Assembly: GCA_000091205.1 (NCBI GenBank)
Contig: AP006492.2
DNA length: 64,000 nt
Direction: 5' to 3' (one strand)
Origin: Cyanidioschyzon merolae
Taxonomy: Eukaryota
The notes under the pieces are model-generated. The model saw only the letters and a program-made list of their open reading frames with translations, searched no databases and was not told where the DNA came from. Below are positions 1 through 64,000 of the stretch, piece after piece (within the stretch, counting starts at the first letter, position 1; every line of letters starts with the position of its first letter). Both the position numbers and the translations under genes were made by a program.

Positions 1-1168
1 TGTATATCTATCGAAAATTTTTCGTAAACAATCGCGTGGCAGATACAACGCGAGCAGTTCAGCATTCAGTTTTGTTCGAACATGGGTAATGCGCTCTACG
101 CCCGTCGGAGCGTGCACACCAGCTCTGAGTCATGCTTGGAATCCTGCCAGACACGAGACTGTCCTCTAGAATTTTACACCTGTTGTCGTTGTTCGCCATG
201 TTTGATGGTGGACGCTAACTAGCACCGCTCGGGAGGCGTGTCGCCATTGCGAGCGCACCCGCGTCCTGCAGGGCTTTCCGCGCGCGCTCCGTAAACGCCA
301 TCTCAGCAGGATTTGTGTGCGTTCAGCGAGACCTCGGGATTCGCACCGCTTCCGAACGGGTAATCGCAAGGCGCTTCTATTGGTGAGAAATGTCGCGACC
401 TTCGCATGGTGAGGCGCTTTTTTCGGCGAAGAGAACCAGCATCCGGCGTGTATGTACACCGCACCAGTCGGGTGAACACATCAGGCGTTAAAGAAAAGCT
501 TTGGTCATTGTATATTTCCTCAGTATGCTGCATCACAGAGCAGTATCCCTGAGGTCAACGTATGATGACACTTTGTCTACGTGCTTTCACGGAACACGGT
601 CTGATCCGCATGCATTGGCGCCTCGCTCGGGATCATCGTTTCGTACTGTATAGAGCCCAGGCGTCTACGAAAATTTAAGCGTGATATCTTCCAGCCCCGC
701 ACCTAGAGCTGAATAAGGGCACAAAACAATGCTGCTGCTCGCAAAAGCGATCATGGTGGCTCCCAGGACTGCCCCCTTGCTGCCATGAATACGTCGTCAC
801 TGCATTGGTTGACAAATCGGAGTCATCGAGTGCAGCTGCGGCGATCGCCCGGAGCTGAAAGGGAGAATACATCAACAGCATTGCGATGTCCAGCGAAAGC
901 GAATCTCACTCCACCCGGGAATGGAAACAAGTCAGCCCATAACGTGTCAGCACCTGTTATTTATCGAGCTCGGCTGTTTCGTAGACGTCCATGCGCGTGG
1001 GGTCTCGTTCTCGATGCGTTCGCGGTGCTCGCCAGGCCGGCGAGTGCGTATGCGCCCCGCTCCCGCCCCTCTGCTGGAAAAGAAGAGCATGCCAACCGCT
1101 GCCCATGGCTTTACGACGAAATGCGCTGTGCTATGCGTCGGATGGGGTGCCCGCTCGCTGGGCGCTGC

Positions 1169-2101
1169 TCATACAATGAGCAGGTCCTGCTTCCCGTAGC
1201 CAAACCGGCCCTTATGACGCTCGAATAATTGAACAAATGCGTCTAAAACGCGCTTTTGTAGCGCGAGAATCTGCTCGTCAGACGGCTCGTTGATCGGTCC
1301 GGGTACGCGCACTGGTTTACCAATCACAACATGGACAGGAACGCGTGTATCTGGCCACAAGGTAAACCAGCGCCCGCGAAACAGCAGCAGTGGAACACGT
1401 GTGCGACGCACGAGCCACAGTCGAAAACGTTGCGCAAACCTAGGCCATGTTACATATAGTTCGTTTTCACCAAACGCATAGACCGGAAGAATATGGGCAC
1501 CGTGGCGCAGCGCCAGACGCAGGAAACCTTTTCGCTTGCGAAGAACAATGCGCTGACAATATGGCTCGGCTAGAACCTGTTCGTGTTCACCGCCCGTGAA
1601 GATAAGCAAGCTGCGTCCGAGTCGCAGTTGCCGCTCTGCAACCGAAGGTGACGCATCCACACAGCCCAACCAGAGCGCAAAGTCGCGTATGAATGGACAC
1701 CAAAGCAGCGCCGACGCCACAAGGTCGCGCCGTTCCAGCCCCGGCGCTACCTTGCTCAAAAAGTCGCAACCATCCGTAAACGTCGCGTAATGCTGCCAAG
1801 CGAGGATTCCGTGCGGATGGGCTGCAAATATGTACTTTTGACTCGAATCTAGGATGCCGCACTCGGCGTGAAGGTGCACGTTCAGAACTCGTTGCACGTA
1901 CCACTTCCACAGCGGGAGGCGCGCGAACGCCGGCCAGTAGCGCTCACCGTGAAGCGGGCCATCGTCGAAAAAGATAAAAGCATAGGCCAACAGGGCTGCC
2001 TTGATGAAGTTCCAGTGACATAAGAAGACGGTTACAATGAAAGATGTCACGGAAAGTAAGCGCGCAACCCGAGTAGGAAATATGTAGGTCCGTAGAGGCA
2101 T
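1169..2101 (-). CDS. Diacylglycerol/monoacylglycerol O-acyltransferase, DGAT2/MGAT family
   Basis: 310-aa ORF with a true ATG. Contains the family signature YIFAAHPHGIL (HPHG motif), an N-terminal hydrophobic segment, and a downstream GGxxE / FGENELY region typical of DGAT2. Confidence 0.7.
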   Translation of the reverse strand: MPLRTYIFPTRVARLLSVTSFIVTVFLCHWNFIKAALLAYAFIFFDDGPLHGERYWPAFARLPLWKWYVQRVLNVHLHAECGILDSSQKYIFAAHPHGILAWQHYATFTDGCDFLSKVAPGLERRDLVASALLWCPFIRDFALWLGCVDASPSVAERQLRLGRSLLIFTGGEHEQVLAEPYCQRIVLRKRKGFLRLALRHGAHILPVYAFGENELYVTWPRFAQRFRLWLVRRTRVPLLLFRGRWFTLWPDTRVPVHVVIGKPVRVPGPINEPSDEQILALQKRVLDAFVQLFERHKGRFGYGKQDLLIV

Positions 2102-4702
2102 GTGCGCGCACGCGTACGCCTCCTCCGACGTACACGCTCAGACACGCTCATATACGCAGGTCATTCCGTATTCTGGGCGCTGTGCAGTGCGCTACCGGGC
2201 GCATCAGCATCAGCGTCGTCGTCAGCGGCGGCGGCGGCGGGGGGATCGGGAGCTGGGCAAACATCGCCGTCGATGCGTGCTCGCCAGCGCCATCTACCAT
2301 GCGCGTGTCGGATCGATGATTAGCGTTTGTCACCTGAGCTGTGTTCCACCTCCGGGAGCATGTACGCAAATGGCTTTTCGCGTTGTATAGCAAAAATGTT
2401 CGATATTCGTTCATTTTGACGAGACAAAAATCCAACGGAAACGTATGGACATGGTCGTCGGCGATCCTGGAGGCCTGTCATCACCGGCTACCTGAAAGAG
2501 AAACGTAAAAACCCTCTTCTCGTTGAACATCGAGCGAATGAAGAGCAGGTTTCGATGAGGAAGAAGAGCGGATATAGGCGAGAGAGAGCGTTTAGCCTGC
2601 GGGAAGATGACGAGACTTTAGTGCCACAGAGTGCGCGAGTTCTTGGAATCCTCGCATTGATGCGCCTTACTAGAGGCAATACACGCGTTGAGTTTGTGAA
2701 TCGAGACTTTCATGCTGCTACCTGTATCAGATGATGTTTGGTGCTGGAGACGAAATCCGAGGCGCTGGGGCGAGCCAACTTCGTGAAATAGTCTCGCAGG
2801 GTCGAAGTATCGAAGGAGAAGCTGAAATCCATAGCGGGCGGCCGGTCCAAGAAGGCTGGGAGGCGACTGCAGGTGTGGTATTCATTTACCCTAAATAGTC
2901 GTGGGATATTTCCACTCCGCTGACTTGCATGCATGAGGCGGGGCTTTCCTGGTACGCGTCCAGATTTCTGCACCATTCCTCGAGGGTCCACCAGTCATCA
3001 CCTCCAGGCGTGCATCCAATCGGAGATACTGGTTCGACTGCGCGATCCACTTGATGTCGAGTGCCTGTCGTAAGCGCTCGCTCCGACGCATATAGCGCCC
3101 CATCGGACAACGTACAGAAACAGAACAACTCTGCGATACGCTTGTGGATGTTGGCTGCATGCGTGGTTCACCATCGCAATTCAGTGCCGGGCAATGTACG
3201 CACTCACGGCGGTTGCCGCGAGCTGGCACTCATCTAGGCGCCCCATACCAGTCCTGCCTTCACATATCGACTGTGGCGGTGACGCATCTCGCGTTGCTGC
3301 GAGCGTTCATGGCAAGCACGGTATCCGACACGTCGCTGGGTGGATCTAAGATCGATCCCCAACAGATAGACTGGACTGGACGGGAGTTGCTGAAATGTAG
3401 ATGCGTCTCGGAAGGAGCGGCGTTTTCTTCGTTCATTGCCGATAAAACGCGTGCACCTAGGGGAATCTTCCCAGATTCAGCTATTTCATACCATAAAAAT
3501 ATGCGCGTCCATGGATCCATGCGTGGATGGCGATAAACTCGCGACTTGTCGCGAGCGCAACATCGACGACCTGAGCGCGGCCTACGACGCATTCAGAACG
3601 GGAACAAAGATAGCCGCCATGCAGACCTCCGCTGTATCAGACTCTGCACCACGAGACGCTCTGCAGCGCGAAAGCCGCTGCGTCCTTGCCAGCGAACGCA
3701 AACGCAAGCCTAGCCTTTACGACAAATGGGCTGCGAGAGCGCGAGAGAGATATGCCAATATCGCACGCGGACCGCAGAGGGATTCGGGCCCAGATCCAAT
3801 AATGTTGACCTCCAGCGGAACGCGGATGTGGTGATTGCAAGGACGTGTCTGCCATTGACGAGAACTCCGGGCATGCTCCGTGCCCGGGCGGCAGTTTCTC
3901 TTCCCGTTCTGCGAGCAACAGACGATAATCCCATCTCCGGTTGTATGCATCCCAGCGCCCCGGTTACCCGGGTATTCAAGGTCCCTGCTAAGAGTCCGGT
4001 GAGCAGCTTTAGGCACGGCGCTTCTGTAATACCGACGATTGATTCTCGTGCCATCACGTGATGCCTTGGAAAAGATGTTCACGGCGGAGGATAGCTCCGG
4101 ATTCTCCTGCGCTAATGTCGCGAAAACGCAGGTTTGCATATACCAGTTCGCCAACAGGCGAACAGTAGACCCCACGACGCAAGCTAGTCCAAGCCTGTTC
4201 GCAGACATTGTGAGCACGTCGCACGTCTGTTTACGAAACTACCAAACTCGCCGACACTGTTCAGAGACTGCTCTCGACTTGTCAATGCCCAATGCTCCAC
4301 AAGCTCACGCAAATCCCATCAAGATCATCAAAAGACCTTCACGCGCATCGCAATACCATCCGCGGCAACGATGGTGCTCCGAATCATCATCAGAGCGCGT
4401 TGTTGCGAAGCAGGTACCAGCATGTCCATGGCTCTCTAGAGCTCAGCACACGTCCCGCACGAGAAGCCGCGTCTCGCGAGGACCAAAGTCGCTTCCAGTA
4501 CCAGTGCGATGGTGTTGACGGCCATGCAAGGCTCCACCCAAAGGCAGCCCTACCTTGTCGCAACAACGCCGAGGTCGTATCGAGGTCGCTATACTGCGCC
4601 AAATCTCCACAGCGACCTGCACTCGTGCCTACAGCTTCCGTTTTTCGTTGCCATGCTGATCATGCATCTAGAAACCTCGTCGATTGTTTGCGTTTCGTAT
4701 TG

Positions 4703-5176
4703 CTAGGAGCGCGCTTGTCGCGTTTCACGAACCAGTCGCTGGAAGAGTGCAAGTCCGGCCAGTTCTGCGGGCGGCTGTCTCTGCTCTGTTATATATAGAT
4801 AGAGTAGAGGACTTTCGTGATCGAGAACTTGCTCAAGTTCACTGACATCCTGCTCAGTGAACGTTGCCAGGTGCCTCTGCGTCCACTCGCCAAGAAGGAT
4901 ATCGAGCTCCCGCAGACCGCGCTGGTTCGCTCGATAAAGGCAACGACGCTTACGCGTCTCTAGGGCGTTCGCGTCAGTGGCCGTGCTCACGCCCCGCAAC
5001 CAACGGCGTTGGGTCAGGGTGCAAGCACCCAGGTAACGTTCAACGGTTTGCGCCCTAAGAGAACACAGCTGTGTCCGCTCTACCAGATTCAAGCGACGCT
5101 CAACGAGTCCTCTACGAGAAGCCGCTTTCCCACTGAGTTCCTGCAGCATGCTCACCCAGAAGAGCCTCCACTTCAT
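4703..5176 (-). CDS. SDHAF2: Succinate dehydrogenase assembly factor 2 (Sdh5/SDHAF2, flavinator, DUF339)
   Basis: 157-aa ORF starting at an ATG. Motifs RKRRCLYRANQRGLRELDILLGEW and LEQVLDHESPLLYLYIT match the SDHAF2 core (RxxLxYxSxxRGxLExDLLL ... DxDIYxW). The arginine-rich N-terminus is consistent with a mitochondrial presequence. Confidence 0.55.
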   Translation of the reverse strand: MKWRLFWVSMLQELSGKAASRRGLVERRLNLVERTQLCSLRAQTVERYLGACTLTQRRWLRGVSTATDANALETRKRRCLYRANQRGLRELDILLGEWTQRHLATFTEQDVSELEQVLDHESPLLYLYITEQRQPPAELAGLALFQRLVRETRQARS

Positions 5177-5503
5177 CGTTGGCCGTAACCATAAAACTCA
5201 AGTGTCACGTCAAAGCGCGCTCAGCTTAGGAAGCGTCGTCGGTACCAGGTGTTACTCGGGTCCGGTACGTTACGCACACGCCGACGTTAAGCGTCCAGTT
5301 ATCACAACAGCTGCCAACACATATGCCTTTGGGGGTTTTCTTCGGCGGTGTGTGGGATCGTCGCTGCGAGTACCCGAAAAGAGCCACCCTGATTGCGCGA
5401 CTTCGATCGACCGCTGAGACTATGGCTATGCCGTGCGCTGACGTTAACCACATAGATCCCTATTTTCTTAGGTAACAGGTAGGCTTGTGTCCGAGCTTCT
5501 TTA
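5177..5503. promoter_or_regulatory. Putative bidirectional promoter between divergent SDHAF2 and CNOT9
   Basis: 327-bp gap between two divergently oriented ATG starts (5176 minus, 5504 plus). Inference only; no motif was identified. Confidence 0.25.
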
Positions 5504-6334
5504 ATGGACGATACAGAGGCTCGTATTCTTCAGCTTGTGCATAATTTGAAGGAAGTGGACCATCGGGACGCTGCGTTGCTTGAGCTTTCGAAGAAGCGCG
5601 AGTCTGTATCGAACCTCGCGCTCATTCTCTGGCACACACCGGGTACTGTTGCCGTGCTTTTACAAGAAATCATCGCTATTTACCCGCTACTTTCTCCACC
5701 GGCTCTCACTGGTCACGCTTCCAACCGAGTCTGCAATGCTTTGGCGCTGCTCCAGTGCGTGGCGAGTCATCCGGAGACTCGCGGCCCCTTTTTAGCCGCG
5801 CACTTGCCGCTGTACTTGTACCCGTTTCTGAACACCGTCTCGAAGACGCGGCCTTTTGAATATCTGCGTCTTACTTCTCTGGGCGTTATAGGTGCGCTTG
5901 CCAAGGTCGACGACCCAGAAGTGACTTCGTTCCTGCTCTCCACGGAGATTATCCCGCTGTGCCTGCGAATCATGGAGACCGGCTCAGAGCTCAGCAAAAC
6001 AGTTGCTACCTTCATCGTCCAAAAAATACTGTTAGATGATAGTGGGCTGAATTATGTCTGTCAGACGGCGGAGAGATTTTATGCAGTGAGCACGGTACTT
6101 GCGAACATGGTCAATAGCCTCATCGAGCAACCATCCGGCCGTCTTTTGAAGCATATTATCCGGTGTTATTTGCGGCTGAGCGATAATCCTCGGGCGAGGG
6201 AAGCCTTGCGCCAGTGTCTCCCGCAGAGCCTCCGCGACACTACATTTGCGCAGCTGCTGAACGAGGATCAGAGCACTCGACGATGGCTCGCTTCTCTGAT
6301 CTACGCACTGGGTGGAGACGCAGCGCTTGTGTAG
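5504..6334 (+). CDS. CNOT9: CCR4-NOT complex subunit 9 / cell differentiation protein RCD1 (CAF40)
   Basis: 276 aa. Nearly co-linear with metazoan CNOT9: [109 protein letters not shown]. Confidence 0.9.
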
Positions 6335-6914
6335 TTGGTGTTCCACAGCAGGGCCCTCGCGCCCATATGAGGAAGTACCAAGGCCGCTCGCTGGACACCG
6401 CAATAATACCGTGTGTGCCGACATGGGCTGTGGCAGTGGAGCAGCGCTGCTTGCGCTCGCAGATGCTACCGTGTTCGATGTCCCAGTCGGTGGTTACGGT
6501 GGCTAGGGACGAGCGGTACTTGACGCCCGTCGTGCACTGTCTTGGCAGGGATTCTCATTCTACCGCATGCCGAGAAGCCTCCTACTCTCTGGACAGGGGC
6601 TACGAGCCTGTAGCCGGCGAAGGCGACGGGTCGTGTTCTATCAGATGCCGAGAAGCTTTCCCACTACGATTGCATACACCTACGCGCAACCTACCAGAGT
6701 GCATATTTAACAGTGATCGTGATGGACCGGACGACGACGGCCTGGATTCAAATGCCCCAGACGGTCGAGCCGAGAGCGGTCGCGACGCCCTCGAGGCAAC
6801 ACCGGGGTCTCTATGCTTCCGGACAGGGGTCGAGTCAACTGCAGGAAGCCTTCGTGACTTTTGTGTTGGGCATACACGTGAAAGATACGGCTTTTGGTCC
6901 GAACGTTGGGGTGT

Positions 6915-7637
6915 TTACGTTTTCGGCGACGTGTCGAGTCGATCGCTGGAAGCCTCTGAATTGTTGCGCTGTGCGTACATAGCAAGGATGTGGCGTTTCC
7001 GTTGGAGATGTTCGTGATTCTCTGCACCAGCCACGGGACCATGCGCATGCTCGTGGCTGTTACCACGCTCGCTTGACGGCGCAAAAAGAGCATTGAACCA
7101 GTTGTTTTCAACCGGAACGTGCTTCGAACGCTCGCATGCACCCATAGAGCTTTGTCTGGAGTTTTGCAAAGTTACCGCGGGAGAAACCGTGGACGCTGTT
7201 GCGGCCGAGGCATCCCGCGAGACCGAATGCCCCTCGTTCTCAAAATATTGACTTGGCTCACGATAATATAGCTTTTCGACGTACTTGTTCCAGATAAACT
7301 CTTGCATGCGACCAATATCGCCCGGTGAAGGACGTTCAAAGTCGGTTGGCAGCTGTGCCTCCCATATCGCTGCTGCGCGTCGGTTACCGATACGCTTCAT
7401 GTTCTCAAGTTGCTCGGACGTCCAGCGGTCCAGGTTGATCGAACGGACTTGAGAAACGTGGACACCAAGCTTTCGGTGGAAGCCACTGCACTGGATGCAG
7501 AGAAAGACGCCCAAGTTTACGGACGCCCAGCGCGGTCCAGGGCAAAAGCACTCTGCGCAGCGTCCGTTTTCCTGCTCTGCAAGAAGTATCCGGAAAACTC
7601 GCTCCTGTTCGTCTTCCGAAACAACTTGCTTCGCCAT
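6915..7637 (-). CDS. ArfGAP-domain protein (SMAP/Age2-like)
   Basis: 240 aa. The N-terminal ArfGAP zinc finger CAECFCPGPRWASVNLGVFLCIQCSGFHRKLGVHVSQVRSINLDRWT (CxxC-16-CxxC plus the arginine finger) sits right after the start. ATG confirmed at 7637-7635. Confidence 0.75.
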   Translation of the reverse strand: MAKQVVSEDEQERVFRILLAEQENGRCAECFCPGPRWASVNLGVFLCIQCSGFHRKLGVHVSQVRSINLDRWTSEQLENMKRIGNRRAAAIWEAQLPTDFERPSPGDIGRMQEFIWNKYVEKLYYREPSQYFENEGHSVSRDASAATASTVSPAVTLQNSRQSSMGACERSKHVPVENNWFNALFAPSSERGNSHEHAHGPVAGAENHEHLQRKRHILAMYAQRNNSEASSDRLDTSPKT

Positions 7638-9816
7638 GCCCTGCTCCGGCTACTGCGTTCGTGCGTCGAAGACGACACCGACGCAGCGCGTACCCCGCTC
7701 GGTCGTTTGAAGGCTGTAGCGCTAGTGTGGACTGGCGGTGCGCCGCTGTGCCCGCGCAACGCACGGAGCTGATACAGCATCTCGCACGAGTCCGAGTAGG
7801 TGTTTCGCCTGATACAGGATATCTGCCTTCAAAGAGACTATGCCGAGTGCATCTTTGCTCTCTATGAGTAGTGGAGGAACTTCGGTTCCTTGGCAGACGC
7901 TTCTGGGTATTTGAGTCTTAGCGTCGGTCTGTGGGTGTGTCTGGAAAGTCGTTGCTTCGTGTGTTGCACCTGCGGGTGCCAGGGTTTCCAGAAGCAGTCA
8001 AACTCGGGATTCGTCAAACGGAGCGTTGGTGTCGAAACTTCAGCTCCATAAAGTAAACTGTCGGAGGCGTTTGTTCTCGACACAGGCTTTGTCGTCTTCG
8101 AATCATACCGTTTACACCTGTGACGCCCCGACTACGAGTCTGCTTGGCTCGTTTAGGTAGAGGCACTGACACTGGCTGCTTCGGTGGTTGCACTACCTAC
8201 GTTCTTCGCGTTTGCTCTCTTGGAAACGTGGATGCGCAGCTGCTGAGCGTTGCACCGTCGAAACACGGATAACTATGCTACGGTGAAGGGCTTGCATGCA
8301 GGTCGCTCAGAGCAACCTGGGATACGGATTGTTGGCAACATTCTCTAAAACTTTGATATCTTCACGAACGCACTCGCGAATTTTTCGAGTGAATAGCCCA
8401 GTGAATGATGATCGTATCGATCTCGAGACCGGCAGAGGGCATGTAGTAGGTCGCAATCGCATTGATTGCGCGACATGCGAGCCACGGAACTACGAGCTGA
8501 AACTGCGTATCAAATGTCGATTATTCGAGGGATGAATACGCTACGTCCTAGGGTTGGATCCGCAGTTTACACGTCGTTATCGAATGCGGAGGGCCAGGGC
8601 GGTGAACGCGCCGTATACCTGACTTCAGGCTACCTGGTTCATTTTCTCGTTTACGCTGCAAAGCGTCCGAATCTGCGGGAAGAATCGATAGCGTTGGGGT
8701 TTTCGAACAACATCGAATCCGATGAAACGCCCATCGAAGATACAGCTCAATACCCTGTGTCGTATACCAACTGCTTCTCTTTGGAGGGTTCGGAGCAGGA
8801 GTGCATGCCGCGAAACACCACTGGATCATCGAGAAAGCTCGATGCCTCCTACCGCATAGCAGCAATTCTTTGTCAAGCGCCACAGAAGGTGTCACCTGCG
8901 AGCGTGATGCAAACGCCTTCTGGAAGCGGCATGGCATGTGATCCATGGGTGCGGCCGGCGTGCCGGTCCGAATGCTGGACGCTCCGCGATGCGATGCGAA
9001 CGACCTGAACGTGATGCCTGTTCGGGAGACGGAACACCACGGGGCCTGGCAGCGTCGGTGCCCTCTGGGAATCGCACCATCCCGATGCAACTACAAGTCT
9101 TCGCACGCTAATGTTTTCGGAATGGTGTGCTTACGCTTGAGAGCAGACCTATCCTATTGCGCACACTGTAAGCCGACGACTGCTGTCTGGAATGCCGGTT
9201 TGGTAGGGCAACTGGAAGCCATAATGCGTCAACGGTGAGTACGGTTCTTCAAGCGGTTCCGAAATGATCATTCTAGCAACACGTTGTGATGCAGCGGCCT
9301 GCGGGGCGCGCTCCGGGTTTGCATCCCGCGACGGCGAGCAGCATCCGCAGCGCTGCTGTATGTGCAACGCGCTGCCCAGAGCCGCCACCTCGTCAGTACG
9401 GACGCAGAGCCCCTGCCGTGGATGCAAACGCATCAAATAGCATTCAAGCCCGTTTCTGCGAACCTCGGCGCGAATGACGCACCAGCGGCACATGCGGCAT
9501 GTGGCTCGTACCATGCATCGAGTTCGATTTTTACGTCATAGGAGCGCTCAATCTAACCAGGGATCCCGAATGGCTCGAGCTGGAATCCCCACGTATGCGC
9601 GTTGATCCGCCTCGAGGCATCGACACGAGCACCGCCAACGGAGAGCGCACACAGCTTCCGACCAACAATGTCCATAAATCTCCTTTTTATCTACCTTCGA
9701 TATACGCACGGATATGTGGCGTGTCCGGGCCCCCTGCCCAGGCATCATCGAAATTGAACCATCTGACTGGAGAATTCGCCACTTGCCTACAAGCTGTAGC
9801 AGATGTGCGGTTGCGT

Positions 9817-10494
9817 ATGCCCTACGTATACGACTGCGATGAACTGCAGGGATACATTTTGTTTCTCGGAAGGGATAAATACGAGAATGACGCACTGCTC
9901 GAGTATTCGTTGCCGTTGGACTGGTGGTTCCATGTCGATAAGCACTCTTCTGCACACGTCTACGTTCGACCCAAGAGGCGCCTCTTCGAGTTGAGCGAGA
10001 CGTCTGGAGGCACGGCCTACGAGCTGAGCGCAGCACCACTTGAACCGCCGACAGAGGTTGTGCGTGCAGCGGCGGCCGTTGCCAAGGAAAACTCTATCGA
10101 AGGTGCCAAGCAGAGCTTTGTTCACGTCGTGTATACGCCTGCGTCGAACCTGTTGAAGTCTGGAGACATGGGCCCAGGTCAGGTGGGCTTTCGAGACCCC
10201 AAACTTGTGCAGCGAATCCGCGTCGCGCGTTCGGACGCTGTGCGATTGAAGCAGATCAAGAGCTCACGCAAAGAGTGCACAATTGACGAGCTTCGGAAAT
10301 CACACGAAGACTTTCAACACGAGCAGCAACGCTGGTCAAAGGCAGCGTCTCGGCGACGACAGGCCGAGGAAAGAGCCCATCAGGAACAGGCAGCCCGTGA
10401 ACGGGATGCGCGAAACTATGCTCATTTGCATAAGCAAGAAGCGATGACGAGCAATAAGGAATTAGCTGAAAACTACGAGGATGAGTTTCTTTGA
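9817..10494 (+). CDS. CCDC25-like protein (NFACT-R / DUF814 domain)
   Basis: The track ORF starts at 9499. Homology to CCDC25 begins at the internal ATG at 9817: YILFLGRDKYENDALLEYSLPLDWWFHVDKHSSAHVYVR, VHVVYTPASNLLKSGDMGPGQVGFRD, followed by a basic coiled-coil tail. Confidence 0.75.
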   Translation: MPYVYDCDELQGYILFLGRDKYENDALLEYSLPLDWWFHVDKHSSAHVYVRPKRRLFELSETSGGTAYELSAAPLEPPTEVVRAAAAVAKENSIEGAKQSFVHVVYTPASNLLKSGDMGPGQVGFRDPKLVQRIRVARSDAVRLKQIKSSRKECTIDELRKSHEDFQHEQQRWSKAASRRRQAEERAHQEQAARERDARNYAHLHKQEAMTSNKELAENYEDEFL

Positions 10495-10842
10495 TGCACC
10501 AGAATCGTGACAATGCGAGAGATGCTCGGCAGGCGCACATCCCGCGAGAAGCTTTCCCTAGCGTCCGATCAAGGCAAATCCTTTTCCTAAGCTTTATTCT
10601 GGTGCATCCGCGAAGCTGGGCATTGCACTCGAAGACACTGAGCCAAAGCCTGTTTACTTGAAAGCGCTTTGTCTGAATGAGGAACGGTTGCACTGCTTGG
10701 CAGGATTCGATTCGAGATACGATATTCCGGGCGCCTAATGACAGAGGTTTTTCGGAGCCTTTCGACCATGCGTAAAAATGACATGCGCTCGCGGACATGG
10801 TTTCGGGTACCAGCGCTGGCGTGCTGGCGTTTTAGTAAGCGC

Positions 10843-13052
10843 AGTGCACGCTGGAAGACGTGAACCAGCATGCTGGTTTTGTTCTTGTCTGGTTTTCTCC
10901 CCGGTATTCAATTAAAGTCTAGTGTTCTGTGGATTGGAGAAAGTTCGCGGAAGGAGTTGATGCCGCCATGATTAGCTTGCGAGAACAACGACCTTCGTTG
11001 TTCAAGCCACGCTTTCTACGGTCAGCCAGTGAATGAACTGCCCTTGTCGTAGTGCTTAGTGTAGACAGAGCGCACCCGAAACGCAGCTTGTCGAATACGA
11101 TCTACACGATTGTCTCTTCGTCAGTGCATTCCAATCCATTTGCTGTCTAAGAAAAACGATTAGAGTATACACAGGATGTGAAAGCTCCGCACCACTGATT
11201 CGAACGGTGATGAAGAGTCGCAAATGGACAAGGACAAAAGTGCGCGTCTACGGGAGATCGTCACTTGCTGAACGTCACAGAATGGATTTCGCACTGAAAT
11301 GCGAATGCTCTCAACAGGAGGTATGGGAGCTCTTCATTTTCGGTGAGACTTGCCTAGGGAAATGCTAGCCTTGAATACCGGTACCTAACACGGGAAAGAC
11401 CGCTGTTCGTCAAGCAGAGGCAAGCGAGCGTGACGACAACACCAGCCCTAACAACGATTTTATGGTGTGTTCGCCTACGAATTGTTGCAAGGGCTGAATT
11501 GTTCAACACCGCATTCTTCGTTGACGCGCTTTGTGACTTGTGCTCGCCAGATTCTTGTGTCTTGTTCGTAGATACCATGGACTATGATCACTCAAATGCG
11601 CTGAAGCGGTTCGCATTAGCGATTCGTGTTGAGCAGTTCTTCGTGCTAGCATCTTCTCCCTAGTTCAATCGAGTCCGAGGCGTGTTCTCCTTTTCGAATG
11701 CCATATTCAAGCTCATGCTTCTATGGATGAGTCATTCGTATCTGTGATACGGTTTTTCGACGAACCCCTCTGCGTCGACTGGTTCTACACATTCACCTGC
11801 CGTGCATTGCAGTGCTGGTTCGCTGCTCGTACGCGGGAGAAAGCGGAACGGCGCGCTTCGGTCCACGGACGTGGTCGAGCCGGACCAGGTGACGAAAAGG
11901 TAGTTGAGGAATGGGAGAAACAAACGAAGAACAGGCGAGTTTCAGTGTCCACGTCTACGTATTGGATCTGAATACTGCGGAATAAAGGATACGGAGTAGT
12001 GCGTTAGTATCCATGCTAGCCCGCCAAGTCATGAGAAGGCGAGGAAACTCCTGAACAAAGAAGAGAAAAATCCTCGCGAAACGACACCAAGCAAAGATCG
12101 ACAGGAGGAACGGTTTACGCGGAAACAATACCCTGAAATCACTGTCGAGGCCTGCCTAACAAAACTCCTCACCAGGAATAATTTCTCAAAAAGTGCAGTG
12201 CAAGACGCCAGTGGGGATCACGTCGCTCTATACTCGAGAATGTCGTGCCTGGCTCCGCTCGCGAGGACGCACCGCATCAAGCAGTTGCTTGTAGGAGTTC
12301 CGGTGTCGGAACAGCTGGCTACCGACCTTCCTCTCGCATACCTAGACCAAACCAGCATGCGACAACACAGCTGATGCTCCAGACAGAAGACGACATACCG
12401 CATGATCGTCGGATTAGAGCGTCGCACACATACACACTTCCCAGAATACCTGGAGGCATTGGCGCGACACGTCGGTAACCGGAGTGTCTACAGAGCAGGT
12501 GCCCAAAAGCATCATACCAGCCTCATAAACCATATGCTGGTCACCGTCGATTGGTTCGTGCAGCGTACACTGGAGGCGTTGCGCGCTCAACGTACTGTCC
12601 CAGCTAAGTTGGGACTGATAAACGGCATTCGCGGAGTATCGATGACGGTCAACGACGAGCTGGTGACTGCGGAGACGATCGAGGAGCTCGCGAGTACGGA
12701 ACAGATGTCGCAGTGGAAGCGAGTTCGCTTCCGATCGTCCAAGCTCATGGCGTTGCTCTCGGAATCGGGTACACGGAACTCGTATCCGAAGCATGTTTGA
12801 AACGGGATACATGCCTTTTTCGAATACTGCGCTTCTGAGATTTCCTGCACTGAGCGCTCCTAAGCAAAGCAGACTTGGTTCCTGGATTCGAGCACCCAAC
12901 TTCCTCGGGGATCTATTCGATGTATTTCCCATACGACACATCGAGACCCAGTACATCTCCGCAGACAATGTTGTCCTGTGCTGATTGGCCTCCTCAGTGG
13001 GCTACCACTGGTCTCTGCACACAAGTATGAAGCACTCGAACGTCTTCACCAA
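10843..13052 (+). repeat. Left copy of an approximately 2.2 kb inverted repeat (IR-L)
   Basis: The reverse complement of 57541-59749 matches at roughly 99.5%. The mirrored small ORFs in the track differ by only 1-4 aa. Boundaries were read by eye: the outer end diverges just before gcagtgcacgctggaagacgtgaacc, the inner end just after cgtcttcaccaa. A perfect 16-bp palindrome aaccagcatgctggtt lies about 20 bp inside the outer end. Confidence 0.85.
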
Positions 13053-14135
13053 GGGCAGAAGCGGGGCTCGTTCCTGTGCAATTGCCATCCATGAGTTCAA
13101 GATAATTCACATAAATCACGGGCACTAGTGTACACAGAAACTGGTATGGACCGGGAGAATGAAACAGAGATGGATTCACGAGGTGGGTTACGAGAAGCTG
13201 ATCGGACGCCAGACGGAGAAGCTCCTCCCCGTGGGACGCTTACTTTGGCGTGACTCAATGAGCAAAAATGCACGCAAGCATTTGCTGCACAAAGCTTGAA
13301 CGCCTTGGTCAACATCAGGCAATGTCCTGTGATCCAGTAGCGCCCAGCTGTTTCGTGTCCAGCGAATTTTCCCGAACATCGTCTTGCTCCCTGCGTGGGC
13401 AACCTGTTAAAACGCTAAACACTTGTGATAAGAAAATCACTGCCAACGAGACACAGAATTGCATTACCGCCTGGAACAAGGCACTGGTAGTCTACCGTTC
13501 AGCTGTCCGAACAGACCGGAGCGCCTTATCCATACATCGTGAACGGTTTTCATCGGCAATCGATGAACAAATAGGGTAGTCCACGACTAGACATTTCTGC
13601 GCATCTGGTGCGCTCCGTTCAAGATGACACGACACCTATCGTGACGCAAGCGCCCCCAGCGGTACCTGGGTAGGCACCACGCGATCACTGAGAGTGTACG
13701 TCGCAGCCTCTTCCGCGGCATGCGCAGGTCGCAGCGCCCGCCCGTATATCTACGCGATGCTCCTCGGAGTCTGCCTAATCAGATCGCGCAGCGTCATCAG
13801 AGGCGCTGTCAGTAAAAACCGAAACAGGTTACCTAAAACATATTGCATGCTGCGACTTATGGTAAAGATGTGCGCAGTGACGGCTGGATACCTGCTCTCC
13901 TGGGGCCGATGCAACCAGGAGTCACGTCCCCTGGCGGGCAGACGCGAAGCCGCTTCAACGGCTGGCGTAGAGCCTGCCGCCCCGCCCGCATTCGATGTCG
14001 ATATGCCGTAGACGGAGGCGCGCTGCCTACGATTACTACTACTACTACGCTGGGCAACGAGAGCGGGTGTTCGCGGGGCGGTTTGCACTGGACGCTCGTG
14101 TGTTCCCTGAGCGTTACTCTGGAGTCAGCAGGATC

Positions 14136-15707
14136 ATGTCCGGTAAACTGGCGGTGAAAACAGCAGAAGCGCTTCGAAATATCACGCGCGTTCGGTCGCT
14201 CCGGGAGCCGCTGTGGAGTCCGCGCACCACCGCCGCTTTGCAAGGTGTAAACGCCTCCTTGAACTGGTCGCTCGCCCGACATGATGCTGCACCTGTTGGC
14301 GTGGAATACGTCTACAGGAACCTCCGCGCAAAGAATCTGGTCTCACACTGCATAGAGCGCTATGGGTCAGCGTATACAAGTGCGCTTGTTGCGCATGGGA
14401 ACGCAGAGCGGCCTGCCGGCACGCTGCAGCTCCTCCCGCCAGCTGCGTCACGTCGCACGCATCAAGCGCTAGTCGCGGATTACTTATGTAGGGGTGGCGA
14501 TGCTTTCACGTCATCATCTTGGAAATCAAAGCTTTACGTCTTAGACGGGGCTTTTGGCTCAGATCTGGAGACGTGCCTGGCGAGTCGAGTGGTTTGCGAC
14601 GACCCTGTCGTTGCGCTTGCGCTCACGCACTGGATGGAGCGTCTTCCGGCGGGCGCTCTGGATCTGAATGTATTCAGCCCTGATATCGTGGTCTATATAG
14701 GTGCTGGCTATCATGGTCGGTTCGAGGAGAACTCCGGCAAGAACGGAATATCTTCCTCGCCGCCAAGAGACAAGGCGTCAGCAACACGAGCACCTGATGG
14801 GAACGCTTCGCCAGGCCTTGCGCATGTAACAACTGATGGACAACGTGTCTATATTGGCGCGAGCGTGCAGCTCAATCACATGCGAAGCGCTATCGGCGCC
14901 GCTGCTTCTCTAGCAATGCTCTCCACCCGACGGGGTATCGATCCGGAGCGATATGGACTGATCCTTAATGGGCAGCTCCACTCCAATGGTCGCGCTGTTT
15001 TGGGCGTCGACGGCCAGCACGTCATGTGGACGCATCGAGGACTTGCGCGAGGCTGGCGCGATGTTCTGCGTCTGGAAGACTGGCGGTCTAGCGTGCCGCC
15101 TCCGAAAGTAACGCAGCGACAGTGGCAGCAACGGGTTGCGTTCCCGTCGGGCGATGCCTCCGGTGACACTGCGATGAAGAGCAGCAGCGCATCAGCCATC
15201 GCACCGCTACGCGTCCCGTCCACGCCGAATCTTGTTCTGGAGTCGCCGCTGTTTTTGATCGCACTTGATCACGGAGGTGTGCGGCGATCAAGTTCCGATA
15301 CAAGTAAGAGAAAACGAAAGACCGTACAGAATGCAGAACAGCAACAGCAGGCGCAATCTGAGCCCGATGAGAATCGAGTGCAGGTGGTGCCTCTGAAGAA
15401 CCCACAAACGGCAGCGTTGTATGCGCTTGCCGTGGCGACTTTTCCGGTCCCGGAGAATCTTCTCGAGATCAGTGTTCGGGATTTCGTGGCAGCTTACGAG
15501 CGCGCGAATGCCCGAGCGTTGCTCGTATGCGGCACTGGAGCGACGTCCCATGTATTACAGCTGGCTGCGGACTCCGCGACACCGAGTATCACTGGCGAAG
15601 CAGTTCCTGGAGTGCTGCAGGAGTATGCCCGGCAGTGCATCCTTGACAGGTATCGCCAGGTAGGTCAGCAGCTGCTTGCCCAAGACGGCCCGCTTGCGGC
15701 AGCTTAA
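14136..15707 (+). CDS. Hypothetical protein (no recognisable domain)
   Basis: 570-codon ORF (13995-15707), which is far too long to be chance at this GC. No family recognised. The first 47 codons include a (TAC)5 microsatellite encoding YYYYY, so I prefer the second in-frame ATG at 14136 as the start. Confidence 0.35.
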   Translation: MSGKLAVKTAEALRNITRVRSLREPLWSPRTTAALQGVNASLNWSLARHDAAPVGVEYVYRNLRAKNLVSHCIERYGSAYTSALVAHGNAERPAGTLQLLPPAASRRTHQALVADYLCRGGDAFTSSSWKSKLYVLDGAFGSDLETCLASRVVCDDPVVALALTHWMERLPAGALDLNVFSPDIVVYIGAGYHGRFEENSGKNGISSSPPRDKASATRAPDGNASPGLAHVTTDGQRVYIGASVQLNHMRSAIGAAASLAMLSTRRGIDPERYGLILNGQLHSNGRAVLGVDGQHVMWTHRGLARGWRDVLRLEDWRSSVPPPKVTQRQWQQRVAFPSGDASGDTAMKSSSASAIAPLRVPSTPNLVLESPLFLIALDHGGVRRSSSDTSKRKRKTVQNAEQQQQAQSEPDENRVQVVPLKNPQTAALYALAVATFPVPENLLEISVRDFVAAYERANARALLVCGTGATSHVLQLAADSATPSITGEAVPGVLQEYARQCILDRYRQVGQQLLAQDGPLAAA

Positions 15708-18700
15708 AGTTCCGCAGTCTTAGGCAGCGCCTTGTCGCGGAATGTGCAAGCAACGTATATTCAGCACTGCTTTAGACTCGATTGCATCTACTTGCACACG
15801 AGCAGTAAACCCCGAAGAAACGCATGCGCTGTTGTGTCGAAGCACGTTGCCATAGCGTCCGTTTGGTCAGCGCTCCAAAATTGCTGTATTTTCATTCGCC
15901 TACGCCACAATGGCGGTAGCACTGCTTATCATGGTACTGGACACTACCGGCTGCAGCTGCGGTTTGGCGGGAGTCGTGTATGGGTCGCGGCGGGCCTGGG
16001 TACCGTCCGAGCGCTCTGGCGTTGCCGGCCGCTTTCCTTGACAGACGTAGGGGTAGCGCTTGGATGCAATCAACTCGTTTCATGTTCCGGAGGCAGCCAT
16101 GTATCGCTTTCGCCTGAGCGAAGACGGATGAGCGGTATGCGTGGGAAGCCTTGCTCGTTTCGCTCGATAGTGGACCTGTGTGCGAAATCGACAGCTAGCG
16201 TACGGAATGTGTGTGTGTTTGCTTTTGTGGCGGGCGGGGTTATTCAATAGCTTCTTTGCATGCAAGCTTGTATCCTTGTCTCCGGCGTTTGATCATTGTT
16301 GACTTGCCTGTCCGCTTTTCTGCAAGCATTCAAAGCGTCGGCAGCGGCGGATAACCCGCTGCCTAAAGAGACTCGATCGGCCTATCCTGGGGCCTGCTAT
16401 CTGCACTGCACCGATGATGGGTACTCGGCTCGGCATGGCGTCGGGATCACCTGCACCAGGATGCTTCCTGATTGGGGCAGTTCGGGGCCCCATTTTACGA
16501 CAGCGACACCGTAAAGTTTCCATACGCATGTCAGTCTGAAATGGAACGGTTCCGCTCAGTCAACACAGGAGCATTCGCTCAAGTTCGTGCCTCTTCGTAT
16601 TGCGATCTACACGAGCCTCTGCGAATTTTCATTTGACTGCTTCATTTCCAACTGTCTTGTCTCCGGCTTTCAATAAGAGAGTCTCTTCTGTCTCTGCAGA
16701 TCCGCGACAGGCAGTCCAAGCATGTTGACAGCAGCGTTAAAGTCCGGATTTCACTGCTTCCTGCTGTTGTGGACGAATTCCATGCACAGGCAAAAGCGGC
16801 GATCTATGCTTCGCTTGCCCCGTTCATCTCCTGCGGATGCAGTCTCGATGCGTTTTTCGCAGCGATCACATTTGGCAGTGGTGAGATATCACCTCCTCGG
16901 CTGAGCGCTGTCCTGTGAAGCGTGATCGCGGGCTTGATCGCTCACTGTATGCCCTTGATGACTAGAAAAGGCTCCCGTCGACCCCCACTTGTGTTTCCCG
17001 CCCCATACCGTACCCAAAAACCAAGCGCGGCATGAGGACGATCCCCTGAGCGAGTTCTATGTTCGCTGCGCGCGCTGTGTCATTCGATCGAGGAATTTTG
17101 AGACTATGAAACTTTCCATGATGAAAACTATGGTCAGAAGAACCAGGTTTAAGAGCAAGTTGAGGGATTCGATCCGCCGACGCGCTTCTCGTGCTAAACG
17201 ATGGCGTACTCTTCACCGAAAACCATCGCTACGACAAGCAAGGTCCGAGTCCAGGGATATTTTCCATGCAACTGTAAGAGACAGGGGTCTCTGCGAGCGT
17301 ATCGTCTCAGAGACGTCATGCTAGAGTCTAGAGCCATCTTGTCCATGGCCACGAAGAGAGAAGGATTCGTCATTGGAACGGAATTGGATATTCGACGTGT
17401 CAAGTTCAGCAAACAATTGGCATGAGCTATTGAAGAGGTCTTCAAACTACGATGTTGTGTTTTGGTTGGTCGCCAATCCAGAAGCGCGAATGGCTGTGCT
17501 GACGTGTTGCTTTGAAACATAATGATTGAAAGTTTGAACCTTGCATGATTTGGGGATGCTGCTCTTACGGAAAGGATAAGCGTGCAGACTTGTTGGTATG
17601 CATTACATATTGATAGAGGTTCTTCTACGAGACCTTGTTCTAGGGCACCGCGAATCATGCTGAAGACCATTCCATAAAAAGTTCTAGTGGTAAGGCGTCG
17701 AAGGAGTAACTTTCGAAAGACGCATGAGAATCCAGGGACCGTCTATGGATCTGGAAGCCCGCATCGCTGCATTTCGAATATCGAGACTGAACATCTGAAA
17801 CTTCGAAAAAATCGCAAGGTAGGAATATATAAACCAGGTCAGTGTTCCATTTGCAACTATAGACGGTGACTATAACGGAAAACGTTCTACGGTCATGGAG
17901 GATAAACTGGTATCCCTTCACGGGCACCCCGCACCAGCCTTTTCTTGACCGGCCACCTGCCATCGTTTTTAGTTTCTCCTTGCACACGTCGAGCCGGAGC
18001 GCGTGCTCTGTGAAGTTGGATCGCGTCAGCTACGCAGGCCTCTCTTTCAGCACTGCACATTTTTCTGACACTGAGGGCGGCGTTGAAGTCACGGTTCACG
18101 AGCTCCATGTGATTATCGACAATGATGGAAGTCGTCAGTGCAAGTATTGCCAGAACTTTTCCCCTCTGTGCCGTATGCTGCTCTGTCAGAACCCCGTTCC
18201 TTTCTATCGCCGAAGCGCTCCGTTGCGTTTTCCATCTCAACCTTTTGATTCTTTATTTTTGAAAATGAACGTATTTTTATGCCCTGTTTGAGGACCTTGT
18301 TGGAGGGATTAGAACTTTCGGAAGGAAGACGAAAGATGCACTGGTTTTACCGTGTGCTGAACGCTTCAGCGATTCGCCCAGTACAGCGATCAATTCTTTT
18401 CAGGATTGCAAAGACACCTGCAATGGAGTTCAACCACGGAGCGTGCTGCGGCATGAAAAGCAGCTCTACGCGGTAGAATCGAAAAAAGCTCGAACTCAAC
18501 GGGAATAGTCAAATGCCACGTTGTCCAGTAGGAGGATATCGCCACCGGTCTGGGGAGACCCTTCAATGATTCGACAAAGTGGGTGCTGTTTTATGATCCT
18601 TGTCTCAAGCGAAACTGAGGCCGCCAAATCATTCCACTGCAGCTAGAAAAGATGATGATGTCCTCGTTCTCTTCTACATCGATTGTACCCACAACTTGCT

Positions 18701-19306
18701 CCCTGCTCGGCGAATACTCATGTACGCTCCGACCGTTTCGTCGGATGCAAGTCTCATCGACTCAAAGAACAGACCGACGTCGCCGTGCTCCCTACAGATC
18801 GCCGAGTTCCAGAAAGTTTTTCATGGGTGCCGTTTCGGTGGAAGATGGCCGTGCGTGAACTAGAAGTTTTATTGGGACTGTCTCCCAGTGTTTCCCGGAC
18901 AACACGAACAAACTTTAGAGAAACAGAGCTGCTCGTAGTTGCAACAATCGTCGCTTTTGCTTTCCTTTTGGTGATCAACGAGTCGTTTTCTACCATTGAT
19001 CGCAAGCACGCTTTGAGAATACCAGTTTTGACGCAGAGCGCATCCACTTGTTTCTTTCAGTGTTCTGCAACCATCTGAGTACTGTGGTATGATTGATCTG
19101 GACGAGGAATGCAGTCCTCGTTGCACTGTTCAGTAAAGAATATACCGTATTGGCAATTCGTCTACGACCTATACAGTACCTTGCATATTGATGTCGATCT
19201 CCTGGTATATATTGCACCGGGAGTGTACAAAAATTAACGTGAAAAACTATACCATTCGAAGATCACACACTTCCTACCAACAACCCGGGAAACGCATACA
19301 CTGAAG

Positions 19307-20344
19307 ATGTGGCCCAGCGGAGCTGCTGGCGCCGGCGCCGCTTTCGGCAGTCCAACCGGTAACCGCACCGGTGCTGTGCCGAATGTTTCGAGGCCTCTGA
19401 AGGTGCTGTGCAACGACATGCTTGCCACAATAGGTCGCTGGAGGACTGTTTCTGGAAGCATTAGGGCGGCAAGAGCGTTGTCCGTTGCACTTCGAGCACC
19501 GGCAGCTGTCGTGGCTCGCGAGCAGGCCTCCAGCGTCAGTGTAAAGCGCACAAGCCTGCCTGGGGGCAGCACTCTACTGAGAAACACTTCTGCCCAGTCT
19601 CTGCTCGCTTCGTCCGCGCTCAACGTTTCATCAACTCGAGAGGAACGTTTGGCAAGGCACGTTGGGTCTGGACGTGTTCAGAGAGCGGTAACGCTGGCGG
19701 CTGCGTGCGCGCCGCGTCCTCGGGCAGTGCTCCCGAGTGCTGGATCGAACCAGAACTTTTGCACAGCGTTAAGGAAACTAGGTACCGCCTGTCTCTACCA
19801 ACAGCCACAGCCGTGGCACCACACAACGATTCTGGCTGTGCGGAAAAGTGGCCAAGTGTGTCTGGTCGGCGATGGGCAGGTATCCATGGGTGAAACCATT
19901 CTCAAGGCGAATGCACGCAAGGTACGGCGCCTAGGCGACTCGGTTATTGCGGGCTTTTCTGGTGCCACTGCGGATGCGTTGACGCTTTTCGAGCGGTTGG
20001 AACAAAAACTTGAGGCGTACCCAGACCAGTTGCTGCGAGCATCTGTCGAACTCGCAAAGGAATGGCGTCAAGACAAGGCCTTGCGACGTCTCGATGCGCT
20101 TCTTCTGGTCGCTGACCGTTCGATAACGCTCACGCTCACGGGCACCGGGGACGTGCTGGAGCCCAGTGACGGCGTCATGGCCATCGGCAGCGGTGGTATG
20201 TACGCCCTGGCGGCTGCGAGGGCACTTCTGGAGCTGGAAGACTGGACGGCGGAGCGAATCGCTCGACGAGCTATGCAGATTGCCTCAGAAATATGTGTAT
20301 TTACGAACGAGCAACTAACATGTGAAGTGCTCAGTGGTGCATGA
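19307..20344 (+). CDS. hslV: ATP-dependent protease subunit HslV (ClpQ), eukaryotic mitochondrial-type with long N-terminal extension
   Basis: The C-terminal 175 aa are co-linear with bacterial HslV: [88 protein letters not shown]. They are preceded by about 170 aa of Ala/Ser/Arg-rich sequence that looks like a presequence. True ATG at 19307. Confidence 0.85.
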
Positions 20345-21091
20345 TTCGCAGCCTTTGGAGTGCGCGCCCCGCAGCGGCGTCATCATACACGCGCTGCGCT
20401 ATCTCTTCTTTGCGGCTTTGGCCCGAGATCCCCGCTCAACCTTCTGAACTTGTAGTTTTGGTGGCAGTGACTGCTCAAGCTTCGTTGCTTTCCGCGAGTC
20501 TTGAACGACGAGCGTGTAAAGGAACCGACTGCACCGGATCTTAAACTTGGTATTCGCGCGGTTTCGTTTCACGGTTACCCGCGTAGCGTCTGCGCGTTTG
20601 CACAGACTAAGAAACGTTTTCAGGTCTTTGATTTCTTTCGGCATGGTGTTGCGTTTATGCACGCTGCAGTGCCGTTGAACTACGTCCACTAGCCCTAGCG
20701 CGTATCGTAGTTCGGCCCGCTTTTCTCCACAGCGACCTTCCCACGAATAACACGGTCACAGTGTACCGCTGGGCTGCTCATGACGGATGCGACGGATCGC
20801 GGGGCCAGTCGCGGCAGCTTGTCACGTGACCTTGGACATGGCGGTGCAGCGTCTCATAACACCGGCGCCCGCGTCGATCCGGGAACCACGCCGTCCAAAG
20901 CTGGAACAATTTATAAGAAATGAGTTATATTGGATTCTTTAGGAATCATATGTGTCAGGGACCACGATACGTGCCGGTACCGCTACCGCCAGACACGTCT
21001 AAATGCAAGCGATATGCAGTTTCTGGCGAACGGCAGCACTACTCAGTACGAAGGGGATTTACCTCCATGAAACGTATTCAGAACACAGCGA

Positions 21092-22867
21092 ATGCCAAAC
21101 GCTGTTGATTCAGAGAATGAAAACGCATCGGAGTACACGCTTGCCGCTGAGCACGTCAACAGAACGTCGCTCTCTGAACCAGGGCACAAGTCCCAGGCAA
21201 GTACCTCGCTGGCGGCGCTTGCTGACGACACAGAAAACGGCGATAGCGTCTGTGCGCTATGCCAACAGTTGGATCTTGCGCAGCTCCGAGTTGAACTAGA
21301 GCGAAACGGAACGGAAAGACGCAAACTGGAGGCGAAGATTGACCGTACTTTTCTGGTGAGTGTGGATCGCCTTCTCGAACAGGACGCGCTTCTCTGCCGA
21401 CTTGAGGGCGCGATCGAGAGCCAGGAACAGGCTCTGCGGCGTTTGGTTCAAGAGTTTCATCATGTAGCGGTTAAGCGAGCAAACCAGCTCCCAGCCTTGA
21501 GAACAAAGTTAAGACGACTACGCGAGTCGGTCAAATCCAGCGCGCGTAGCAGGTCGTGGCAATCACTTGCCGAGGTCCGCGATCGTCTGGAGCAGGCGAT
21601 TCGCCACCGCGAATACGATGAAGCGCTATCACTTTACGCAAATCTTCGAACAATGTCGGCAAACCTGGGAAAAGCATCCCTGGAAAAAGAATACTTGGAA
21701 ACACAGATGTCGTCTCTGGAGACGATGCTGGCAGTGAGCATTCTCGAGGAGCTCTCGGAGGCAACCTCCCTATCAAAATGTATTGAAATGAGCGGTTTTT
21801 TGCGAACCTTCGATTTCTTCGACAATGCGGAGCTCCGTCGTCTTTTTCTCCATTGTCGAGGACGCTATATCTGGAGATTTATCTCCGATGCAATGCGAGC
21901 GCTCGACGCTCTGCCGACGGAGACTCGGGAGCGAACGGAGGCAATTGTGGTGCTACAATTATCGAGACTCACTGATGCGCTGCGTCAGAGGGTTCTGAAG
22001 CTTTTCACAGAGTACCGAACCCTGTTTTCAAATGCCAACGCCGATGACGACGCGTCAGATTCGGTCGAGGGCGATGCTTTGCTAGTTGATGAAGCCTGGT
22101 GCGCATGGCATCGAGAATGGCTTACTGCGTACCTGCTCGTCGTCGAGAAGACCATTGCCCGCGTCTCAGATGTGGTGCTGATCCAGACGCTGTTCACACA
22201 GACCATGGCCTTTGCAGCCGCGCTTGGTCGCCTCGAGCTTGATTTCCGACCACTTTTGGTCCCGCTGTATGAGCGAGCTGTGTTGCGCGTCTGGCAGCGC
22301 AAGCTACACGATGCTCTGTTGCATTATAGCCGGTTGTTGCGATCGCTAGACCTGGACTCTATCAACCCGGAGGTGCACATGATCTCCAGTGCGCTGGTAG
22401 GGAGCGTTGACGCGTCTCCGGAAACAACTGCGTCGGGAGACGGTGCCGTGGAACCGGCGCCGGCCCCAGCCTCAGCCCCGAAAGAAGGTGTAGCTTTGAG
22501 CGTTGCACCGATCGTCCAGCTCCAGAATGAAATCGAAAGCGCTATCCTACAGCTCGGCGTGTTGGTCCCGAGTCGGCACCTCGGAGTCTTTGCGAACGAG
22601 CTCTGCCAGGCTCTCAAAGATGCTGGTGCGGTCATCGCGGAGCTTCTCGTATTTCCTCGCTTAAACACGGGAGCAGGACACGTTGGAGACACCCTCATAC
22701 GCGCGTTACGCTCCGAGCTCGTCCCGCGAGTCATGCAGCGGTTTCGCGAGGCGACCGAAATACCCGCGGAAGAACTAGCACCTTTCGAAGAGAAACTCGA
22801 GAGGTTCTACTGCGAACTCGACCATCTTCCCCCGATCAATGAGAATCATCACCAATACAACAGCTAA
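21092..22867 (+). CDS. Large alpha-helical/coiled-coil protein, possibly a vesicle-tethering complex subunit (COG8/Dor1-like); function uncertain
   Basis: 591-aa ORF from an ATG. The N-terminus is coiled-coil and the rest is long and helical. The size and layout fit a Dor1-type tether subunit, but no diagnostic motif could be confirmed by eye. Confidence 0.45.
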   Translation: MPNAVDSENENASEYTLAAEHVNRTSLSEPGHKSQASTSLAALADDTENGDSVCALCQQLDLAQLRVELERNGTERRKLEAKIDRTFLVSVDRLLEQDALLCRLEGAIESQEQALRRLVQEFHHVAVKRANQLPALRTKLRRLRESVKSSARSRSWQSLAEVRDRLEQAIRHREYDEALSLYANLRTMSANLGKASLEKEYLETQMSSLETMLAVSILEELSEATSLSKCIEMSGFLRTFDFFDNAELRRLFLHCRGRYIWRFISDAMRALDALPTETRERTEAIVVLQLSRLTDALRQRVLKLFTEYRTLFSNANADDDASDSVEGDALLVDEAWCAWHREWLTAYLLVVEKTIARVSDVVLIQTLFTQTMAFAAALGRLELDFRPLLVPLYERAVLRVWQRKLHDALLHYSRLLRSLDLDSINPEVHMISSALVGSVDASPETTASGDGAVEPAPAPASAPKEGVALSVAPIVQLQNEIESAILQLGVLVPSRHLGVFANELCQALKDAGAVIAELLVFPRLNTGAGHVGDTLIRALRSELVPRVMQRFREATEIPAEELAPFEEKLERFYCELDHLPPINENHHQYNS

Positions 22868-23693
22868 AGAAACTGATTGGTTGAGGTTCCCAATTCGATT
22901 GCAGTCTGTCTCGATCGGTTGACGGTCGTGCCGTTCACATCGAATCGCATGCACGGTCCATGTGCGAATACCGGGTAGCGGACTGAGGCCACTCCAGGCA
23001 CCACAGCAGCTTCATGATTCGTGCCCAGATGATTAAGGGGGTACTCGGGTTGCAGCAGTTCTTGCCGCAGGTCGCGGGGTTCAGCGCCTTTGGCTCACCA
23101 CGTGGCATCCGTTGTTTGCGGAATCGGCGCCCTGGGGTACTCTAACTTTGCTTAGCATGATTCCAGACGCTTCCTGAAGCTGCATCCATGCCAGAATATC
23201 ATAGAACCGGTCTATACAGCCACCATAAGCATGTACACTCTGAAGTTTGCATCGTTTTCAGTGGTCACCAACGCCCGGGCCTTGGCGAGCTTTTTCCGCG
23301 ACTGGTTCCTGTTCCTCTAGCTGATTTCCGGCTTGGAATACGCAGGTCTCTCCTTGTTATCCCGCCCAGTTGTAGGCAATCGAAGGATGCTGAAGGCAGT
23401 GTTCCCGTCCATATCTCGTTGCTTCTCGGTGTTGTCAATACATCTAACAGAGAGAAAGTGGTTGCGATCTGGGCATCGCTTGTCATCTCCATGTTCGATG
23501 AACGCTGCCTCGAGGCGCACTTGCAGCGGTGACAGTTGACTGTGGTCAGATGCTCCCGTATGCTCAGCAGGCCTCCTCGTGGTCAGCAGATCGCCGCCCT
23601 GTGGCGCATGAGGGCTAGCACCAGCGCCCGGTACTTGCCATTGACGGGTGCAGGAGGCTTTGTATTTGCTGGCCTCCGCCGCTTCCGTGCCCG

Positions 23694-24212
23694 ATGCAGT
23701 GCCCTAGCATCACGTGCTTCTTCAGGGCAATCCATTTGACAAGTACTGTGACTTGTTTTACAAGCAAGCGCACGCACTTTCATTCGATAAATGATTTTTG
23801 GGGCGCTATCTTACCCGCGATGCAGCGAGCACCGAAACGAAAATCCAGATTTCAAACCGAGTCCAGCAATTTCGATCCCTCTACGCTCCCTTTGTGGAAA
23901 GCGGTGACGCGAGCTCAAAAAAAAAAAGATGTTGCTGCGATGATGGAAATTCGAGCCCAAGACGATTTCCTGCTAGAGCTGCGTCGGAAGCCTCTGGACG
24001 CACGTTCCGCGAGAGATGTGGTGCTGCAGTCGAATGCAGTTGCATCCATGACTGCAAAGCGAGGAAGATTTGTCACGACAAGATCGGTGAATCTTCGGCA
24101 TGAGCTTATGCGGAAGTTGTCAAGCGACGACGCTGAGCTTTTTGTTGTCAATCCAGCGGCTCGACATGCTGTGCCCAAGAGTTGCCTTGAACCAGACGGA
24201 TTGAATACTTGA
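23694..24212 (+). CDS. Hypothetical small basic protein
   Basis: 172-aa ORF. The internal Met at MQRAPKRKSRF gives a lysine/arginine-rich roughly 130-aa product. No recognised domain. It overlaps an antisense ORF of similar size. Confidence 0.15.
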   Translation: MQCPSITCFFRAIHLTSTVTCFTSKRTHFHSINDFWGAILPAMQRAPKRKSRFQTESSNFDPSTLPLWKAVTRAQKKKDVAAMMEIRAQDDFLLELRRKPLDARSARDVVLQSNAVASMTAKRGRFVTTRSVNLRHELMRKLSSDDAELFVVNPAARHAVPKSCLEPDGLNT

Positions 24213-24807
24213 AGAATGCATAGTTTTAGCACACTACGCATAAGAAAACGATAAGCTAGGAGGTTTCTACGTTTGCATTGGATAATGCAATGGGTTAATT
24301 TACGAGCCCTTGCTCGAGTGCGTCGCGAATCATCCTGACACCGGTGACGTAACGAATGCCAGCGGCAGACAGTCGAGGGCGCCACTCCGAAAACACGACC
24401 GAGAACCCTAAATCGACTAGTGAACCCCTGCATCCTTTTTGCTGCGTTTGGAATGTCAGGACGATATCTCGAAAACAAAATCAGAAAGTAATCGCTGCGC
24501 ACACACGAAACAAGGCGTTCCGTGCTCCACGGGCTCATCGGATACGGACGGCAGGCATCCGCAGACGCGCGCGACCGTCTGCGTCTCCTGAGAGACGCGC
24601 ACGCGCATCAATGCAATGCCCTCTGCGAAGCTGCCCGCGAAACGCACTATCCAGGGCGGCAGCGATGATGCTTGCGCGCCGGGCAACATCACCGCCGCCG
24701 CCGCCGGCATGCGTGCGCCCTCCCAGGCGCGCACCTACACGTGAAATCAGGTCAGGCGCACTGCATCGACGCTGGACGACGACGTCACCCGCTTGCCCGC
24801 ATTCGAG

Positions 24808-24868
24808 CCGTGCGTGCGTGCGTGCTTGCGTGCATGCGTGCTTGTTTGCGTGCGTGCTCGCCTGCACC
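24808..24868. repeat. GCGT/GCGTGC-type microsatellite
   Basis: gtgcgtgcgtgcgtgcttgcgtgcatgcgtgcttgtttgcgtgcgtgc lies in the region upstream of the CorC-family gene. Confidence 0.6.
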
Positions 24869-25309
24869 ACTATTCTTGTTGGTGTGAGCGATTTCGGAGC
24901 TTTCTGCTCTAGAAGAGTGGAAAGCACGCCGCCCAAGTGCGAGCGGTGGTTCATCCTGGTGTGTAACGGTGCCGAAAGCGTGTACCGGACCTCCATGGGA
25001 GCGTTTCGGGGCTGGGCGTTGTCGGTGTCGTCACGCCGCAGTGCCTGTGTGCTGGCGGAGCCGCTGGCCTTTGGTGTGGCGCTTCAAGGGCGACGCTTTG
25101 GCGCACACTGCGTACCACGTTTTGGGCGTCGTGGGGGCACTGTGCGAAATAGACAGCACACGCAACCGAGGCGGAGGTGTCGGCGTAACGAGCGTCTGCC
25201 GAAGGTCTGTTGTCTCTTGACGAGGAATCGGAAGCGCTGTGGCGACTTGCCGGTGAAAAGCGCCGCTACGTGCCGCACGAGAGCGCTTCGGCTAGAACTG
25301 TTGCTTCGT

Positions 25310-27013
25310 ATGTTTCAGCGAGCACTAGCCGCAGCAGCGGCGATGGCAACTTTGGTGTTTCTACGTGACCTAGGCCTGGTGCTTGCTCCAGTGTGGGCTG
25401 CAGTGAGCACCAGTACGCTGCCGCTGGTTGCTTCTAATAACTTGGTGCTGGAGTTCCCGGCACGTTCGGCACTTGCGGCATCGCAGCTGCCGTATCACGA
25501 GTTGCGAAAAAAGGCTCTAGCATGGGTTTTGCTCTTCGCGTCGTCGTCGGCACTGGCTGCGGCGGAGACCGCAATCACTGCACTCTATCCGTGGAAGGTT
25601 CGCGACCTTGCCGAGTCTGAAGGCAGCAACTCGCCATTCGGACGCCTAAACCAAGATATCACTCGGTATCTGACGACGATTCTCGTTGCAAGCACGATCT
25701 GCGGCGTGTATTCGACTGCGCTCGCCACCGAAATGGCAACACGCATCTTCGGATCCGTCGGGGTTGGCTATGCCACAGGTGTGATGACGGTGGTGTTTCT
25801 GTTTTTTGGTGAAATCCTACCGAAAACATTAGCAGTGCATAACAGCGAAAAAGTAGCGCGCTTTATGCTGCGTCCGCTGCATCTGCTCTCGCTGCTCCTT
25901 TACCCTGTTGGAAAAGCGTTCTCCTTTCTTGTGAATCTGACGCTAACAGCATCAGGTCTAGAGCACTCGTCAGAACCGCTGGTCTCAGAGAATGAGCTGC
26001 GTCTGATCACCGCTGGTGCCCGCCGCTCGGGCGGAATCAACATTCACGAGCAGGACATGATCGAATCAGTCCTTGATTTGGAAGAGACCGAAGTGCGCGA
26101 AATCATGAAGCCGCGCGTCGAAATGACCTGTATCAGTTGCGAAAGTACGCTTGAAGAGTTCCTTGCGCTCGAGAAAACAACACACTACTCTCGATATCCC
26201 GTCTTTAAGGAGAATGTCGACGACATCATCGGGATTCTGTATGTGAAGCGCTTACTGGAGTTTCTCGGCAGCGAGGACGGTCACTTGCGCAACACCCGCA
26301 TTGGCAGACTTGCAGAACCAGCGATGTTTGTTCCGGAGAGCCTTCCGGTTTGGCGAGTTCTGGAAGAGATGCGCCGCAAACGCATCCATATGGCAATCGT
26401 TGTTGACGAGTACGGTGGCACCGCCGGCCTCGTGACACTGGAGGATATCATGGAGGAGATCGTCGGTGAGATTTACGACGAGGACGACAGCGACTACGAA
26501 GAGGAGGGTCAAGAGATCGTGCGCATCGACGAGAACACCTGGGTCATGGATGGCCAAGCGCGACTCGAACGCGTTGCGGAGACCATAGGTATGGAAGTGT
26601 CGGAAGACGACCTCCACGAGTATGGTACCATTGGCGGCTTTCTCTGTGATCGTATGGACGGCATACCGGATCCTGGGGATAGCGCCGTCATCGATGCTTT
26701 TCAGTTCTCCGTCGATGATGCTGACGATCGACGTATTCTACGAGTACGTGCTCGCCGTTTCACCGCAGCTCCAACGCAGACAGACGCACCCGATGTGGAG
26801 GATCCCGTCCAAACGGACATAGCTTCGAAAAGCGATCGCGCTCATCGGATGTCGACTGAGCAAGACGGTAGCGCGTCCTCGAATCGTTCGGATGGTCTCT
26901 CGGCGGACGCGGCGGGTCTAGACCCAGGAACAAAAACGAATCTGCAAGGGAATTCGTTGCGAAAGCTGCTTCCTTCGACCTCAACACGCACTGAGGCTCA
27001 AGCCAATTCCTGA
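25310..27013 (+). CDS. DUF21-CBS-CorC_HlyC family transporter (CNNM/HlyC/TlyC-like, Mg2+/Co2+ efflux-type)
   Basis: The track ORF starts at 24356. The conserved architecture begins near the ATG at 25310: TM-rich DUF21 with GEILPKTLAVHNSEKVA, then two CBS domains (VREIMKPRVEM ... IHMAIVVDEYGGTAGLVTLEDIMEEIVGEIYDE), then the CorC/HlyC transporter-associated domain (WVMDGQARLERV ... GGFLCDRMDGIPDPGDS), then an acidic/Ser-rich tail. The 318 upstream codons are low-complexity and contain the GCGT microsatellite. Confidence 0.8.
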   Translation: MFQRALAAAAAMATLVFLRDLGLVLAPVWAAVSTSTLPLVASNNLVLEFPARSALAASQLPYHELRKKALAWVLLFASSSALAAAETAITALYPWKVRDLAESEGSNSPFGRLNQDITRYLTTILVASTICGVYSTALATEMATRIFGSVGVGYATGVMTVVFLFFGEILPKTLAVHNSEKVARFMLRPLHLLSLLLYPVGKAFSFLVNLTLTASGLEHSSEPLVSENELRLITAGARRSGGINIHEQDMIESVLDLEETEVREIMKPRVEMTCISCESTLEEFLALEKTTHYSRYPVFKENVDDIIGILYVKRLLEFLGSEDGHLRNTRIGRLAEPAMFVPESLPVWRVLEEMRRKRIHMAIVVDEYGGTAGLVTLEDIMEEIVGEIYDEDDSDYEEEGQEIVRIDENTWVMDGQARLERVAETIGMEVSEDDLHEYGTIGGFLCDRMDGIPDPGDSAVIDAFQFSVDDADDRRILRVRARRFTAAPTQTDAPDVEDPVQTDIASKSDRAHRMSTEQDGSASSNRSDGLSADAAGLDPGTKTNLQGNSLRKLLPSTSTRTEAQANS

Positions 27014-27481
27014 TCGCTGCTCGTTTAGTTATCACCTGCCTTTGAAATCGTTGCATTCGGCGGCATGGTGGCATAGACGCCCCCGGGTGTCATTCGCCCT
27101 GATGAATCAGTGTTTGCGAGCGCGAAACGGACACTTTCCATTGAATGGTCGCGAGACCGAACAGGGACGTTGCTCTTGTTGTTGTTGACGCTGCGATGCA
27201 TGATTGCCTATAGGCTATGGAGATCCGGTCCATCCAGGGATGCTTTCGATACACTGAAGACAAGTCGCGTCCATCGCGCGATATCGAGACGAGTACACGG
27301 AGCATGTGTCCCGGCGACGACACATTGGCGGCATGACGGGCGTGCGGCTTCAGTCTCATGAGGCACTTGGTTTCTCGTTCGTGGTGGTTGGTGCTGGCGG
27401 GCATGGAGATGCTCGCCTACGGACGCGGAGCGCCGATGCAACCCCAAAACATCACGGGTACATGCTGGGTCGCATAGAAAC

Positions 27482-27483
<2 letters not shown>

Positions 27484-27524
<41 letters not shown>

Positions 27525-27525
27525 C
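27484..27525. repeat. (CAG)n(CAA)n microsatellite
   Basis: About 11 CAG followed by 3 CAA in the intergenic region. It gives a spurious polyQ ORF (27306-27656) and its antisense polyL ORF. Confidence 0.8.
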
Positions 27526-28472
27526 GTCCGTACGCCGCGTTTCTTTCGATTATGCGCGACAGAACCTCGAATGTTGTCGATAGATCGCGCATGTGCATCG
27601 ACCAAGTCATTGGATACCTTCGGGTCCGTTTTACTGGTTTTTATTGTTGCCGTTAGATGTCCCAGCGTATGCCTTTTCGTGTGCTCTGTTCACCCTAATA
27701 TGATCGCCCATAGTTGCCGGCTATTCCCTCAGTGTACGCGCTTCAGGGGCAATCCCTTCTCTGTAACCGCCGGGCGACATGCTTGTATGCGTCGGCGTTA
27801 CATCTTACTTCTTCGAAACGAACGTGAGTTCCTGGGTAAGCAACCATACGTCATTGATGCGAAGAGTTGGATACTGGCCTGTTCATCGGCGAGGCTTTCT
27901 GCACATGCGCGTCGGCGCGGTTTTCGGGTCACACCCGGCTACGCCTGCCCGCTACTGCGCATCGTTCCAAACTGCAGCGCACTTGTCGCTAGGGAGCAAA
28001 CTCTGCGGTGTGGCCTTTGCGCCAGTTGAGTGAGCCAACGCTCCCGAGCGTCCTCGAATCTATTCGGCAGTAGTATAGCGTGAATCTTGACTGACTCTGC
28101 GTGATGTCGCGATTCCCTCCAAACCGGTTAAACAGACCTATTCCGGATGCAACAGAACAGATCACGGTGGCAGGAACTTGCTGCAAGCCGCTTGGACGCT
28201 CGCTCTCGTATAGACTGTTTCTTGCTCACGGATTGAATAAAGCGCAAAGGTTCATTACTTCGACGTCATTATCACCTTAGTAATTGAAACAGTCGCTGTA
28301 GCAGGGACTTGATGCAAGCCGCTCGAACGCTTGCTATCATACAGATAGTTCCTTGCTGGCGGCGATAGCAAACCAGACGTTACCAGCAGCAAATGACGAC
28401 CATTTGTGTACCGGTCTCAGCGTTGTTCCAGGTGCTGCTCGTTATCCAAAGCAGTCCCTGAGCGCTGTTTTC

Positions 28473-30179
28473 ATGAAAGAGAAACGCTTTGCGCTTGCTT
28501 TGGATCAGGGTACAACCTCCACAAGGGCTATTTTGTTTGACTTGGAGGAGAGCGTTGTGATCGCTTCCCATCAACTGGGCCACCGGCAGTACTTTCCGCG
28601 AGCCGGCTGGGTGGAACACGACCCATTTGAGATTCTTGGCAATGCTCGTCGCTGTTTGGTTGCAGTCTGCCAACAGGCGGAACAGAAAGGCATAAAGCCT
28701 GCCGACATTGCTTGTCTGGGACTCACCAACCAGCGAGAAACCGTCGTAGCCTGGGACCGGCGAACCGGTGAGCCTCTACACCCGGCTATTGTCTGGCAGG
28801 ATACTCGGACTCGCGAGCATTGTGCAGCGCTCGCTGCAGCGAATGACACAGCAGCTTCCGTCAGCGGCGGTGTTGGTAGCATCAGCGCCAGCACCAGTAC
28901 CAGCGGCAGCGGCAAGTCGAGACAACTGCACCAGAGCAGGTCAGTGGGGCGTAGCAAACGCCATCGAAGGGAGCTGGGCACGGAGCCACAGCAGGCTTTT
29001 GATCGTTTTCGAGAGCTCACTGGCTTACCCATATCCACTTACTTCTCGGGAACGAAATACAGGTGGCTTATCGAGAATGTACCTGCAGTTCAAAAGGGTG
29101 TTGAGGACGGTACGGTGCTGCTGGGTACCATCGACTCGTGGTTAGCCTACCATTTAACCGAGGAACGTGTACACGTTACCGATGTGACCAATGCCTCGCG
29201 CTCTCTGTTGATGGAGCTCCGCACCCAGCACTGGAGCAACGAGTTACTGGACATTTTCGGGGTGCCGCGGGAAGCACTTCCGGTGATTCGCTCCAGCGCC
29301 GAGCGCTACGGCACCCTGACGAGCACCGAGAGTGCACTCGATGGCCAGGTACCGCTGGCAGGTATCCTGGGTGATCAGCACGCTGCCATGCTAGGTCAGG
29401 CGTGTCTACGTGCCGATGATGTCAAGTGTACGTACGGCACTGGTTGTTTCGTGATGCTGCACACCGGCGAGAGGCCGATTCCCAGCCGCCACGGCCTCTT
29501 GACGGTACCCGCGTATCAGTTGGGACGCGACCAGCCGGTTCAGTATGCCCTGGAGGGCTCTGTGGCCATAGCCGGGGCCGGACTCCAGTGGCTCCAAGAG
29601 CAGTTGGGTGTCATTCGTGACATCCAGGAAGCGGAAAAGTTGGCGTCTTCGGTTTCCGATACTGGCGATGTCTATCTGGTGCCAGCTTTTAATGGATTAT
29701 TCGCACCGCGATGGCGTCCCGATGCTCGCGGAGTCCTCGTCGGTATGACCCAGTTTACGAACCGGGCGCATATTGCTCGAGCAATGTTAGAGCAAGTTTG
29801 TTTTCAGACAACAGAGGTGCTCGAAGCAGCGCTAGCGGATCTCGGACAGAGCACTGCTGCGATCCAGATGCTCCGGGTGGACGGCGGAATGACGGCGAAT
29901 CAACTGCTGCTCCAGCTGCAGGCCGACCTTTTGGGTGTGCCTGTCGTGCGTCCCCAGATCGCCGAAGCAACTGCCTTGGGTGCAGCGGCGGCTGCAGCGC
30001 TCGCAACCGGCCTCCTGGATCGAGTGGACCAGGTGCGGAAGCTCTGGCGTGAGGAGCTCGTACTCACTCCTGGTATCGACGATGCAGAGCGAGCACGTCG
30101 ACACCGTCGTTGGAACGATGCCGTTGAACGATCGCTCGGGTGGGTGTCCGTGGACACGCAGCCTTCGTTGCTGGGGTAG
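28473..30179 (+). CDS. glpK: Glycerol kinase (FGGY family, GlpK-type)
   Basis: FALALDQGTTSTRAILFD (ATP-binding N-terminus), GLTNQRETVVAWDRRTGEPLHPAIVWQDTRT, TYFSGTKYRWLIENVP, GILGDQHAAMLGQACL, LRVDGGMTANQLLLQLQADLLGVPVVRP. ATG at 28473; the track ORF begins 40 codons earlier at a TTG. It carries a roughly 60-aa Ser/Gly/Arg-rich insertion after WQDTRTREH. Confidence 0.85.
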   Translation: MKEKRFALALDQGTTSTRAILFDLEESVVIASHQLGHRQYFPRAGWVEHDPFEILGNARRCLVAVCQQAEQKGIKPADIACLGLTNQRETVVAWDRRTGEPLHPAIVWQDTRTREHCAALAAANDTAASVSGGVGSISASTSTSGSGKSRQLHQSRSVGRSKRHRRELGTEPQQAFDRFRELTGLPISTYFSGTKYRWLIENVPAVQKGVEDGTVLLGTIDSWLAYHLTEERVHVTDVTNASRSLLMELRTQHWSNELLDIFGVPREALPVIRSSAERYGTLTSTESALDGQVPLAGILGDQHAAMLGQACLRADDVKCTYGTGCFVMLHTGERPIPSRHGLLTVPAYQLGRDQPVQYALEGSVAIAGAGLQWLQEQLGVIRDIQEAEKLASSVSDTGDVYLVPAFNGLFAPRWRPDARGVLVGMTQFTNRAHIARAMLEQVCFQTTEVLEAALADLGQSTAAIQMLRVDGGMTANQLLLQLQADLLGVPVVRPQIAEATALGAAAAAALATGLLDRVDQVRKLWREELVLTPGIDDAERARRHRRWNDAVERSLGWVSVDTQPSLLG

Positions 30180-31714
30180 CACCACAGGGGCGTCATGCTC
30201 CAGGTAAGCTGTCCACGGAACGCAGACTGCGCATCGTGTCGATGGAATCGATGCCGTGGACGCGTGCATTTCGAGCTATCAAGTGGGTACGGGGCATGCT
30301 TATCTGCATGCGACGCAGATCGTGTCGCTGAGAGTGCCTGCGCTGCGCCCCAGACGAAGGGAGAAACTCGGATGCATGGGGGCTCTCGAGCAACTAGAAG
30401 CACAGAGAAGCAACCTCGATGGATGGGTGGCATGCCGAATAGGTATGTTTCGAAGCTACTACTGCCCCCAGTACTGGCACGGCTGTTGGTATGGCCATGC
30501 TAGCCGTCCATGTAAGCAGATGGCGGAGTGCGTCTCCGATTCGTTGCAATGCGGACTCCGTACATTCAGTATTGGAGCTTTGCAGGTGTTTCCCTCATTG
30601 CTTCTGAATGATTGCGCCAGGCTTCTCTACACCCCGCCTTGTTCGAAACAATGCATCGATTTCATGCTGGATTGGCGTCCTATCCTCGAGCTCTCGTAGA
30701 AAAAGACGCTGACGAGTGCGTCCATATCCGGGAGGTATCGGAATTCTTAGGTGATTATCGCGCGTATTCGTACGCAGTGCAACAGTCTTTCACAATGATG
30801 CACGTGTTGTGATCGATCTATGAACAGGGATTGTGGCAGACTCGAAACGCAGGCGTCAACGAGCGCTCCCGTGTGGGTGGCGGGCGAGGATGGTACCAGC
30901 ACCTGCAGCCGCAGCACCCGATGCGGATGCTGTAGCGAGCGTGGATAGACCTGGACGACAAAGTGCGTTTCGTATGCGGCAGAGCGGCACGAATGTGCCG
31001 GCAACGGTACCCGCAAAGATGATGATTGCTACGAAATCTGCTCCGCCTGCTGGGTACCAGTCCAGTGCGGGAGCGTGTCTGGACCAGCAGGTGCTCCGAG
31101 GTAGAATCAAAAGCGTTGCTTTGCGTGGACATGCAGACATGCACTGTCTCCTTCATATAAACGGACCTAAGTTCACACGTTCGTTGGCACACCTATCACA
31201 ATAGACGAGTCTCAGAGTAGGACAAGTGCTCGTTCGGTTTATGGTTCAGGAGCACCGCTACGCTGGACTCGTCACCCTGCATCGGGCACATCGTCCGCTG
31301 CCAACGGTTGGACTCGAAACCCAACGTGACACACGTCGGCATCGTGCTGTTCTAAAGGAACCGCACCGACTAATCACACGTTTTTCTTATCGGCTCCTAG
31401 AGAATGCTGTTAGGGCGCGTTCCGGCTCGAGAGCGAGACTGGCGATTCGTTCCCGGGATCATGTCAAATAAGACTTGGTCTCTGGATGGATCTTTATGAC
31501 ACAATCATCGTCTCGTTCAGGATCTCGTCGAATGCATCGGACGCATCACTTGTCGGCCGATTTCCCAGAGAGCGCGCACATGCAAACGCAAACTTCTTTT
31601 CAGACCGGTCAAGTGAAAAAGAATATGCCTCCAAGTACCTCGACTGACTCAGTCAACAAACGAGTTACGCGTGAAGCACCAGAACGGTGCAAGGCCGCGC
31701 AGATAAGGCACCCG

Positions 31715-32371
31715 TTAGCGCTGCGTCCTTGGTAACAACGCTGAATAGTGATTCGTTCCGTTGTAAGCGACTCGAACGGGTTCCAGATCCTGCTGTCTTT
31801 TGCGATAGACTGAGCCGTACTCGACGATTTTGAGCAGCGTCCGGTTTTGCGGGTGTACCAGATACACCTCAATGGGTCTCTCGAGGACGTCCGCCAAGGC
31901 GAACATCTCGGGTTCTCCAGCGTAGAACTCTGGAGAGCGCAACTGTGCGCAGTAAGCGCCCATGTCACCCTCTACGACGTGCTTCTTCTGGAACTCCTGC
32001 CGACGCAGAAGACAGATTTCTTGGAAGGCCGCCTCCCGGAGAGCGTCTGCGTCGGCTCTTTCGAGGTGCTCAGGAAGCGGCCGCTTTCCATAAAAGGCCA
32101 AACACTTGGCAATCGCCCGAAAGAGACACCGGCCGTCACCTGTGGTCGGTACCAGACGCAGTGCCTCGGGTGGAGCGCTGCCCGGTTCCGGACGCGAGTC
32201 TGTGCGAGCGATGAGCGAACCTCGCCAGTGCTCCGCGAGGCCGTGCTTTCCAAACGTCCACAGGGGCAGACGCAGCGCCTGCCGGCCGGGGAACAAGCGG
32301 GTTGGCTGTTCGAGTCCCAAGAGACTCAAGTGTGCCGAAGCGACACGTAGTGGCGGCTCCAAAAACGGCAT
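31715..32371 (-). CDS. OTU-domain cysteine protease (deubiquitinase-like)
   Basis: Catalytic Cys box DGRCLFRAIAKCL and C-terminal His box YNGTNHYSAL. The first ATG is at 32371-32369 (the track starts one codon earlier at TTG). The N-terminal 80 aa are low-complexity. Confidence 0.65.
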   Translation of the reverse strand: MPFLEPPLRVASAHLSLLGLEQPTRLFPGRQALRLPLWTFGKHGLAEHWRGSLIARTDSRPEPGSAPPEALRLVPTTGDGRCLFRAIAKCLAFYGKRPLPEHLERADADALREAAFQEICLLRRQEFQKKHVVEGDMGAYCAQLRSPEFYAGEPEMFALADVLERPIEVYLVHPQNRTLLKIVEYGSVYRKRQQDLEPVRVAYNGTNHYSALLPRTQR

Positions 32372-34959
32372 CAACTATGCAGGTGCAGTCCTTCGTAATT
32401 CGACACCAGCGAAGGTGGAAGCGGCACTAGTCGGGAACGTTGCGGAAGCCACGCGAGTTGCAGTGCTGGCTGCAACGCGAACGTCTCCGCGGGCGCTTGT
32501 TGTCGCCGGCACAACGCAGCCGCAGGGCACAACATCGACACGCGCAGTTGCTCGAAGAAGAAGAGGCCTGGACATTGTCCGGGTTGTTCGAAATCGACGA
32601 AAGGAGTTCGATTACCTGTGTACGTCACAATGGCAGTGGTTCCACCGTCGAGATCAGCAACAGTGAACCAGCCGGTGTTCTCGTGCTGCTCACCTGGGCC
32701 GCAGAGCCTGCCCCAAAAACCAATACGAGTCTGGACAAGGTACGGTTCGTGGAAAACCTGCGCTAAGCAAGATAGGTAGCGGCACTGCAAGGTAGACGGC
32801 GGGAGACAGTGCGCGATTTGTTGTAGAATACACTGGCGTAGTTGGGTGTACCAGAAACGTTCCAGGGGAGCCACGGCACTGGCTCCTGGTGCTAGTACGC
32901 GAAGCTGGGAGGCTTCACGTTGTTCCCCTGGACCGTCAGCAGTACGTACGTTCGCAAAAGTTTCCGGGGATGGTTGGCCAGTTCGCGACGGAGAAGCTAG
33001 CGGCTGTTCCAGTGGCACTGCAAGGGCCGCAACGATAGCTGGCGCTAACGCCGAACTCGCTGCTGGTGCTGCTGGTGCTGCTGGCGAGCCCCGCAGCCAA
33101 CTCGTCCAGTGTGCACCGTACAACTGGAGACGGCGGCCGGGCTCTACGATACCGCTCGCGGCACGCTCAGGCAGAAAGAGGACTGCACTCATTCTATGAT
33201 CGGAGCTGGAGCTCCGGCAATACTGTCTGCTGCTGATGGCGCTGGCTCTGCGGGTATCGACGGATGTAAGCGGAGCCGGCGCTACCGCTGTTGCTGGTGT
33301 CTCCTCCTGCACGATAGCTTGGTCAAGTCCTCGGCGCGTTCTTGTTGCTAAAATGGCGCCATTATCGCGAACGAGTTCGCATAAGGTCGCAACATCCGGG
33401 TGTTGCTGAGCTGCGTCGGTGACTGCCCAGCGACAATCGTTCGAATTGTCCCTTGCAGATGCCACCGCTGCACCCGTATTCAAGCTCGGGCGAGCCGCCA
33501 GTTGATGCTGCGTCATGGAGACGCTTTCGGCGATATCCTCGACAGCAACAAGGGCAATTCGAAGCGGAACGGGGCGTTCGGAAGCAGCGCCCGTCCGTCT
33601 CGGGCGCCACAGGACCTTTTGCACGGTGACGGTGGGCGTAACAGAAGCGCTCTGCATTTCTGCGCGTTCAAGACGACTGAATAGCGACAAAGCAGGGTCC
33701 TCTTGTGATTGCTGGAGGAAAAGCAGGCGCCTTGACTCCCACTCCCGAAGCATTTTGGCGAAGCGGCTCATCGCGCATCGATAGTGTAGTCGGAGCGCCC
33801 ACGGCGCTCCGCCAGTGCCAGTTCGAGACAGATGCGCCTCACCTTGAGGCGAGCATGCTAGGTGCTGTCCGTCGAGCTCCAGAGGCGGAGGCGATTGCTG
33901 CTGTGTCGCGACCAGGCTCGAGGGCGATCGAGTCCCCGAACCAGTACCCCAACAGAGCCGGGAAGCAATCTTTCTTTTGCGAGCTGAAGACCAAGGCGTA
34001 CCGTCAGGATTCCCGAAAAACGTCTCCGCAAAAGGTGAGCGAAAAGCGGCATCGTCGCTCGTCTCGCGTGCTTCGCGATGCTCGCTTCTGGCGCCGTTTG
34101 AAGCAGGCTCTTCATCGCATCTGGGAGTCTGCTGGCTCATCGGTTCCGCTGAAGGGATGCGGATTCGTTTGCGGACGCTCTGTACGGAAATCGGCGGCAA
34201 ATGATGCATTCTTTCCTCGGATCGTTTTGTTCGGGCTGATGCAGCTCCGGGAGACTGGCCGAAAACAGCAATCCGCTGACTCAGTCGCGCTGGTGTCTTG
34301 CACCAACTCGACGGAATCAGGGTCCGCGGGTCATCGGCGTGGTCCACGGGACGGATGCCTGGACGGATACCGGCATCATCGGTGACATTATTTGAAACGC
34401 TACCTGTAGTACGGTCGCGCTGCAGGGCATTCTCCTCGGAGTAAGTACCAGCGTACTGTCTGGACGACAGCGAGTCTCCGAAGACCGGGGACGCATCTTT
34501 TGCACTGCCACGCTCCGTAGCGTTACAGTCTAGCGCCTGCATTTGCCGCCGGTTTCCAGCCGCATCCGCTTTTGAGCTTGCCCCATGATCAGGATCACTT
34601 GTGCGGACTGCAAGCAGCGTCTCGGGTGCAGAGAGAGCGGCGCCCGTTGAGGATCGACGTTTCGGCGGAGCGTCGTCGACCTCGTGTTTTGCACCGCCAC
34701 GCACTGTATGCGGCAAAGAATACCTACGGCGAGTGCTTCCACCTTTTTCCGCCGCAATGCGCACAGTAAACCGCATGAAGATGGAAGCTTTCCTAGAGTA
34801 GAGATTTCGCGGGAACGCGTCGGAGAGCGTCACTGCACCTGTTGTAAAGTTTGACGGCGGCGTATTTCGTCCATATTCTATAGCAACGCAACGGAAGCAA
34901 ACTTGCGAAACGTTTCGTTTGCAAGCAGAACCTGTGTTCCGTCGTACTGGGACACACAC
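32371..34959 (-). CDS. Hypothetical low-complexity (Ser/Ala/Arg/Pro-rich) protein, 862 codons
   Basis: The open frame is far too long to be chance. No recognised domain; mostly disordered. It starts at GTG in the track, with the first ATG 61 codons in. Its TGA stop overlaps the ATG of the downstream OTU ORF (TGATG). Confidence 0.35.
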   Translation of the reverse strand: MCVPVRRNTGSACKRNVSQVCFRCVAIEYGRNTPPSNFTTGAVTLSDAFPRNLYSRKASIFMRFTVRIAAEKGGSTRRRYSLPHTVRGGAKHEVDDAPPKRRSSTGAALSAPETLLAVRTSDPDHGASSKADAAGNRRQMQALDCNATERGSAKDASPVFGDSLSSRQYAGTYSEENALQRDRTTGSVSNNVTDDAGIRPGIRPVDHADDPRTLIPSSWCKTPARLSQRIAVFGQSPGAASARTKRSEERMHHLPPISVQSVRKRIRIPSAEPMSQQTPRCDEEPASNGARSEHREARETSDDAAFRSPFAETFFGNPDGTPWSSARKRKIASRLCWGTGSGTRSPSSLVATQQQSPPPLELDGQHLACSPQGEAHLSRTGTGGAPWALRLHYRCAMSRFAKMLREWESRRLLFLQQSQEDPALSLFSRLERAEMQSASVTPTVTVQKVLWRPRRTGAASERPVPLRIALVAVEDIAESVSMTQHQLAARPSLNTGAAVASARDNSNDCRWAVTDAAQQHPDVATLCELVRDNGAILATRTRRGLDQAIVQEETPATAVAPAPLTSVDTRRASAISSRQYCRSSSSDHRMSAVLFLPERAASGIVEPGRRLQLYGAHWTSWLRGSPAAPAAPAASSALAPAIVAALAVPLEQPLASPSRTGQPSPETFANVRTADGPGEQREASQLRVLAPGASAVAPLERFWYTQLRQCILQQIAHCLPPSTLQCRYLSCLAQVFHEPYLVQTRIGFWGRLCGPGEQHENTGWFTVADLDGGTTAIVTYTGNRTPFVDFEQPGQCPGLFFFEQLRVSMLCPAAALCRRQQAPAETFALQPALQLAWLPQRSRLVPLPPSLVSNYEGLHLHS

Positions 34960-37544
34960 ACAAGTGATCTTGGCCCGAAGAAAACTACTACCATACTCGC
35001 AAACGTTTCCGAGTCGGCATCGGGCTGGTCGACAGACGCGCGCCTCAATTCAGCGCGAGCGGGTGCTGCTCCTGCAGTACTGGAGATGTCTCCTGGGGAC
35101 GCTGCACCGCCCGTGTCCCGCGGCAGATTACCACTAAAAGCTGAACTAGCATCTTTGTTACCGCCTTTCGATGTTTTTGGTTGAATTCTACGGCCTCGAC
35201 AATCGAAGAGCATCCATAGGAGTTCAAGGATTCATACGTCATTCGAGGATTCTCGGTCGTACGCTCAGCGTGACTCCTTCGACGCGCTGTCGTTGGCATT
35301 CATGACGTCACTGGAATGAAGCTCATTCGGCTTGTCCGGGAGCAAGCGCCTGTAAAACAACAGCTATCGCGATTCAATGCATATGGACACGTCGCCGCTC
35401 TTCTCCTTTCTTTACGTGCTGTACGCTCGAATCATACATTCCTCCCAGTTTCGATCTTTCCGCTTCAAGGCAATGCGAGGGCGCAGCGATTCACGTCGCT
35501 CAGTGCACGACGGATAGCATGGCGGTGTGGCCCTTTGGCGACTTGTTCACAAGCCCACGCCGAAAGGTCATCGATCTTCTCAGGTCAAATGGTCTACTCG
35601 GTACGAGAGACAAAACCTTACTTTGTTTGTTGCCGTCGAGGATACCGCATTCTACAGCAGCACGAAGCCCAGTTCGGGATGTGTTCTGAGATGCTCCCAT
35701 CCCATCTATTTGCGAGGAAAAGGGTCCTGAACTTGGGCTGTTGCTATCTTCGTTATCGCCTCTGGAGAAGTGTGCGTCAAAGCTGTGCTTGAATGGGCGC
35801 AGACGCATCGAAAAAACTCGAAATGTGCTCCAGCGTCGATTTCTCTTCCGGTTCTTGTTTCATCGTAGACAACATCACGTTCCACAAATTCTCCATCGAA
35901 TAGAACAGCGTGTATATGCGAATGCAGCGGTGCGAGCACTCGACGGATACATCGCGTAATAGAAACACGGAATCCTTGGTTAATGCGCCGGACGCAGAAA
36001 CTAAGCAAGGCATCGTGACGCGCCTTCTGTATCCGTCAAGTTCATATGCCGAGGGATCAAGGCAAGGGATCACGCGTGACAAGACGGCGCTCGGGCCAGG
36101 GATTCGGCGCCAGTGTTGGAAACAAACATGTCCACCGCCAAGTCGCAACACTGGAAAAGGTGCATCGAGGCTGCATCCAAAGAGGATGGAAATGACAATC
36201 GTAGCGTATATTGTAACTTTGGCCTGTGCATGAAATGCGTTGACAGCAGCCGGAAGCACCCTGATCTGGTGTTTCGAGCAACCAACACCATCCCTCAACT
36301 GCCGACCCCGGATCTGGAGCCAGAAGAGAGCCTGTTGGATTTGCAGCCGTATACCAGAGAGAGCAGAAGGAAGCGGTTGCAGAGCAAGCGCGCAGCGACT
36401 GGTTTCGATGACATTGAGAAGAGACCCAAAGCCCAGTATTTACGCCCGAGGCATGGAATCTTTTCCATTTTATTCTACCATTGGTGCAGCTGCAAGCAAA
36501 GGACAATTCGTGTGCGGCACTTTGCTCGACGCTGGCTCCCCTGTACCCATGCGGCTGTCCGGACAAGATCGATCACGACTTGCTCCATCGCGTCCTTGAT
36601 TCCCGAGTCCATGGACGGGGACACAGATCAGCATTTGTTCACCGGCAGGTGTTCTGGTGACTCATTGTACATGCATGCCATTCGACTCTAGTCGCCGCCC
36701 TCCGCTGGACTACCGCACGTCGCTGCTCGTGATGACGCCCCCACCGCTGTCTGTACACACCGAGGCGCTCGGACGGTACTGAACCCCCAGACCGACGGCA
36801 CAGAGGGCATGCGGGGCCTCAGGCGCTACCGCAGCAAAGCGCTCCCTTCCCGTCTGGCGCGATGTTGTCCAGAGCGCTATGAGCATGGACCTCGCCCTGC
36901 AAAACTTTGTCAGCGTTTCATGCAGCGGCGCACGGCAGATTCCCTTGAAAGTCACCGCATCGAACTGTTTGCGTCGGTGAATACCACTATCGGCAGGCAG
37001 CGGTTTCAAGAACGCCACGTGGCTTTGCTTCTGCATGGTTCGCGCACTTTTTCCCGTGTGAAACCATGCCTCATCGCTTGCTGGCTGGGATTCCAGTTGG
37101 CCTCTCCGAATAGCGCAAAATCACCAGCTTACTTCACGAATAGTCGAACAGCTGCGTAGAGCCTTGTGGCTTGCCCCAATATTCGGGAGCTAAACATGAT
37201 CCACACAGCGGAAACGAGTCCTCTTTACACGTAAATAGCAGACAACATGAACGACTCCCACGGTGTTCTGTTCGGCAGCGTCGATGAGCGTGGCGGCTCG
37301 CCAAGTACCTTGGAAGCTGACCACCCACGTTGTACGGCGTAAAAGCGTCCTTTTTGTAGATAGACTACGCACCACTTGGACCTTGACGGTGTGATTCTTA
37401 GGTTGAAGTTTGCACTCGCTTCCAAGACCCGCTAGAAAAGACCCCCTAACTCGCTGTTTCCGAAACGCCGCGAGACCGGGAAAACGTCTCCATATGCGCG
37501 AGCACAAATTCTCGTCCTCGTCATTGTTCAGGGGTTGGTGGTTC

Positions 37545-37835
37545 ATGGTCCTGATTACCTTAGAGTTTGGCGGTGGATTGGATGCAATTACAAGCGCCAA
37601 AGCCAAGACGGTTGCGTGTGATGTTCCGGCAAAGACGGTAGGCGAGTTAATTAGGTGGATTCGACGGCACCAAGTCCGAGAGCGACACGAGTTTTTCGCT
37701 TCGGGCGATGGCGTGCTTCGTCCGGGAGTTTTGGTGCTTGTCAACGAAGTCGACTGGGAGTTAGAGGGTAAAATGGAATACGTTTTACGGGAAGGAGATA
37801 CGATCGCGTTCATTTCGACGCTGCACGGTGGCTGA
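37545..37835 (+). CDS. URM1: Ubiquitin-related modifier 1
   Basis: 97 aa from the internal ATG of the track ORF (37410-37835): MVLITLEFGGGLDAI ... TVGELIRWI ... RPGVLVLVNEVDWELEGKMEYVLREGDTIAFISTLHGG, ending in the diagnostic C-terminal Gly-Gly. Confidence 0.85.
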   Translation: MVLITLEFGGGLDAITSAKAKTVACDVPAKTVGELIRWIRRHQVRERHEFFASGDGVLRPGVLVLVNEVDWELEGKMEYVLREGDTIAFISTLHGG

Positions 37836-40800
37836 TGCCCTCCGGGGTGTACCAAGTGTTCGCCCGGCAGGGCAACCGGCCTCGCGTTCGACCCATAGAC
37901 TCACAGGGCGCTCGTCGGCAACGAGCTCCGGCAGAGAGGTTTACGAACGTTGCATCCATAGACGCTCTGGGAACCCTACTGACCCTTTATGAATCGAAGT
38001 AGACTCTTGGGCGTTGCAACGCCGCGCTGGACCCAGAACTTCTGCATCAGGCTGTGGTGCCGTGCTTCGTGCCAGGGGTACCGATGATACCGTCCGAGGC
38101 ACGAAAGCCGAGTGCAAGTATCGCGTATTTAGGGCATTCGCATTCAATGCTCTGTGAACGTACTCAGACTCGTGCAACGTTGCACGGCCGTCCATCGCAA
38201 TGGGAGATGTGTATGCATGTATACGTGTCTATGTGCGCTTCGTTTACAAGCAACTGCACACAAGCCGCCCGCTAGCTGAGCAGGTCGACGCGATCGCTCT
38301 TCGAATCCTGAGTAACTTCATACAATGAAACACGATGATCGTCTACCAAATGCTCGAGAAAACTGTCCCCAGTGTTCGTATAAGGCGGTCCAGTCTTTGC
38401 GTTTTGCTGCAGCGTACCGTAACTGTGCCTTGCCCAAGGCGAGCATCCAACACATCCTCGACTGGCTACTGATTTTTTTCATCGAAAGTCTTGATCATTC
38501 CAGCTCAATTCCCACACTGAGGATGAAGCGATCCGTATGAAATTCCGCTTGACACAGTGCCGCTGGACGCTCCCAAAAGCGCGAGATATGCCCGGATGTT
38601 GATCGAGCCGCTCAAGTATCTGTGCACAAGGCACTGGCGCTTTTTCTTGTTGGTGGAATCACACCATAGCACGCCGCTCCCCGTACATCAATTCATACAT
38701 CGGTCTCTGTTCCACGCTCTGCGTTTCTATCTGTTTCAGCGGACACCTACGCTCGTTGTAGGTCTATGTCGCATTGAAAGCACCGATCGGAATCGTATCG
38801 AATCGTATCCTGCGATCGCTGTATGCTCTCGTCGAAGGATAACGAGCGCAGCCTTGGCGCGCTGCAGCACGTCCAGCGCCATAGGCTCCTATCAAATAAC
38901 ATGCCTTTTAGGCCAGTTCCTTTTCCACCACATGGAGCAAGTTATCGAATTTACGCTTCTTGTCTCTTTCGAAATGAAACCGTTGGTGATCCCAGCACGC
39001 TCTCATGCAGCCCCGCCAAAGATCGTCTGTCTCGGCCATTTCGACGCTCACGGACGGTCTCTTGCGTAGGATCTCTCCCACAAGTCACGATTTCAGGTCT
39101 AGAAAAGTGATGTTACAACGTGCACAGGGTGCGCTCCATGATGCGCTGGAGAATGACCCGTATACGCTTTTGTTTTTTGAGGTTGTTTTGATACCTGTTG
39201 GTACCTGCGCTATGGATTTTTTTCGACCAACAACGTCCCGCGGCTGCACTTCGAGATATTCCACAAACCATGTATGTAAATCTCCGATCCTGTGATCAAG
39301 CTGTTGTGCGTCTTACATTTCGCGCATCCGTTGTGTTGGCGCGGGAAAGCTTCATCGAAATATGGCAGAGGAATTTGGATAGCTGGCAGCCCCGCGGCTA
39401 TAACCCCTACCAACAGTTGCTCGACGATGTGCACCAAGGCGAGGGACGTCAGGCGAGCCTTCCTCAAAGAAGAAGCTACGCGATACCTGTTGGCGTCCTG
39501 CATTTCACTTTTTGTAAGACCTTCCCGTTCATGAGTTTTTGTCGCGAGGCCGTGATAGCGTTTTCATTCTGAACTTTCCCCACCAAGAGCGTTTTCTTCT
39601 GGTCATATCTTGACCTGTTTTCGGAAGAATCGTTTCTTTTATTGGCCTATGCTCTTGATCTTCATCTTTACTTGGTCGGGTGGCATGTATTTAGGCGCCA
39701 TCCTCCACTTCCGATCTTTCCTCGGAACTGAGGCACACTGGGTACATGGTAGCACTGACAAACGCCTTTTGTGCGGTAACGTCTGCGGCATCTTACGCAT
39801 CTTTTCGTCAGATGCTTCGCGAGCATGCCTTCGAGTCAAAGCACGTCTTTTCGCTGGCTCCCGCGCACGGGCAGCGGGGCAACACGGCAGTTCGCGGTTG
39901 GGAAAGTGGTAGAAATCGACCATGAAAAGAACGAATTGCGAAGGAGTCATGAACTCGAATGTCTCTTCCATTGAACCGCGAGTGTAAATACCGCATTCGA
40001 CAATGGAGCGAAGACGCATTCGGCAGGGTCAACCAGGGAGAACAGACTGGCACGAAGCGTAGCTGAACGCCAATTTCAACTGCGTATTCCCTGACAGCTT
40101 TGGTGTCAAGGTAATCGTTGTTTCATTGGAGCAGAAGAACGGAATTCGAGAGGGCAATTTCCCGAAATGCCTCGATGAATGATGCAATGAGGAACGATCT
40201 AGTCCACTACGTGATTTGCAGGCGACCACATTATAGTATTGGTGCTAGGGCTGACGTCGTCGTCAGGCTCGTTTGTCTCTTCTTGACGAACTGCGGTTTC
40301 ACCCTCTTGGAATGCTCATTCGCAGATCAACCATGTGGTCCGGGCCGAGACTTACCGAGTGAGGCGAATACGCTTCCCTCCTGTAACAGGAGTTCACGTT
40401 CCAGTGCGGATTCGGTCGTGTGTTGTTCAACGCGATACGGTGTCCAAGAGAGGTGTGTTTTTCTCTTTGTACGTATGTGTCTTTTCATGACATTTCGTAT
40501 CATGGGCGCGCAAACTTCACATTCTGAGCTTCTCAGGTATTATGTCTTAGTGACAAAACCGCGTGTAAGGTACTGGCGAGGAGACTGTCTTATCGATAGA
40601 GTCTAAGTTCCAATTTGAGTGCACGATGTTCCGAATGACGATTACCATGAAGGGTACTTGATCCACCTTTCGACCGCAGAGTATCTGATATATCGAAGCA
40701 AGGCCGCTTTGTCGCAAGGTAGCAGTAGCGGCATAAACTTTTTCCGCATCCTTGCTCCGATCTACAGGATGCATTCCTTTTACTGCGAATCTGTACGAAG

Positions 40801-41358
40801 AGCGAACGAAAACAAAAAGGGCGCGCAGGTGCGGGTGTTCCCGGATTCACTGTTCTGAGTATATCGAGTCATGCAATACATTGTCGATATCATCTGCTTT
40901 GACAGCGCTTGCTCGGCCGACTGGTATCCGACGTCATCTCAGAGTAGAAACATAGGTCGCAAAGACGCCTGGTACAATACTGGTCGCCCCGGCGGACACG
41001 CATCCATGCAAACCGCGCTTCCGCAGTGTACGGTCAGCAGCAGCAGCAGCAGCACCCAGGCGTCGTCGCTATCACTGCCGCTACTGATCGAGTCGCTACG
41101 GCCGCAGCTGGAGCCATGGCTCCTCCGATAACTGCGCCTGCTTCTCGGAGCAACATGTCAGCGCCTCCAGTCCATAAACAATACCGTGTGACCAGAACAA
41201 CGAGCTACACGATTCAGCGCCTCAGTGAGGGATCAGGACACCCTCGTGAGCGCGTCTTGATACATTGTGGGCCCACGACAGCTGCCAGCGATAGCCGTGG
41301 TGTTTTCCATATTTCTGCACTGGCGTTGACGATGCAGTGCTTCCTTCAGTGTCGCTCA

Positions 41359-42906
41359 TCACATGTACTGATCGAAGCCGGTGGCGTCGGCATCGTGAAT
41401 CTCGTCGGGATCGAGCGGACGATACAAGTCCAGGGCTCGCAGGCGCCGCTCATGATAATATTCCTTCTCGCGCAACGAAGTGAGTTCGTTTCTAAAGTAG
41501 GTCATAATTGCACGTAGGGTCGTTCGCTCTGCTTCCTGGACCAGCTGCGCAGCCTGTTTCAGCTCTGGAGAAAAGTTTTCTTCACATAGTGCCTGCGCCT
41601 CATCCAATGCTTGCATTCGCTCCTCGCACGAAGCCAGCACCAACTCGCACACCATTCGTTCATTTCCTTCCGATACAGGCAGCGCCAGGAACTCCCACAC
41701 TTCATCCCGGAACAAGCCCTCGAGGAGAAATGCATCCGATCCGCTGAGACAGAGCAAGCGGAGAAACTGCACCATCGCACTGAGCGGATTCTCCGCGGCT
41801 TGTAGCGCTTCCGATGTGAGGTCGGAAGCGGCAACGACAAAAGTCTGACCAGCAAGTTCATCCTCCGAAGTGGCATCAATTCGTTGTTGTTGCTGCTGCT
41901 GCTGCTGCAAAATATCCACCTTGTCGTCGTAGAATCGATCCAGACGGCTTATTTCGAAGGCCAGTGTGACAAGGCCTACGCATTCCCGCAATTTTCGCGC
42001 CGAATCAGGGTTGGAATGCTCTTCGAAATATCCGTACTGCAGGAAAAAGTCGATTGCGTCCGCAACGCGTGCATGATAGCGGAGCTCAGCCCCAGTGAGC
42101 ACGTCTTTCGTACATATCAAATGGATTTCCTCGCGCCCTCCCAGGAGACGCTTGCGCACCCACTGGAAACGCACGGTAGCATCCTCTCTACCAGTTGGTC
42201 GACACTCATCGAGCGGTGGTGCTAGGACCCATCGACCAACGTCCGCAAACCAGGTGCCTCTGTCGAGAACCAGCGCAACTGCACGCAAGAATGCGCTCGC
42301 CGAAAAAGTATCAACGGGAAGAACGGAGGACCTTCGTCGCTCTTCCAACCAGGATACCAGCTCGCGACGGAGCGTTTCTCGTCGAGTTTCCAGTGCGGTA
42401 CCCCGGAAGAGACGCGACCTGGAGGCGTCCCAGAGTAGTGGATGGTTCACGTAGAACTCCCGCTTGCGACAAACATTTTCCACATAATCGATCCATGGTG
42501 AACTTTCGTTTTGAACGGTTTCCAAAACGAGCCGCAAGGCAAGCTCTGCGGCTGCTTCCCAGCGCGCATCGTCGCTCGCTGCATCAGGAGTAGTAACTGC
42601 GGTACCGTGTCGTTCACTCACAAGCGCTGCAGCAACCTCCACTGACGCAACCACCTGACCAGTTTCCAGCTTCTGGGCCGCGTGCAAACCCAGACGCCCT
42701 TGGTGCGGTGTGGATCCAAGTTCAACCTGCAAGTACTGGCCAGGAACCTTAGCTGCTGAGCACAGCGGTTGAGCGACGCGCTGAAGCCTTCCAGTGCGTT
42801 GCCGGAGACCGGCCCTCGTGCCAAGGTGGCAGCTTCCAGCACTCCTTCGCAGTACGCATGCGCCTCTGCCTTGGTTTGCGGAAAGCGGAACAATAAAGCA
42901 CTGCAT
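41359..42906 (-). CDS. SET-domain protein lysine methyltransferase (SETD6 / Rubisco LSMT-like)
   Basis: 515 aa from an ATG. N-terminal SET half (GQYLQVELGS ... GRLGLHAAQKLETGQVVASVE), LAPPLD and GGREEIHLICTKDVLTGAEL, and YGYFEEHSNPDS matching the YGF..NP.D C-SET signature. An internal polyQ tract comes from a CTG/CAG repeat at 41881-41910. Confidence 0.55.
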   Translation of the reverse strand: MQCFIVPLSANQGRGACVLRRSAGSCHLGTRAGLRQRTGRLQRVAQPLCSAAKVPGQYLQVELGSTPHQGRLGLHAAQKLETGQVVASVEVAAALVSERHGTAVTTPDAASDDARWEAAAELALRLVLETVQNESSPWIDYVENVCRKREFYVNHPLLWDASRSRLFRGTALETRRETLRRELVSWLEERRRSSVLPVDTFSASAFLRAVALVLDRGTWFADVGRWVLAPPLDECRPTGREDATVRFQWVRKRLLGGREEIHLICTKDVLTGAELRYHARVADAIDFFLQYGYFEEHSNPDSARKLRECVGLVTLAFEISRLDRFYDDKVDILQQQQQQQQRIDATSEDELAGQTFVVAASDLTSEALQAAENPLSAMVQFLRLLCLSGSDAFLLEGLFRDEVWEFLALPVSEGNERMVCELVLASCEERMQALDEAQALCEENFSPELKQAAQLVQEAERTTLRAIMTYFRNELTSLREKEYYHERRLRALDLYRPLDPDEIHDADATGFDQYM

Positions 42907-43769
42907 CCAAAGTCAAGCCCGTAAAGTGCAGTACTCGCACCAAGCTTGGCTCACCAACGAGCGGTACAAGACGCTGTTGGCATGCGATGCACCGAGTCGA
43001 AGGGGCGGTACGCTCCCGCCCGATGACTGCAAACCCCGTAGATGCGTTGGTGTTTTCGAGTACTTTCCTAGGATACAGAGCGTTGGTCCAGCTTGTCCAG
43101 AGGTGCGGGCATGTAATCGCGGAATATAGTAACTTGTCGATGCCTTTGGCTGCAGTTAAGCGTGATTCTACAGAGACTCGTTGCTCCGCCGTTCGTGAGA
43201 ACGCGTTCTGGGACGGTGCTGTGCAAAACGGTAACGATCCGAGTCGTTTGCAAAGGCCCGAGCATGCTTCATGGGTACCATCAGAGCAAGTCCACACGAT
43301 AGAGCTTCAAAGTGGAGCGCTTCAAGGCGAGTTTGGGCACCGCCGTACTGCGCTCTAGTTCGTTGCAGTTTTCTCGGACCGGTGTCGATCAGTCATGACG
43401 CTCGTCTTCTGCCTGGGGCCAACGAGTAGTTACGTCGGTTGCAAGCGTCCTGCAGACGCAGGACACATTGGTCATACAGGCGACTGGTGGATCACCCTGG
43501 TTTGGTTTCGCGCGGGACGGCCGCCACTGCGTCCACCTTGCCGGACGGTGTCGATCCAGTCCCGTGCCTCTGCCCGCGATGGCGACCGGTTGTCGTTCCC
43601 TTGCTGCACGCTTGACGCTGCATAGAACATGGACAGACATGAAATATCTACCGAGACAAAGTATGCGAGGCGCCAAGGTCGCTTCTAGTTTCACATAGTG
43701 GAGCAGCGCGACGCTGAGGCTCGCACGCTGTCCTCCGGGTTCGCAGTACACCGTATCAGATTTTACACG

Positions 43770-44747
43770 TTACGGTAGGAAGAAATGTGGGTTCGGTAGA
43801 AACTCGTCACCCACAAAAGTAAACGAACAGCGGTGAGATCCCAGCCATTTACGCAGGGCCTCTCTCGCCTCACCTTCATCGGGATAGAACTGATCCAAGT
43901 GATCCTGTAAGAGATCATTCGTCACCAGAATCGCATCATGACCAACCGCATATCCCAGGGCGAATGTATCATCGTATTCTCCGGCAGGTACGAAAACAAG
44001 GGCGTCAGATGCGCTAACCGTGGGAAGATCAGCCCGTTTCCGCCGATAGTCCGGGAGAAACACTACACAACGATAACCGCGCTTTCGAAAGAAGTCCACA
44101 GCGATGGCGATGCCCTTCGGGCTGAACACTGCATTTTGGCCGTGAGCCCAGGCGATATTCTCACCATCCAGAACTACAAGCGATACATTCGTGGCGGCAG
44201 CAGCGACATCGGAAGAAACCCGCGCCATACAGCCAGACGCACTCCGCGCCGACGTAGCAGGTGCCTCTATTCGCATAGCTTCTGGGGCAGCATGCGCACT
44301 TTCGGCATCAGACAGTGTTGCTGGGGTATGCGCGTCTCCACTGTGAACGCCACCAGCTGATGCGCTGCTCGCATAGGAAGTTTCGGGTGCTGCACGCGGA
44401 AGCAATCGCTGGACCTGCTCCCAGAGTCGTGCGAGCTCTTCTGCAAACTGATGGTGCTCAGCAGCCGATAGTTCCCTGCCTCGTCTTTTGCTTCGGCAGA
44501 GGCGTTCGAGTTGCTCGAGTCGTTCAAGGCCAAAAGTTGATAATGGCGAGTCCTTGAAGACACCAATCCAACACTTCCGAATGAACGCGAGCCGCTCATC
44601 GAGAGTTCTAGGCTGCCGTGCAGCCCAAAAGTGCTCCGCGAGTTCCGGCCCAAAAGCTCTCTCTAGCTGTGCCTTTAGTAGCAAATCCAGTGCGTTCTCT
44701 ATATCAGCGCTCTCAGGCAGATGGTGGCCAGAATCCTCGACAAGCAT
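43770..44747 (-). CDS. NYN-domain ribonuclease, Zc3h12a/Regnase/N4BP1-like
   Basis: VVLDGENIAWAHGQNAVFSPKGIAIAVDFFRKRGYRCVVFLPDYR ... AGEYDDTFALGYAVGHDAILVTNDLLQD matches the RNase_Zc3h12a (PIN-like) core with its conserved acidic residues. The track starts at TTG 44768; the first ATG is at 44747. Confidence 0.7.
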   Translation of the reverse strand: MLVEDSGHHLPESADIENALDLLLKAQLERAFGPELAEHFWAARQPRTLDERLAFIRKCWIGVFKDSPLSTFGLERLEQLERLCRSKRRGRELSAAEHHQFAEELARLWEQVQRLLPRAAPETSYASSASAGGVHSGDAHTPATLSDAESAHAAPEAMRIEAPATSARSASGCMARVSSDVAAAATNVSLVVLDGENIAWAHGQNAVFSPKGIAIAVDFFRKRGYRCVVFLPDYRRKRADLPTVSASDALVFVPAGEYDDTFALGYAVGHDAILVTNDLLQDHLDQFYPDEGEAREALRKWLGSHRCSFTFVGDEFLPNPHFFLP

Positions 44748-45278
44748 TTCATGGCGACCTGGTAACAACTACTTTGTCCAGGGCAGGCGTATGCTGTACA
44801 GCTGCCCAGAAGCCGCTGCCGACTCTCCCCGAGGCGAATCGGGTACACTTGCGGCACCGTGCACTTGCACACGCAGAGCGGAAACGCGCTGCCGTACTTT
44901 CACACTAAAGCAGGTACCAGCACCAGAAAAAGCCTATATAGCCTGTGTTCGCCTAGTGCTGGCAGAGAACGAGTGCAAGCCGTGGACAAAGAGTGATCGC
45001 AAAGCCGCTTCAGCGAACCTGTGCAGACGCTTCGAGCACGTGAACTTGCTCTGTATCACAGGTGTACCACTAACAAACGAACACACTTTTGAACCAGAAC
45101 TGTAAACTAGCGAATACGCAAGTAGCACCAACGATCGTGTTCCCGAACGCTCCCCGCGGCCGTGTCGCTCCATGACCCGATTCCGTAACGCTAGGGTTCC
45201 ACATGATCATCCGTACCTTCATTACCTTTAGCGTAGACTTGAGGTGACCAGGGAACACTATGCGATAACAGGTTATCC

Positions 45279-46538
45279 ATGGATTTAGAGCAAGAGATAC
45301 TATGGGTTCGAAGGCTATGGGCGGAGCGATATCGGCATCGTCTACAGCCTCCACGAGACCAACTCCAGGGTGTGACTGAAAGCCGGCTCGAGCAACGTGA
45401 ACGCTCACGCGCGGTGCACCACGTCAATGGTGAACGCGCACTCGCAGCGCCATCCTTGGGCAAAAGGCAGTCCAGGGAGCATGATGGACGATTAGAGAAC
45501 GTACGCAAGTCCACTAGTGCCGTGAGTGGCGCGCTGCGGCACTACCGCGAACAGTCTGCGAAGCGATATCAACGGGAACGCACTGAGCGCGCTGCACTGG
45601 CCCCAGCAGCGCGGTTTCCTCTTTTGCGCCTTTTTGCGGGTTCCGCAGACGCGCGTGCTACAGCACCCTGGTCAGCGTATCCAGAGACGAGGCCCATAGC
45701 TATCACGCAAAGCCTGAACGACGGTTTATGGAATCAGCGGTGCCGCAGCCCGCGAACGCAACAGCTGGCGCAGGGCGCCTCGCGCGGTACCACGAAGCAA
45801 CTCGGATTGGGTCTTCGTACTGCGCTCATGATGCTGCAGTTTCGGTCGAAACGCTTCCACCTGCCAGCTGCACTGTCGACGGACCCTTTCACGCTCCGCG
45901 CGACGCGGTATGTGCAAAGTCTTGGTAACGAGGCTACATGTCAGGCGCTAGTCACCAGTCGCCCGGCGTGGTCGATGGAGGAGTCTGCTGAAGTGCTGGC
46001 TGCGCACGAGGCCTCTCAAGTGCTTGAAAATCATCCGTCGGACCTGTGTCGAATGCTGCACCAGGAAAAGCAAGCCCGGGGGCACGTTTGGTGCGCAAGG
46101 ACATCGTCACTGAGAGATGCCCGCGGTTACCACATGCTGACCATCCCAGCGCCCCGTCATGTGTCTTATGATTTTGCTCCTGCAGGCCAGTACACGAGTC
46201 AAGGACTATTCCAACGGCGCACTGCGTTGGTGAAAAATGCGTTCGCCGAGTTGTCAGCGGAAGCGTACCTGGTATGCAAACGCTATCAAGACTTACCAGA
46301 CGCGGCTTATCGCTGCCGATCGGCCGCTCAGTTCGCTGCCTGGAGACAGCGGCGGCAGGAGCAACGAGACCGCGCCGAAACCGCCATGCGTCTTGCTCAA
46401 GCACAGACACCCGCCATACACAGCAACGAGAACCAGTATCTTTGGGATACACGCCTAACGCTATTCATGCATGGCACGCGAATAAGTCAAGCCGATCGCC
46501 ATGCTCAAATTCTGATCGATAGATACGCTAGTTCGTGA
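45279..46538 (+). CDS. Hypothetical Arg/Gln-rich protein
   Basis: 419-aa ORF from an ATG, divergent from the NYN gene. No recognised domain. Confidence 0.3.
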   Translation: MDLEQEILWVRRLWAERYRHRLQPPRDQLQGVTESRLEQRERSRAVHHVNGERALAAPSLGKRQSREHDGRLENVRKSTSAVSGALRHYREQSAKRYQRERTERAALAPAARFPLLRLFAGSADARATAPWSAYPETRPIAITQSLNDGLWNQRCRSPRTQQLAQGASRGTTKQLGLGLRTALMMLQFRSKRFHLPAALSTDPFTLRATRYVQSLGNEATCQALVTSRPAWSMEESAEVLAAHEASQVLENHPSDLCRMLHQEKQARGHVWCARTSSLRDARGYHMLTIPAPRHVSYDFAPAGQYTSQGLFQRRTALVKNAFAELSAEAYLVCKRYQDLPDAAYRCRSAAQFAAWRQRRQEQRDRAETAMRLAQAQTPAIHSNENQYLWDTRLTLFMHGTRISQADRHAQILIDRYASS

Positions 46539-47146
46539 ACACGATGGCGACATGCACAACCACGCTCAGCACATGCTAGATTTCAGTCGATGCACTATAT
46601 AGGGGATGACGCACAGGACCCGAGTATCCGCGATGATCTCGTGGACGCAGCGAGCACAGCACAGCTCGGCAACGACTGGCACCAAGCGACCTCGGATCCG
46701 ATCGGAAATCAATTGCTGGACTTCACACCCGGAGCATCGCCTCGGGCTCACAAGCACTCATGTTTGCAGCGGGTTGCGTTCGACGCAGGTTTGGCTGCCA
46801 ACTCGTCTCCACAGATACGCTGTAAAGCAGGACACTTTCGAAGCATACCGCCCGTCGACCTGGTTGCACGCGTCCTGCAACGAGGCGACACCGACGTCGG
46901 GCCATACCAAAACAACGCCAGAGCATGGCATCGTTGCTGCCAAACCTATATCAGCGACTTTGGGATTAGTGCAGATTGAGCCGTTCAGAGCGGGCTATCC
47001 GCTGTGCCTGCTGAACGCGACGCGACAAGCACCTGCAAGCATCCGATGTGAATGCCAGGTCAAGCGCGGGGCGTGCGACTTTCGGCTGCATGCCAACCTC
47101 TTACGTACAATGCACCATGCAATACATGTTTCGGGACAATTTCCCC

Positions 47147-48019
47147 CTACACGAGAAGTGTCTGCAAACTTGAAGCCCTCGGCAACGATGCCAGGTACTC
47201 TGCTTCGACAGCGTGCAAATCACCTGGCATGACCAGAGAATGGAGCGGTGGACCAAAATCTTTCCCGGAAAATTCCTTCAATGTACCGACCGCCATCAGC
47301 TCATCGACTTGTCCAACACGAGCGAGCCCAATACAAAGCGTATCCGAGTCATAGGCAAATGCTCCGGCTCCGGTTTCGTCCGTCTCGCGACCAAGCAGTT
47401 GGGCTCTCTCTCTCCACAGGGTAAGTAGCTGCTGTGCAGCATCAGCAATCGTCATGAAGCGAGGTGGTTCGAAAACCTTGACTCCTCGAGCCAAACTCTC
47501 CTCACTCGGTTCATGTACGCGAATATCCAGTAGGAAGAGGGTATGGAGGCCGCGGCGGCGATTCGCCTCGAGTTTCTCGTACCAGGAGGTCGGTCGCCAA
47601 GCGTTTGTCCAGAACACGAGGGAAATTGTCTCGCCAAATCGATAAAGCTGGAGTCCACACACTCCCACTGCGGTTAAGATGCTCGCGTTGAAGATGAAGC
47701 GGCACTCAACTCCGAGTTGCCGGGCTCGCAACACCAGGTCGTGATGCGTCGTTGCGCCGAAAACGTCACCAACTACGAGAAAGGCGACGTTTCCAGTCCT
47801 CGCTGGCTCCAGCAAACTCGATACATTTTCTTCAATCATTTCACGGTCAGCGATGGTGACTTTCTTTCCGTAGAGGTCTTCGAGCTGACCCAAGTCCGTT
47901 CGCAGGAGCGACGTGTAACCATCGAGAAAAACCCGATCACACGAGCGAACTGTTTCCAAGCCCCGCAGAGTTATGTCTCGCTCGTCTCCCAAACCCAAAC
48001 CTATGAAGTATAAGGGCAT
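47147..48019 (-). CDS. DPH5: Diphthine synthase (diphthamide biosynthesis methyltransferase)
   Basis: 290 aa, co-linear with DPH5: MPLYFIGLGLGDERDITLRGLE, NVAFLVVGDVFGATTHHDLVLRA, GLQLYRFGETISLVFWTNAWRPTSWYEK, GLHTLFLLDI, DTLCIGLARVG, FGPPLHSLVMPG. ATG at 48019. Confidence 0.9.
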   Translation of the reverse strand: MPLYFIGLGLGDERDITLRGLETVRSCDRVFLDGYTSLLRTDLGQLEDLYGKKVTIADREMIEENVSSLLEPARTGNVAFLVVGDVFGATTHHDLVLRARQLGVECRFIFNASILTAVGVCGLQLYRFGETISLVFWTNAWRPTSWYEKLEANRRRGLHTLFLLDIRVHEPSEESLARGVKVFEPPRFMTIADAAQQLLTLWRERAQLLGRETDETGAGAFAYDSDTLCIGLARVGQVDELMAVGTLKEFSGKDFGPPLHSLVMPGDLHAVEAEYLASLPRASSLQTLLV

Positions 48020-48169
48020 AACGGAGCCGAGGGTCCCAGACGCAGCCGGGTGGTTGATAAGCGACCGCAGCCTGCGGTTAGTGAGGCGCCAGCCAAACGC
48101 GTGGCAAACGAACCATGTTGACGCTCATGCTCGCTCTGTCCCTGTACCTCGATTTTCTACGGAGCTTTT

Positions 48170-48655
48170 CTTGGATGCAGAGCTTTGGCATTCGAAGTGC
48201 AGCTGTAAGAGCTCATGGATTCATGAGTAGTTTTTGGAGTTTCATTCGTGTTGTCGAAGTGGGTTGTTCGCCACTTTGCCACTGGAATTCGTGAAAGTAC
48301 CGAAATCATGCTGATTCACGACCATCTCGCAGAAGAGTTCCTAAACTCAACGATAGCATGATCCGATGTGTACATGAGAAAGCATCCACTCTTCTAATTT
48401 ACACACGAGTAGCATGCTCAAAATAGGCATTCTTCAAGTTTTCTTTCTGTCTGATTCAAGGCATGCGCGCCGCAGCGTTGGCGCGAAGCAAATCTCGACG
48501 TTGTCCCTTGAGGAATACCTGGCAAGCTCATGCTGCAAGTTCACAGAGCTTCTTTTGTCAAAGTCATCCGCTGCGTTCGAAATACGAATCTACCGTCCTG
48601 TTCGGTAATCGATGAAACTGTATTTGCTAGGATCATGACACCATGCACGAGGCTT
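48170..48655 (+). repeat. Dispersed repeat family B, copy 1 (about 0.5 kb, diverged)
   Basis: About 65-80% identical to 54550-55050 in direct orientation along its whole length. One shared block is ggcattcgaagtgcagctgtaagagctcatggattcatgag versus ggcattcggagtgcaacaataagggctcacggattcgtgcg. Another is cttctaatttacacacgagtagcatgctcaaaataggc versus cttctaattccattacgagtagcatgcataaatgacac. A third is ggatcatgacaccatgcacgagg versus taccatgatgcatctcacggg. Confidence 0.55.
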
Positions 48656-49894
48656 GCTCCCGGAAGCTCGGCTCTCTTCTGTTATGTTTGGATGGGAAAA
48701 CGGTTTCGGACTCGGACTTGAGTCATCACAGTGATCGTTTCCATTTGGACCGAGCTTCACTGCTTTGCACGAAGATTGCGAAGACAGATCGAAATCTCCT
48801 GACCTGATCTGGAGCCTGGATTTTCCTTCCAAGACTTGTTTCATGAAAACACCATCATCCATATCGTTCGACTGCTAGCAACGGAAATGGAGGCAAAGTA
48901 GAGACCGCGCTACCCAAATCCGAAGATGAGAGAGAAAGAGGACACGAAAGCAGTCACAGGAAAAGCTTTCGCAGAGTCGTCTAGAATGACATTGGGAAGA
49001 GACGCAAACTGTCATGTTTTATGCCCGAACTTGCTGTAAGTGAGCATTCCAGGTCGTGCTGGCACGTAGGTGTGGCGAACGAGCCGTTTCCGGAGTGTTT
49101 GTTTATCGTTGGAGACAGGCCGCGCCTTGTCGTCAACATGATTGTGTGCTGTCCGCAGCACGTGCGGGTTCCGGACTCGTTGCAACCTGCGAGTACGCTC
49201 GGATCTGACAGCTGCTTCTGGATAATGCACAGGCACTGAACGCTGGATCTTTTGTAGGTGAAAAGCTAACGGAAACAGGAAACAGGAGGTGCTGCGGTGC
49301 CCGTCTGGTACCGACGGCCTTGCACGTCGTCACCACAGGAATACCGGCCAGCGACGGTACTCTGAGAAGCGCGCGATCAATTGGAACTTACGCAATTCGT
49401 CTTCATTCGTGCAAGAGACAGTTTAACAGAGCGATCTTGGGACGCGCGCAAGCTTTTAGACTTTGGGGATGACGAGCTCCACTTCGTCTACTGGACCCAG
49501 AGTAGCGAGCGTGCAGGCAACTTGGCGACGGGCTCGAGTGTTCCTGTTCTGCGTTCCACCGCGTTTCGATTGTGTTTACTCCGCGGGATGCTCGCAAAAG
49601 AATACGACTACTCTTCGCGCGTCGGCTTTTAATCCGAGAACCCTCCGTAATCAGCACCCTAACCGGGTTCTTCGCTACAAGCGCCGCCCACAAAGTTGCG
49701 GCTATGTCTGGCACTCTGCTTCTGTCACCAATATGGCTGCATGGTGTAGGCACTGTCACCAGCATACTTCTCAGTGTAGACTTGATCGTTCCGAAGAGGG
49801 TGCAACGGATCGATCCAGGTCTCCGGTCACGGAATGGCGCGTCATGTATGCTCGTTGGACGCAGGGATCTTCCTGGATGCCCCAACTTCACATA

Positions 49895-50494
49895 ATGCTA
49901 CCGTTGCTGTTGGCGCTGTTCATGATAGACCTCCAGTTTATATTTCTGGCAGATGTGTCCTACGCACTCGAGCTGCCACCAGGATCCATGAGCGTCACAC
50001 GAGAGGAATCTGAAGAAAGCGGCACGAAGCAAACACAAACGCAACGTGTACGTAGCATCTTGGCGACGCTACAGCAAACCAAGTCCTGCATTCTCTGCGA
50101 CCTCAGCAGCGTTGATTTGAGCACAGCGGCTTTGGCTGGCGCGGACCTTCACGGTGCCGCGTTATCTCATGCGAACCTCTTCCAAGTCCAACTCTCAGGG
50201 GCGAACCTTCGCGGCGCCAAGTTCGATGCCTCGATCCTCGATGAGGCAGCCCTGGATGGTGCGGACCTCTCAGGCGCCGACCTGCGCCAGGCACTTGTTC
50301 GACGCACGCTTCTACTTGGGGCGCGTCTCGACGCAAACATTTCCATCGACGGGGCTGATTTTTCTGGAGCTCTCATTGATAGAACCAATCAGCGTCTGCT
50401 CTGCGAACTTGCACAAGGCGTGAATAGTCGCACCGGTGTAGCTACGGCGACGAGCCTTGCATGTCCGGAGCCAAAAACGAACCAGTCCCCATGA
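49895..50494 (+). CDS. Pentapeptide-repeat protein with N-terminal signal-like peptide
   Basis: The track ORF is 49463-50494 and starts at TTG. The C-terminal half is tandem pentapeptide repeats (ADLHGAALSHANLFQVQLSGANLRGAKFDASILDEAALDGADLSGADLRQAL ... ANISIDGADFSGALI). A hydrophobic signal-like segment MLPLLLALFMIDLQFIFLADVSYA begins at the in-frame ATG at about 49895. The family resembles thylakoid-lumen / secreted pentapeptide proteins. The start is approximate. Confidence 0.55.
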   Translation: MLPLLLALFMIDLQFIFLADVSYALELPPGSMSVTREESEESGTKQTQTQRVRSILATLQQTKSCILCDLSSVDLSTAALAGADLHGAALSHANLFQVQLSGANLRGAKFDASILDEAALDGADLSGADLRQALVRRTLLLGARLDANISIDGADFSGALIDRTNQRLLCELAQGVNSRTGVATATSLACPEPKTNQSP

Positions 50495-50900
50495 CCACAG
50501 ACTTTGTAGAGTTTCAAGCGCTCGCTCCGGGAAATTGCAAGGAGCGCGCTTCTTGTGTTTTTGCAGTTGCCCGTACCGCGCTTTAGCACGAACCCCGCTA
50601 GTCAGTAAATACGCAAGCAGCGGCACTGGAGACAGCGGTTGCACAGCTTGCCCAGTGCGTCCGCAACGTGCAGCGCTCCTGCGACACGCGGCTCTCCCTA
50701 TCACTTCATCTTACCCTCCTTAAAAACCACGTGCCGGCCAACGCGCGGATCGTACTTGATGACTGATAACTTGTAGGGAACGTTTCGCGGATTTTTTCGG
50801 GTAACATAAAAGTAACCGGTACCCGCCGCAGATACCAACTTGATCAGCACAGACTTGCCCTTGGCACCAGCCATGGCGGCTCTACGACACTTGCGCTCCT

Positions 50901-50933
<33 letters not shown>

Positions 50934-50937
50934 GTCA
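50901..50937. repeat. (CAG)n microsatellite
   Basis: gcagcagcagcagcagcagcagcagcagaagcag, about 400 bp upstream of the TauE-family gene. Confidence 0.8.
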
Positions 50938-51330
50938 AGCTACAAACCTGCGACAAGACGTTTGCGGGCAGAAGACCAGGTCGCTCAACACGCGCAGCGC
51001 GCTTTGCTCTCGTAGCACGAAGCGTCCGCACGTCCAACAGAGCCACTCGCAACGCCCAGTCGGTACCAGCAACCACGGATATACGTTCCAGCCGCTCTCC
51101 AGAGCGTTTCACGTCACCTGCGATGCAGTACGCCCTTGCCCCAGAGCATCGACGCTTCGTTGATCCAACGAATTTTCTGCGTGCGTGCGAGCCAGCAAGC
51201 GGCGCCTTCACAACATCGCCCCGTGCCTGCGCGCTCGTGCTGCGCAGGTATCCGCAGCGAATCTCAGGCCGCCGAATCGATCGACCTGATGGCGATGCAG
51301 GTACCGCCGCCGCCGCTGCGCTACAGATAC

Positions 51331-51457
51331 AGGCGCGCACACACACACGCTGAGACGTAGGCGCGCGCACACACACACACACGCTGAGACGTAGGCGCGC
51401 GCACACACACACACACGCTGAGACGTAGGCGCGCACACACACACACGCTGAGACGTA
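51331..51457. repeat. Minisatellite, 4 units of about 30 bp (aggcgcgc(gc)(ac)n gctgagacgt)
   Basis: Four head-to-tail units, each containing a (CA)5-8 core and the constant block gctgagacgtaggcgcgc. The array ends about 30 bp before the track ORF start and about 200 bp before the preferred ATG of the TauE gene. Confidence 0.85.
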
Positions 51458-51654
51458 GGCGCGCGCGTGCCTATTTTGCGACACATGCCATGGCTGTGGC
51501 ACGCGTAGCGGCTGCGCATGGCTGCCCTGGCTGCACACAGCGCTGCACCCGGCCTGGCAACGAATCGCAACAGGATCGGATTGGGTCTGTGCGCGCTATC
51601 ATTGATGTGCAGCGTGCGGTTACGTCTGCAAGCTTGCGTAGCTGTTTCGGGAAC

Positions 51655-54069
51655 ATGACGCAAGCAGGGACTTTAACTCGAAACAAACCAAAGGTTCGAC
51701 GTTGGCTACCTGTTACTGTTTGCCTCTTGCTTGTGCTGCTGCTGCTGCTGGGCGCAACACAACCAGCCGCCGCGGTGAACGCGTGCGACTACTGTGACGC
51801 GGTGGGTAAGGCGTGTAACGCCACGCTGGGCAAGTGCTACCGGTGTACGAGCTCCAAGGACTGTCCATCACGCAAAATATGTAACGTCGATATCGGTCAG
51901 TGTATAGTGGGAGGTGTTTTTTCAAACTTTGACTGGCAGGAGGGCGTTCTCATCTTGCTGGTATTTCTGGCGGCAGGGGTGTCGAACGCTGGGGGCGTAG
52001 GTGGCGGCCTCCTCTTCGTGCCGTTGCTGGTGCTGCTAGCCTCGTTTCCTATACCGCAGGCGAGTGCGAACTCACAGTCTCTGATCCTGGGTGCGTCTAT
52101 TGCGAACTCTGTGTACAACTTCCGGAAGCGGCACGTCATCCGCGACGCACCGCGCATCGACTGGAACTTGGTGATCAGCACGATGCCTTTCTTTCTCTGC
52201 GGCACAACGCCGGGATATTTTCTGAATATTTCGCTTCCCGGCTATTTCACGGGTTTCGTTTTGGCTGCGATGCTGGGAGCGCTCACCATCCAGAGCTTTC
52301 TCTCGGGTACGCGCATGACTCGCCGCCAATGGAGAATGCGACGCGAGTTTTTGCGCCAGGAGGCAGCAGGCAGCGCTCCGCTTGACGGCCCTGCAGCATC
52401 CAAACCGACTGCACCGACTGCGAGCGACGGTACCTCCGTCGTGCAACCCGGCATGCAACCAACGTCTACTGCGGTCGGCGAAGAGCGCCTGGATATCGAC
52501 TCGATCACTTCGCGTTTGCCGGGTCACCAGGATGGGTCTGCCCGCGACGGGGCATCGACAGCGTCGCTTGCTGGAGGAACACAACCGGGGAATGTGGAAG
52601 CTGGCGCTGTGAACATCCAGCACGACGTTGCTGGTTCTGGAAGCAGCAGCGGCCAGCAGCACGACCCGCAACTGGGCGAGCCTAGTCATCGGGCAGCGTC
52701 GCAAACGACGTTGACCGAGTCGACGGGAGCGAACGTCGTTCTGGCTTCATCTCAAGGCGATGTGCATCCGTCTGTCTTAGCATCGAATGCAACAGTAGCA
52801 GCAGCAGCAGAAGCACGTGGACCTGTGCATGCGCCGGAAGAGTTGCTACCTGCAGCGGGCGCTCTTCCTGAACAGAGACGCGACTTGGATCCATTGCCGA
52901 GATCTGTGCTTCAAGAGCGACTTGGACACGCGGCAGTGGACGGCCACCTGACGCACCGGAGTGACCGCAATGAACGCACGGCCATTTGGGTGGGCATGAA
53001 ACGCTCGGTCTCCTGCCAAGAGGAGGAGCTCGTCGGACGTCAGCACCGCAGCCGTGACGACTCCACGACATCCTGTTTACCTATGCGCGTGCGTGGTCGA
53101 CACTCGTGTTCGGGCGTGCTGCGTACCGCCTCACTCTACGAAGACCTGGCAGGGCTGTATACAGTCCATGTTGATGAGCCTTCGCCTCGCTCCAGATCCA
53201 AACTCGCAAGCGCCGAGCGTTCCGGCAGTTTCGTGGACCAACAGGCCGGCTCTTTCGAGTCAACTTCCAAACTGTATCGAGTTTGGCGTTTCGTGGACCC
53301 GGTTCTCGCGAGTCGAAACCTGGAAGAAATGCTTGCGGCAGAGCGTCCATGGTTTCCCTGGCGTCACATTCTGTTCGTTGTCATCCTCATCGCCATTCTC
53401 TTTGCAGGGCAGTTTCTCTCAGGGGCACCCTATGCCCGGTCACCGGTCGGTGTCCCGCTGTGCGGTGCTGTGTACTGGGTCATTTTCATGCTCCAAGAGC
53501 TGTCTCTGTTTGTCATTGGGCTGCTTACTGTATTCCGCAACATTCGGTTGCGACGGCTTCGCGCTGCCTACGGATACCCCTGGTTCGAGCATGACGGACT
53601 CACGGATATGCGCTGGGACGGTATGAACCTCTACGTCTATCCGGCATTTGTGCTGGTGATCGGCGCCATTGACTCGTGGACGGGTCTGAGCAGCAGCGCC
53701 CTCATCATCCCTTACCTCTACTTGATCGCGCGCACTGACCTCGTTACCGTCCAGTCGTCGATGGCTATTGTGAATCTGGTCGCGAGTCTGGCTGCCGCCA
53801 TGGTCTTCCTTGTTGACGGCCGCTTGAACATAAGCTACTCTTTGTTCTACGGGCTCTGGGCAATGTTGGGCAGTTACAGCGGTGTGTTCTTCGTTTACTA
53901 TCTCGTGGATCGCTTTCAGATCCGAGCATTCATCATTCTGGCTATTTCCATTGCTTTTTTTGCGGCATTTGCGATCGTACTATACGAGGCGGTCCATAAT
54001 GTGCTCGCAGCACGGGCAGCAAACGCCGGCTGGAAAATGGTGAACATCTGTGTGCCGACGTACCTGTAG
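51655..54069 (+). CDS. TauE/SafE (DUF81) family membrane permease with Cys-rich N-terminal domain and long disordered central region
   Basis: The ATG at 51655 gives a signal peptide (WLPVTVCLLLVLLLLLGATQPAAAVNA) followed by an 8-Cys module (CDYCDAVGKACNATLGKCYRCTSSKDCPSRKICNVDIGQC). The first TauE half then follows (GVSNAGGVGGGLLFVPLLVLLASFPIPQASANSQSLILGASIANSVYN), then about 330 aa of Ser/Ala/Gly-rich linker, then the second TauE half (ALIIPYLYLIARTDLVTVQSSMAIVNLVASLAAAMVFLVDG ... GLWAMLGSYSGVFFV). The track ORF starts at 51490. Confidence 0.7.
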   Translation: MTQAGTLTRNKPKVRRWLPVTVCLLLVLLLLLGATQPAAAVNACDYCDAVGKACNATLGKCYRCTSSKDCPSRKICNVDIGQCIVGGVFSNFDWQEGVLILLVFLAAGVSNAGGVGGGLLFVPLLVLLASFPIPQASANSQSLILGASIANSVYNFRKRHVIRDAPRIDWNLVISTMPFFLCGTTPGYFLNISLPGYFTGFVLAAMLGALTIQSFLSGTRMTRRQWRMRREFLRQEAAGSAPLDGPAASKPTAPTASDGTSVVQPGMQPTSTAVGEERLDIDSITSRLPGHQDGSARDGASTASLAGGTQPGNVEAGAVNIQHDVAGSGSSSGQQHDPQLGEPSHRAASQTTLTESTGANVVLASSQGDVHPSVLASNATVAAAAEARGPVHAPEELLPAAGALPEQRRDLDPLPRSVLQERLGHAAVDGHLTHRSDRNERTAIWVGMKRSVSCQEEELVGRQHRSRDDSTTSCLPMRVRGRHSCSGVLRTASLYEDLAGLYTVHVDEPSPRSRSKLASAERSGSFVDQQAGSFESTSKLYRVWRFVDPVLASRNLEEMLAAERPWFPWRHILFVVILIAILFAGQFLSGAPYARSPVGVPLCGAVYWVIFMLQELSLFVIGLLTVFRNIRLRRLRAAYGYPWFEHDGLTDMRWDGMNLYVYPAFVLVIGAIDSWTGLSSSALIIPYLYLIARTDLVTVQSSMAIVNLVASLAAAMVFLVDGRLNISYSLFYGLWAMLGSYSGVFFVYYLVDRFQIRAFIILAISIAFFAAFAIVLYEAVHNVLAARAANAGWKMVNICVPTYL

Positions 54070-54549
54070 TATTTCATGAACGAACTAGTCGAAACATGAC
54101 CATGGCAGGTGCGCGCGTCGAGCGCCATTCAAGCAGAGAGCGCTTCGCTGGTGCAGGCGTCGCCCGAGGTCGCCAGCGAGCCAGTGATGCATCTGAACGA
54201 GCGGCAAACTGGCGTGCTTGTCAAGTCGAGCACAACGCTGCCTCTGTCGCATGCACCAGCGGCTGCGTCACATGCATCGTGCGTAGCGGTCTGCAGCTTT
54301 CTCTTCCAAGAAGCTGGATGCGAGTCGAGGCACTCCGGAATAGATGCATCCCCAAGCCGCGCTCGTGACGCGCTGACAATCATGATTTCAGTGCAGTCCG
54401 AGTACAACAGTGCGCGCTCGAGTTGCACTCGGTGCGCTCGACATGGATCCAGTGTCGTCTGCGGATGCTACACCAGTGTCAGGTTGAAATGGAGCGCTGA
54501 ACCACGAGAAGTAATCTAGCATTTCGATAGTCCTCACTCAAATTTGAGA

Positions 54550-55050
54550 TCTGGAGCATCGGCATTCGGAGTGCAACAATAAGGGCTCACGGATTCGTGC
54601 GCAGTATCGGGATAGCCGGCTGTTGGTTTTTCGGACTGTCTTCTTCGACGCTTTAAAGCTGAAAGTCGTAGTGTCTGCGGAATCAACGTCATTCGCGATA
54701 TGATCTTGGACAAGGCTTCGTAATATCACTGATATTATGATCCAGTGCGTCCATACAAGAATCTATTCTTCTAATTCCATTACGAGTAGCATGCATAAAT
54801 GACACATGCTTCCAGGTTTTCGACGACCATTCCATTTCATGGGCAATGCATGAGCGCTGCGATTCGTGTCCCAGTACTGATGATGACGACAAGAACTCGG
54901 TTTCTTCCATTGAAGATTTGATAAGACGTTCATGCCGAAAGTGCACTGAACTTGTTACGTGAAAGAATCGATTCCGCTCGACTGGCGTATCCTGCACGGT
55001 TTGTCGTCAGTTATGAAACAATAGTCGAAAGTACCATGATGCATCTCACG
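54550..55050 (+). repeat. Dispersed repeat family B, copy 2
   Basis: See copy 1 (48170-48655). It lies in the lower-GC block downstream of the TauE gene stop. Confidence 0.55.
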
Positions 55051-57540
55051 GGACGTGATCTCAGAGGCAACCGTCTCCGCTGTTTGCATGGAAAGAGGGC
55101 GTGGACGCGGACTTTGGTTATCGCATCGATACCCTTCAGTGAAGCGTGTGTCAATGCATCGCACGAAGGAAGCGCAGTCAAATCGTAAGCTCTCGACTTT
55201 TTCTCCATCCTGGATTTTTTTGCTTCTAGTGCCAGTCTCATCCTAAACGAACGATGTGTGCCGCAAATGCCCTATAGAATGGAGAAGTATGCACTCGTGC
55301 GTACGGCGGACAGCGCACTCCCCAGGCGGTATCGCTCAGCAGTAGTCCGTCATCGTAGGGTGCGGCACCGAGCCCGGATACGGAGAAGTCATCAAGAACG
55401 AGCCCTTTGTATCTCTCAGCGGCAAATCTTGTGAGCGATGAAGAAAAGCCTCACGCGCCACAGTGCGGCGCTCGGACGAGGATATGTGGCGGATGCGTCT
55501 AGAAAACACTGACCATCGTCATGTTTTTCTGCTGCTGCAATCGGCGCTCCGAGGCTGCATCAATGCAATATGACGTGGCAAGCGAAGCGTGAGTCGCAAC
55601 GATATGCTTTGCATGAAATGAGTCAACATTTGCCTCACGCGGTGAAATTGGAATTGTCTTGTTCTCGTCAACGTCTTGCAACTGCTTATAACGTAGCGGG
55701 AGGAGAAACAAAACTCGCTGTATCGAGAGCGGAGCACAAGAGAGCGAGAACGAAAGCAAACATCCGCCAAGACTAGTATTGAATGATAGCGGTTGTCGAC
55801 CCAAACTTTGGTATCTAGTTCGGAATTAGCTGGGCTGGACCTGTTCCCTTCAAGTCTGGCATAAAGCCGTAACCGGATACGCTGTGCGAGCGTTCTTGCG
55901 CCTGCCATGGACAACCTCGAAGGGCGTCCACATCACCACAATCCTCCGAATAAACGAAGCATGTCTTGTTGGCGCACAGTGCGAAACCTTCATGATATTT
56001 TGCTCCGCAGCGAATTTGACCCAGCTGAAGTGCATGGATAGCCCTAGAGGCGTCGGCAACAAGATGCACGTCTGCGGTTGGTTCGCTGCTCCAAGTCCAG
56101 CAGCGTCTGGGCACGTTCTTTTGCAGTTGCGTATTCTGCTCGAGCGCCCGACACTCATGCAGCGCTCGGGGTTATTGTCGATGCTTCGTGACCAACGGCG
56201 CTTTCCTTACCAGACTGGCGCATCCGCTGCGGTATGATATCCAGGTAAATGGCAGCGACATTCGAGTAGCAACGCACGATTTGCAAAGCCGCTTTCGGAA
56301 TCATCTCGATTATATTCGATAATGGAACACCATTGTCGATCATTGATCGACCGGGGAAATGGTAAGCGGTGTGTGTGTGTGTGTGTATGTATTGGTGCGG
56401 GGCTTTAGCGTTGCTCCTTTGCTGAGCATACCATGCCAATGTTCCGCTCCAGACGAGAATTCAGTGTCACTTCTCCTGGCCTCTGATTCGTTTTCTTGCA
56501 AGTCTGTAGCGTTCCAGTGCGATGCCTCTAGTGAGTCACCTACGATGTCCTGGAACATTCGCGCACCTCAGAGCAGTTGGACGCGGCGGAAGCGCGACAA
56601 GCGGTAGCATAGTATTCGGGGCGTTCAAGCCTCGGTGCAGATTGTGCTAGCGCAAAGTTTTCCCGGGAAATAACACACGAGAGCGAGCATCATACCCTGG
56701 ATGACCTTGTCATGTGATGTTCTGTCAGTGAATTGTCGAACATGTCGCGCATTCGCCTCTGTTTCAAATGTTGCTTGTCTACCGATTTCAGAGAGCACCT
56801 GTGCCCATGTTGCGTGTTTGTCGTCCGGAATGCATCGATGCGAGAACTGGACCATCGAGGCTGGCGCTGGTTGCGCGGTCTCCTCGACACAGAGGGTGTG
56901 TAGTCATCGCGCGCTACAGCACATCCAGCCCCGCAGGATACCACCAAATGATGCGACTTGTCGGTGAGATCCTTTTCCAACTCATTAAAATCGTCGGTGG
57001 ATGCACGCTTCTTGTCTCCGTGCAACCGCAACTTGTGCTACTCTGGCGCGGTCTCAGGTATTTCAGCCAAACATCGTTGATACGAGTTATTTGGACGGTC
57101 CTGTAAGCTCCCTGAATGAAGCGTAGAGAGCGACGCCATCCGTGCTGGAAACGGTGCTGAGAGCTTCGAGGTGCCGCCTGATACCTGTATTCCAGTTATT
57201 GGCACGCCGTTTGGTGCTCACGATTCCTGACTTGCGATAATACCCATTCCTGAAGAAGCTGAGAAGTTTCATCTGATTTCCGTTCAGGTCTCCGGCGCCG
57301 TGCTTTTGATTCAGAGTTATGGCGACGGACAAGACGTCCTTCGACAAGGGATCCACATTCATCACGGGGTACTCCTGCTCAGTTACCTTGAAATGTTAGA
57401 CATGCGTCCGTCGGTCGGCTCTGGTCTAGGTATCACGGAATGCATGCAGATTGATATTCCGTCCGACTCCATCGTACCTGTAAACTTCTTTGCTTTTCTC
57501 ACTATGAAGAAGATTCCTTGAAGGAGTTCCTCTAATGCCG

Positions 57541-59749
57541 TTGGTGAAGACGTTCGAGTGCTTCATACTTGTGTGCAGAGACCAGTGGTAGCCCACTGAG
57601 GAGGCCAATCAGCACAGGACAACATTGTCTGCGGAGTTGTACTGGGTCTCGATGTGCCGTATGGGAAATACATCGAATAGATCCCCGAGGAAGTTGGGCG
57701 CTCGAATCCAGGAACCAAGTCTGCTTTGCTTAGGAGCGCTCAGTGCAGGGAATCTCAGAAGCGCAGTATTCGAAAAAGGCATGTATCCCGTTTCAAACAT
57801 GCTTCGGATACGAGTTCCGTGTACTTGATTCCGAGAGCAACGCCATGAGCTTGGACGATCGGAAGCGAACTCGCTTCCACTGCGACATCTGTTCCGTACT
57901 CGCGAGCTCCTCGATCGTCTCCGCAGTCACCAGCTCGTCGTTGACCGTCATCGATACTCCGCGAATGCCGTTTATCAGTCCCAACTTAACTGGGACAGTA
58001 CGTTGAGCGCGCAACGCCTCCAGTGTACGCTGCACGAACCAATCGACGGTGACCAGCATATGGTTTATGAGGCTGGTATGATGCTTTTGGGCACCTGCTC
58101 TGTAGACACTCCGGTTACCGACGTGTCGCGCCAATGCCTCCAGGTATTCTGGGAAGTGTGTATGTGTGCGACGCTCTAATCCGACGATCATGCGGTATGT
58201 CGTCTTCTGTCTGGAGCATCAGCTGTGTTGTCGCATGCTGGTTTGGTCTAGGTATGCGAGAGGAAGGTCGGTAGCCAGCTGTTCCGACACCGGAACTCCT
58301 ACAAGCAACTGCTTGATGCGGTGCGTCCTCGCGAGCGGAGCCAGGCACGACATTCTCGAGTATAGAGCGACGTGATCCCCACTGGCGTCTTGCATTGCAC
58401 TTTTTGAGAAATTATTCCTGGTGAGGAGTTTTGTTAGGCAGGCCTCGACAGTGATTTCAGAGTACTGTTTCCGCGTAAACCGTTCCTCCTGTCGATCTTT
58501 GCTTGGTGTCGTTTCGCGAGGATTTTTCTCTTCTTTGTTCAGGAGTTTCCTCGCCTTCTCATGACTTGGCGGGCTAGCATGGATACTAACGCACTACTCC
58601 GTATCCTTTATTCCGCAGTATTCAGATCCAATACGTAGACGTGGACACTGAAACTCGCCTGTTCTTCGTTTGTTTCTCCCATTCCTCAACTACCTCTTCG
58701 TCACCTGGTCCGGGTCGACCACGTCCGTGGACCGAAGCGCGCCGTTCCGCTTTCTCCCGCGTACGAGCAGCGAACCAGCACTGCAATGCACGGCAGGTGA
58801 ATGTGTAGAACCAGTCGACGCAGAGGGGTTCGTCGAAAAACCGTATCACAGATACGAATGACTCATCCATAGAAGCATGAGCTTGAATATGGCATTCGAA
58901 AAGGAGAACACGCCTCGGACTCGATTGAACTAGGGAGAAGATGCTAGCACGAAGAAGTGCTCAACACGAATCGCTGATGCGAACCGCTTCAGCGCATTTG
59001 AGTGATCGGAGTCCATGGTATCTACGAACAAGACACAAGAATCTGGCGAGCACAAGTCACAAAGCGCGTCAACGAAGAATGCGGTGTTGAACAATTCAGC
59101 CCTTGCAACAATTCGTAGGCGAACACACCATAAAATCGTTGTTTGGGCTGGTGTTGTCGTCACGCTCGCTTGCCTCTGCTTGACGAACAGCGGTCTTTCC
59201 CGTGTTAGGTACCGGTATTCAAGGCTAGCATTTCCCTAGGCAAGTCTCACCGAAAATGAAGAGCTCCCATACCTCCTGTTGAGAGCATTCGCATTTCAGT
59301 GCGAAATCCATTCTGTGACGTTCAGCAAGTGACGATCTCCCGTAGACGCGCACTTTTGTCTTTGTCCATTTGCGACTCTTCATCACCGTTCGAATCAGTG
59401 GTGCAGAGCTTTCACATCCTGTGTATTCTCTAATCGTTTTTCTTAGACAGCAAATGGATTGGAATGCACTGACGAAGAGACAATCGTGTAGATCGTATTC
59501 GACAAGCTGCGTTTCGGGTGCGCTCTGTCTACACTAAGCACTACGACAAGGGCAGTTCATTCACTGGCTGACCGTAGAAAGCGTGGCTTGAACAACGAAG
59601 GTCGTTGTTCTCGCAAGCTAATCATGGCGGCATCAACTCCTTCCGCGAACTTTCTCCAATCCACAGAACACTAGACTTTAATTGAATACCGGGGAGAAAA
59701 CCAGACAAGAACAAAACCAGCATGCTGGTTCACGTCTTCCAGCGTGCAC
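57541..59749 (-). repeat. Right copy of the approximately 2.2 kb inverted repeat (IR-R)
   Basis: Reverse complement of 10843-13052. All small track ORFs in IR-L reappear here on the opposite strand with 0-4 aa differences (for example 11430-11663 versus 58930-59163, and 12402-12800 versus 57793-58191). The outer end lies 102 bp downstream of the NDUFV1 stop. Confidence 0.85.
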
Positions 59750-59850
59750 TCCTCTGAGCATAACATGCGAACCTCCATACTCGCCATGCGCCGTGATACC
59801 ACGTCAGCCTTGCATCTGCGAATCGCTGGCGGCGGAAATAGTTTCCGCGG

Positions 59851-61338
59851 TTAAGCGGTGGCCACGCTGGCACCAGCACCGTTCTGTTGTGCCTCCTGTC
59901 GAATTCGTTCTGCCTCTCGAATGCGACGCTCAAGCTCCGGTCGGAAATGCCGAATAAGCCCCTGCACGGGCCAGGCTGCAGCATCACCCAGCGCACAGAT
60001 CGTATGACCCTCGATGTTCTTCGTGACCTCATACAACATATCGATTTCCTCGATTCGGGCATCGCCTTTCTCCATGCGACACAGCATTCGATGGAGCCAA
60101 CCGGTGCCCTCACGACACGGGGTGCACTGGCCGCATGACTCGTGCTGGTAGAAATAGGAGATGCGTCGAATCGCCGCAACGATATCTGTTGAACGATCCA
60201 TCACGATGACTGCAGCAGTGCCCAGGCCACTGCCAACCTCTTTCAGAGCGTCAAAGTCCATCATCACATCATCACAGATGTCCTTGGGCAGCAATGGAAC
60301 CGAACTACCACCGGGAATGACAGCGAGCAGGTTCTCCCAGCCGCCGCGTACGCCACCAGCATGGCGCTCGATAAGCGTCCGCAGGGGAATGCTCATCTCC
60401 TCTTCGACCACGCAGGGGTTATTCACATGCCCGCTTATGATGAAGAGTTTGGTGCCGCAGTTATTCTTACGACCGAGCGAGGCAAACCAGGAGCTGCCCC
60501 GACGTAGAATGGTAGGCACCACTGCCACGGTCTCCGTGTTGGTGACGGTGGTAGGACACCCGTACAAACCAATATTCGCGGGAAAGGGCGGTTTCAAGCG
60601 CGGCTTGCCTTGTTTTCCTTCCAGCGATTCCAGGAGTGCAGTTTCCTCACCACAAATATACGCCCCAGCTCCATGATGCACGTACACATCAAAGTCGTAG
60701 CCACTGCCACATGCGTTTCGACCAATGAGACCCTTTTGGTAGGCTTCTTGGACTGCGCGCTCTAACTGTTTACGCTCGTAGACGTACTCGCCGCGAATGT
60801 AGGCGTAGGCTGCGCGAGCACCCATGGAAACACCGACCAAAAGCATGCCCTCCACGAGTTTATGCGGATCATGGCGCATGATTTCGCGGTCTTTCGCAGT
60901 TCCAGGCTCCGACTCGTCACAGTTTACGACGAGATAGTTAGGTCGGCCGTCCGGATTCTGACGAGGCATGAACGAGTACTTGAGCCCGGTGGGGAATCCG
61001 GCACCTCCCCGCCCTCGTAGACCGCTGGCTTTGATCTCGTTGATGATCCAATCGCGACCTTTCAAAACCAGGTCTTTGGTACGGTACCAGTCGCCTCGCT
61101 TGAGTGCGCCATCTAGGAAAGCATCTCGTTCACCATACAAGTTTGTGAAGATTCGATCCTGGTCCTTCAACAAGCCATAGCTACGCTCGGCGTTCGACGC
61201 CCGCCACGTTTCCGGTTTCGGGGCTGGAGCTCCAGTTGCAACGCTGCTGGAAGAACGCAGCGTTGTGAACACGCCAACCAGCCAGCGTGTTCTCTTATGC
61301 ACCACACGCTGTAAGCTTCCACGAACAGCACCTTGCAT
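59851..61338 (-). CDS. NDUFV1: NADH dehydrogenase [ubiquinone] flavoprotein 1, 51-kDa subunit of mitochondrial complex I (nuclear-encoded)
   Basis: Co-linear with NuoF/NDUFV1: [19 protein letters not shown] (NADH site), [48 protein letters not shown] (FMN site), [16 protein letters not shown] (4Fe-4S cysteines), [19 protein letters not shown]. The track ORF begins at GTG 61461; the first ATG is at 61338 and gives an arginine-rich presequence. Confidence 0.9.
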
Positions 61339-62759
61339 GGGAAGCACTACACGGGAAACTGCTGGGAGCACAGTTTGGTACTGAAGAAAAACACCTCGAC
61401 GCTGGAGCAGTGGCGGAGAGCGGAGTGGTGTTGTCGGCGCCGTTGCACCGAGCGCGTTCACCCGATAACAAATCGCTTGCGGGTGCTTTACAGGGCTGTT
61501 GTCTGCTGGGGTGCGTATGACGCTGGCGTGGGTGCGGATCGTACGGAATTGAGTGCCTGAGGAAGTAGCAACTCGATGATGGATTCTTTCGACTTTCCCA
61601 TTAATCTTTGGAAGGAGGCGACGCTTTGCGTATCATCGAAAGTTTGGCTTCTTAGCAGAAATTCTCGTTAAGCGGATGAGTCTGCCGGTTTCGTGCCTCA
61701 TGCTCCCTGCTCCAGTGGCGGTTGCTATGACGAGACACGAGCAGTTTTTCTACAAAGCAGTCTTACTCTGGGACTAGGAGCGGTCAAGTTGCATCCAGAA
61801 GTCGTCCTGGTCGCGGTGGTCTGCTGGTGTATCGCTTCGCGTAGTCGCAGGCAGGGGGTGTATCTGCGCAGTCTCCGGGCTTCCAGCTTGATAACGAATC
61901 CCGAGCTTGTGCCGGGTGAACCACGTGTCGAGCCGACGCCTTTCGGGGTATGATAATGCCTTGCTGTCTATATGCTATGTCCGCATCGGCGTTATAGGTG
62001 CTTTTACGGGGCTTATGGCTGGTTCGGTGCACGGTGGATCATAGGCAATGATTCGTACATGTGAAAGGAGGTATCGGGAGCAGAGCCTGACCCTAGCATC
62101 AAGCATGATGGACGTTTTTGCGATGACGGATATCCACCGCGCAATCCTGGATCCCTGCTTCATGTAATCCTCCAGTCGAACAAGAACGAGGATCGCATGT
62201 TTGCATTTTTTGACGTCAGAAGGATCAATGATCCTAGACCGCAAAGAAATTGGGCGAAAGCATTCGTCTCTAGGATCAGGTGCACACACGTCTCAGATGA
62301 GAGACAAACTAGAGGTTTTCTGGGGGATTTTCGCGCGCGCTGGTCAGGCGTGCGCATCATGGGATGATAGGGTGTAAGAAAAACCATGTTTGATCCATTT
62401 TTTCTCATTTGAATGCCGGGAGCCTGCATCATGGATCAGGCGCATACAAGCACTCGAGACAGGGAGCGCATACGGCAACGCGTCTCTCTCGGTTACATCG
62501 ATTTGTCCGGTATCCGCAGCGGTGCACTGCAGCACACCAATGGGGGTGTCGAATGCGCATATCCCGCCATTCGCCCTGATTCCCGTCATGAAAGTGCACA
62601 GCTCGTACTCAATCGCTCCAGGTGCTTTGCAGCTGCTTCTTCATAGGAGCGGTGCGTGGTTCGTGGAACGCGCGCAACCTGCGCGTTCCGACGCTCACTG
62701 CACGTTCAAAACCTGGTGAACGCTGCGCAGAGAGGCTCGCGAATGCCGGTCGTGTTCAT

Positions 62760-64000
62760 TTACAGATACAAACTGTCCGGAGCTCCTTGTTGTTTCTTGT
62801 AGAGGACGCTCTCTTTTGCCTTGCGGAAATCCTCCTGTGTCACTTTCATTCTTCGTTCACGCAACGCCATCATGCCTGCCTCGGTACAGATGGCTTTGAT
62901 GTCGGCTCCGCTGAGTGGATCCTTGGTCATCACGAATTCCTCTGTATTCACGTCGGGTGCTAGGCTCATCCGGCCAGTATGAATCGCAAAAATTCGCCTT
63001 CGAGTCTTCTCGTCAGGGAGCGGGAACTCGATCTTGCGATCGACACGGCCAGGGCGCAGCAGCGCCGGATCCAAGGTCTCAATTTTGTTGGTTGCCAGGA
63101 TCACCTTCACGTCGTGCCGTGCCTCGAAACCGTCCAACTGGTTCAAAAGCTCGAGCATTGTCCGCTGTATCTCGCGTTCGCCGCTCGACGTGGCATCGTA
63201 TCGCTTGGTGCCGATCGCATCGATCTCGTCGATGAAGACGATGGAGGGTGCGTTCTCATCCGCGAGGCGAAAGAGCTCCCGGACTAGTTTGGGCCCGTCG
63301 CCAAGGTGCTTCTGAATGAGCTCGCTGCCGGTGAGGCGGAGGAAGGTCGCTGAGGTAGAATTCGCCACAGCCTTGGCGAGTAGGGTTTTCCCGGTGCCCG
63401 GTTCTCCGTAGAGGATGACGCCTTTGGGTGGCTGGATGCCGATATCCTCGTAGAGTTCGGGATGCGTCAGCGGCAGTTCCACTGCCTCTTTGATCTCCTG
63501 AATCTGTTGGTCCAGGCCCCCTACATCCGCATACGTCTCGGGTGGGGCCTTTTCGACCTTCATCACCGAGACCGATGGATCGGTGTCATCGGCGAGCACG
63601 CCGACCACGGACAAGACTTTGTTGTGCAGTAGGACCGAACAGCCAGGTTCGAGTTGTTCACGGTCTACGAAAGAGCACATGTTCACGTAGTATTCCGGTC
63701 CCATTGCTGACGACACAATCGCGTGGTTATCATCGATGATCTCCTCGAGCGTGCCAACGCCCAACGGCGAGCCGCGCAGGGTCTCGACCTTTGCGCGGTC
63801 CTCCTCAACTCGCTCCACTTGTGGCTTGCTTAGAAGTGCATTGCTGATATACTCCTCCTCGAGAAGAAGGCAGTCCTTTAGACGTTCGAGTCGCAGGACG
63901 CGAAGTTTGCACTTCACCGCGGGTGTGACGGCGGGCAAGCGCTGCAGGGCGGCAGGACCGCGGCGCTTACGCCTCCTGCCGAAGCGCGTCGACCCGGGCG
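62760..64000 (-). CDS. PSMC1: 26S proteasome regulatory subunit 4 (Rpt2/PSMC1), AAA-ATPase; 5' end runs off the window
   Basis: Walker [25 protein letters not shown], Walker [13 protein letters not shown], and the C-terminus [18 protein letters not shown] (Rpt2-type ...EGLYL tail). The N-terminal [22 protein letters not shown] matches Rpt2. The in-frame translation continues to base 64000 without a start, so the CDS is partial. Confidence 0.9.

Follow-up and report, generated by a model that had tools for sequence, protein, structure and literature searches.

Two nearly identical copies of a sequence of about 2.2 kb, lying in opposite orientations, bracket a 44.5-kb block of genes in the analysed window, a 64-kb stretch of Cyanidioschyzon merolae 10D chromosome 10 in which CMJ168C and CCDC25 match the 10D proteins with 100% identity. 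With a probability of about three in four for the reading as a whole, each arm is a copy of a discrete, dispersed, non-coding element, inserted once the lineage of C. merolae had separated from Cyanidiococcus, and the pair was produced by a comparatively late copying event and is subject to gene conversion between its members. The arms are an ordinary pair of dispersed repeats evolving in concert, and there is no sign of a purpose-built inversion switch.

The repeat pair and its element

Across the 64-kb window a repeat search found a single long repeat, namely the inverted pair 10829-13073 and 57520-59764. The high-identity core was determined by base-by-base mirroring, in which position p was paired with 70593-p. 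The left arm (10843-13052, + strand, taken as forward) and the right arm (57541-59750, - strand) were reverse complements over 2210 bp with 0 indels and 20 substitutions (14 transitions and 6 transversions), giving 99.1% identity. The inverted pair of about 2.2 kb noticed in the first-pass annotation is thus real and its left coordinates are exact; the right end given there, 59749, was 1 bp short, and near-identity was confirmed while the figures of about 99.5% and about 10 substitutions were not. The left arm reads 5'-AGTGCACGCTGG ... CTTCACCAA-3' at its termini. The arm edges were sharp, with identity dropping straight to background just beyond both of them, and local alignment of the 400-bp flanks scored no better than shuffles. 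The possibility that the arms were the converted core of longer old elements was ruled out, since no homology extended past the edges, either between the arms or between the arms and the third copy described below. The arms were mildly AT-richer than the DNA around them: 2-kb windows over the arms had about 51.5% GC, and neighbouring ones about 54-56%.

Outside the left arm lies the gene for a CCDC25/NFACT-R protein (BAM80291.1; 9817-10494, + strand; PF05670; 225/225 residues identical to the 10D protein), whose stop at 10494 is 349 bp from the arm, and outside the right arm that for NDUFV1, the 51-kDa subunit of complex I (59851-61338, - strand; PF01512, PF10589), whose stop at 59851 is 101 bp away, in keeping with the distance of about 100-350 bp from the stops of convergent genes proposed earlier. 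On the inner sides, CYME_CMJ168C (BAM80292.1; 14136-15707, + strand; 523/523 residues identical, and named from cluster members) starts about 1.1 kb from the left arm, and a TauE/SafE family protein gene (BAM80307.1; 51655-54069, + strand; PF01925; cluster including BAM80307.1, 804 aa) stops 3.5 kb from the right arm. The block between the arms spans 44.5 kb, as first described, and holds 16 annotated genes, implied by the protein accessions BAM80292 to BAM80307, instead of about 15. Its Pfam domains were HslV-type proteasome, Dor1, CNNM/CorC, glycerol kinase, OTU, SET/Rubisco-LSMT-like, NYN, DPH5-type methylase, pentapeptide and TauE, which agreed with the gene content named before (HslV, glycerol kinase, DPH5, SET, NYN, CorC and TauE).

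A third, strongly diverged copy of the element was detected inside the block by blastn, tblastx and alignment (about 38650-40851, - strand), which brings the copies in the window to three. Its homology was firm from about 39109 to 40850 and uncertain in the 3' quarter. The blastn HSPs with the arm were collinear, with 64-79% identity and a best E value of 4e-14, and collinear tblastx HSPs spanned arm positions 2-1725. Identity was about 0.6 over the first ~1750 bp and then about 0.4, so that the copy as a whole is about 55-60% identical with a 3' end that cannot be placed, and equal length or a common 3' terminus with the arms is not established. The homology begins at arm position 2, which is the outer terminus of the arm. 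A fourth, distant relative was found as an ORF, P0051, on a different contig. As these other family members are old and diverged, the arm pair probably goes back to a comparatively late copying event. Of the two explanations offered by the first-pass annotation, the one that took the arms as two opposite-orientation copies of a 2.2-kb non-coding element was essentially right, given the third copy and the absence of the element at orthologous sites.

The element looks non-coding, as had been supposed. No ORF in the arm exceeded 184 aa, and the longest stop-free run was equalled or surpassed by 3% of shuffles. Pfam searches of ten element ORFs from the arm and the third copy returned sub-threshold noise only, and no coding capacity for a transposase, reverse transcriptase or Rep-helicase was recognisable. 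The 184-aa ORF matched nothing but itself in a search of 5.8 billion proteins, and an exhaustive representative search returned itself and one weak match; neither this ORF nor the others were conserved when the arm and the third copy were compared. Scans of the whole window for Rfam families and tRNAs were negative, and the conserved element motif had no match in the viral contigs scanned. Neither the arm nor the third copy carried terminal inverted repeats, terminal direct repeats or LTRs, and the 3' end, CTTCACCAA, showed no poly(A) tail or CTRR end. The element therefore differs from the classical transposons (TIR DNA transposons, LTR and non-LTR elements, Helitrons) in lacking both terminal repeats and coding capacity. 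In keeping with the earlier remark that no clean target-site duplication was seen, none abutted the arm ends and none was convincing; 5-mers recurred 6-7 nt beyond the 3' edge (AAGCG on the left, AGAGG on the right), a post hoc observation, and the left one differed in most metagenome contigs.

The genome contains a published "novel interspersed repetitive element", the WSV repeat, with 253 copies of 3.2 kb on average making up about 5% of the genome and defined by a truncated ORF with weak BLASTX similarity to wsv486 of WSSV (Nozaki et al. 2007, PMC1955436). At this density one or more copies would be expected per 64 kb. Compared by description, the two resemble each other in being intergenic, kilobase-sized, without an intact ORF and outside the standard transposon classes, and the element would share the dispersal as well, with three copies in the window and one distant ORF relative on another contig; the WSV average of 3.2 kb differs from the 2.2 kb of the sharp-edged arms, but an average does not exclude a 2.2-kb member.

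Occupied sites in natural populations and empty sites in relatives

All four junctions between arms and flanks recurred in contigs that had been assembled independently, from many samples and from three sources of data. Those of the right arm with NDUFV1 and with the TauE side were seen in contigs L001-L010, L012, L014, L015 and L018, and L001 and L013 showed the orientation of the window. The exact NDUFV1 protein of the window was present on 23 metagenome contigs. Every outer-junction contig entered the element (25/25, from many metagenomes) and empty sites numbered 0; each insertion is thus fixed throughout the C. merolae-like populations sampled. Most contigs ended at the arm edges, as did nearly all of those bearing CCDC25. 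Exact look-up of the long CMJ168C ORF, the TauE ORF, the 132-aa ORF of the left arm and the annotated TauE protein gave no further junction-spanning contigs, and the metagenome scan gave a single contig, which ended inside the arm.

A collapse or misjoin in the source sequence, which had been named at the outset as what would refute the repeat, was looked for and not borne out. No point in favour of such an artefact was found, and it is hardly credible: the junctions were reproduced independently as described, the 20 differences between the arms are biased towards transitions as natural variation is, and the flanking gene order agrees with that of two related species.

The synteny comparison suggested with the first-pass annotation showed the window order without the element in these relatives. 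The spacer between CCDC25 and the CMJ168C homologue was 837 bp in Cyanidiococcus versus 3641 bp in 10D, and TauE and NDUFV1 were separated by 5781 bp in 10D but by 697 and 780 bp in Cyanidiococcus and a second cyanidiophyte, respectively. No nhmmer match to the element was obtained at either orthologous intergenic site of Cyanidiococcus yangmingshanensis or at the right-hand site of the second cyanidiophyte. The order and orientation of the flanking genes were the same as in the window on both sides, hence the 10D orientation is ancestral. The same gene order, together with the absence of the element, indicates that both arms are lineage-specific insertions, later than the split from Cyanidiococcus.

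Probable sequence exchange between the arms

The arms grouped by population and not by position. In the distance matrix, arms from one population group, whichever of the four flanks they adjoined, differed from each other at 2-12 sites, whereas 18-30 sites separated them from either 10D arm; paralogous arms within a lineage were thus closer than orthologous arms between lineages. The divergence of arms between populations, about 1.0-1.4%, was within or just below the 1.0-1.9% of purely intergenic flanks. Additionally, the same polymorphisms segregated in both arms. The alleles 10950A/10954C, 107-111 bp from the outer edge, occurred on both CCDC25-linked and NDUFV1-linked arms, and the inner haplotype CGCAATCG was common to arms joined to CMJ168C and arms joined to TauE. 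Since a metagenome contig is a consensus in which identical parts of the two arms may be merged, the argument for conversion relies mainly on sites near unique flanks; the sites of shared polymorphism all lie within ~210 bp of a unique flank. A cluster of substitutions in contig L020 (10868-10936) was considered as an unconverted arm end and more likely reflects low-quality assembly. The clustering by population and the polymorphisms common to both arms indicated ongoing gene conversion. In line with this, efficient intrachromosomal homologous recombination between repeats has been reported in C. merolae 10D (PMC13353863).

The near-identity of the arms had initially been ascribed to either recent duplication or gene conversion, and it is the second of these that the shared polymorphisms and the clustering by population favour. 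A very recent transposition or duplication acting alone would fit the 99.1% identity over the full element, the sharp boundaries on both sides and the far greater divergence of the other family members. It is nevertheless improbable, because in all populations sampled both copies are found at the same two positions, the distance between the arms is smaller than, or similar to, that between orthologous arms of different populations, and the same polymorphisms are found segregating on both arms; a divergence of 0.71%, published for the whole genomes of 10D and a Yellowstone strain, also speaks against it. Simple divergence after one duplication is insufficient in view of the shared sites, the fixation and the arm distances. 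Conversion between the arms raises in turn the question of crossovers, which accompany conversion in general recombination. These may have made real inversions of the 44.5-kb, 16-gene block, with both orientations coexisting in natural C. merolae as a segregating structural polymorphism. Contig L004 (JGI 3300050748) joins NDUFV1, arm and CMJ168C, that is, an inverted junction, and within its arm right-type alleles towards NDUFV1 give way, between 11879 and 11897, to left-type alleles towards CMJ168C, as expected of a crossover product; L003, from a different sample, carries the same arm haplotype. However, this is one contig, and the reciprocal CCDC25-arm-TauE contig was not found. L004 may be a chimera, because short-read assemblers cannot phase through sequence that the arms have in common and the break in L003, at 12842, falls just where the arm alleles diverge. 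Moreover, a published telomere-to-telomere comparison of 10D with the Yellowstone strain MS1 Ha3 reported just two rearrangements, an inversion and a translocation, which were placed on chromosomes 3 and 19; chromosome 10 had neither. That L004 is a true recombinant junction, and the inversion a natural polymorphism, is accordingly possible but less likely than not.

The stronger claim of a regulated flip-flop switch, the other alternative of the first-pass annotation, was not supported. Flip-flop inversion between inverted repeats is known from plastid inverted-repeat isomers and the yeast 2-micron FLP/FRT system, and mating-type inversion occurs in Ogataea and Komagataella. The arms resemble such systems in that inverted copies of ~2 kb flank an invertible segment of tens of kilobases, and a crossover would invert it without loss of genes. 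Unlike them, the C. merolae pair has no site-specific recombinase, the Pfam searches having found neither a recombinase gene nor any domain in the arms. The arms are intergenic and interchangeable, so that inversion would change the state of no gene or regulatory element and swap no gene or regulatory boundary, and no function as a switch can be seen; the second orientation comes from L004, the single and possibly chimeric contig, with no chromosome-10 inversion published for the two strains compared. The mating-type analogy was also considered and rejected: the candidate region lies between CMK076C and CMK078C, with the prefix CMK and not CMJ, and mating-type switching has not been seen in 10D according to published work.

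Proposed origin of the pair and its significance

One copy of the element lies beyond the 3' end of CCDC25 and the other beyond that of NDUFV1, both in intergenic DNA and in opposite orientation. We propose that both arrived after the split from Cyanidiococcus and arose as a pair through the late copying event. Homologous recombination in the form of non-reciprocal gene conversion would then have kept the arms nearly identical, resulting in concerted evolution. A crossover between the arms would invert the block, yet leave the neighbourhood of each gene unchanged to at least ~2.3 kb (spacer plus identical arm), since one arm can take the place of the other; such an inversion would thus be plausible as a neutral by-product and not as a designed switch. 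The arms recall the palindrome arms of sex chromosomes and plastid inverted repeats in their inverted orientation, in being closer within a genome than between populations and in their shared polymorphisms. They differ in being non-coding and only 2.2 kb long, with a 44.5-kb single-copy spacer on a haploid nuclear chromosome, and selection on their identity lacks support.

C. merolae is prized for its almost repeat-free, fully finished genome and its efficient homologous recombination. A pair of arms exchanging sequence across 44.5 kb is a natural substrate for measuring rates of gene conversion and inversion, and calls for caution when genes are targeted, reads mapped or short reads assembled in this region. 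In other respects the pair is what a dispersed repeat family ordinarily gives rise to, and no new mechanism is indicated. Should the inversion polymorphism prove true, the locus would report naturally on recombination between inverted repeats, mitotic or meiotic, in a eukaryote whose genome is among the simplest, and would locally suppress recombination when the two orientations are crossed.

Extent and gene context of the inverted pair

Self-comparison of the window revealed one inverted pair, the sole long repeat, which confirmed the inverted-repeat observation of the first-pass annotation. The arms were mirrored at single-base level (p paired with 70593-p), and a core of 2210 bp was aligned between 10843-13052 (+) and 57541-59750 (-), free of indels and differing by 20 substitutions (14 transitions and 6 transversions), corresponding to 99.1% identity. 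The arm coordinates first proposed were correct within 1 bp, and the differences were about twice as many as had been estimated. Identity fell to background at both core edges, and the 400-bp arm flanks aligned no better than shuffled sequence. In most non-10D populations (contigs L011, L013, L016, L017 and L024-L031), 10839 is C, and 10843, where the left arm begins, is C instead of A; in these populations inter-arm homology begins one base later. The candidate left 5-mer AAGCG was unconserved in most non-10D metagenome populations.

The ORFs adjoining the left arm were 100% identical to the C. merolae 10D chromosome 10 proteins BAM80291.1 (NFACT-R/CCDC25-like) and BAM80292.1 (CYME_CMJ168C). 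The distance from the CCDC25 stop to the left arm is 349 bp, and that from the NDUFV1 stop to the right arm is 101 bp. TauE corresponds to BAM80307.1, which puts 16 annotated proteins in the interval between the arms, and the housekeeping genes listed earlier were matched by Pfam. Just upstream of the TauE ORF, a 34-bp tandem repeat (51338-51466, 3.9 copies, 92% matches, CACACACACACGCTGAGACGTAGGCGCGCGCACA) was detected. A second near-identical dispersed repeat was seen in four independent contigs (L011, 1-339; L024, 1-173; L025; L026): 24119-24457, just upstream of the CNNM/CorC ORF and overlapping its start, is ~99% identical to the DNA that directly precedes the window start. These copies are in direct orientation about 24.4 kb apart; the left end of the outer copy lies beyond the sequence examined, and several contigs break inside it.

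The element and its insertion

No tRNA, Rfam family, Pfam domain, or terminal inverted or direct repeats were found in the arms, and protein searches with the longest arm ORF (184 aa) matched itself and one weak relative, the protein P0051. Sensitive blastn and tblastx with the arms masked revealed a diverged third copy inside the block at ~38650-40851 (-), collinear with arm positions 2-1725 (HSPs of 64-79% identity, best E 4e-14), whose last quarter was too divergent to be placed. Because this homology starts at the outer terminus of the arm, the outer edge is a real element end. P0051 (119 aa), from another, unrelated contig and present on contigs as long as 66,892 bp (JGI, Logan, ENA), shared 37-38% amino-acid identity with the arms, at 12471-12722, and with the third copy, at 39116-39217. 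It is probably another old family member, and it hints at further old copies elsewhere. The arms may be candidate members of the C. merolae 'WSV repeat' family, which is defined by wsv486 similarity (Nozaki et al. 2007, PMC1955436).

The spacer from CCDC25 to the CMJ168C homologue is 3641 bp in 10D and 837 bp in Cyanidiococcus yangmingshanensis (L022). That from TauE to NDUFV1 is 5781 bp in 10D, 697 bp in Cyanidiococcus yangmingshanensis (L033) and 780 bp in a second cyanidiophyte (L034), for which the spacer comparison covers this side only. In the relatives, DAGAT-Rcd1-ArfGap-CCDC25-CMJ168C homologue-HslV-Dor1-CNNM-glycerol kinase on the left, and SET-NYN-...-DPH5-pentapeptide-TauE followed by NDUFV1-AAA-HAD-MIF4G on the right, are oriented as in the window, and the element profile had no match in these orthologous loci (L022, L033 and L034). 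The matching order and orientation, together with the element-free loci, indicate that the block has its ancestral orientation in 10D and that each arm was inserted in the C. merolae lineage only. A stretch of ~3.5 kb of non-coding DNA (54070-57540) separates the TauE stop from the right arm. It has no similarity elsewhere in the window and no counterpart in the whole spacers of Cyanidiococcus and the second cyanidiophyte, and it could be another old insertion.

Concerted evolution and the question of inversion

The exact NDUFV1 protein was found on 23 metagenome contigs, and further look-ups added more. All of the outer-junction contigs (25/25) ran into the element, with no empty site; most contigs ended at an arm edge, which is the behaviour expected of a repeat present in two copies. 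Within one population group, arms on CCDC25, NDUFV1, CMJ168C or TauE flanks differed mutually at 2-12 sites, compared with 18-30 sites between them and either 10D arm. Between populations the arms diverge by ~1.0-1.4%, a level inside or slightly under the 1.0-1.9% of flanks that are purely intergenic; for comparison, a genome-wide figure of 0.71% has been published for 10D against a Yellowstone strain (PMC13353863). Alleles 10950A/10954C, located 107-111 bp inside the outer edge, occurred on CCDC25-linked and NDUFV1-linked arms alike, and the inner haplotype CGCAATCG on CMJ168C-linked and TauE-linked arms alike, these sites being near enough to unique flank for phasing by reads or k-mers. Together, these distances and shared alleles show that the two arms are not evolving independently of each other and bear the signature of inter-arm gene conversion, a better account of their near-identity than very recent insertion. 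One metagenome contig (L020) carries a dense cluster of 14 substitutions in 70 bp, mostly transversions, within the first 100 bp of its CCDC25-linked arm (counterpart of 10868-10936; also L021, 10879-10895). The L020 cluster probably reflects an error of assembly or low coverage, but it could be a divergent arm end.

Three contigs crossed a whole arm. L001 (NDUFV1-arm-TauE) and L013 (CCDC25-arm-CMJ168C) had the window orientation, and L004 (JGI 3300050748) joined NDUFV1 to CMJ168C through an arm whose outer side was right-type and whose inner side was left-type, with the switch between 11879 and 11897. The same arm haplotype was present in L003 from a different sample, but this contig breaks at 12842. 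L004 looks as a crossover product of an inversion polymorphism of the 44.5-kb block would, and as would an assembly that switched arms inside an identical stretch. No reciprocal CCDC25-arm-TauE contig was found among the contigs examined, and the T2T comparison of 10D with the Yellowstone strain MS1 Ha3 reported a single inversion together with a single reciprocal translocation, the chromosomes illustrated being 3 and 19 (PMC13353863). The polymorphism is therefore possible but unproven, and we regard it as rather unlikely.

Proposed history of the arms

Most likely, two inverted copies arose late, by the copying of a non-coding element that was then mobile or was copied ectopically. Homologous recombination of the general kind, efficient in C. 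merolae (PMC13353863), would since have repeatedly converted one arm to the sequence of the other, and occasional crossovers between them would invert the block with genes neither lost nor gained. The earlier proposal of two insertions of a non-coding element was supported, with the refinement that their identity is maintained by concerted evolution. Its alternative, a flip-flop system, was unsupported as a system, and the arms resemble organellar inverted repeats in geometry alone. Because the arms are interchangeable and intergenic, inversion would keep the neighbourhood of each gene out to at least ~2.3 kb (spacer plus identical arm); with neighbourhoods unchanged and no recombinase, nothing suggests a regulated switch. 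The feature adds a further instance to kinds already known, and its modest interest lies mainly in offering a natural substrate for recombination in a model genome.

Follow-up and report, generated by a model that had tools for sequence, protein, structure and literature searches.

Why do two intergenic blocks with unrelated surroundings resemble each other? The question arose in a 64,000-nucleotide stretch of DNA (here called the window), in which a sequence-only reading had picked out two direct copies of a unit of roughly 0.5 kb, at 48170-48655 and 54550-55050 (copies A and B), with an identity given as about 70%. Three explanations had been offered: an old non-autonomous mobile element family, a conserved non-coding RNA gene family, or a shared cis-regulatory module. 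The window is chromosomal DNA of Cyanidioschyzon merolae 10D, and the DPH5 protein encoded beside copy A is identical to BAM80304.1 of that strain. We conclude that the blocks are parts of a family that is very probably a decayed class II transposon. The family most likely arose by deletion from a mariner-type element with Fanzor1, as a non-autonomous derivative that spread in one burst and decayed neutrally.

The two blocks are members of a dispersed family

Local alignment of 47600-49400 with 54000-55800 gave a score of 119, whereas 30 shuffles averaged 13.7 and reached at most 18. The two stretches are therefore alike beyond chance and homologous. The best local alignment paired 48180-48824 with 54554-55218 at 66% identity (631 aligned bases). 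Within the blocks as first delimited, identity was likewise 66%, over 467 aligned bases, so that the homology stood and the figure of about 70% did not. Other parts of the original description were borne out: both blocks have a lower GC content (0.49 to 0.52 versus about 0.55 for the window), neither copy holds a convincing ORF, and the flanking DNA is unrelated between the copies, with different adjacent genes. Both copies are real, but the window holds five, in both orientations; copies C, D, and E were found with nhmmer at E values of 1e-35 to 1e-56. The true unit measures about 1.37 kb rather than 0.5 kb, with copy B reaching 55861 and copy A spanning 48102-49064. The "conserved islands" proved to be nothing special, as conservation is nearly uniform along the element.

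Six further copies were present in approximately 86 kb of independent metagenome DNA that also comes from C. merolae (loci L005, L007, L010, and L012). This gives a total of 11 copies in about 150 kb, or roughly 1 per 14 kb, an abundance estimate that may be biased because the sampled DNA was picked around Fanzor genes. A scan of the metagenome with an exact degenerate DNA pattern was dropped, as no 24-column window was conserved enough.

Copy B (54477-55861, plus strand) is full length (1,385 bp) and 74% identical to the family consensus. The core of its left terminal inverted repeat (TIR; 54477-54495) reads TGTCAGGTTGAAATGGAGC, a decayed form of the consensus TGTCAGATTAAAATGGAAC, and the right core (55842-55861) reads ...GTTCCCTTCAAGTCTGGCA. 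Between them lies a region derived from an IS630/Tc1-mariner transposase (54609-55329, plus strand), which begins with a helix-turn-helix, continues through the first two catalytic Asp motifs, ends at a "YSP" motif, and is now riddled with stops and frameshifts. It is followed by a region (55349-55811, plus strand) that stems from a Fanzor1/TnpB-like gene and covers its C-terminal ~140 residues, with a GYGxG motif, the RuvC-II Glu region, a C4 zinc ribbon, and the RuvC-III motif "NRDxNAA." Copy C (35121-36480, plus strand; 1,360 bp), copy D (23189-24544, minus strand; 1,356 bp), and copy E (16529-17863, minus strand; 1,335 bp) are also full length. Copy D lies directly upstream of a CNNM-type transporter gene, and the left end of copy E adjoins a 3' fragment of the C. 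merolae Fanzor1 repeat CMe-1A (17917-18248).

Measured from one inverted repeat to the other, copy A (plus strand) is 963 bp long, with about 400 bp deleted internally. Sequence from the transposase gene forms the proximal part (48102-48850), and the distal part (48852-49064) consists of the Fanzor 3' end followed by the element's right end; the distal 240 bp (48852-49096) match positions 399-640 of a hidden Markov model (HMM) of the distal half (nhmmer E value of 1.5e-22). The start codon of DPH5 is at 48019, with the left end of the copy 82 bp upstream of it.

A consensus restores inverted repeats and two domain remnants

A consensus of five copies was too noisy for an ORF, and 8 to 11 copies were required. 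The ancestral unit reconstructed from them is about 1,372 bp long and is flanked by inverted repeats of approximately 27 bp. At 24 of 27 positions, TACACCCGTGTCAGATTAAAATGGAAC at the left end matches the reverse-complemented right end, TACATCCATGTCAGAATAAAATGGAAC, with a pairing score of 21 (2,000 shuffles: mean, 7.3; maximum, 15). A search of the consensus for such repeats had been proposed as a check. The TIR core, TGTCAGAWTAAAATGGAAC, is visible in most copies and also appears in the search tool's own consensus. An exact-seed inverted-repeat search on single copies recovered no TIR, as these are too decayed, and only the consensus shows the repeat clearly. Inspection of the sequence flanking 19 ends showed that T(A/G) recurs 7 to 8 bases outside TGTCAG. 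The outer TIR boundary is fuzzy, and no matching target-site duplication could be read at these ends, nor could the TA duplication that is the hallmark of mariner elements be demonstrated there.

The translated consensus matched the Pfam family DDE_3 (PF13358) with an E value of 1e-8 and 35.1 to 35.7 bits, above the curated cutoff of 28.6. It also matched the NCBIfam IS630 transposase profile NF033545 over positions 20-260 of 299 (E value of 1.4e-14), with a score of 54 bits that is below the NCBIfam naming cutoff of 100 bits. An N-terminal helix-turn-helix and the motifs RILGRLFGVAPSTLCRW, FVAIDETAF, and FIMDNIAFHKS are all recognizable. The DDE_3 match ends at position 117 of 146, and the region of the third catalytic residue is missing. 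Every copy bears stops and frameshifts. No intact or full-length parent or homologue was found, the protein search giving only three decayed ORFs, and a phmmer search of the consensus peptides against PDB sequences gave no meaningful match. The disrupted frames in all copies, the profile match that stops short, and the failure to find an intact homologue together indicate that the family is a non-autonomous relic.

The last third of the consensus corresponds to the zinc-ribbon/RuvC segment at the C terminus of a Fanzor1 (TnpB-like) protein. It reads TTVKC-HRC...(27 aa)...CMKC-VDNSRKQRN-RD and fits the Fanzor motif of Bao and Jurka (2013), [TS][TS]-X-X-C4-X(5,50)-RD (PMC3627910). The match to Pfam PF07282 had an E value of 6.4e-5 and 23.5 bits, under the gathering score of 26.3. 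BLASTP aligned this part with residues 539-679 of the CMe-1 Fanzor protein (E value of 4e-4; 24% identity over 143 residues), and an hhalign comparison with a profile built from seven Fanzor1 proteins gave a probability of 89% and an E value of 2.3e-6 over 136 columns. This last match starts at profile column 538 of 744, so that the nuclease is incomplete, lacking the RuvC-I Asp and the N-terminal two-thirds; the sequence upstream of it is derived from the transposase. The two remnants are co-oriented, and about 40 bp separate the end of the Fanzor remnant from the right inverted repeat.

The copies decayed independently and uniformly

Each copy is 70 to 75% identical to the consensus, and pairs of copies are about equally distant, at approximately 60 to 66% identity. 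Column conservation is close to that of a uniform-rate star model (variance of 1.69 versus 1.50). There was no coding signal in comparisons of the copies: tblastx scores were similar in all six frames, mismatches lacked a 3-base periodicity, phase rates were flat, and indels were not multiples of three. We considered a live small gene on either strand, for which a conserved reverse-strand ATG and ORFs of 158, 158, and 207 amino acids looked promising. The idea was ruled out, as the ORF frames differ between copies, single ORFs had no Pfam hit, and codon periodicity was absent. A profile built from the ORFs found only their own orthologues. The 158-amino-acid ORF of copy C (35316-35792) preserves part of the transposase frame, and that of copy E (17194-17670) falls in this frame as well.

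Differences between strains gave conflicting signals. Copies A and B alone had 4.7 to 6.4 differences per kb versus 7.9 to 9.6 in other intergenic DNA, whereas copy F had 14.8 per kb versus 5.3 around it. Pooled over the available copies, the family had 37 differences in 5.1 kb and other intergenic DNA had 75 in 13.1 kb. With this null result, purifying selection was rejected as a reading of the strain polymorphism.

Origin of the family and competing explanations

Of the three explanations first offered, the old non-autonomous mobile element is the correct one. The copies are dispersed in both orientations, carry a TIR and remnants of a transposase and a Fanzor, and show star-like uniform decay. 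This reading is also backed by two independent internal-deletion variants keeping both ends, with different break points: copy A lacks HMM positions 767-1159 and the L005 copy lacks positions 951-1148, the distal end being kept in both and the left end of the L005 copy being cut off by the end of the locus. A 5'-truncated retroelement was excluded once copy A was shown to be internally deleted with both ends kept.

The parent would have been a larger mariner-type transposon with a transposase and a captured Fanzor1 gene. Mariner elements that combine Fanzor1 with a mariner transposase are known in other eukaryotes, where Fanzor1-only relatives share their inverted repeats (PMC3627910). Deletion of the middle of the parent probably produced a non-autonomous element that retained both ends, in which the first two-thirds would represent a 3'-truncated IS630/Tc1-mariner transposase gene and the last third the 3' end of Fanzor1. 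The derivative was probably mobilized in trans in one old burst, mostly into intergenic DNA, and neutral decay, independent in each copy, would then have brought identity with the master down to about 73%. Such a level implies approximately 60 to 66% identity between any two copies. The further loss of about 400 bp from copy A would be a later event.

The junction of the two remnants could also have arisen by nesting or template switching, with an IS630-like element that never held a whole Fanzor capturing a Fanzor 3' fragment. No full-length parent was found, the window has many nested or abutting Fanzor fragments (such as the CMe-1A 3' fragment at copy E), and Bao and Jurka note that Fanzor is frequent in chimeric elements (PMC3627910), all of which fit such a capture. 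The co-orientation of the remnants and the end of the Fanzor part about 40 bp from the right TIR, however, match the layout seen in known mariner-Fanzor elements and in CMe-1A, whose stop codon lies 59 bp from the element end. A single deletion is also the simpler explanation, and we regard a chimeric master as unlikely. At three places an older Fanzor1 pseudogene ("family 1") has a copy near its 3' side, at a distance of 0.4 to 2.9 kb and with the relative orientation the same each time. A single 5- to 7-kb composite element was nevertheless rejected: the spacers lack homology to each other, the host gene Urm1 (37557-37847) intervenes once, and the only "family 1" fragment in the new loci is oppositely oriented, with an aldehyde dehydrogenase gene in between.

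The remaining two explanations assign a function to the copies. One is co-option of the transposon-derived copies as a shared promoter or other cis-regulatory module, in which the left end would provide a promoter or 5' leader. In 9 of 10 copies the left end does face a gene's 5' end, with transcription leading away from the copy (for example, DPH5 at 82 bp, an aldehyde dehydrogenase gene at 171 bp, and Gar1 at 534 bp), and copies A and B have somewhat fewer strain differences than other intergenic DNA. Most sites, however, lie between divergent genes, where either orientation would face a 5' end, and copy B lies between convergent genes. Only four sites are in tandem genes, and although all four have the expected orientation (P of approximately 0.06), the informative cases are too few for an orientation bias relative to genes to be accepted. 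The adjacent genes are functionally unrelated, the left end contains no conserved block amid the uniform decay, and the pooled polymorphism is not below that of other intergenic DNA, with copy F being more polymorphic than its surroundings. We found no positive support for the shared module that had been suggested and consider co-option quite improbable. A family of long non-coding or structured RNA genes is harder still to credit, and this reading is largely refuted. In its favor, Nozaki et al. (2007) report transcription of C. merolae interspersed repeats, and RNAalifold gave z-scores below -3 in 3 of 32 windows. These low z-scores result from energies near zero: the consensus energies ranged from about 0 to -4 kcal/mol per 160-nucleotide window on both strands, which indicates no conserved structure. 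The Rfam scan that had been proposed returned no hits in the window at gathering thresholds. RNA genes would also have to be reconciled with uniform substitution and no deficit of polymorphism, and they leave the domain remnants and the TIR of the consensus unexplained.

Relation to known elements

The closest counterparts of the family are the Tc1/mariner elements with Fanzor1 PUl-1, PGv-1, and PUl-4 (PMC3627910), which have similar inverted repeats of about 24 to 33 bp. Shared features also include a mariner/IS630-type transposase at the 5' side, a same-strand Fanzor1 at the 3' side ending near the right end, and the existence of derivatives without part of the coding capacity. In contrast to those elements, both genes here are truncated at one junction, the copies differ from the consensus by about 26%, and the TA target-site duplication could not be read (19 ends). 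The published elements are listed with 1 to 8 copies, and the C. merolae family is far commoner; no such mariner-Fanzor element was reported for C. merolae by Bao and Jurka (PMC3627910).

Within C. merolae, the Fanzor1 repeats CMe-1A and TE-N2_CMe resemble the family in host genome, age, and Fanzor1-related C-terminal sequence. Their copies are about 80% identical to the consensus, and no target-site duplication was established for them either. They are probably what Nozaki et al. (2007) described as a "253-copy WSV486-like interspersed repeat." Unlike the present family, CMe-1A is 3,169 bp long and has neither inverted repeats nor a transposase remnant. Membership of the family in CMe-1A/TE-N2_CMe was rejected, as the CMe-1A consensus matched none of the five copies with nhmmer or blastn. 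CMe-1A fragments occur elsewhere in the window, at 2308-3173, 17917-18248, and 61563-62173.

Bacterial IS630 insertion sequences provide the best profile match of the transposase remnant and have a similar size (about 1.1 to 1.4 kb) and short inverted repeats. The family differs from them in its eukaryotic nuclear host, its score below the naming cutoff, and its Fanzor-derived 3' third. Nozaki et al. (2007) described eight C. merolae "class II elements" weakly similar to bacterial transposases, and these may be the best-preserved members of the present family.

Implications for the C. merolae genome

An unexplained pair of conserved non-coding sequences has thus become ordinary transposon debris. 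At about 60% pairwise identity, the copies seem non-coding in every pairwise test, and only a multicopy consensus restores the ancestral genes. The C. merolae genome is cited as the simplest of any free-living eukaryote, with 34 transposon-related elements making up 0.7% of its length. If the sampled density holds genome-wide, the family would comprise several hundred to about a thousand copies and several percent of the genome, and it would explain part of the surprisingly long intergenic regions. In a red alga, the consensus also connects what is left of a Fanzor1 gene with an IS630/Tc1-mariner vehicle; the Fanzor1 repeats already known from C. merolae had been left unclassified, having no inverted repeats and no target-site duplication.

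In Fanzor elements, the guide (omega) RNA normally comes from the 3' end of the Fanzor gene together with the right end of the element, and C. merolae retains intact CMe-1 Fanzor1 genes. Since the derivative kept the Fanzor 3' end and the right end while intact CMe-1 genes persist, one could speculate that the copies once were, or still are, a genome-wide reservoir of guide RNAs or homing targets for a Fanzor nuclease. The region matching the guide RNA locus is kept in the family, and RNAalifold found no conserved structure there (-4 kcal/mol or weaker). We give this idea very little credence; if true, it would connect RNA-guided cleavage with a mariner-type vehicle in a red alga. A modest version is likelier than such a reservoir, namely, that one family makes up several percent of the C. 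merolae genome and supplies the missing transposon class for red-algal Fanzor1.

Copies of the repeat in the window

To characterize the repeat, we aligned 47600-49400 locally with 54000-55800. The sequence-only reading had described two direct copies of about 0.5 kb (48170-48655 and 54550-55050) at about 70% identity in lower-GC intergenic blocks. The alignment covered 48180-48824 and 54554-55218 and scored 119, whereas 30 shuffles averaged 13.7 and never exceeded 18, and the GC content of both blocks was below the window average. The two stretches are therefore homologous, with 66% identity over both the full alignment (631 aligned bases) and the originally described intervals (467 aligned bases).

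Using either stretch (here copies A and B) as the query, blastn and nhmmer found five copies in the window. The extra copies lay near 17.1-17.8 kb (-), 23.8-24.5 kb (-), and 35.2-35.9 kb (+), with E values of 1e-35 to 1e-56. Self-comparison of the window extended the shared sequence to about 1.3 kb in four copies. As 48852-49096 matches the distal half of the family profile (E = 1.5e-22), copy A is a full element lacking about 400 bp internally and not a short element. With the inverted repeats at both ends as limits, the copies extend over 48102-49064 (A), 54477-55861 (B), 35121-36480 (C), 23189-24544 (D, minus strand), and 16529-17863 (E, minus strand). The pair was thus a true repeat, with more copies, a longer unit, and somewhat lower identity than first described.

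The genes beside the five copies (DPH5, a CNNM-type transporter, a proteasome subunit, and TauE) are mutually unrelated. The DPH5 protein encoded beside copy A has the same sequence as BAM80304.1 of Cyanidioschyzon merolae 10D, and the window is 99.1 to 99.3% identical to hot-spring metagenome contigs. Between the convergent TauE gene and a gene at 59851-61461 (-), the 5.8 kb at 54070-59850 contain no ORF of at least 150 amino acids, unusually long for a compact, intron-poor genome; nearly all of it is copy B plus one Fanzor1 pseudogene. Just upstream of TauE, a CA-rich 34-bp unit is tandemly repeated (51338-51466; 3.9 copies, 92% matches), and a (GCA)11 microsatellite lies at 50901-50934.

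Consensus ends and gene remnants

We built a 1,372-bp consensus from 8 to 11 copies. At its ends, TACACCCGTGTCAGATTAAAATGGAAC pairs with the reverse complement of the other end, TACATCCATGTCAGAATAAAATGGAAC, at 24 of 27 positions (score of 21; maximum of 15 in 2,000 shuffles). The inverted repeat was not found in single copies, which are too decayed, and no target-site duplication was readable at the copy ends. Open frames on both consensus strands were longer than in 95% of shuffles, with the longest exceeding all 200 of 200. The forward translation contains a transposase remnant (RILGRLFGVAPSTLCRW, FVAIDETAF, FIMDNIAFHKS, and YSPSGSP) that matched Pfam DDE_3 (35 bits; E = 1e-8; curated cutoff, 28.6). 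It also matched the NCBIfam "IS630 family transposase" model over profile positions 20 to 260 of 299 (E = 1.4e-14), a statistically significant score but below the curated naming threshold. The final third of the translation, VIVGYGTGRG...VVDI*KNLTTVKCHRCKG...LCMKCVDNSRKQRNRDCNAAISIL, carries the [TS][TS]-X-X-C4-X(5,50)-RD signature of TnpB/Fanzor. This remnant matched Pfam PF07282 significantly but under the curated threshold (E = 6.4e-5), residues 539 to 679 of the CMe-1 Fanzor by BLASTP (E = 4e-4), and a seven-protein Fanzor1 profile by hhalign (probability, 89%; E = 2.3e-6). A single junction at consensus position ~840-855 (55329-55349 in copy B) truncates both gene remnants.

Comparisons between individual copies gave no coding signal: tblastx scores were similar in all six frames, mismatch rates were flat across the three codon phases, and indels were not multiples of three. 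Neutral decay from one master would explain this lack of signal in pairwise tests, as the copies would have diverged only once inserted. The longest ORFs (158 amino acids in C and in E, 207 in D) do not all share one frame. They had no significant Pfam match, and when 5.8 billion proteins were searched with a profile built from those of C and E, nothing beyond the orthologues of these ORFs was recovered; the two are leftover stretches of the transposase frame.

Origin and alternative explanations

On the simplest reading, the A-E family is non-autonomous and descends by deletion from a Fanzor1-carrying mariner/IS630-type transposon. The derivative would have arisen from such a parent, amplified once, and decayed since. 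Mariner/IS630-type transposons with Fanzor1 have been described in oomycetes, in algal viruses, and in other organisms (Bao & Jurka 2013, PMC3627910); a search for an intact parent element found none. All copy pairs are about equally distant, and each copy is 70 to 75% identical to the consensus. Conservation across columns approximates a uniform-rate star model (138 invariant columns versus 92 expected; variance, 1.69 versus 1.50). These patterns fit neutral decay from one master.

The sequence-only reading had offered a mobile element, a noncoding RNA gene family, and a shared cis-regulatory module as explanations. The inverted repeat and the transposase and Fanzor remnants show the first to be right. 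An RNA family is not supported: RNAalifold consensus energies in 160-nt windows on both strands were only 0 to -4 kcal/mol, and the Rfam scan proposed in that reading had no match in the window. Strain differences in copies A and B (4.7 to 6.4 per kb) were lower than in other intergenic DNA (7.9 to 9.6; coding, 3 to 4), as they were in copy K (0.7 versus 1.9), a further family member; copy F, another, had 14.8 versus 5.3. Pooled values were 7.2 per kb for the family and 5.7 for other intergenic DNA, giving no evidence of constraint and arguing against a regulatory module. Nine of 10 copies have their left (transposase-side) end directed at the 5' end of a gene. With just four copies lying between tandem genes, the informative setting, this trend is not significant. 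The similarity between A and B is a genuine repeat, ordinary transposon debris.

Relation to known repeats

Nozaki et al. (2007) described in C. merolae a transcribed interspersed repeat of ~3.2 kb (253 copies; truncated WSSV WSV486-like ORF), 26 retroelement-like elements, and 8 transposase-like elements. Bao & Jurka (2013, PMC3627910) identified TE-N2_CMe and the Fanzor1 family CMe-1A (3,169 bp; ~150 copies, ~80% identical to the consensus; without inverted repeats). None of the five copies is hit by the CMe-1A consensus given in their supplement, so the A-E family is not CMe-1A. That consensus does match a copy with an internal deletion and a further 5' fragment behind it (2308-3173, plus strand), a 3' fragment (17917-18248, minus strand) whose projected end is within ~20 bp of the left end of copy E, and ~600 bp of the 5', TE-N2_CMe-like region (61563-62173, minus strand; 69% identical). 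A full-text literature search found no description of the A-E family, which may already be deposited in Repbase.

More distant CMe-1A matches correspond to three Fanzor1 pseudogenes (family 1) at 10802-13611 (+), 38280-40898 (-), and 56308-59798 (-). They show 24 to 33% identity to the CMe-1 Fanzor protein over residues 13 to 697 (tblastn) and may belong to an older family of Fanzor1 separate from CMe-1A. An A-E copy lies 0.4 to 2.9 kb from the 3' side of each pseudogene, with the same relative orientation every time; in one case the host gene Urm1 (37557-37847) separates the two. This may be simple clustering of repeats in permissive intergenic DNA. Two of the pseudogenes contain inverted 2,245-bp segments (10829-13073 and 57520-59764), ~44 kb apart and 98.5% identical. 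Their remainders are ~58 to 60% identical to each other, as is the third copy. This pattern points either to old repeats that recently underwent duplication or gene conversion with each other or to a younger element nested in both.

Abundance

Other genome regions were reached in metagenome contigs of the same species through the CMe-1 Fanzor protein (loci L005 to L012). As in the window, the search for further copies suggested by the sequence-only reading enlarged the family: the profile found six more, at L005 1837-3161, L005 21677-20711 (internal deletion with break points unlike those of copy A; left end lost at the locus end), L007 16483-17836, L007 2338-987, L010 13548-12663 (partial), and L012 9746-11098. 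Between two strains (L005 9000-12000 versus L006), the CMe-1 Fanzor1 ORF region differs by a ~75- to 150-bp tandem duplication and by ~15 differences per kb, well above adjoining genes, suggesting ongoing turnover or misassembly of this repeat. Downstream of a DEAD_2 helicase gene, L005 15659-16013 holds three ~119-bp tandem repeats, each called as a 38-amino-acid ORF; the L006 contig stops inside the first.

The total of 11 copies in ~150 kb comes from a sample skewed to Fanzor-containing regions; if it is representative, the genome would hold between several hundred and roughly a thousand copies. The A-E family is of interest because it ties a mariner-type vehicle to Fanzor1 and because it is abundant in a genome with a reputation for being nearly transposon-free.
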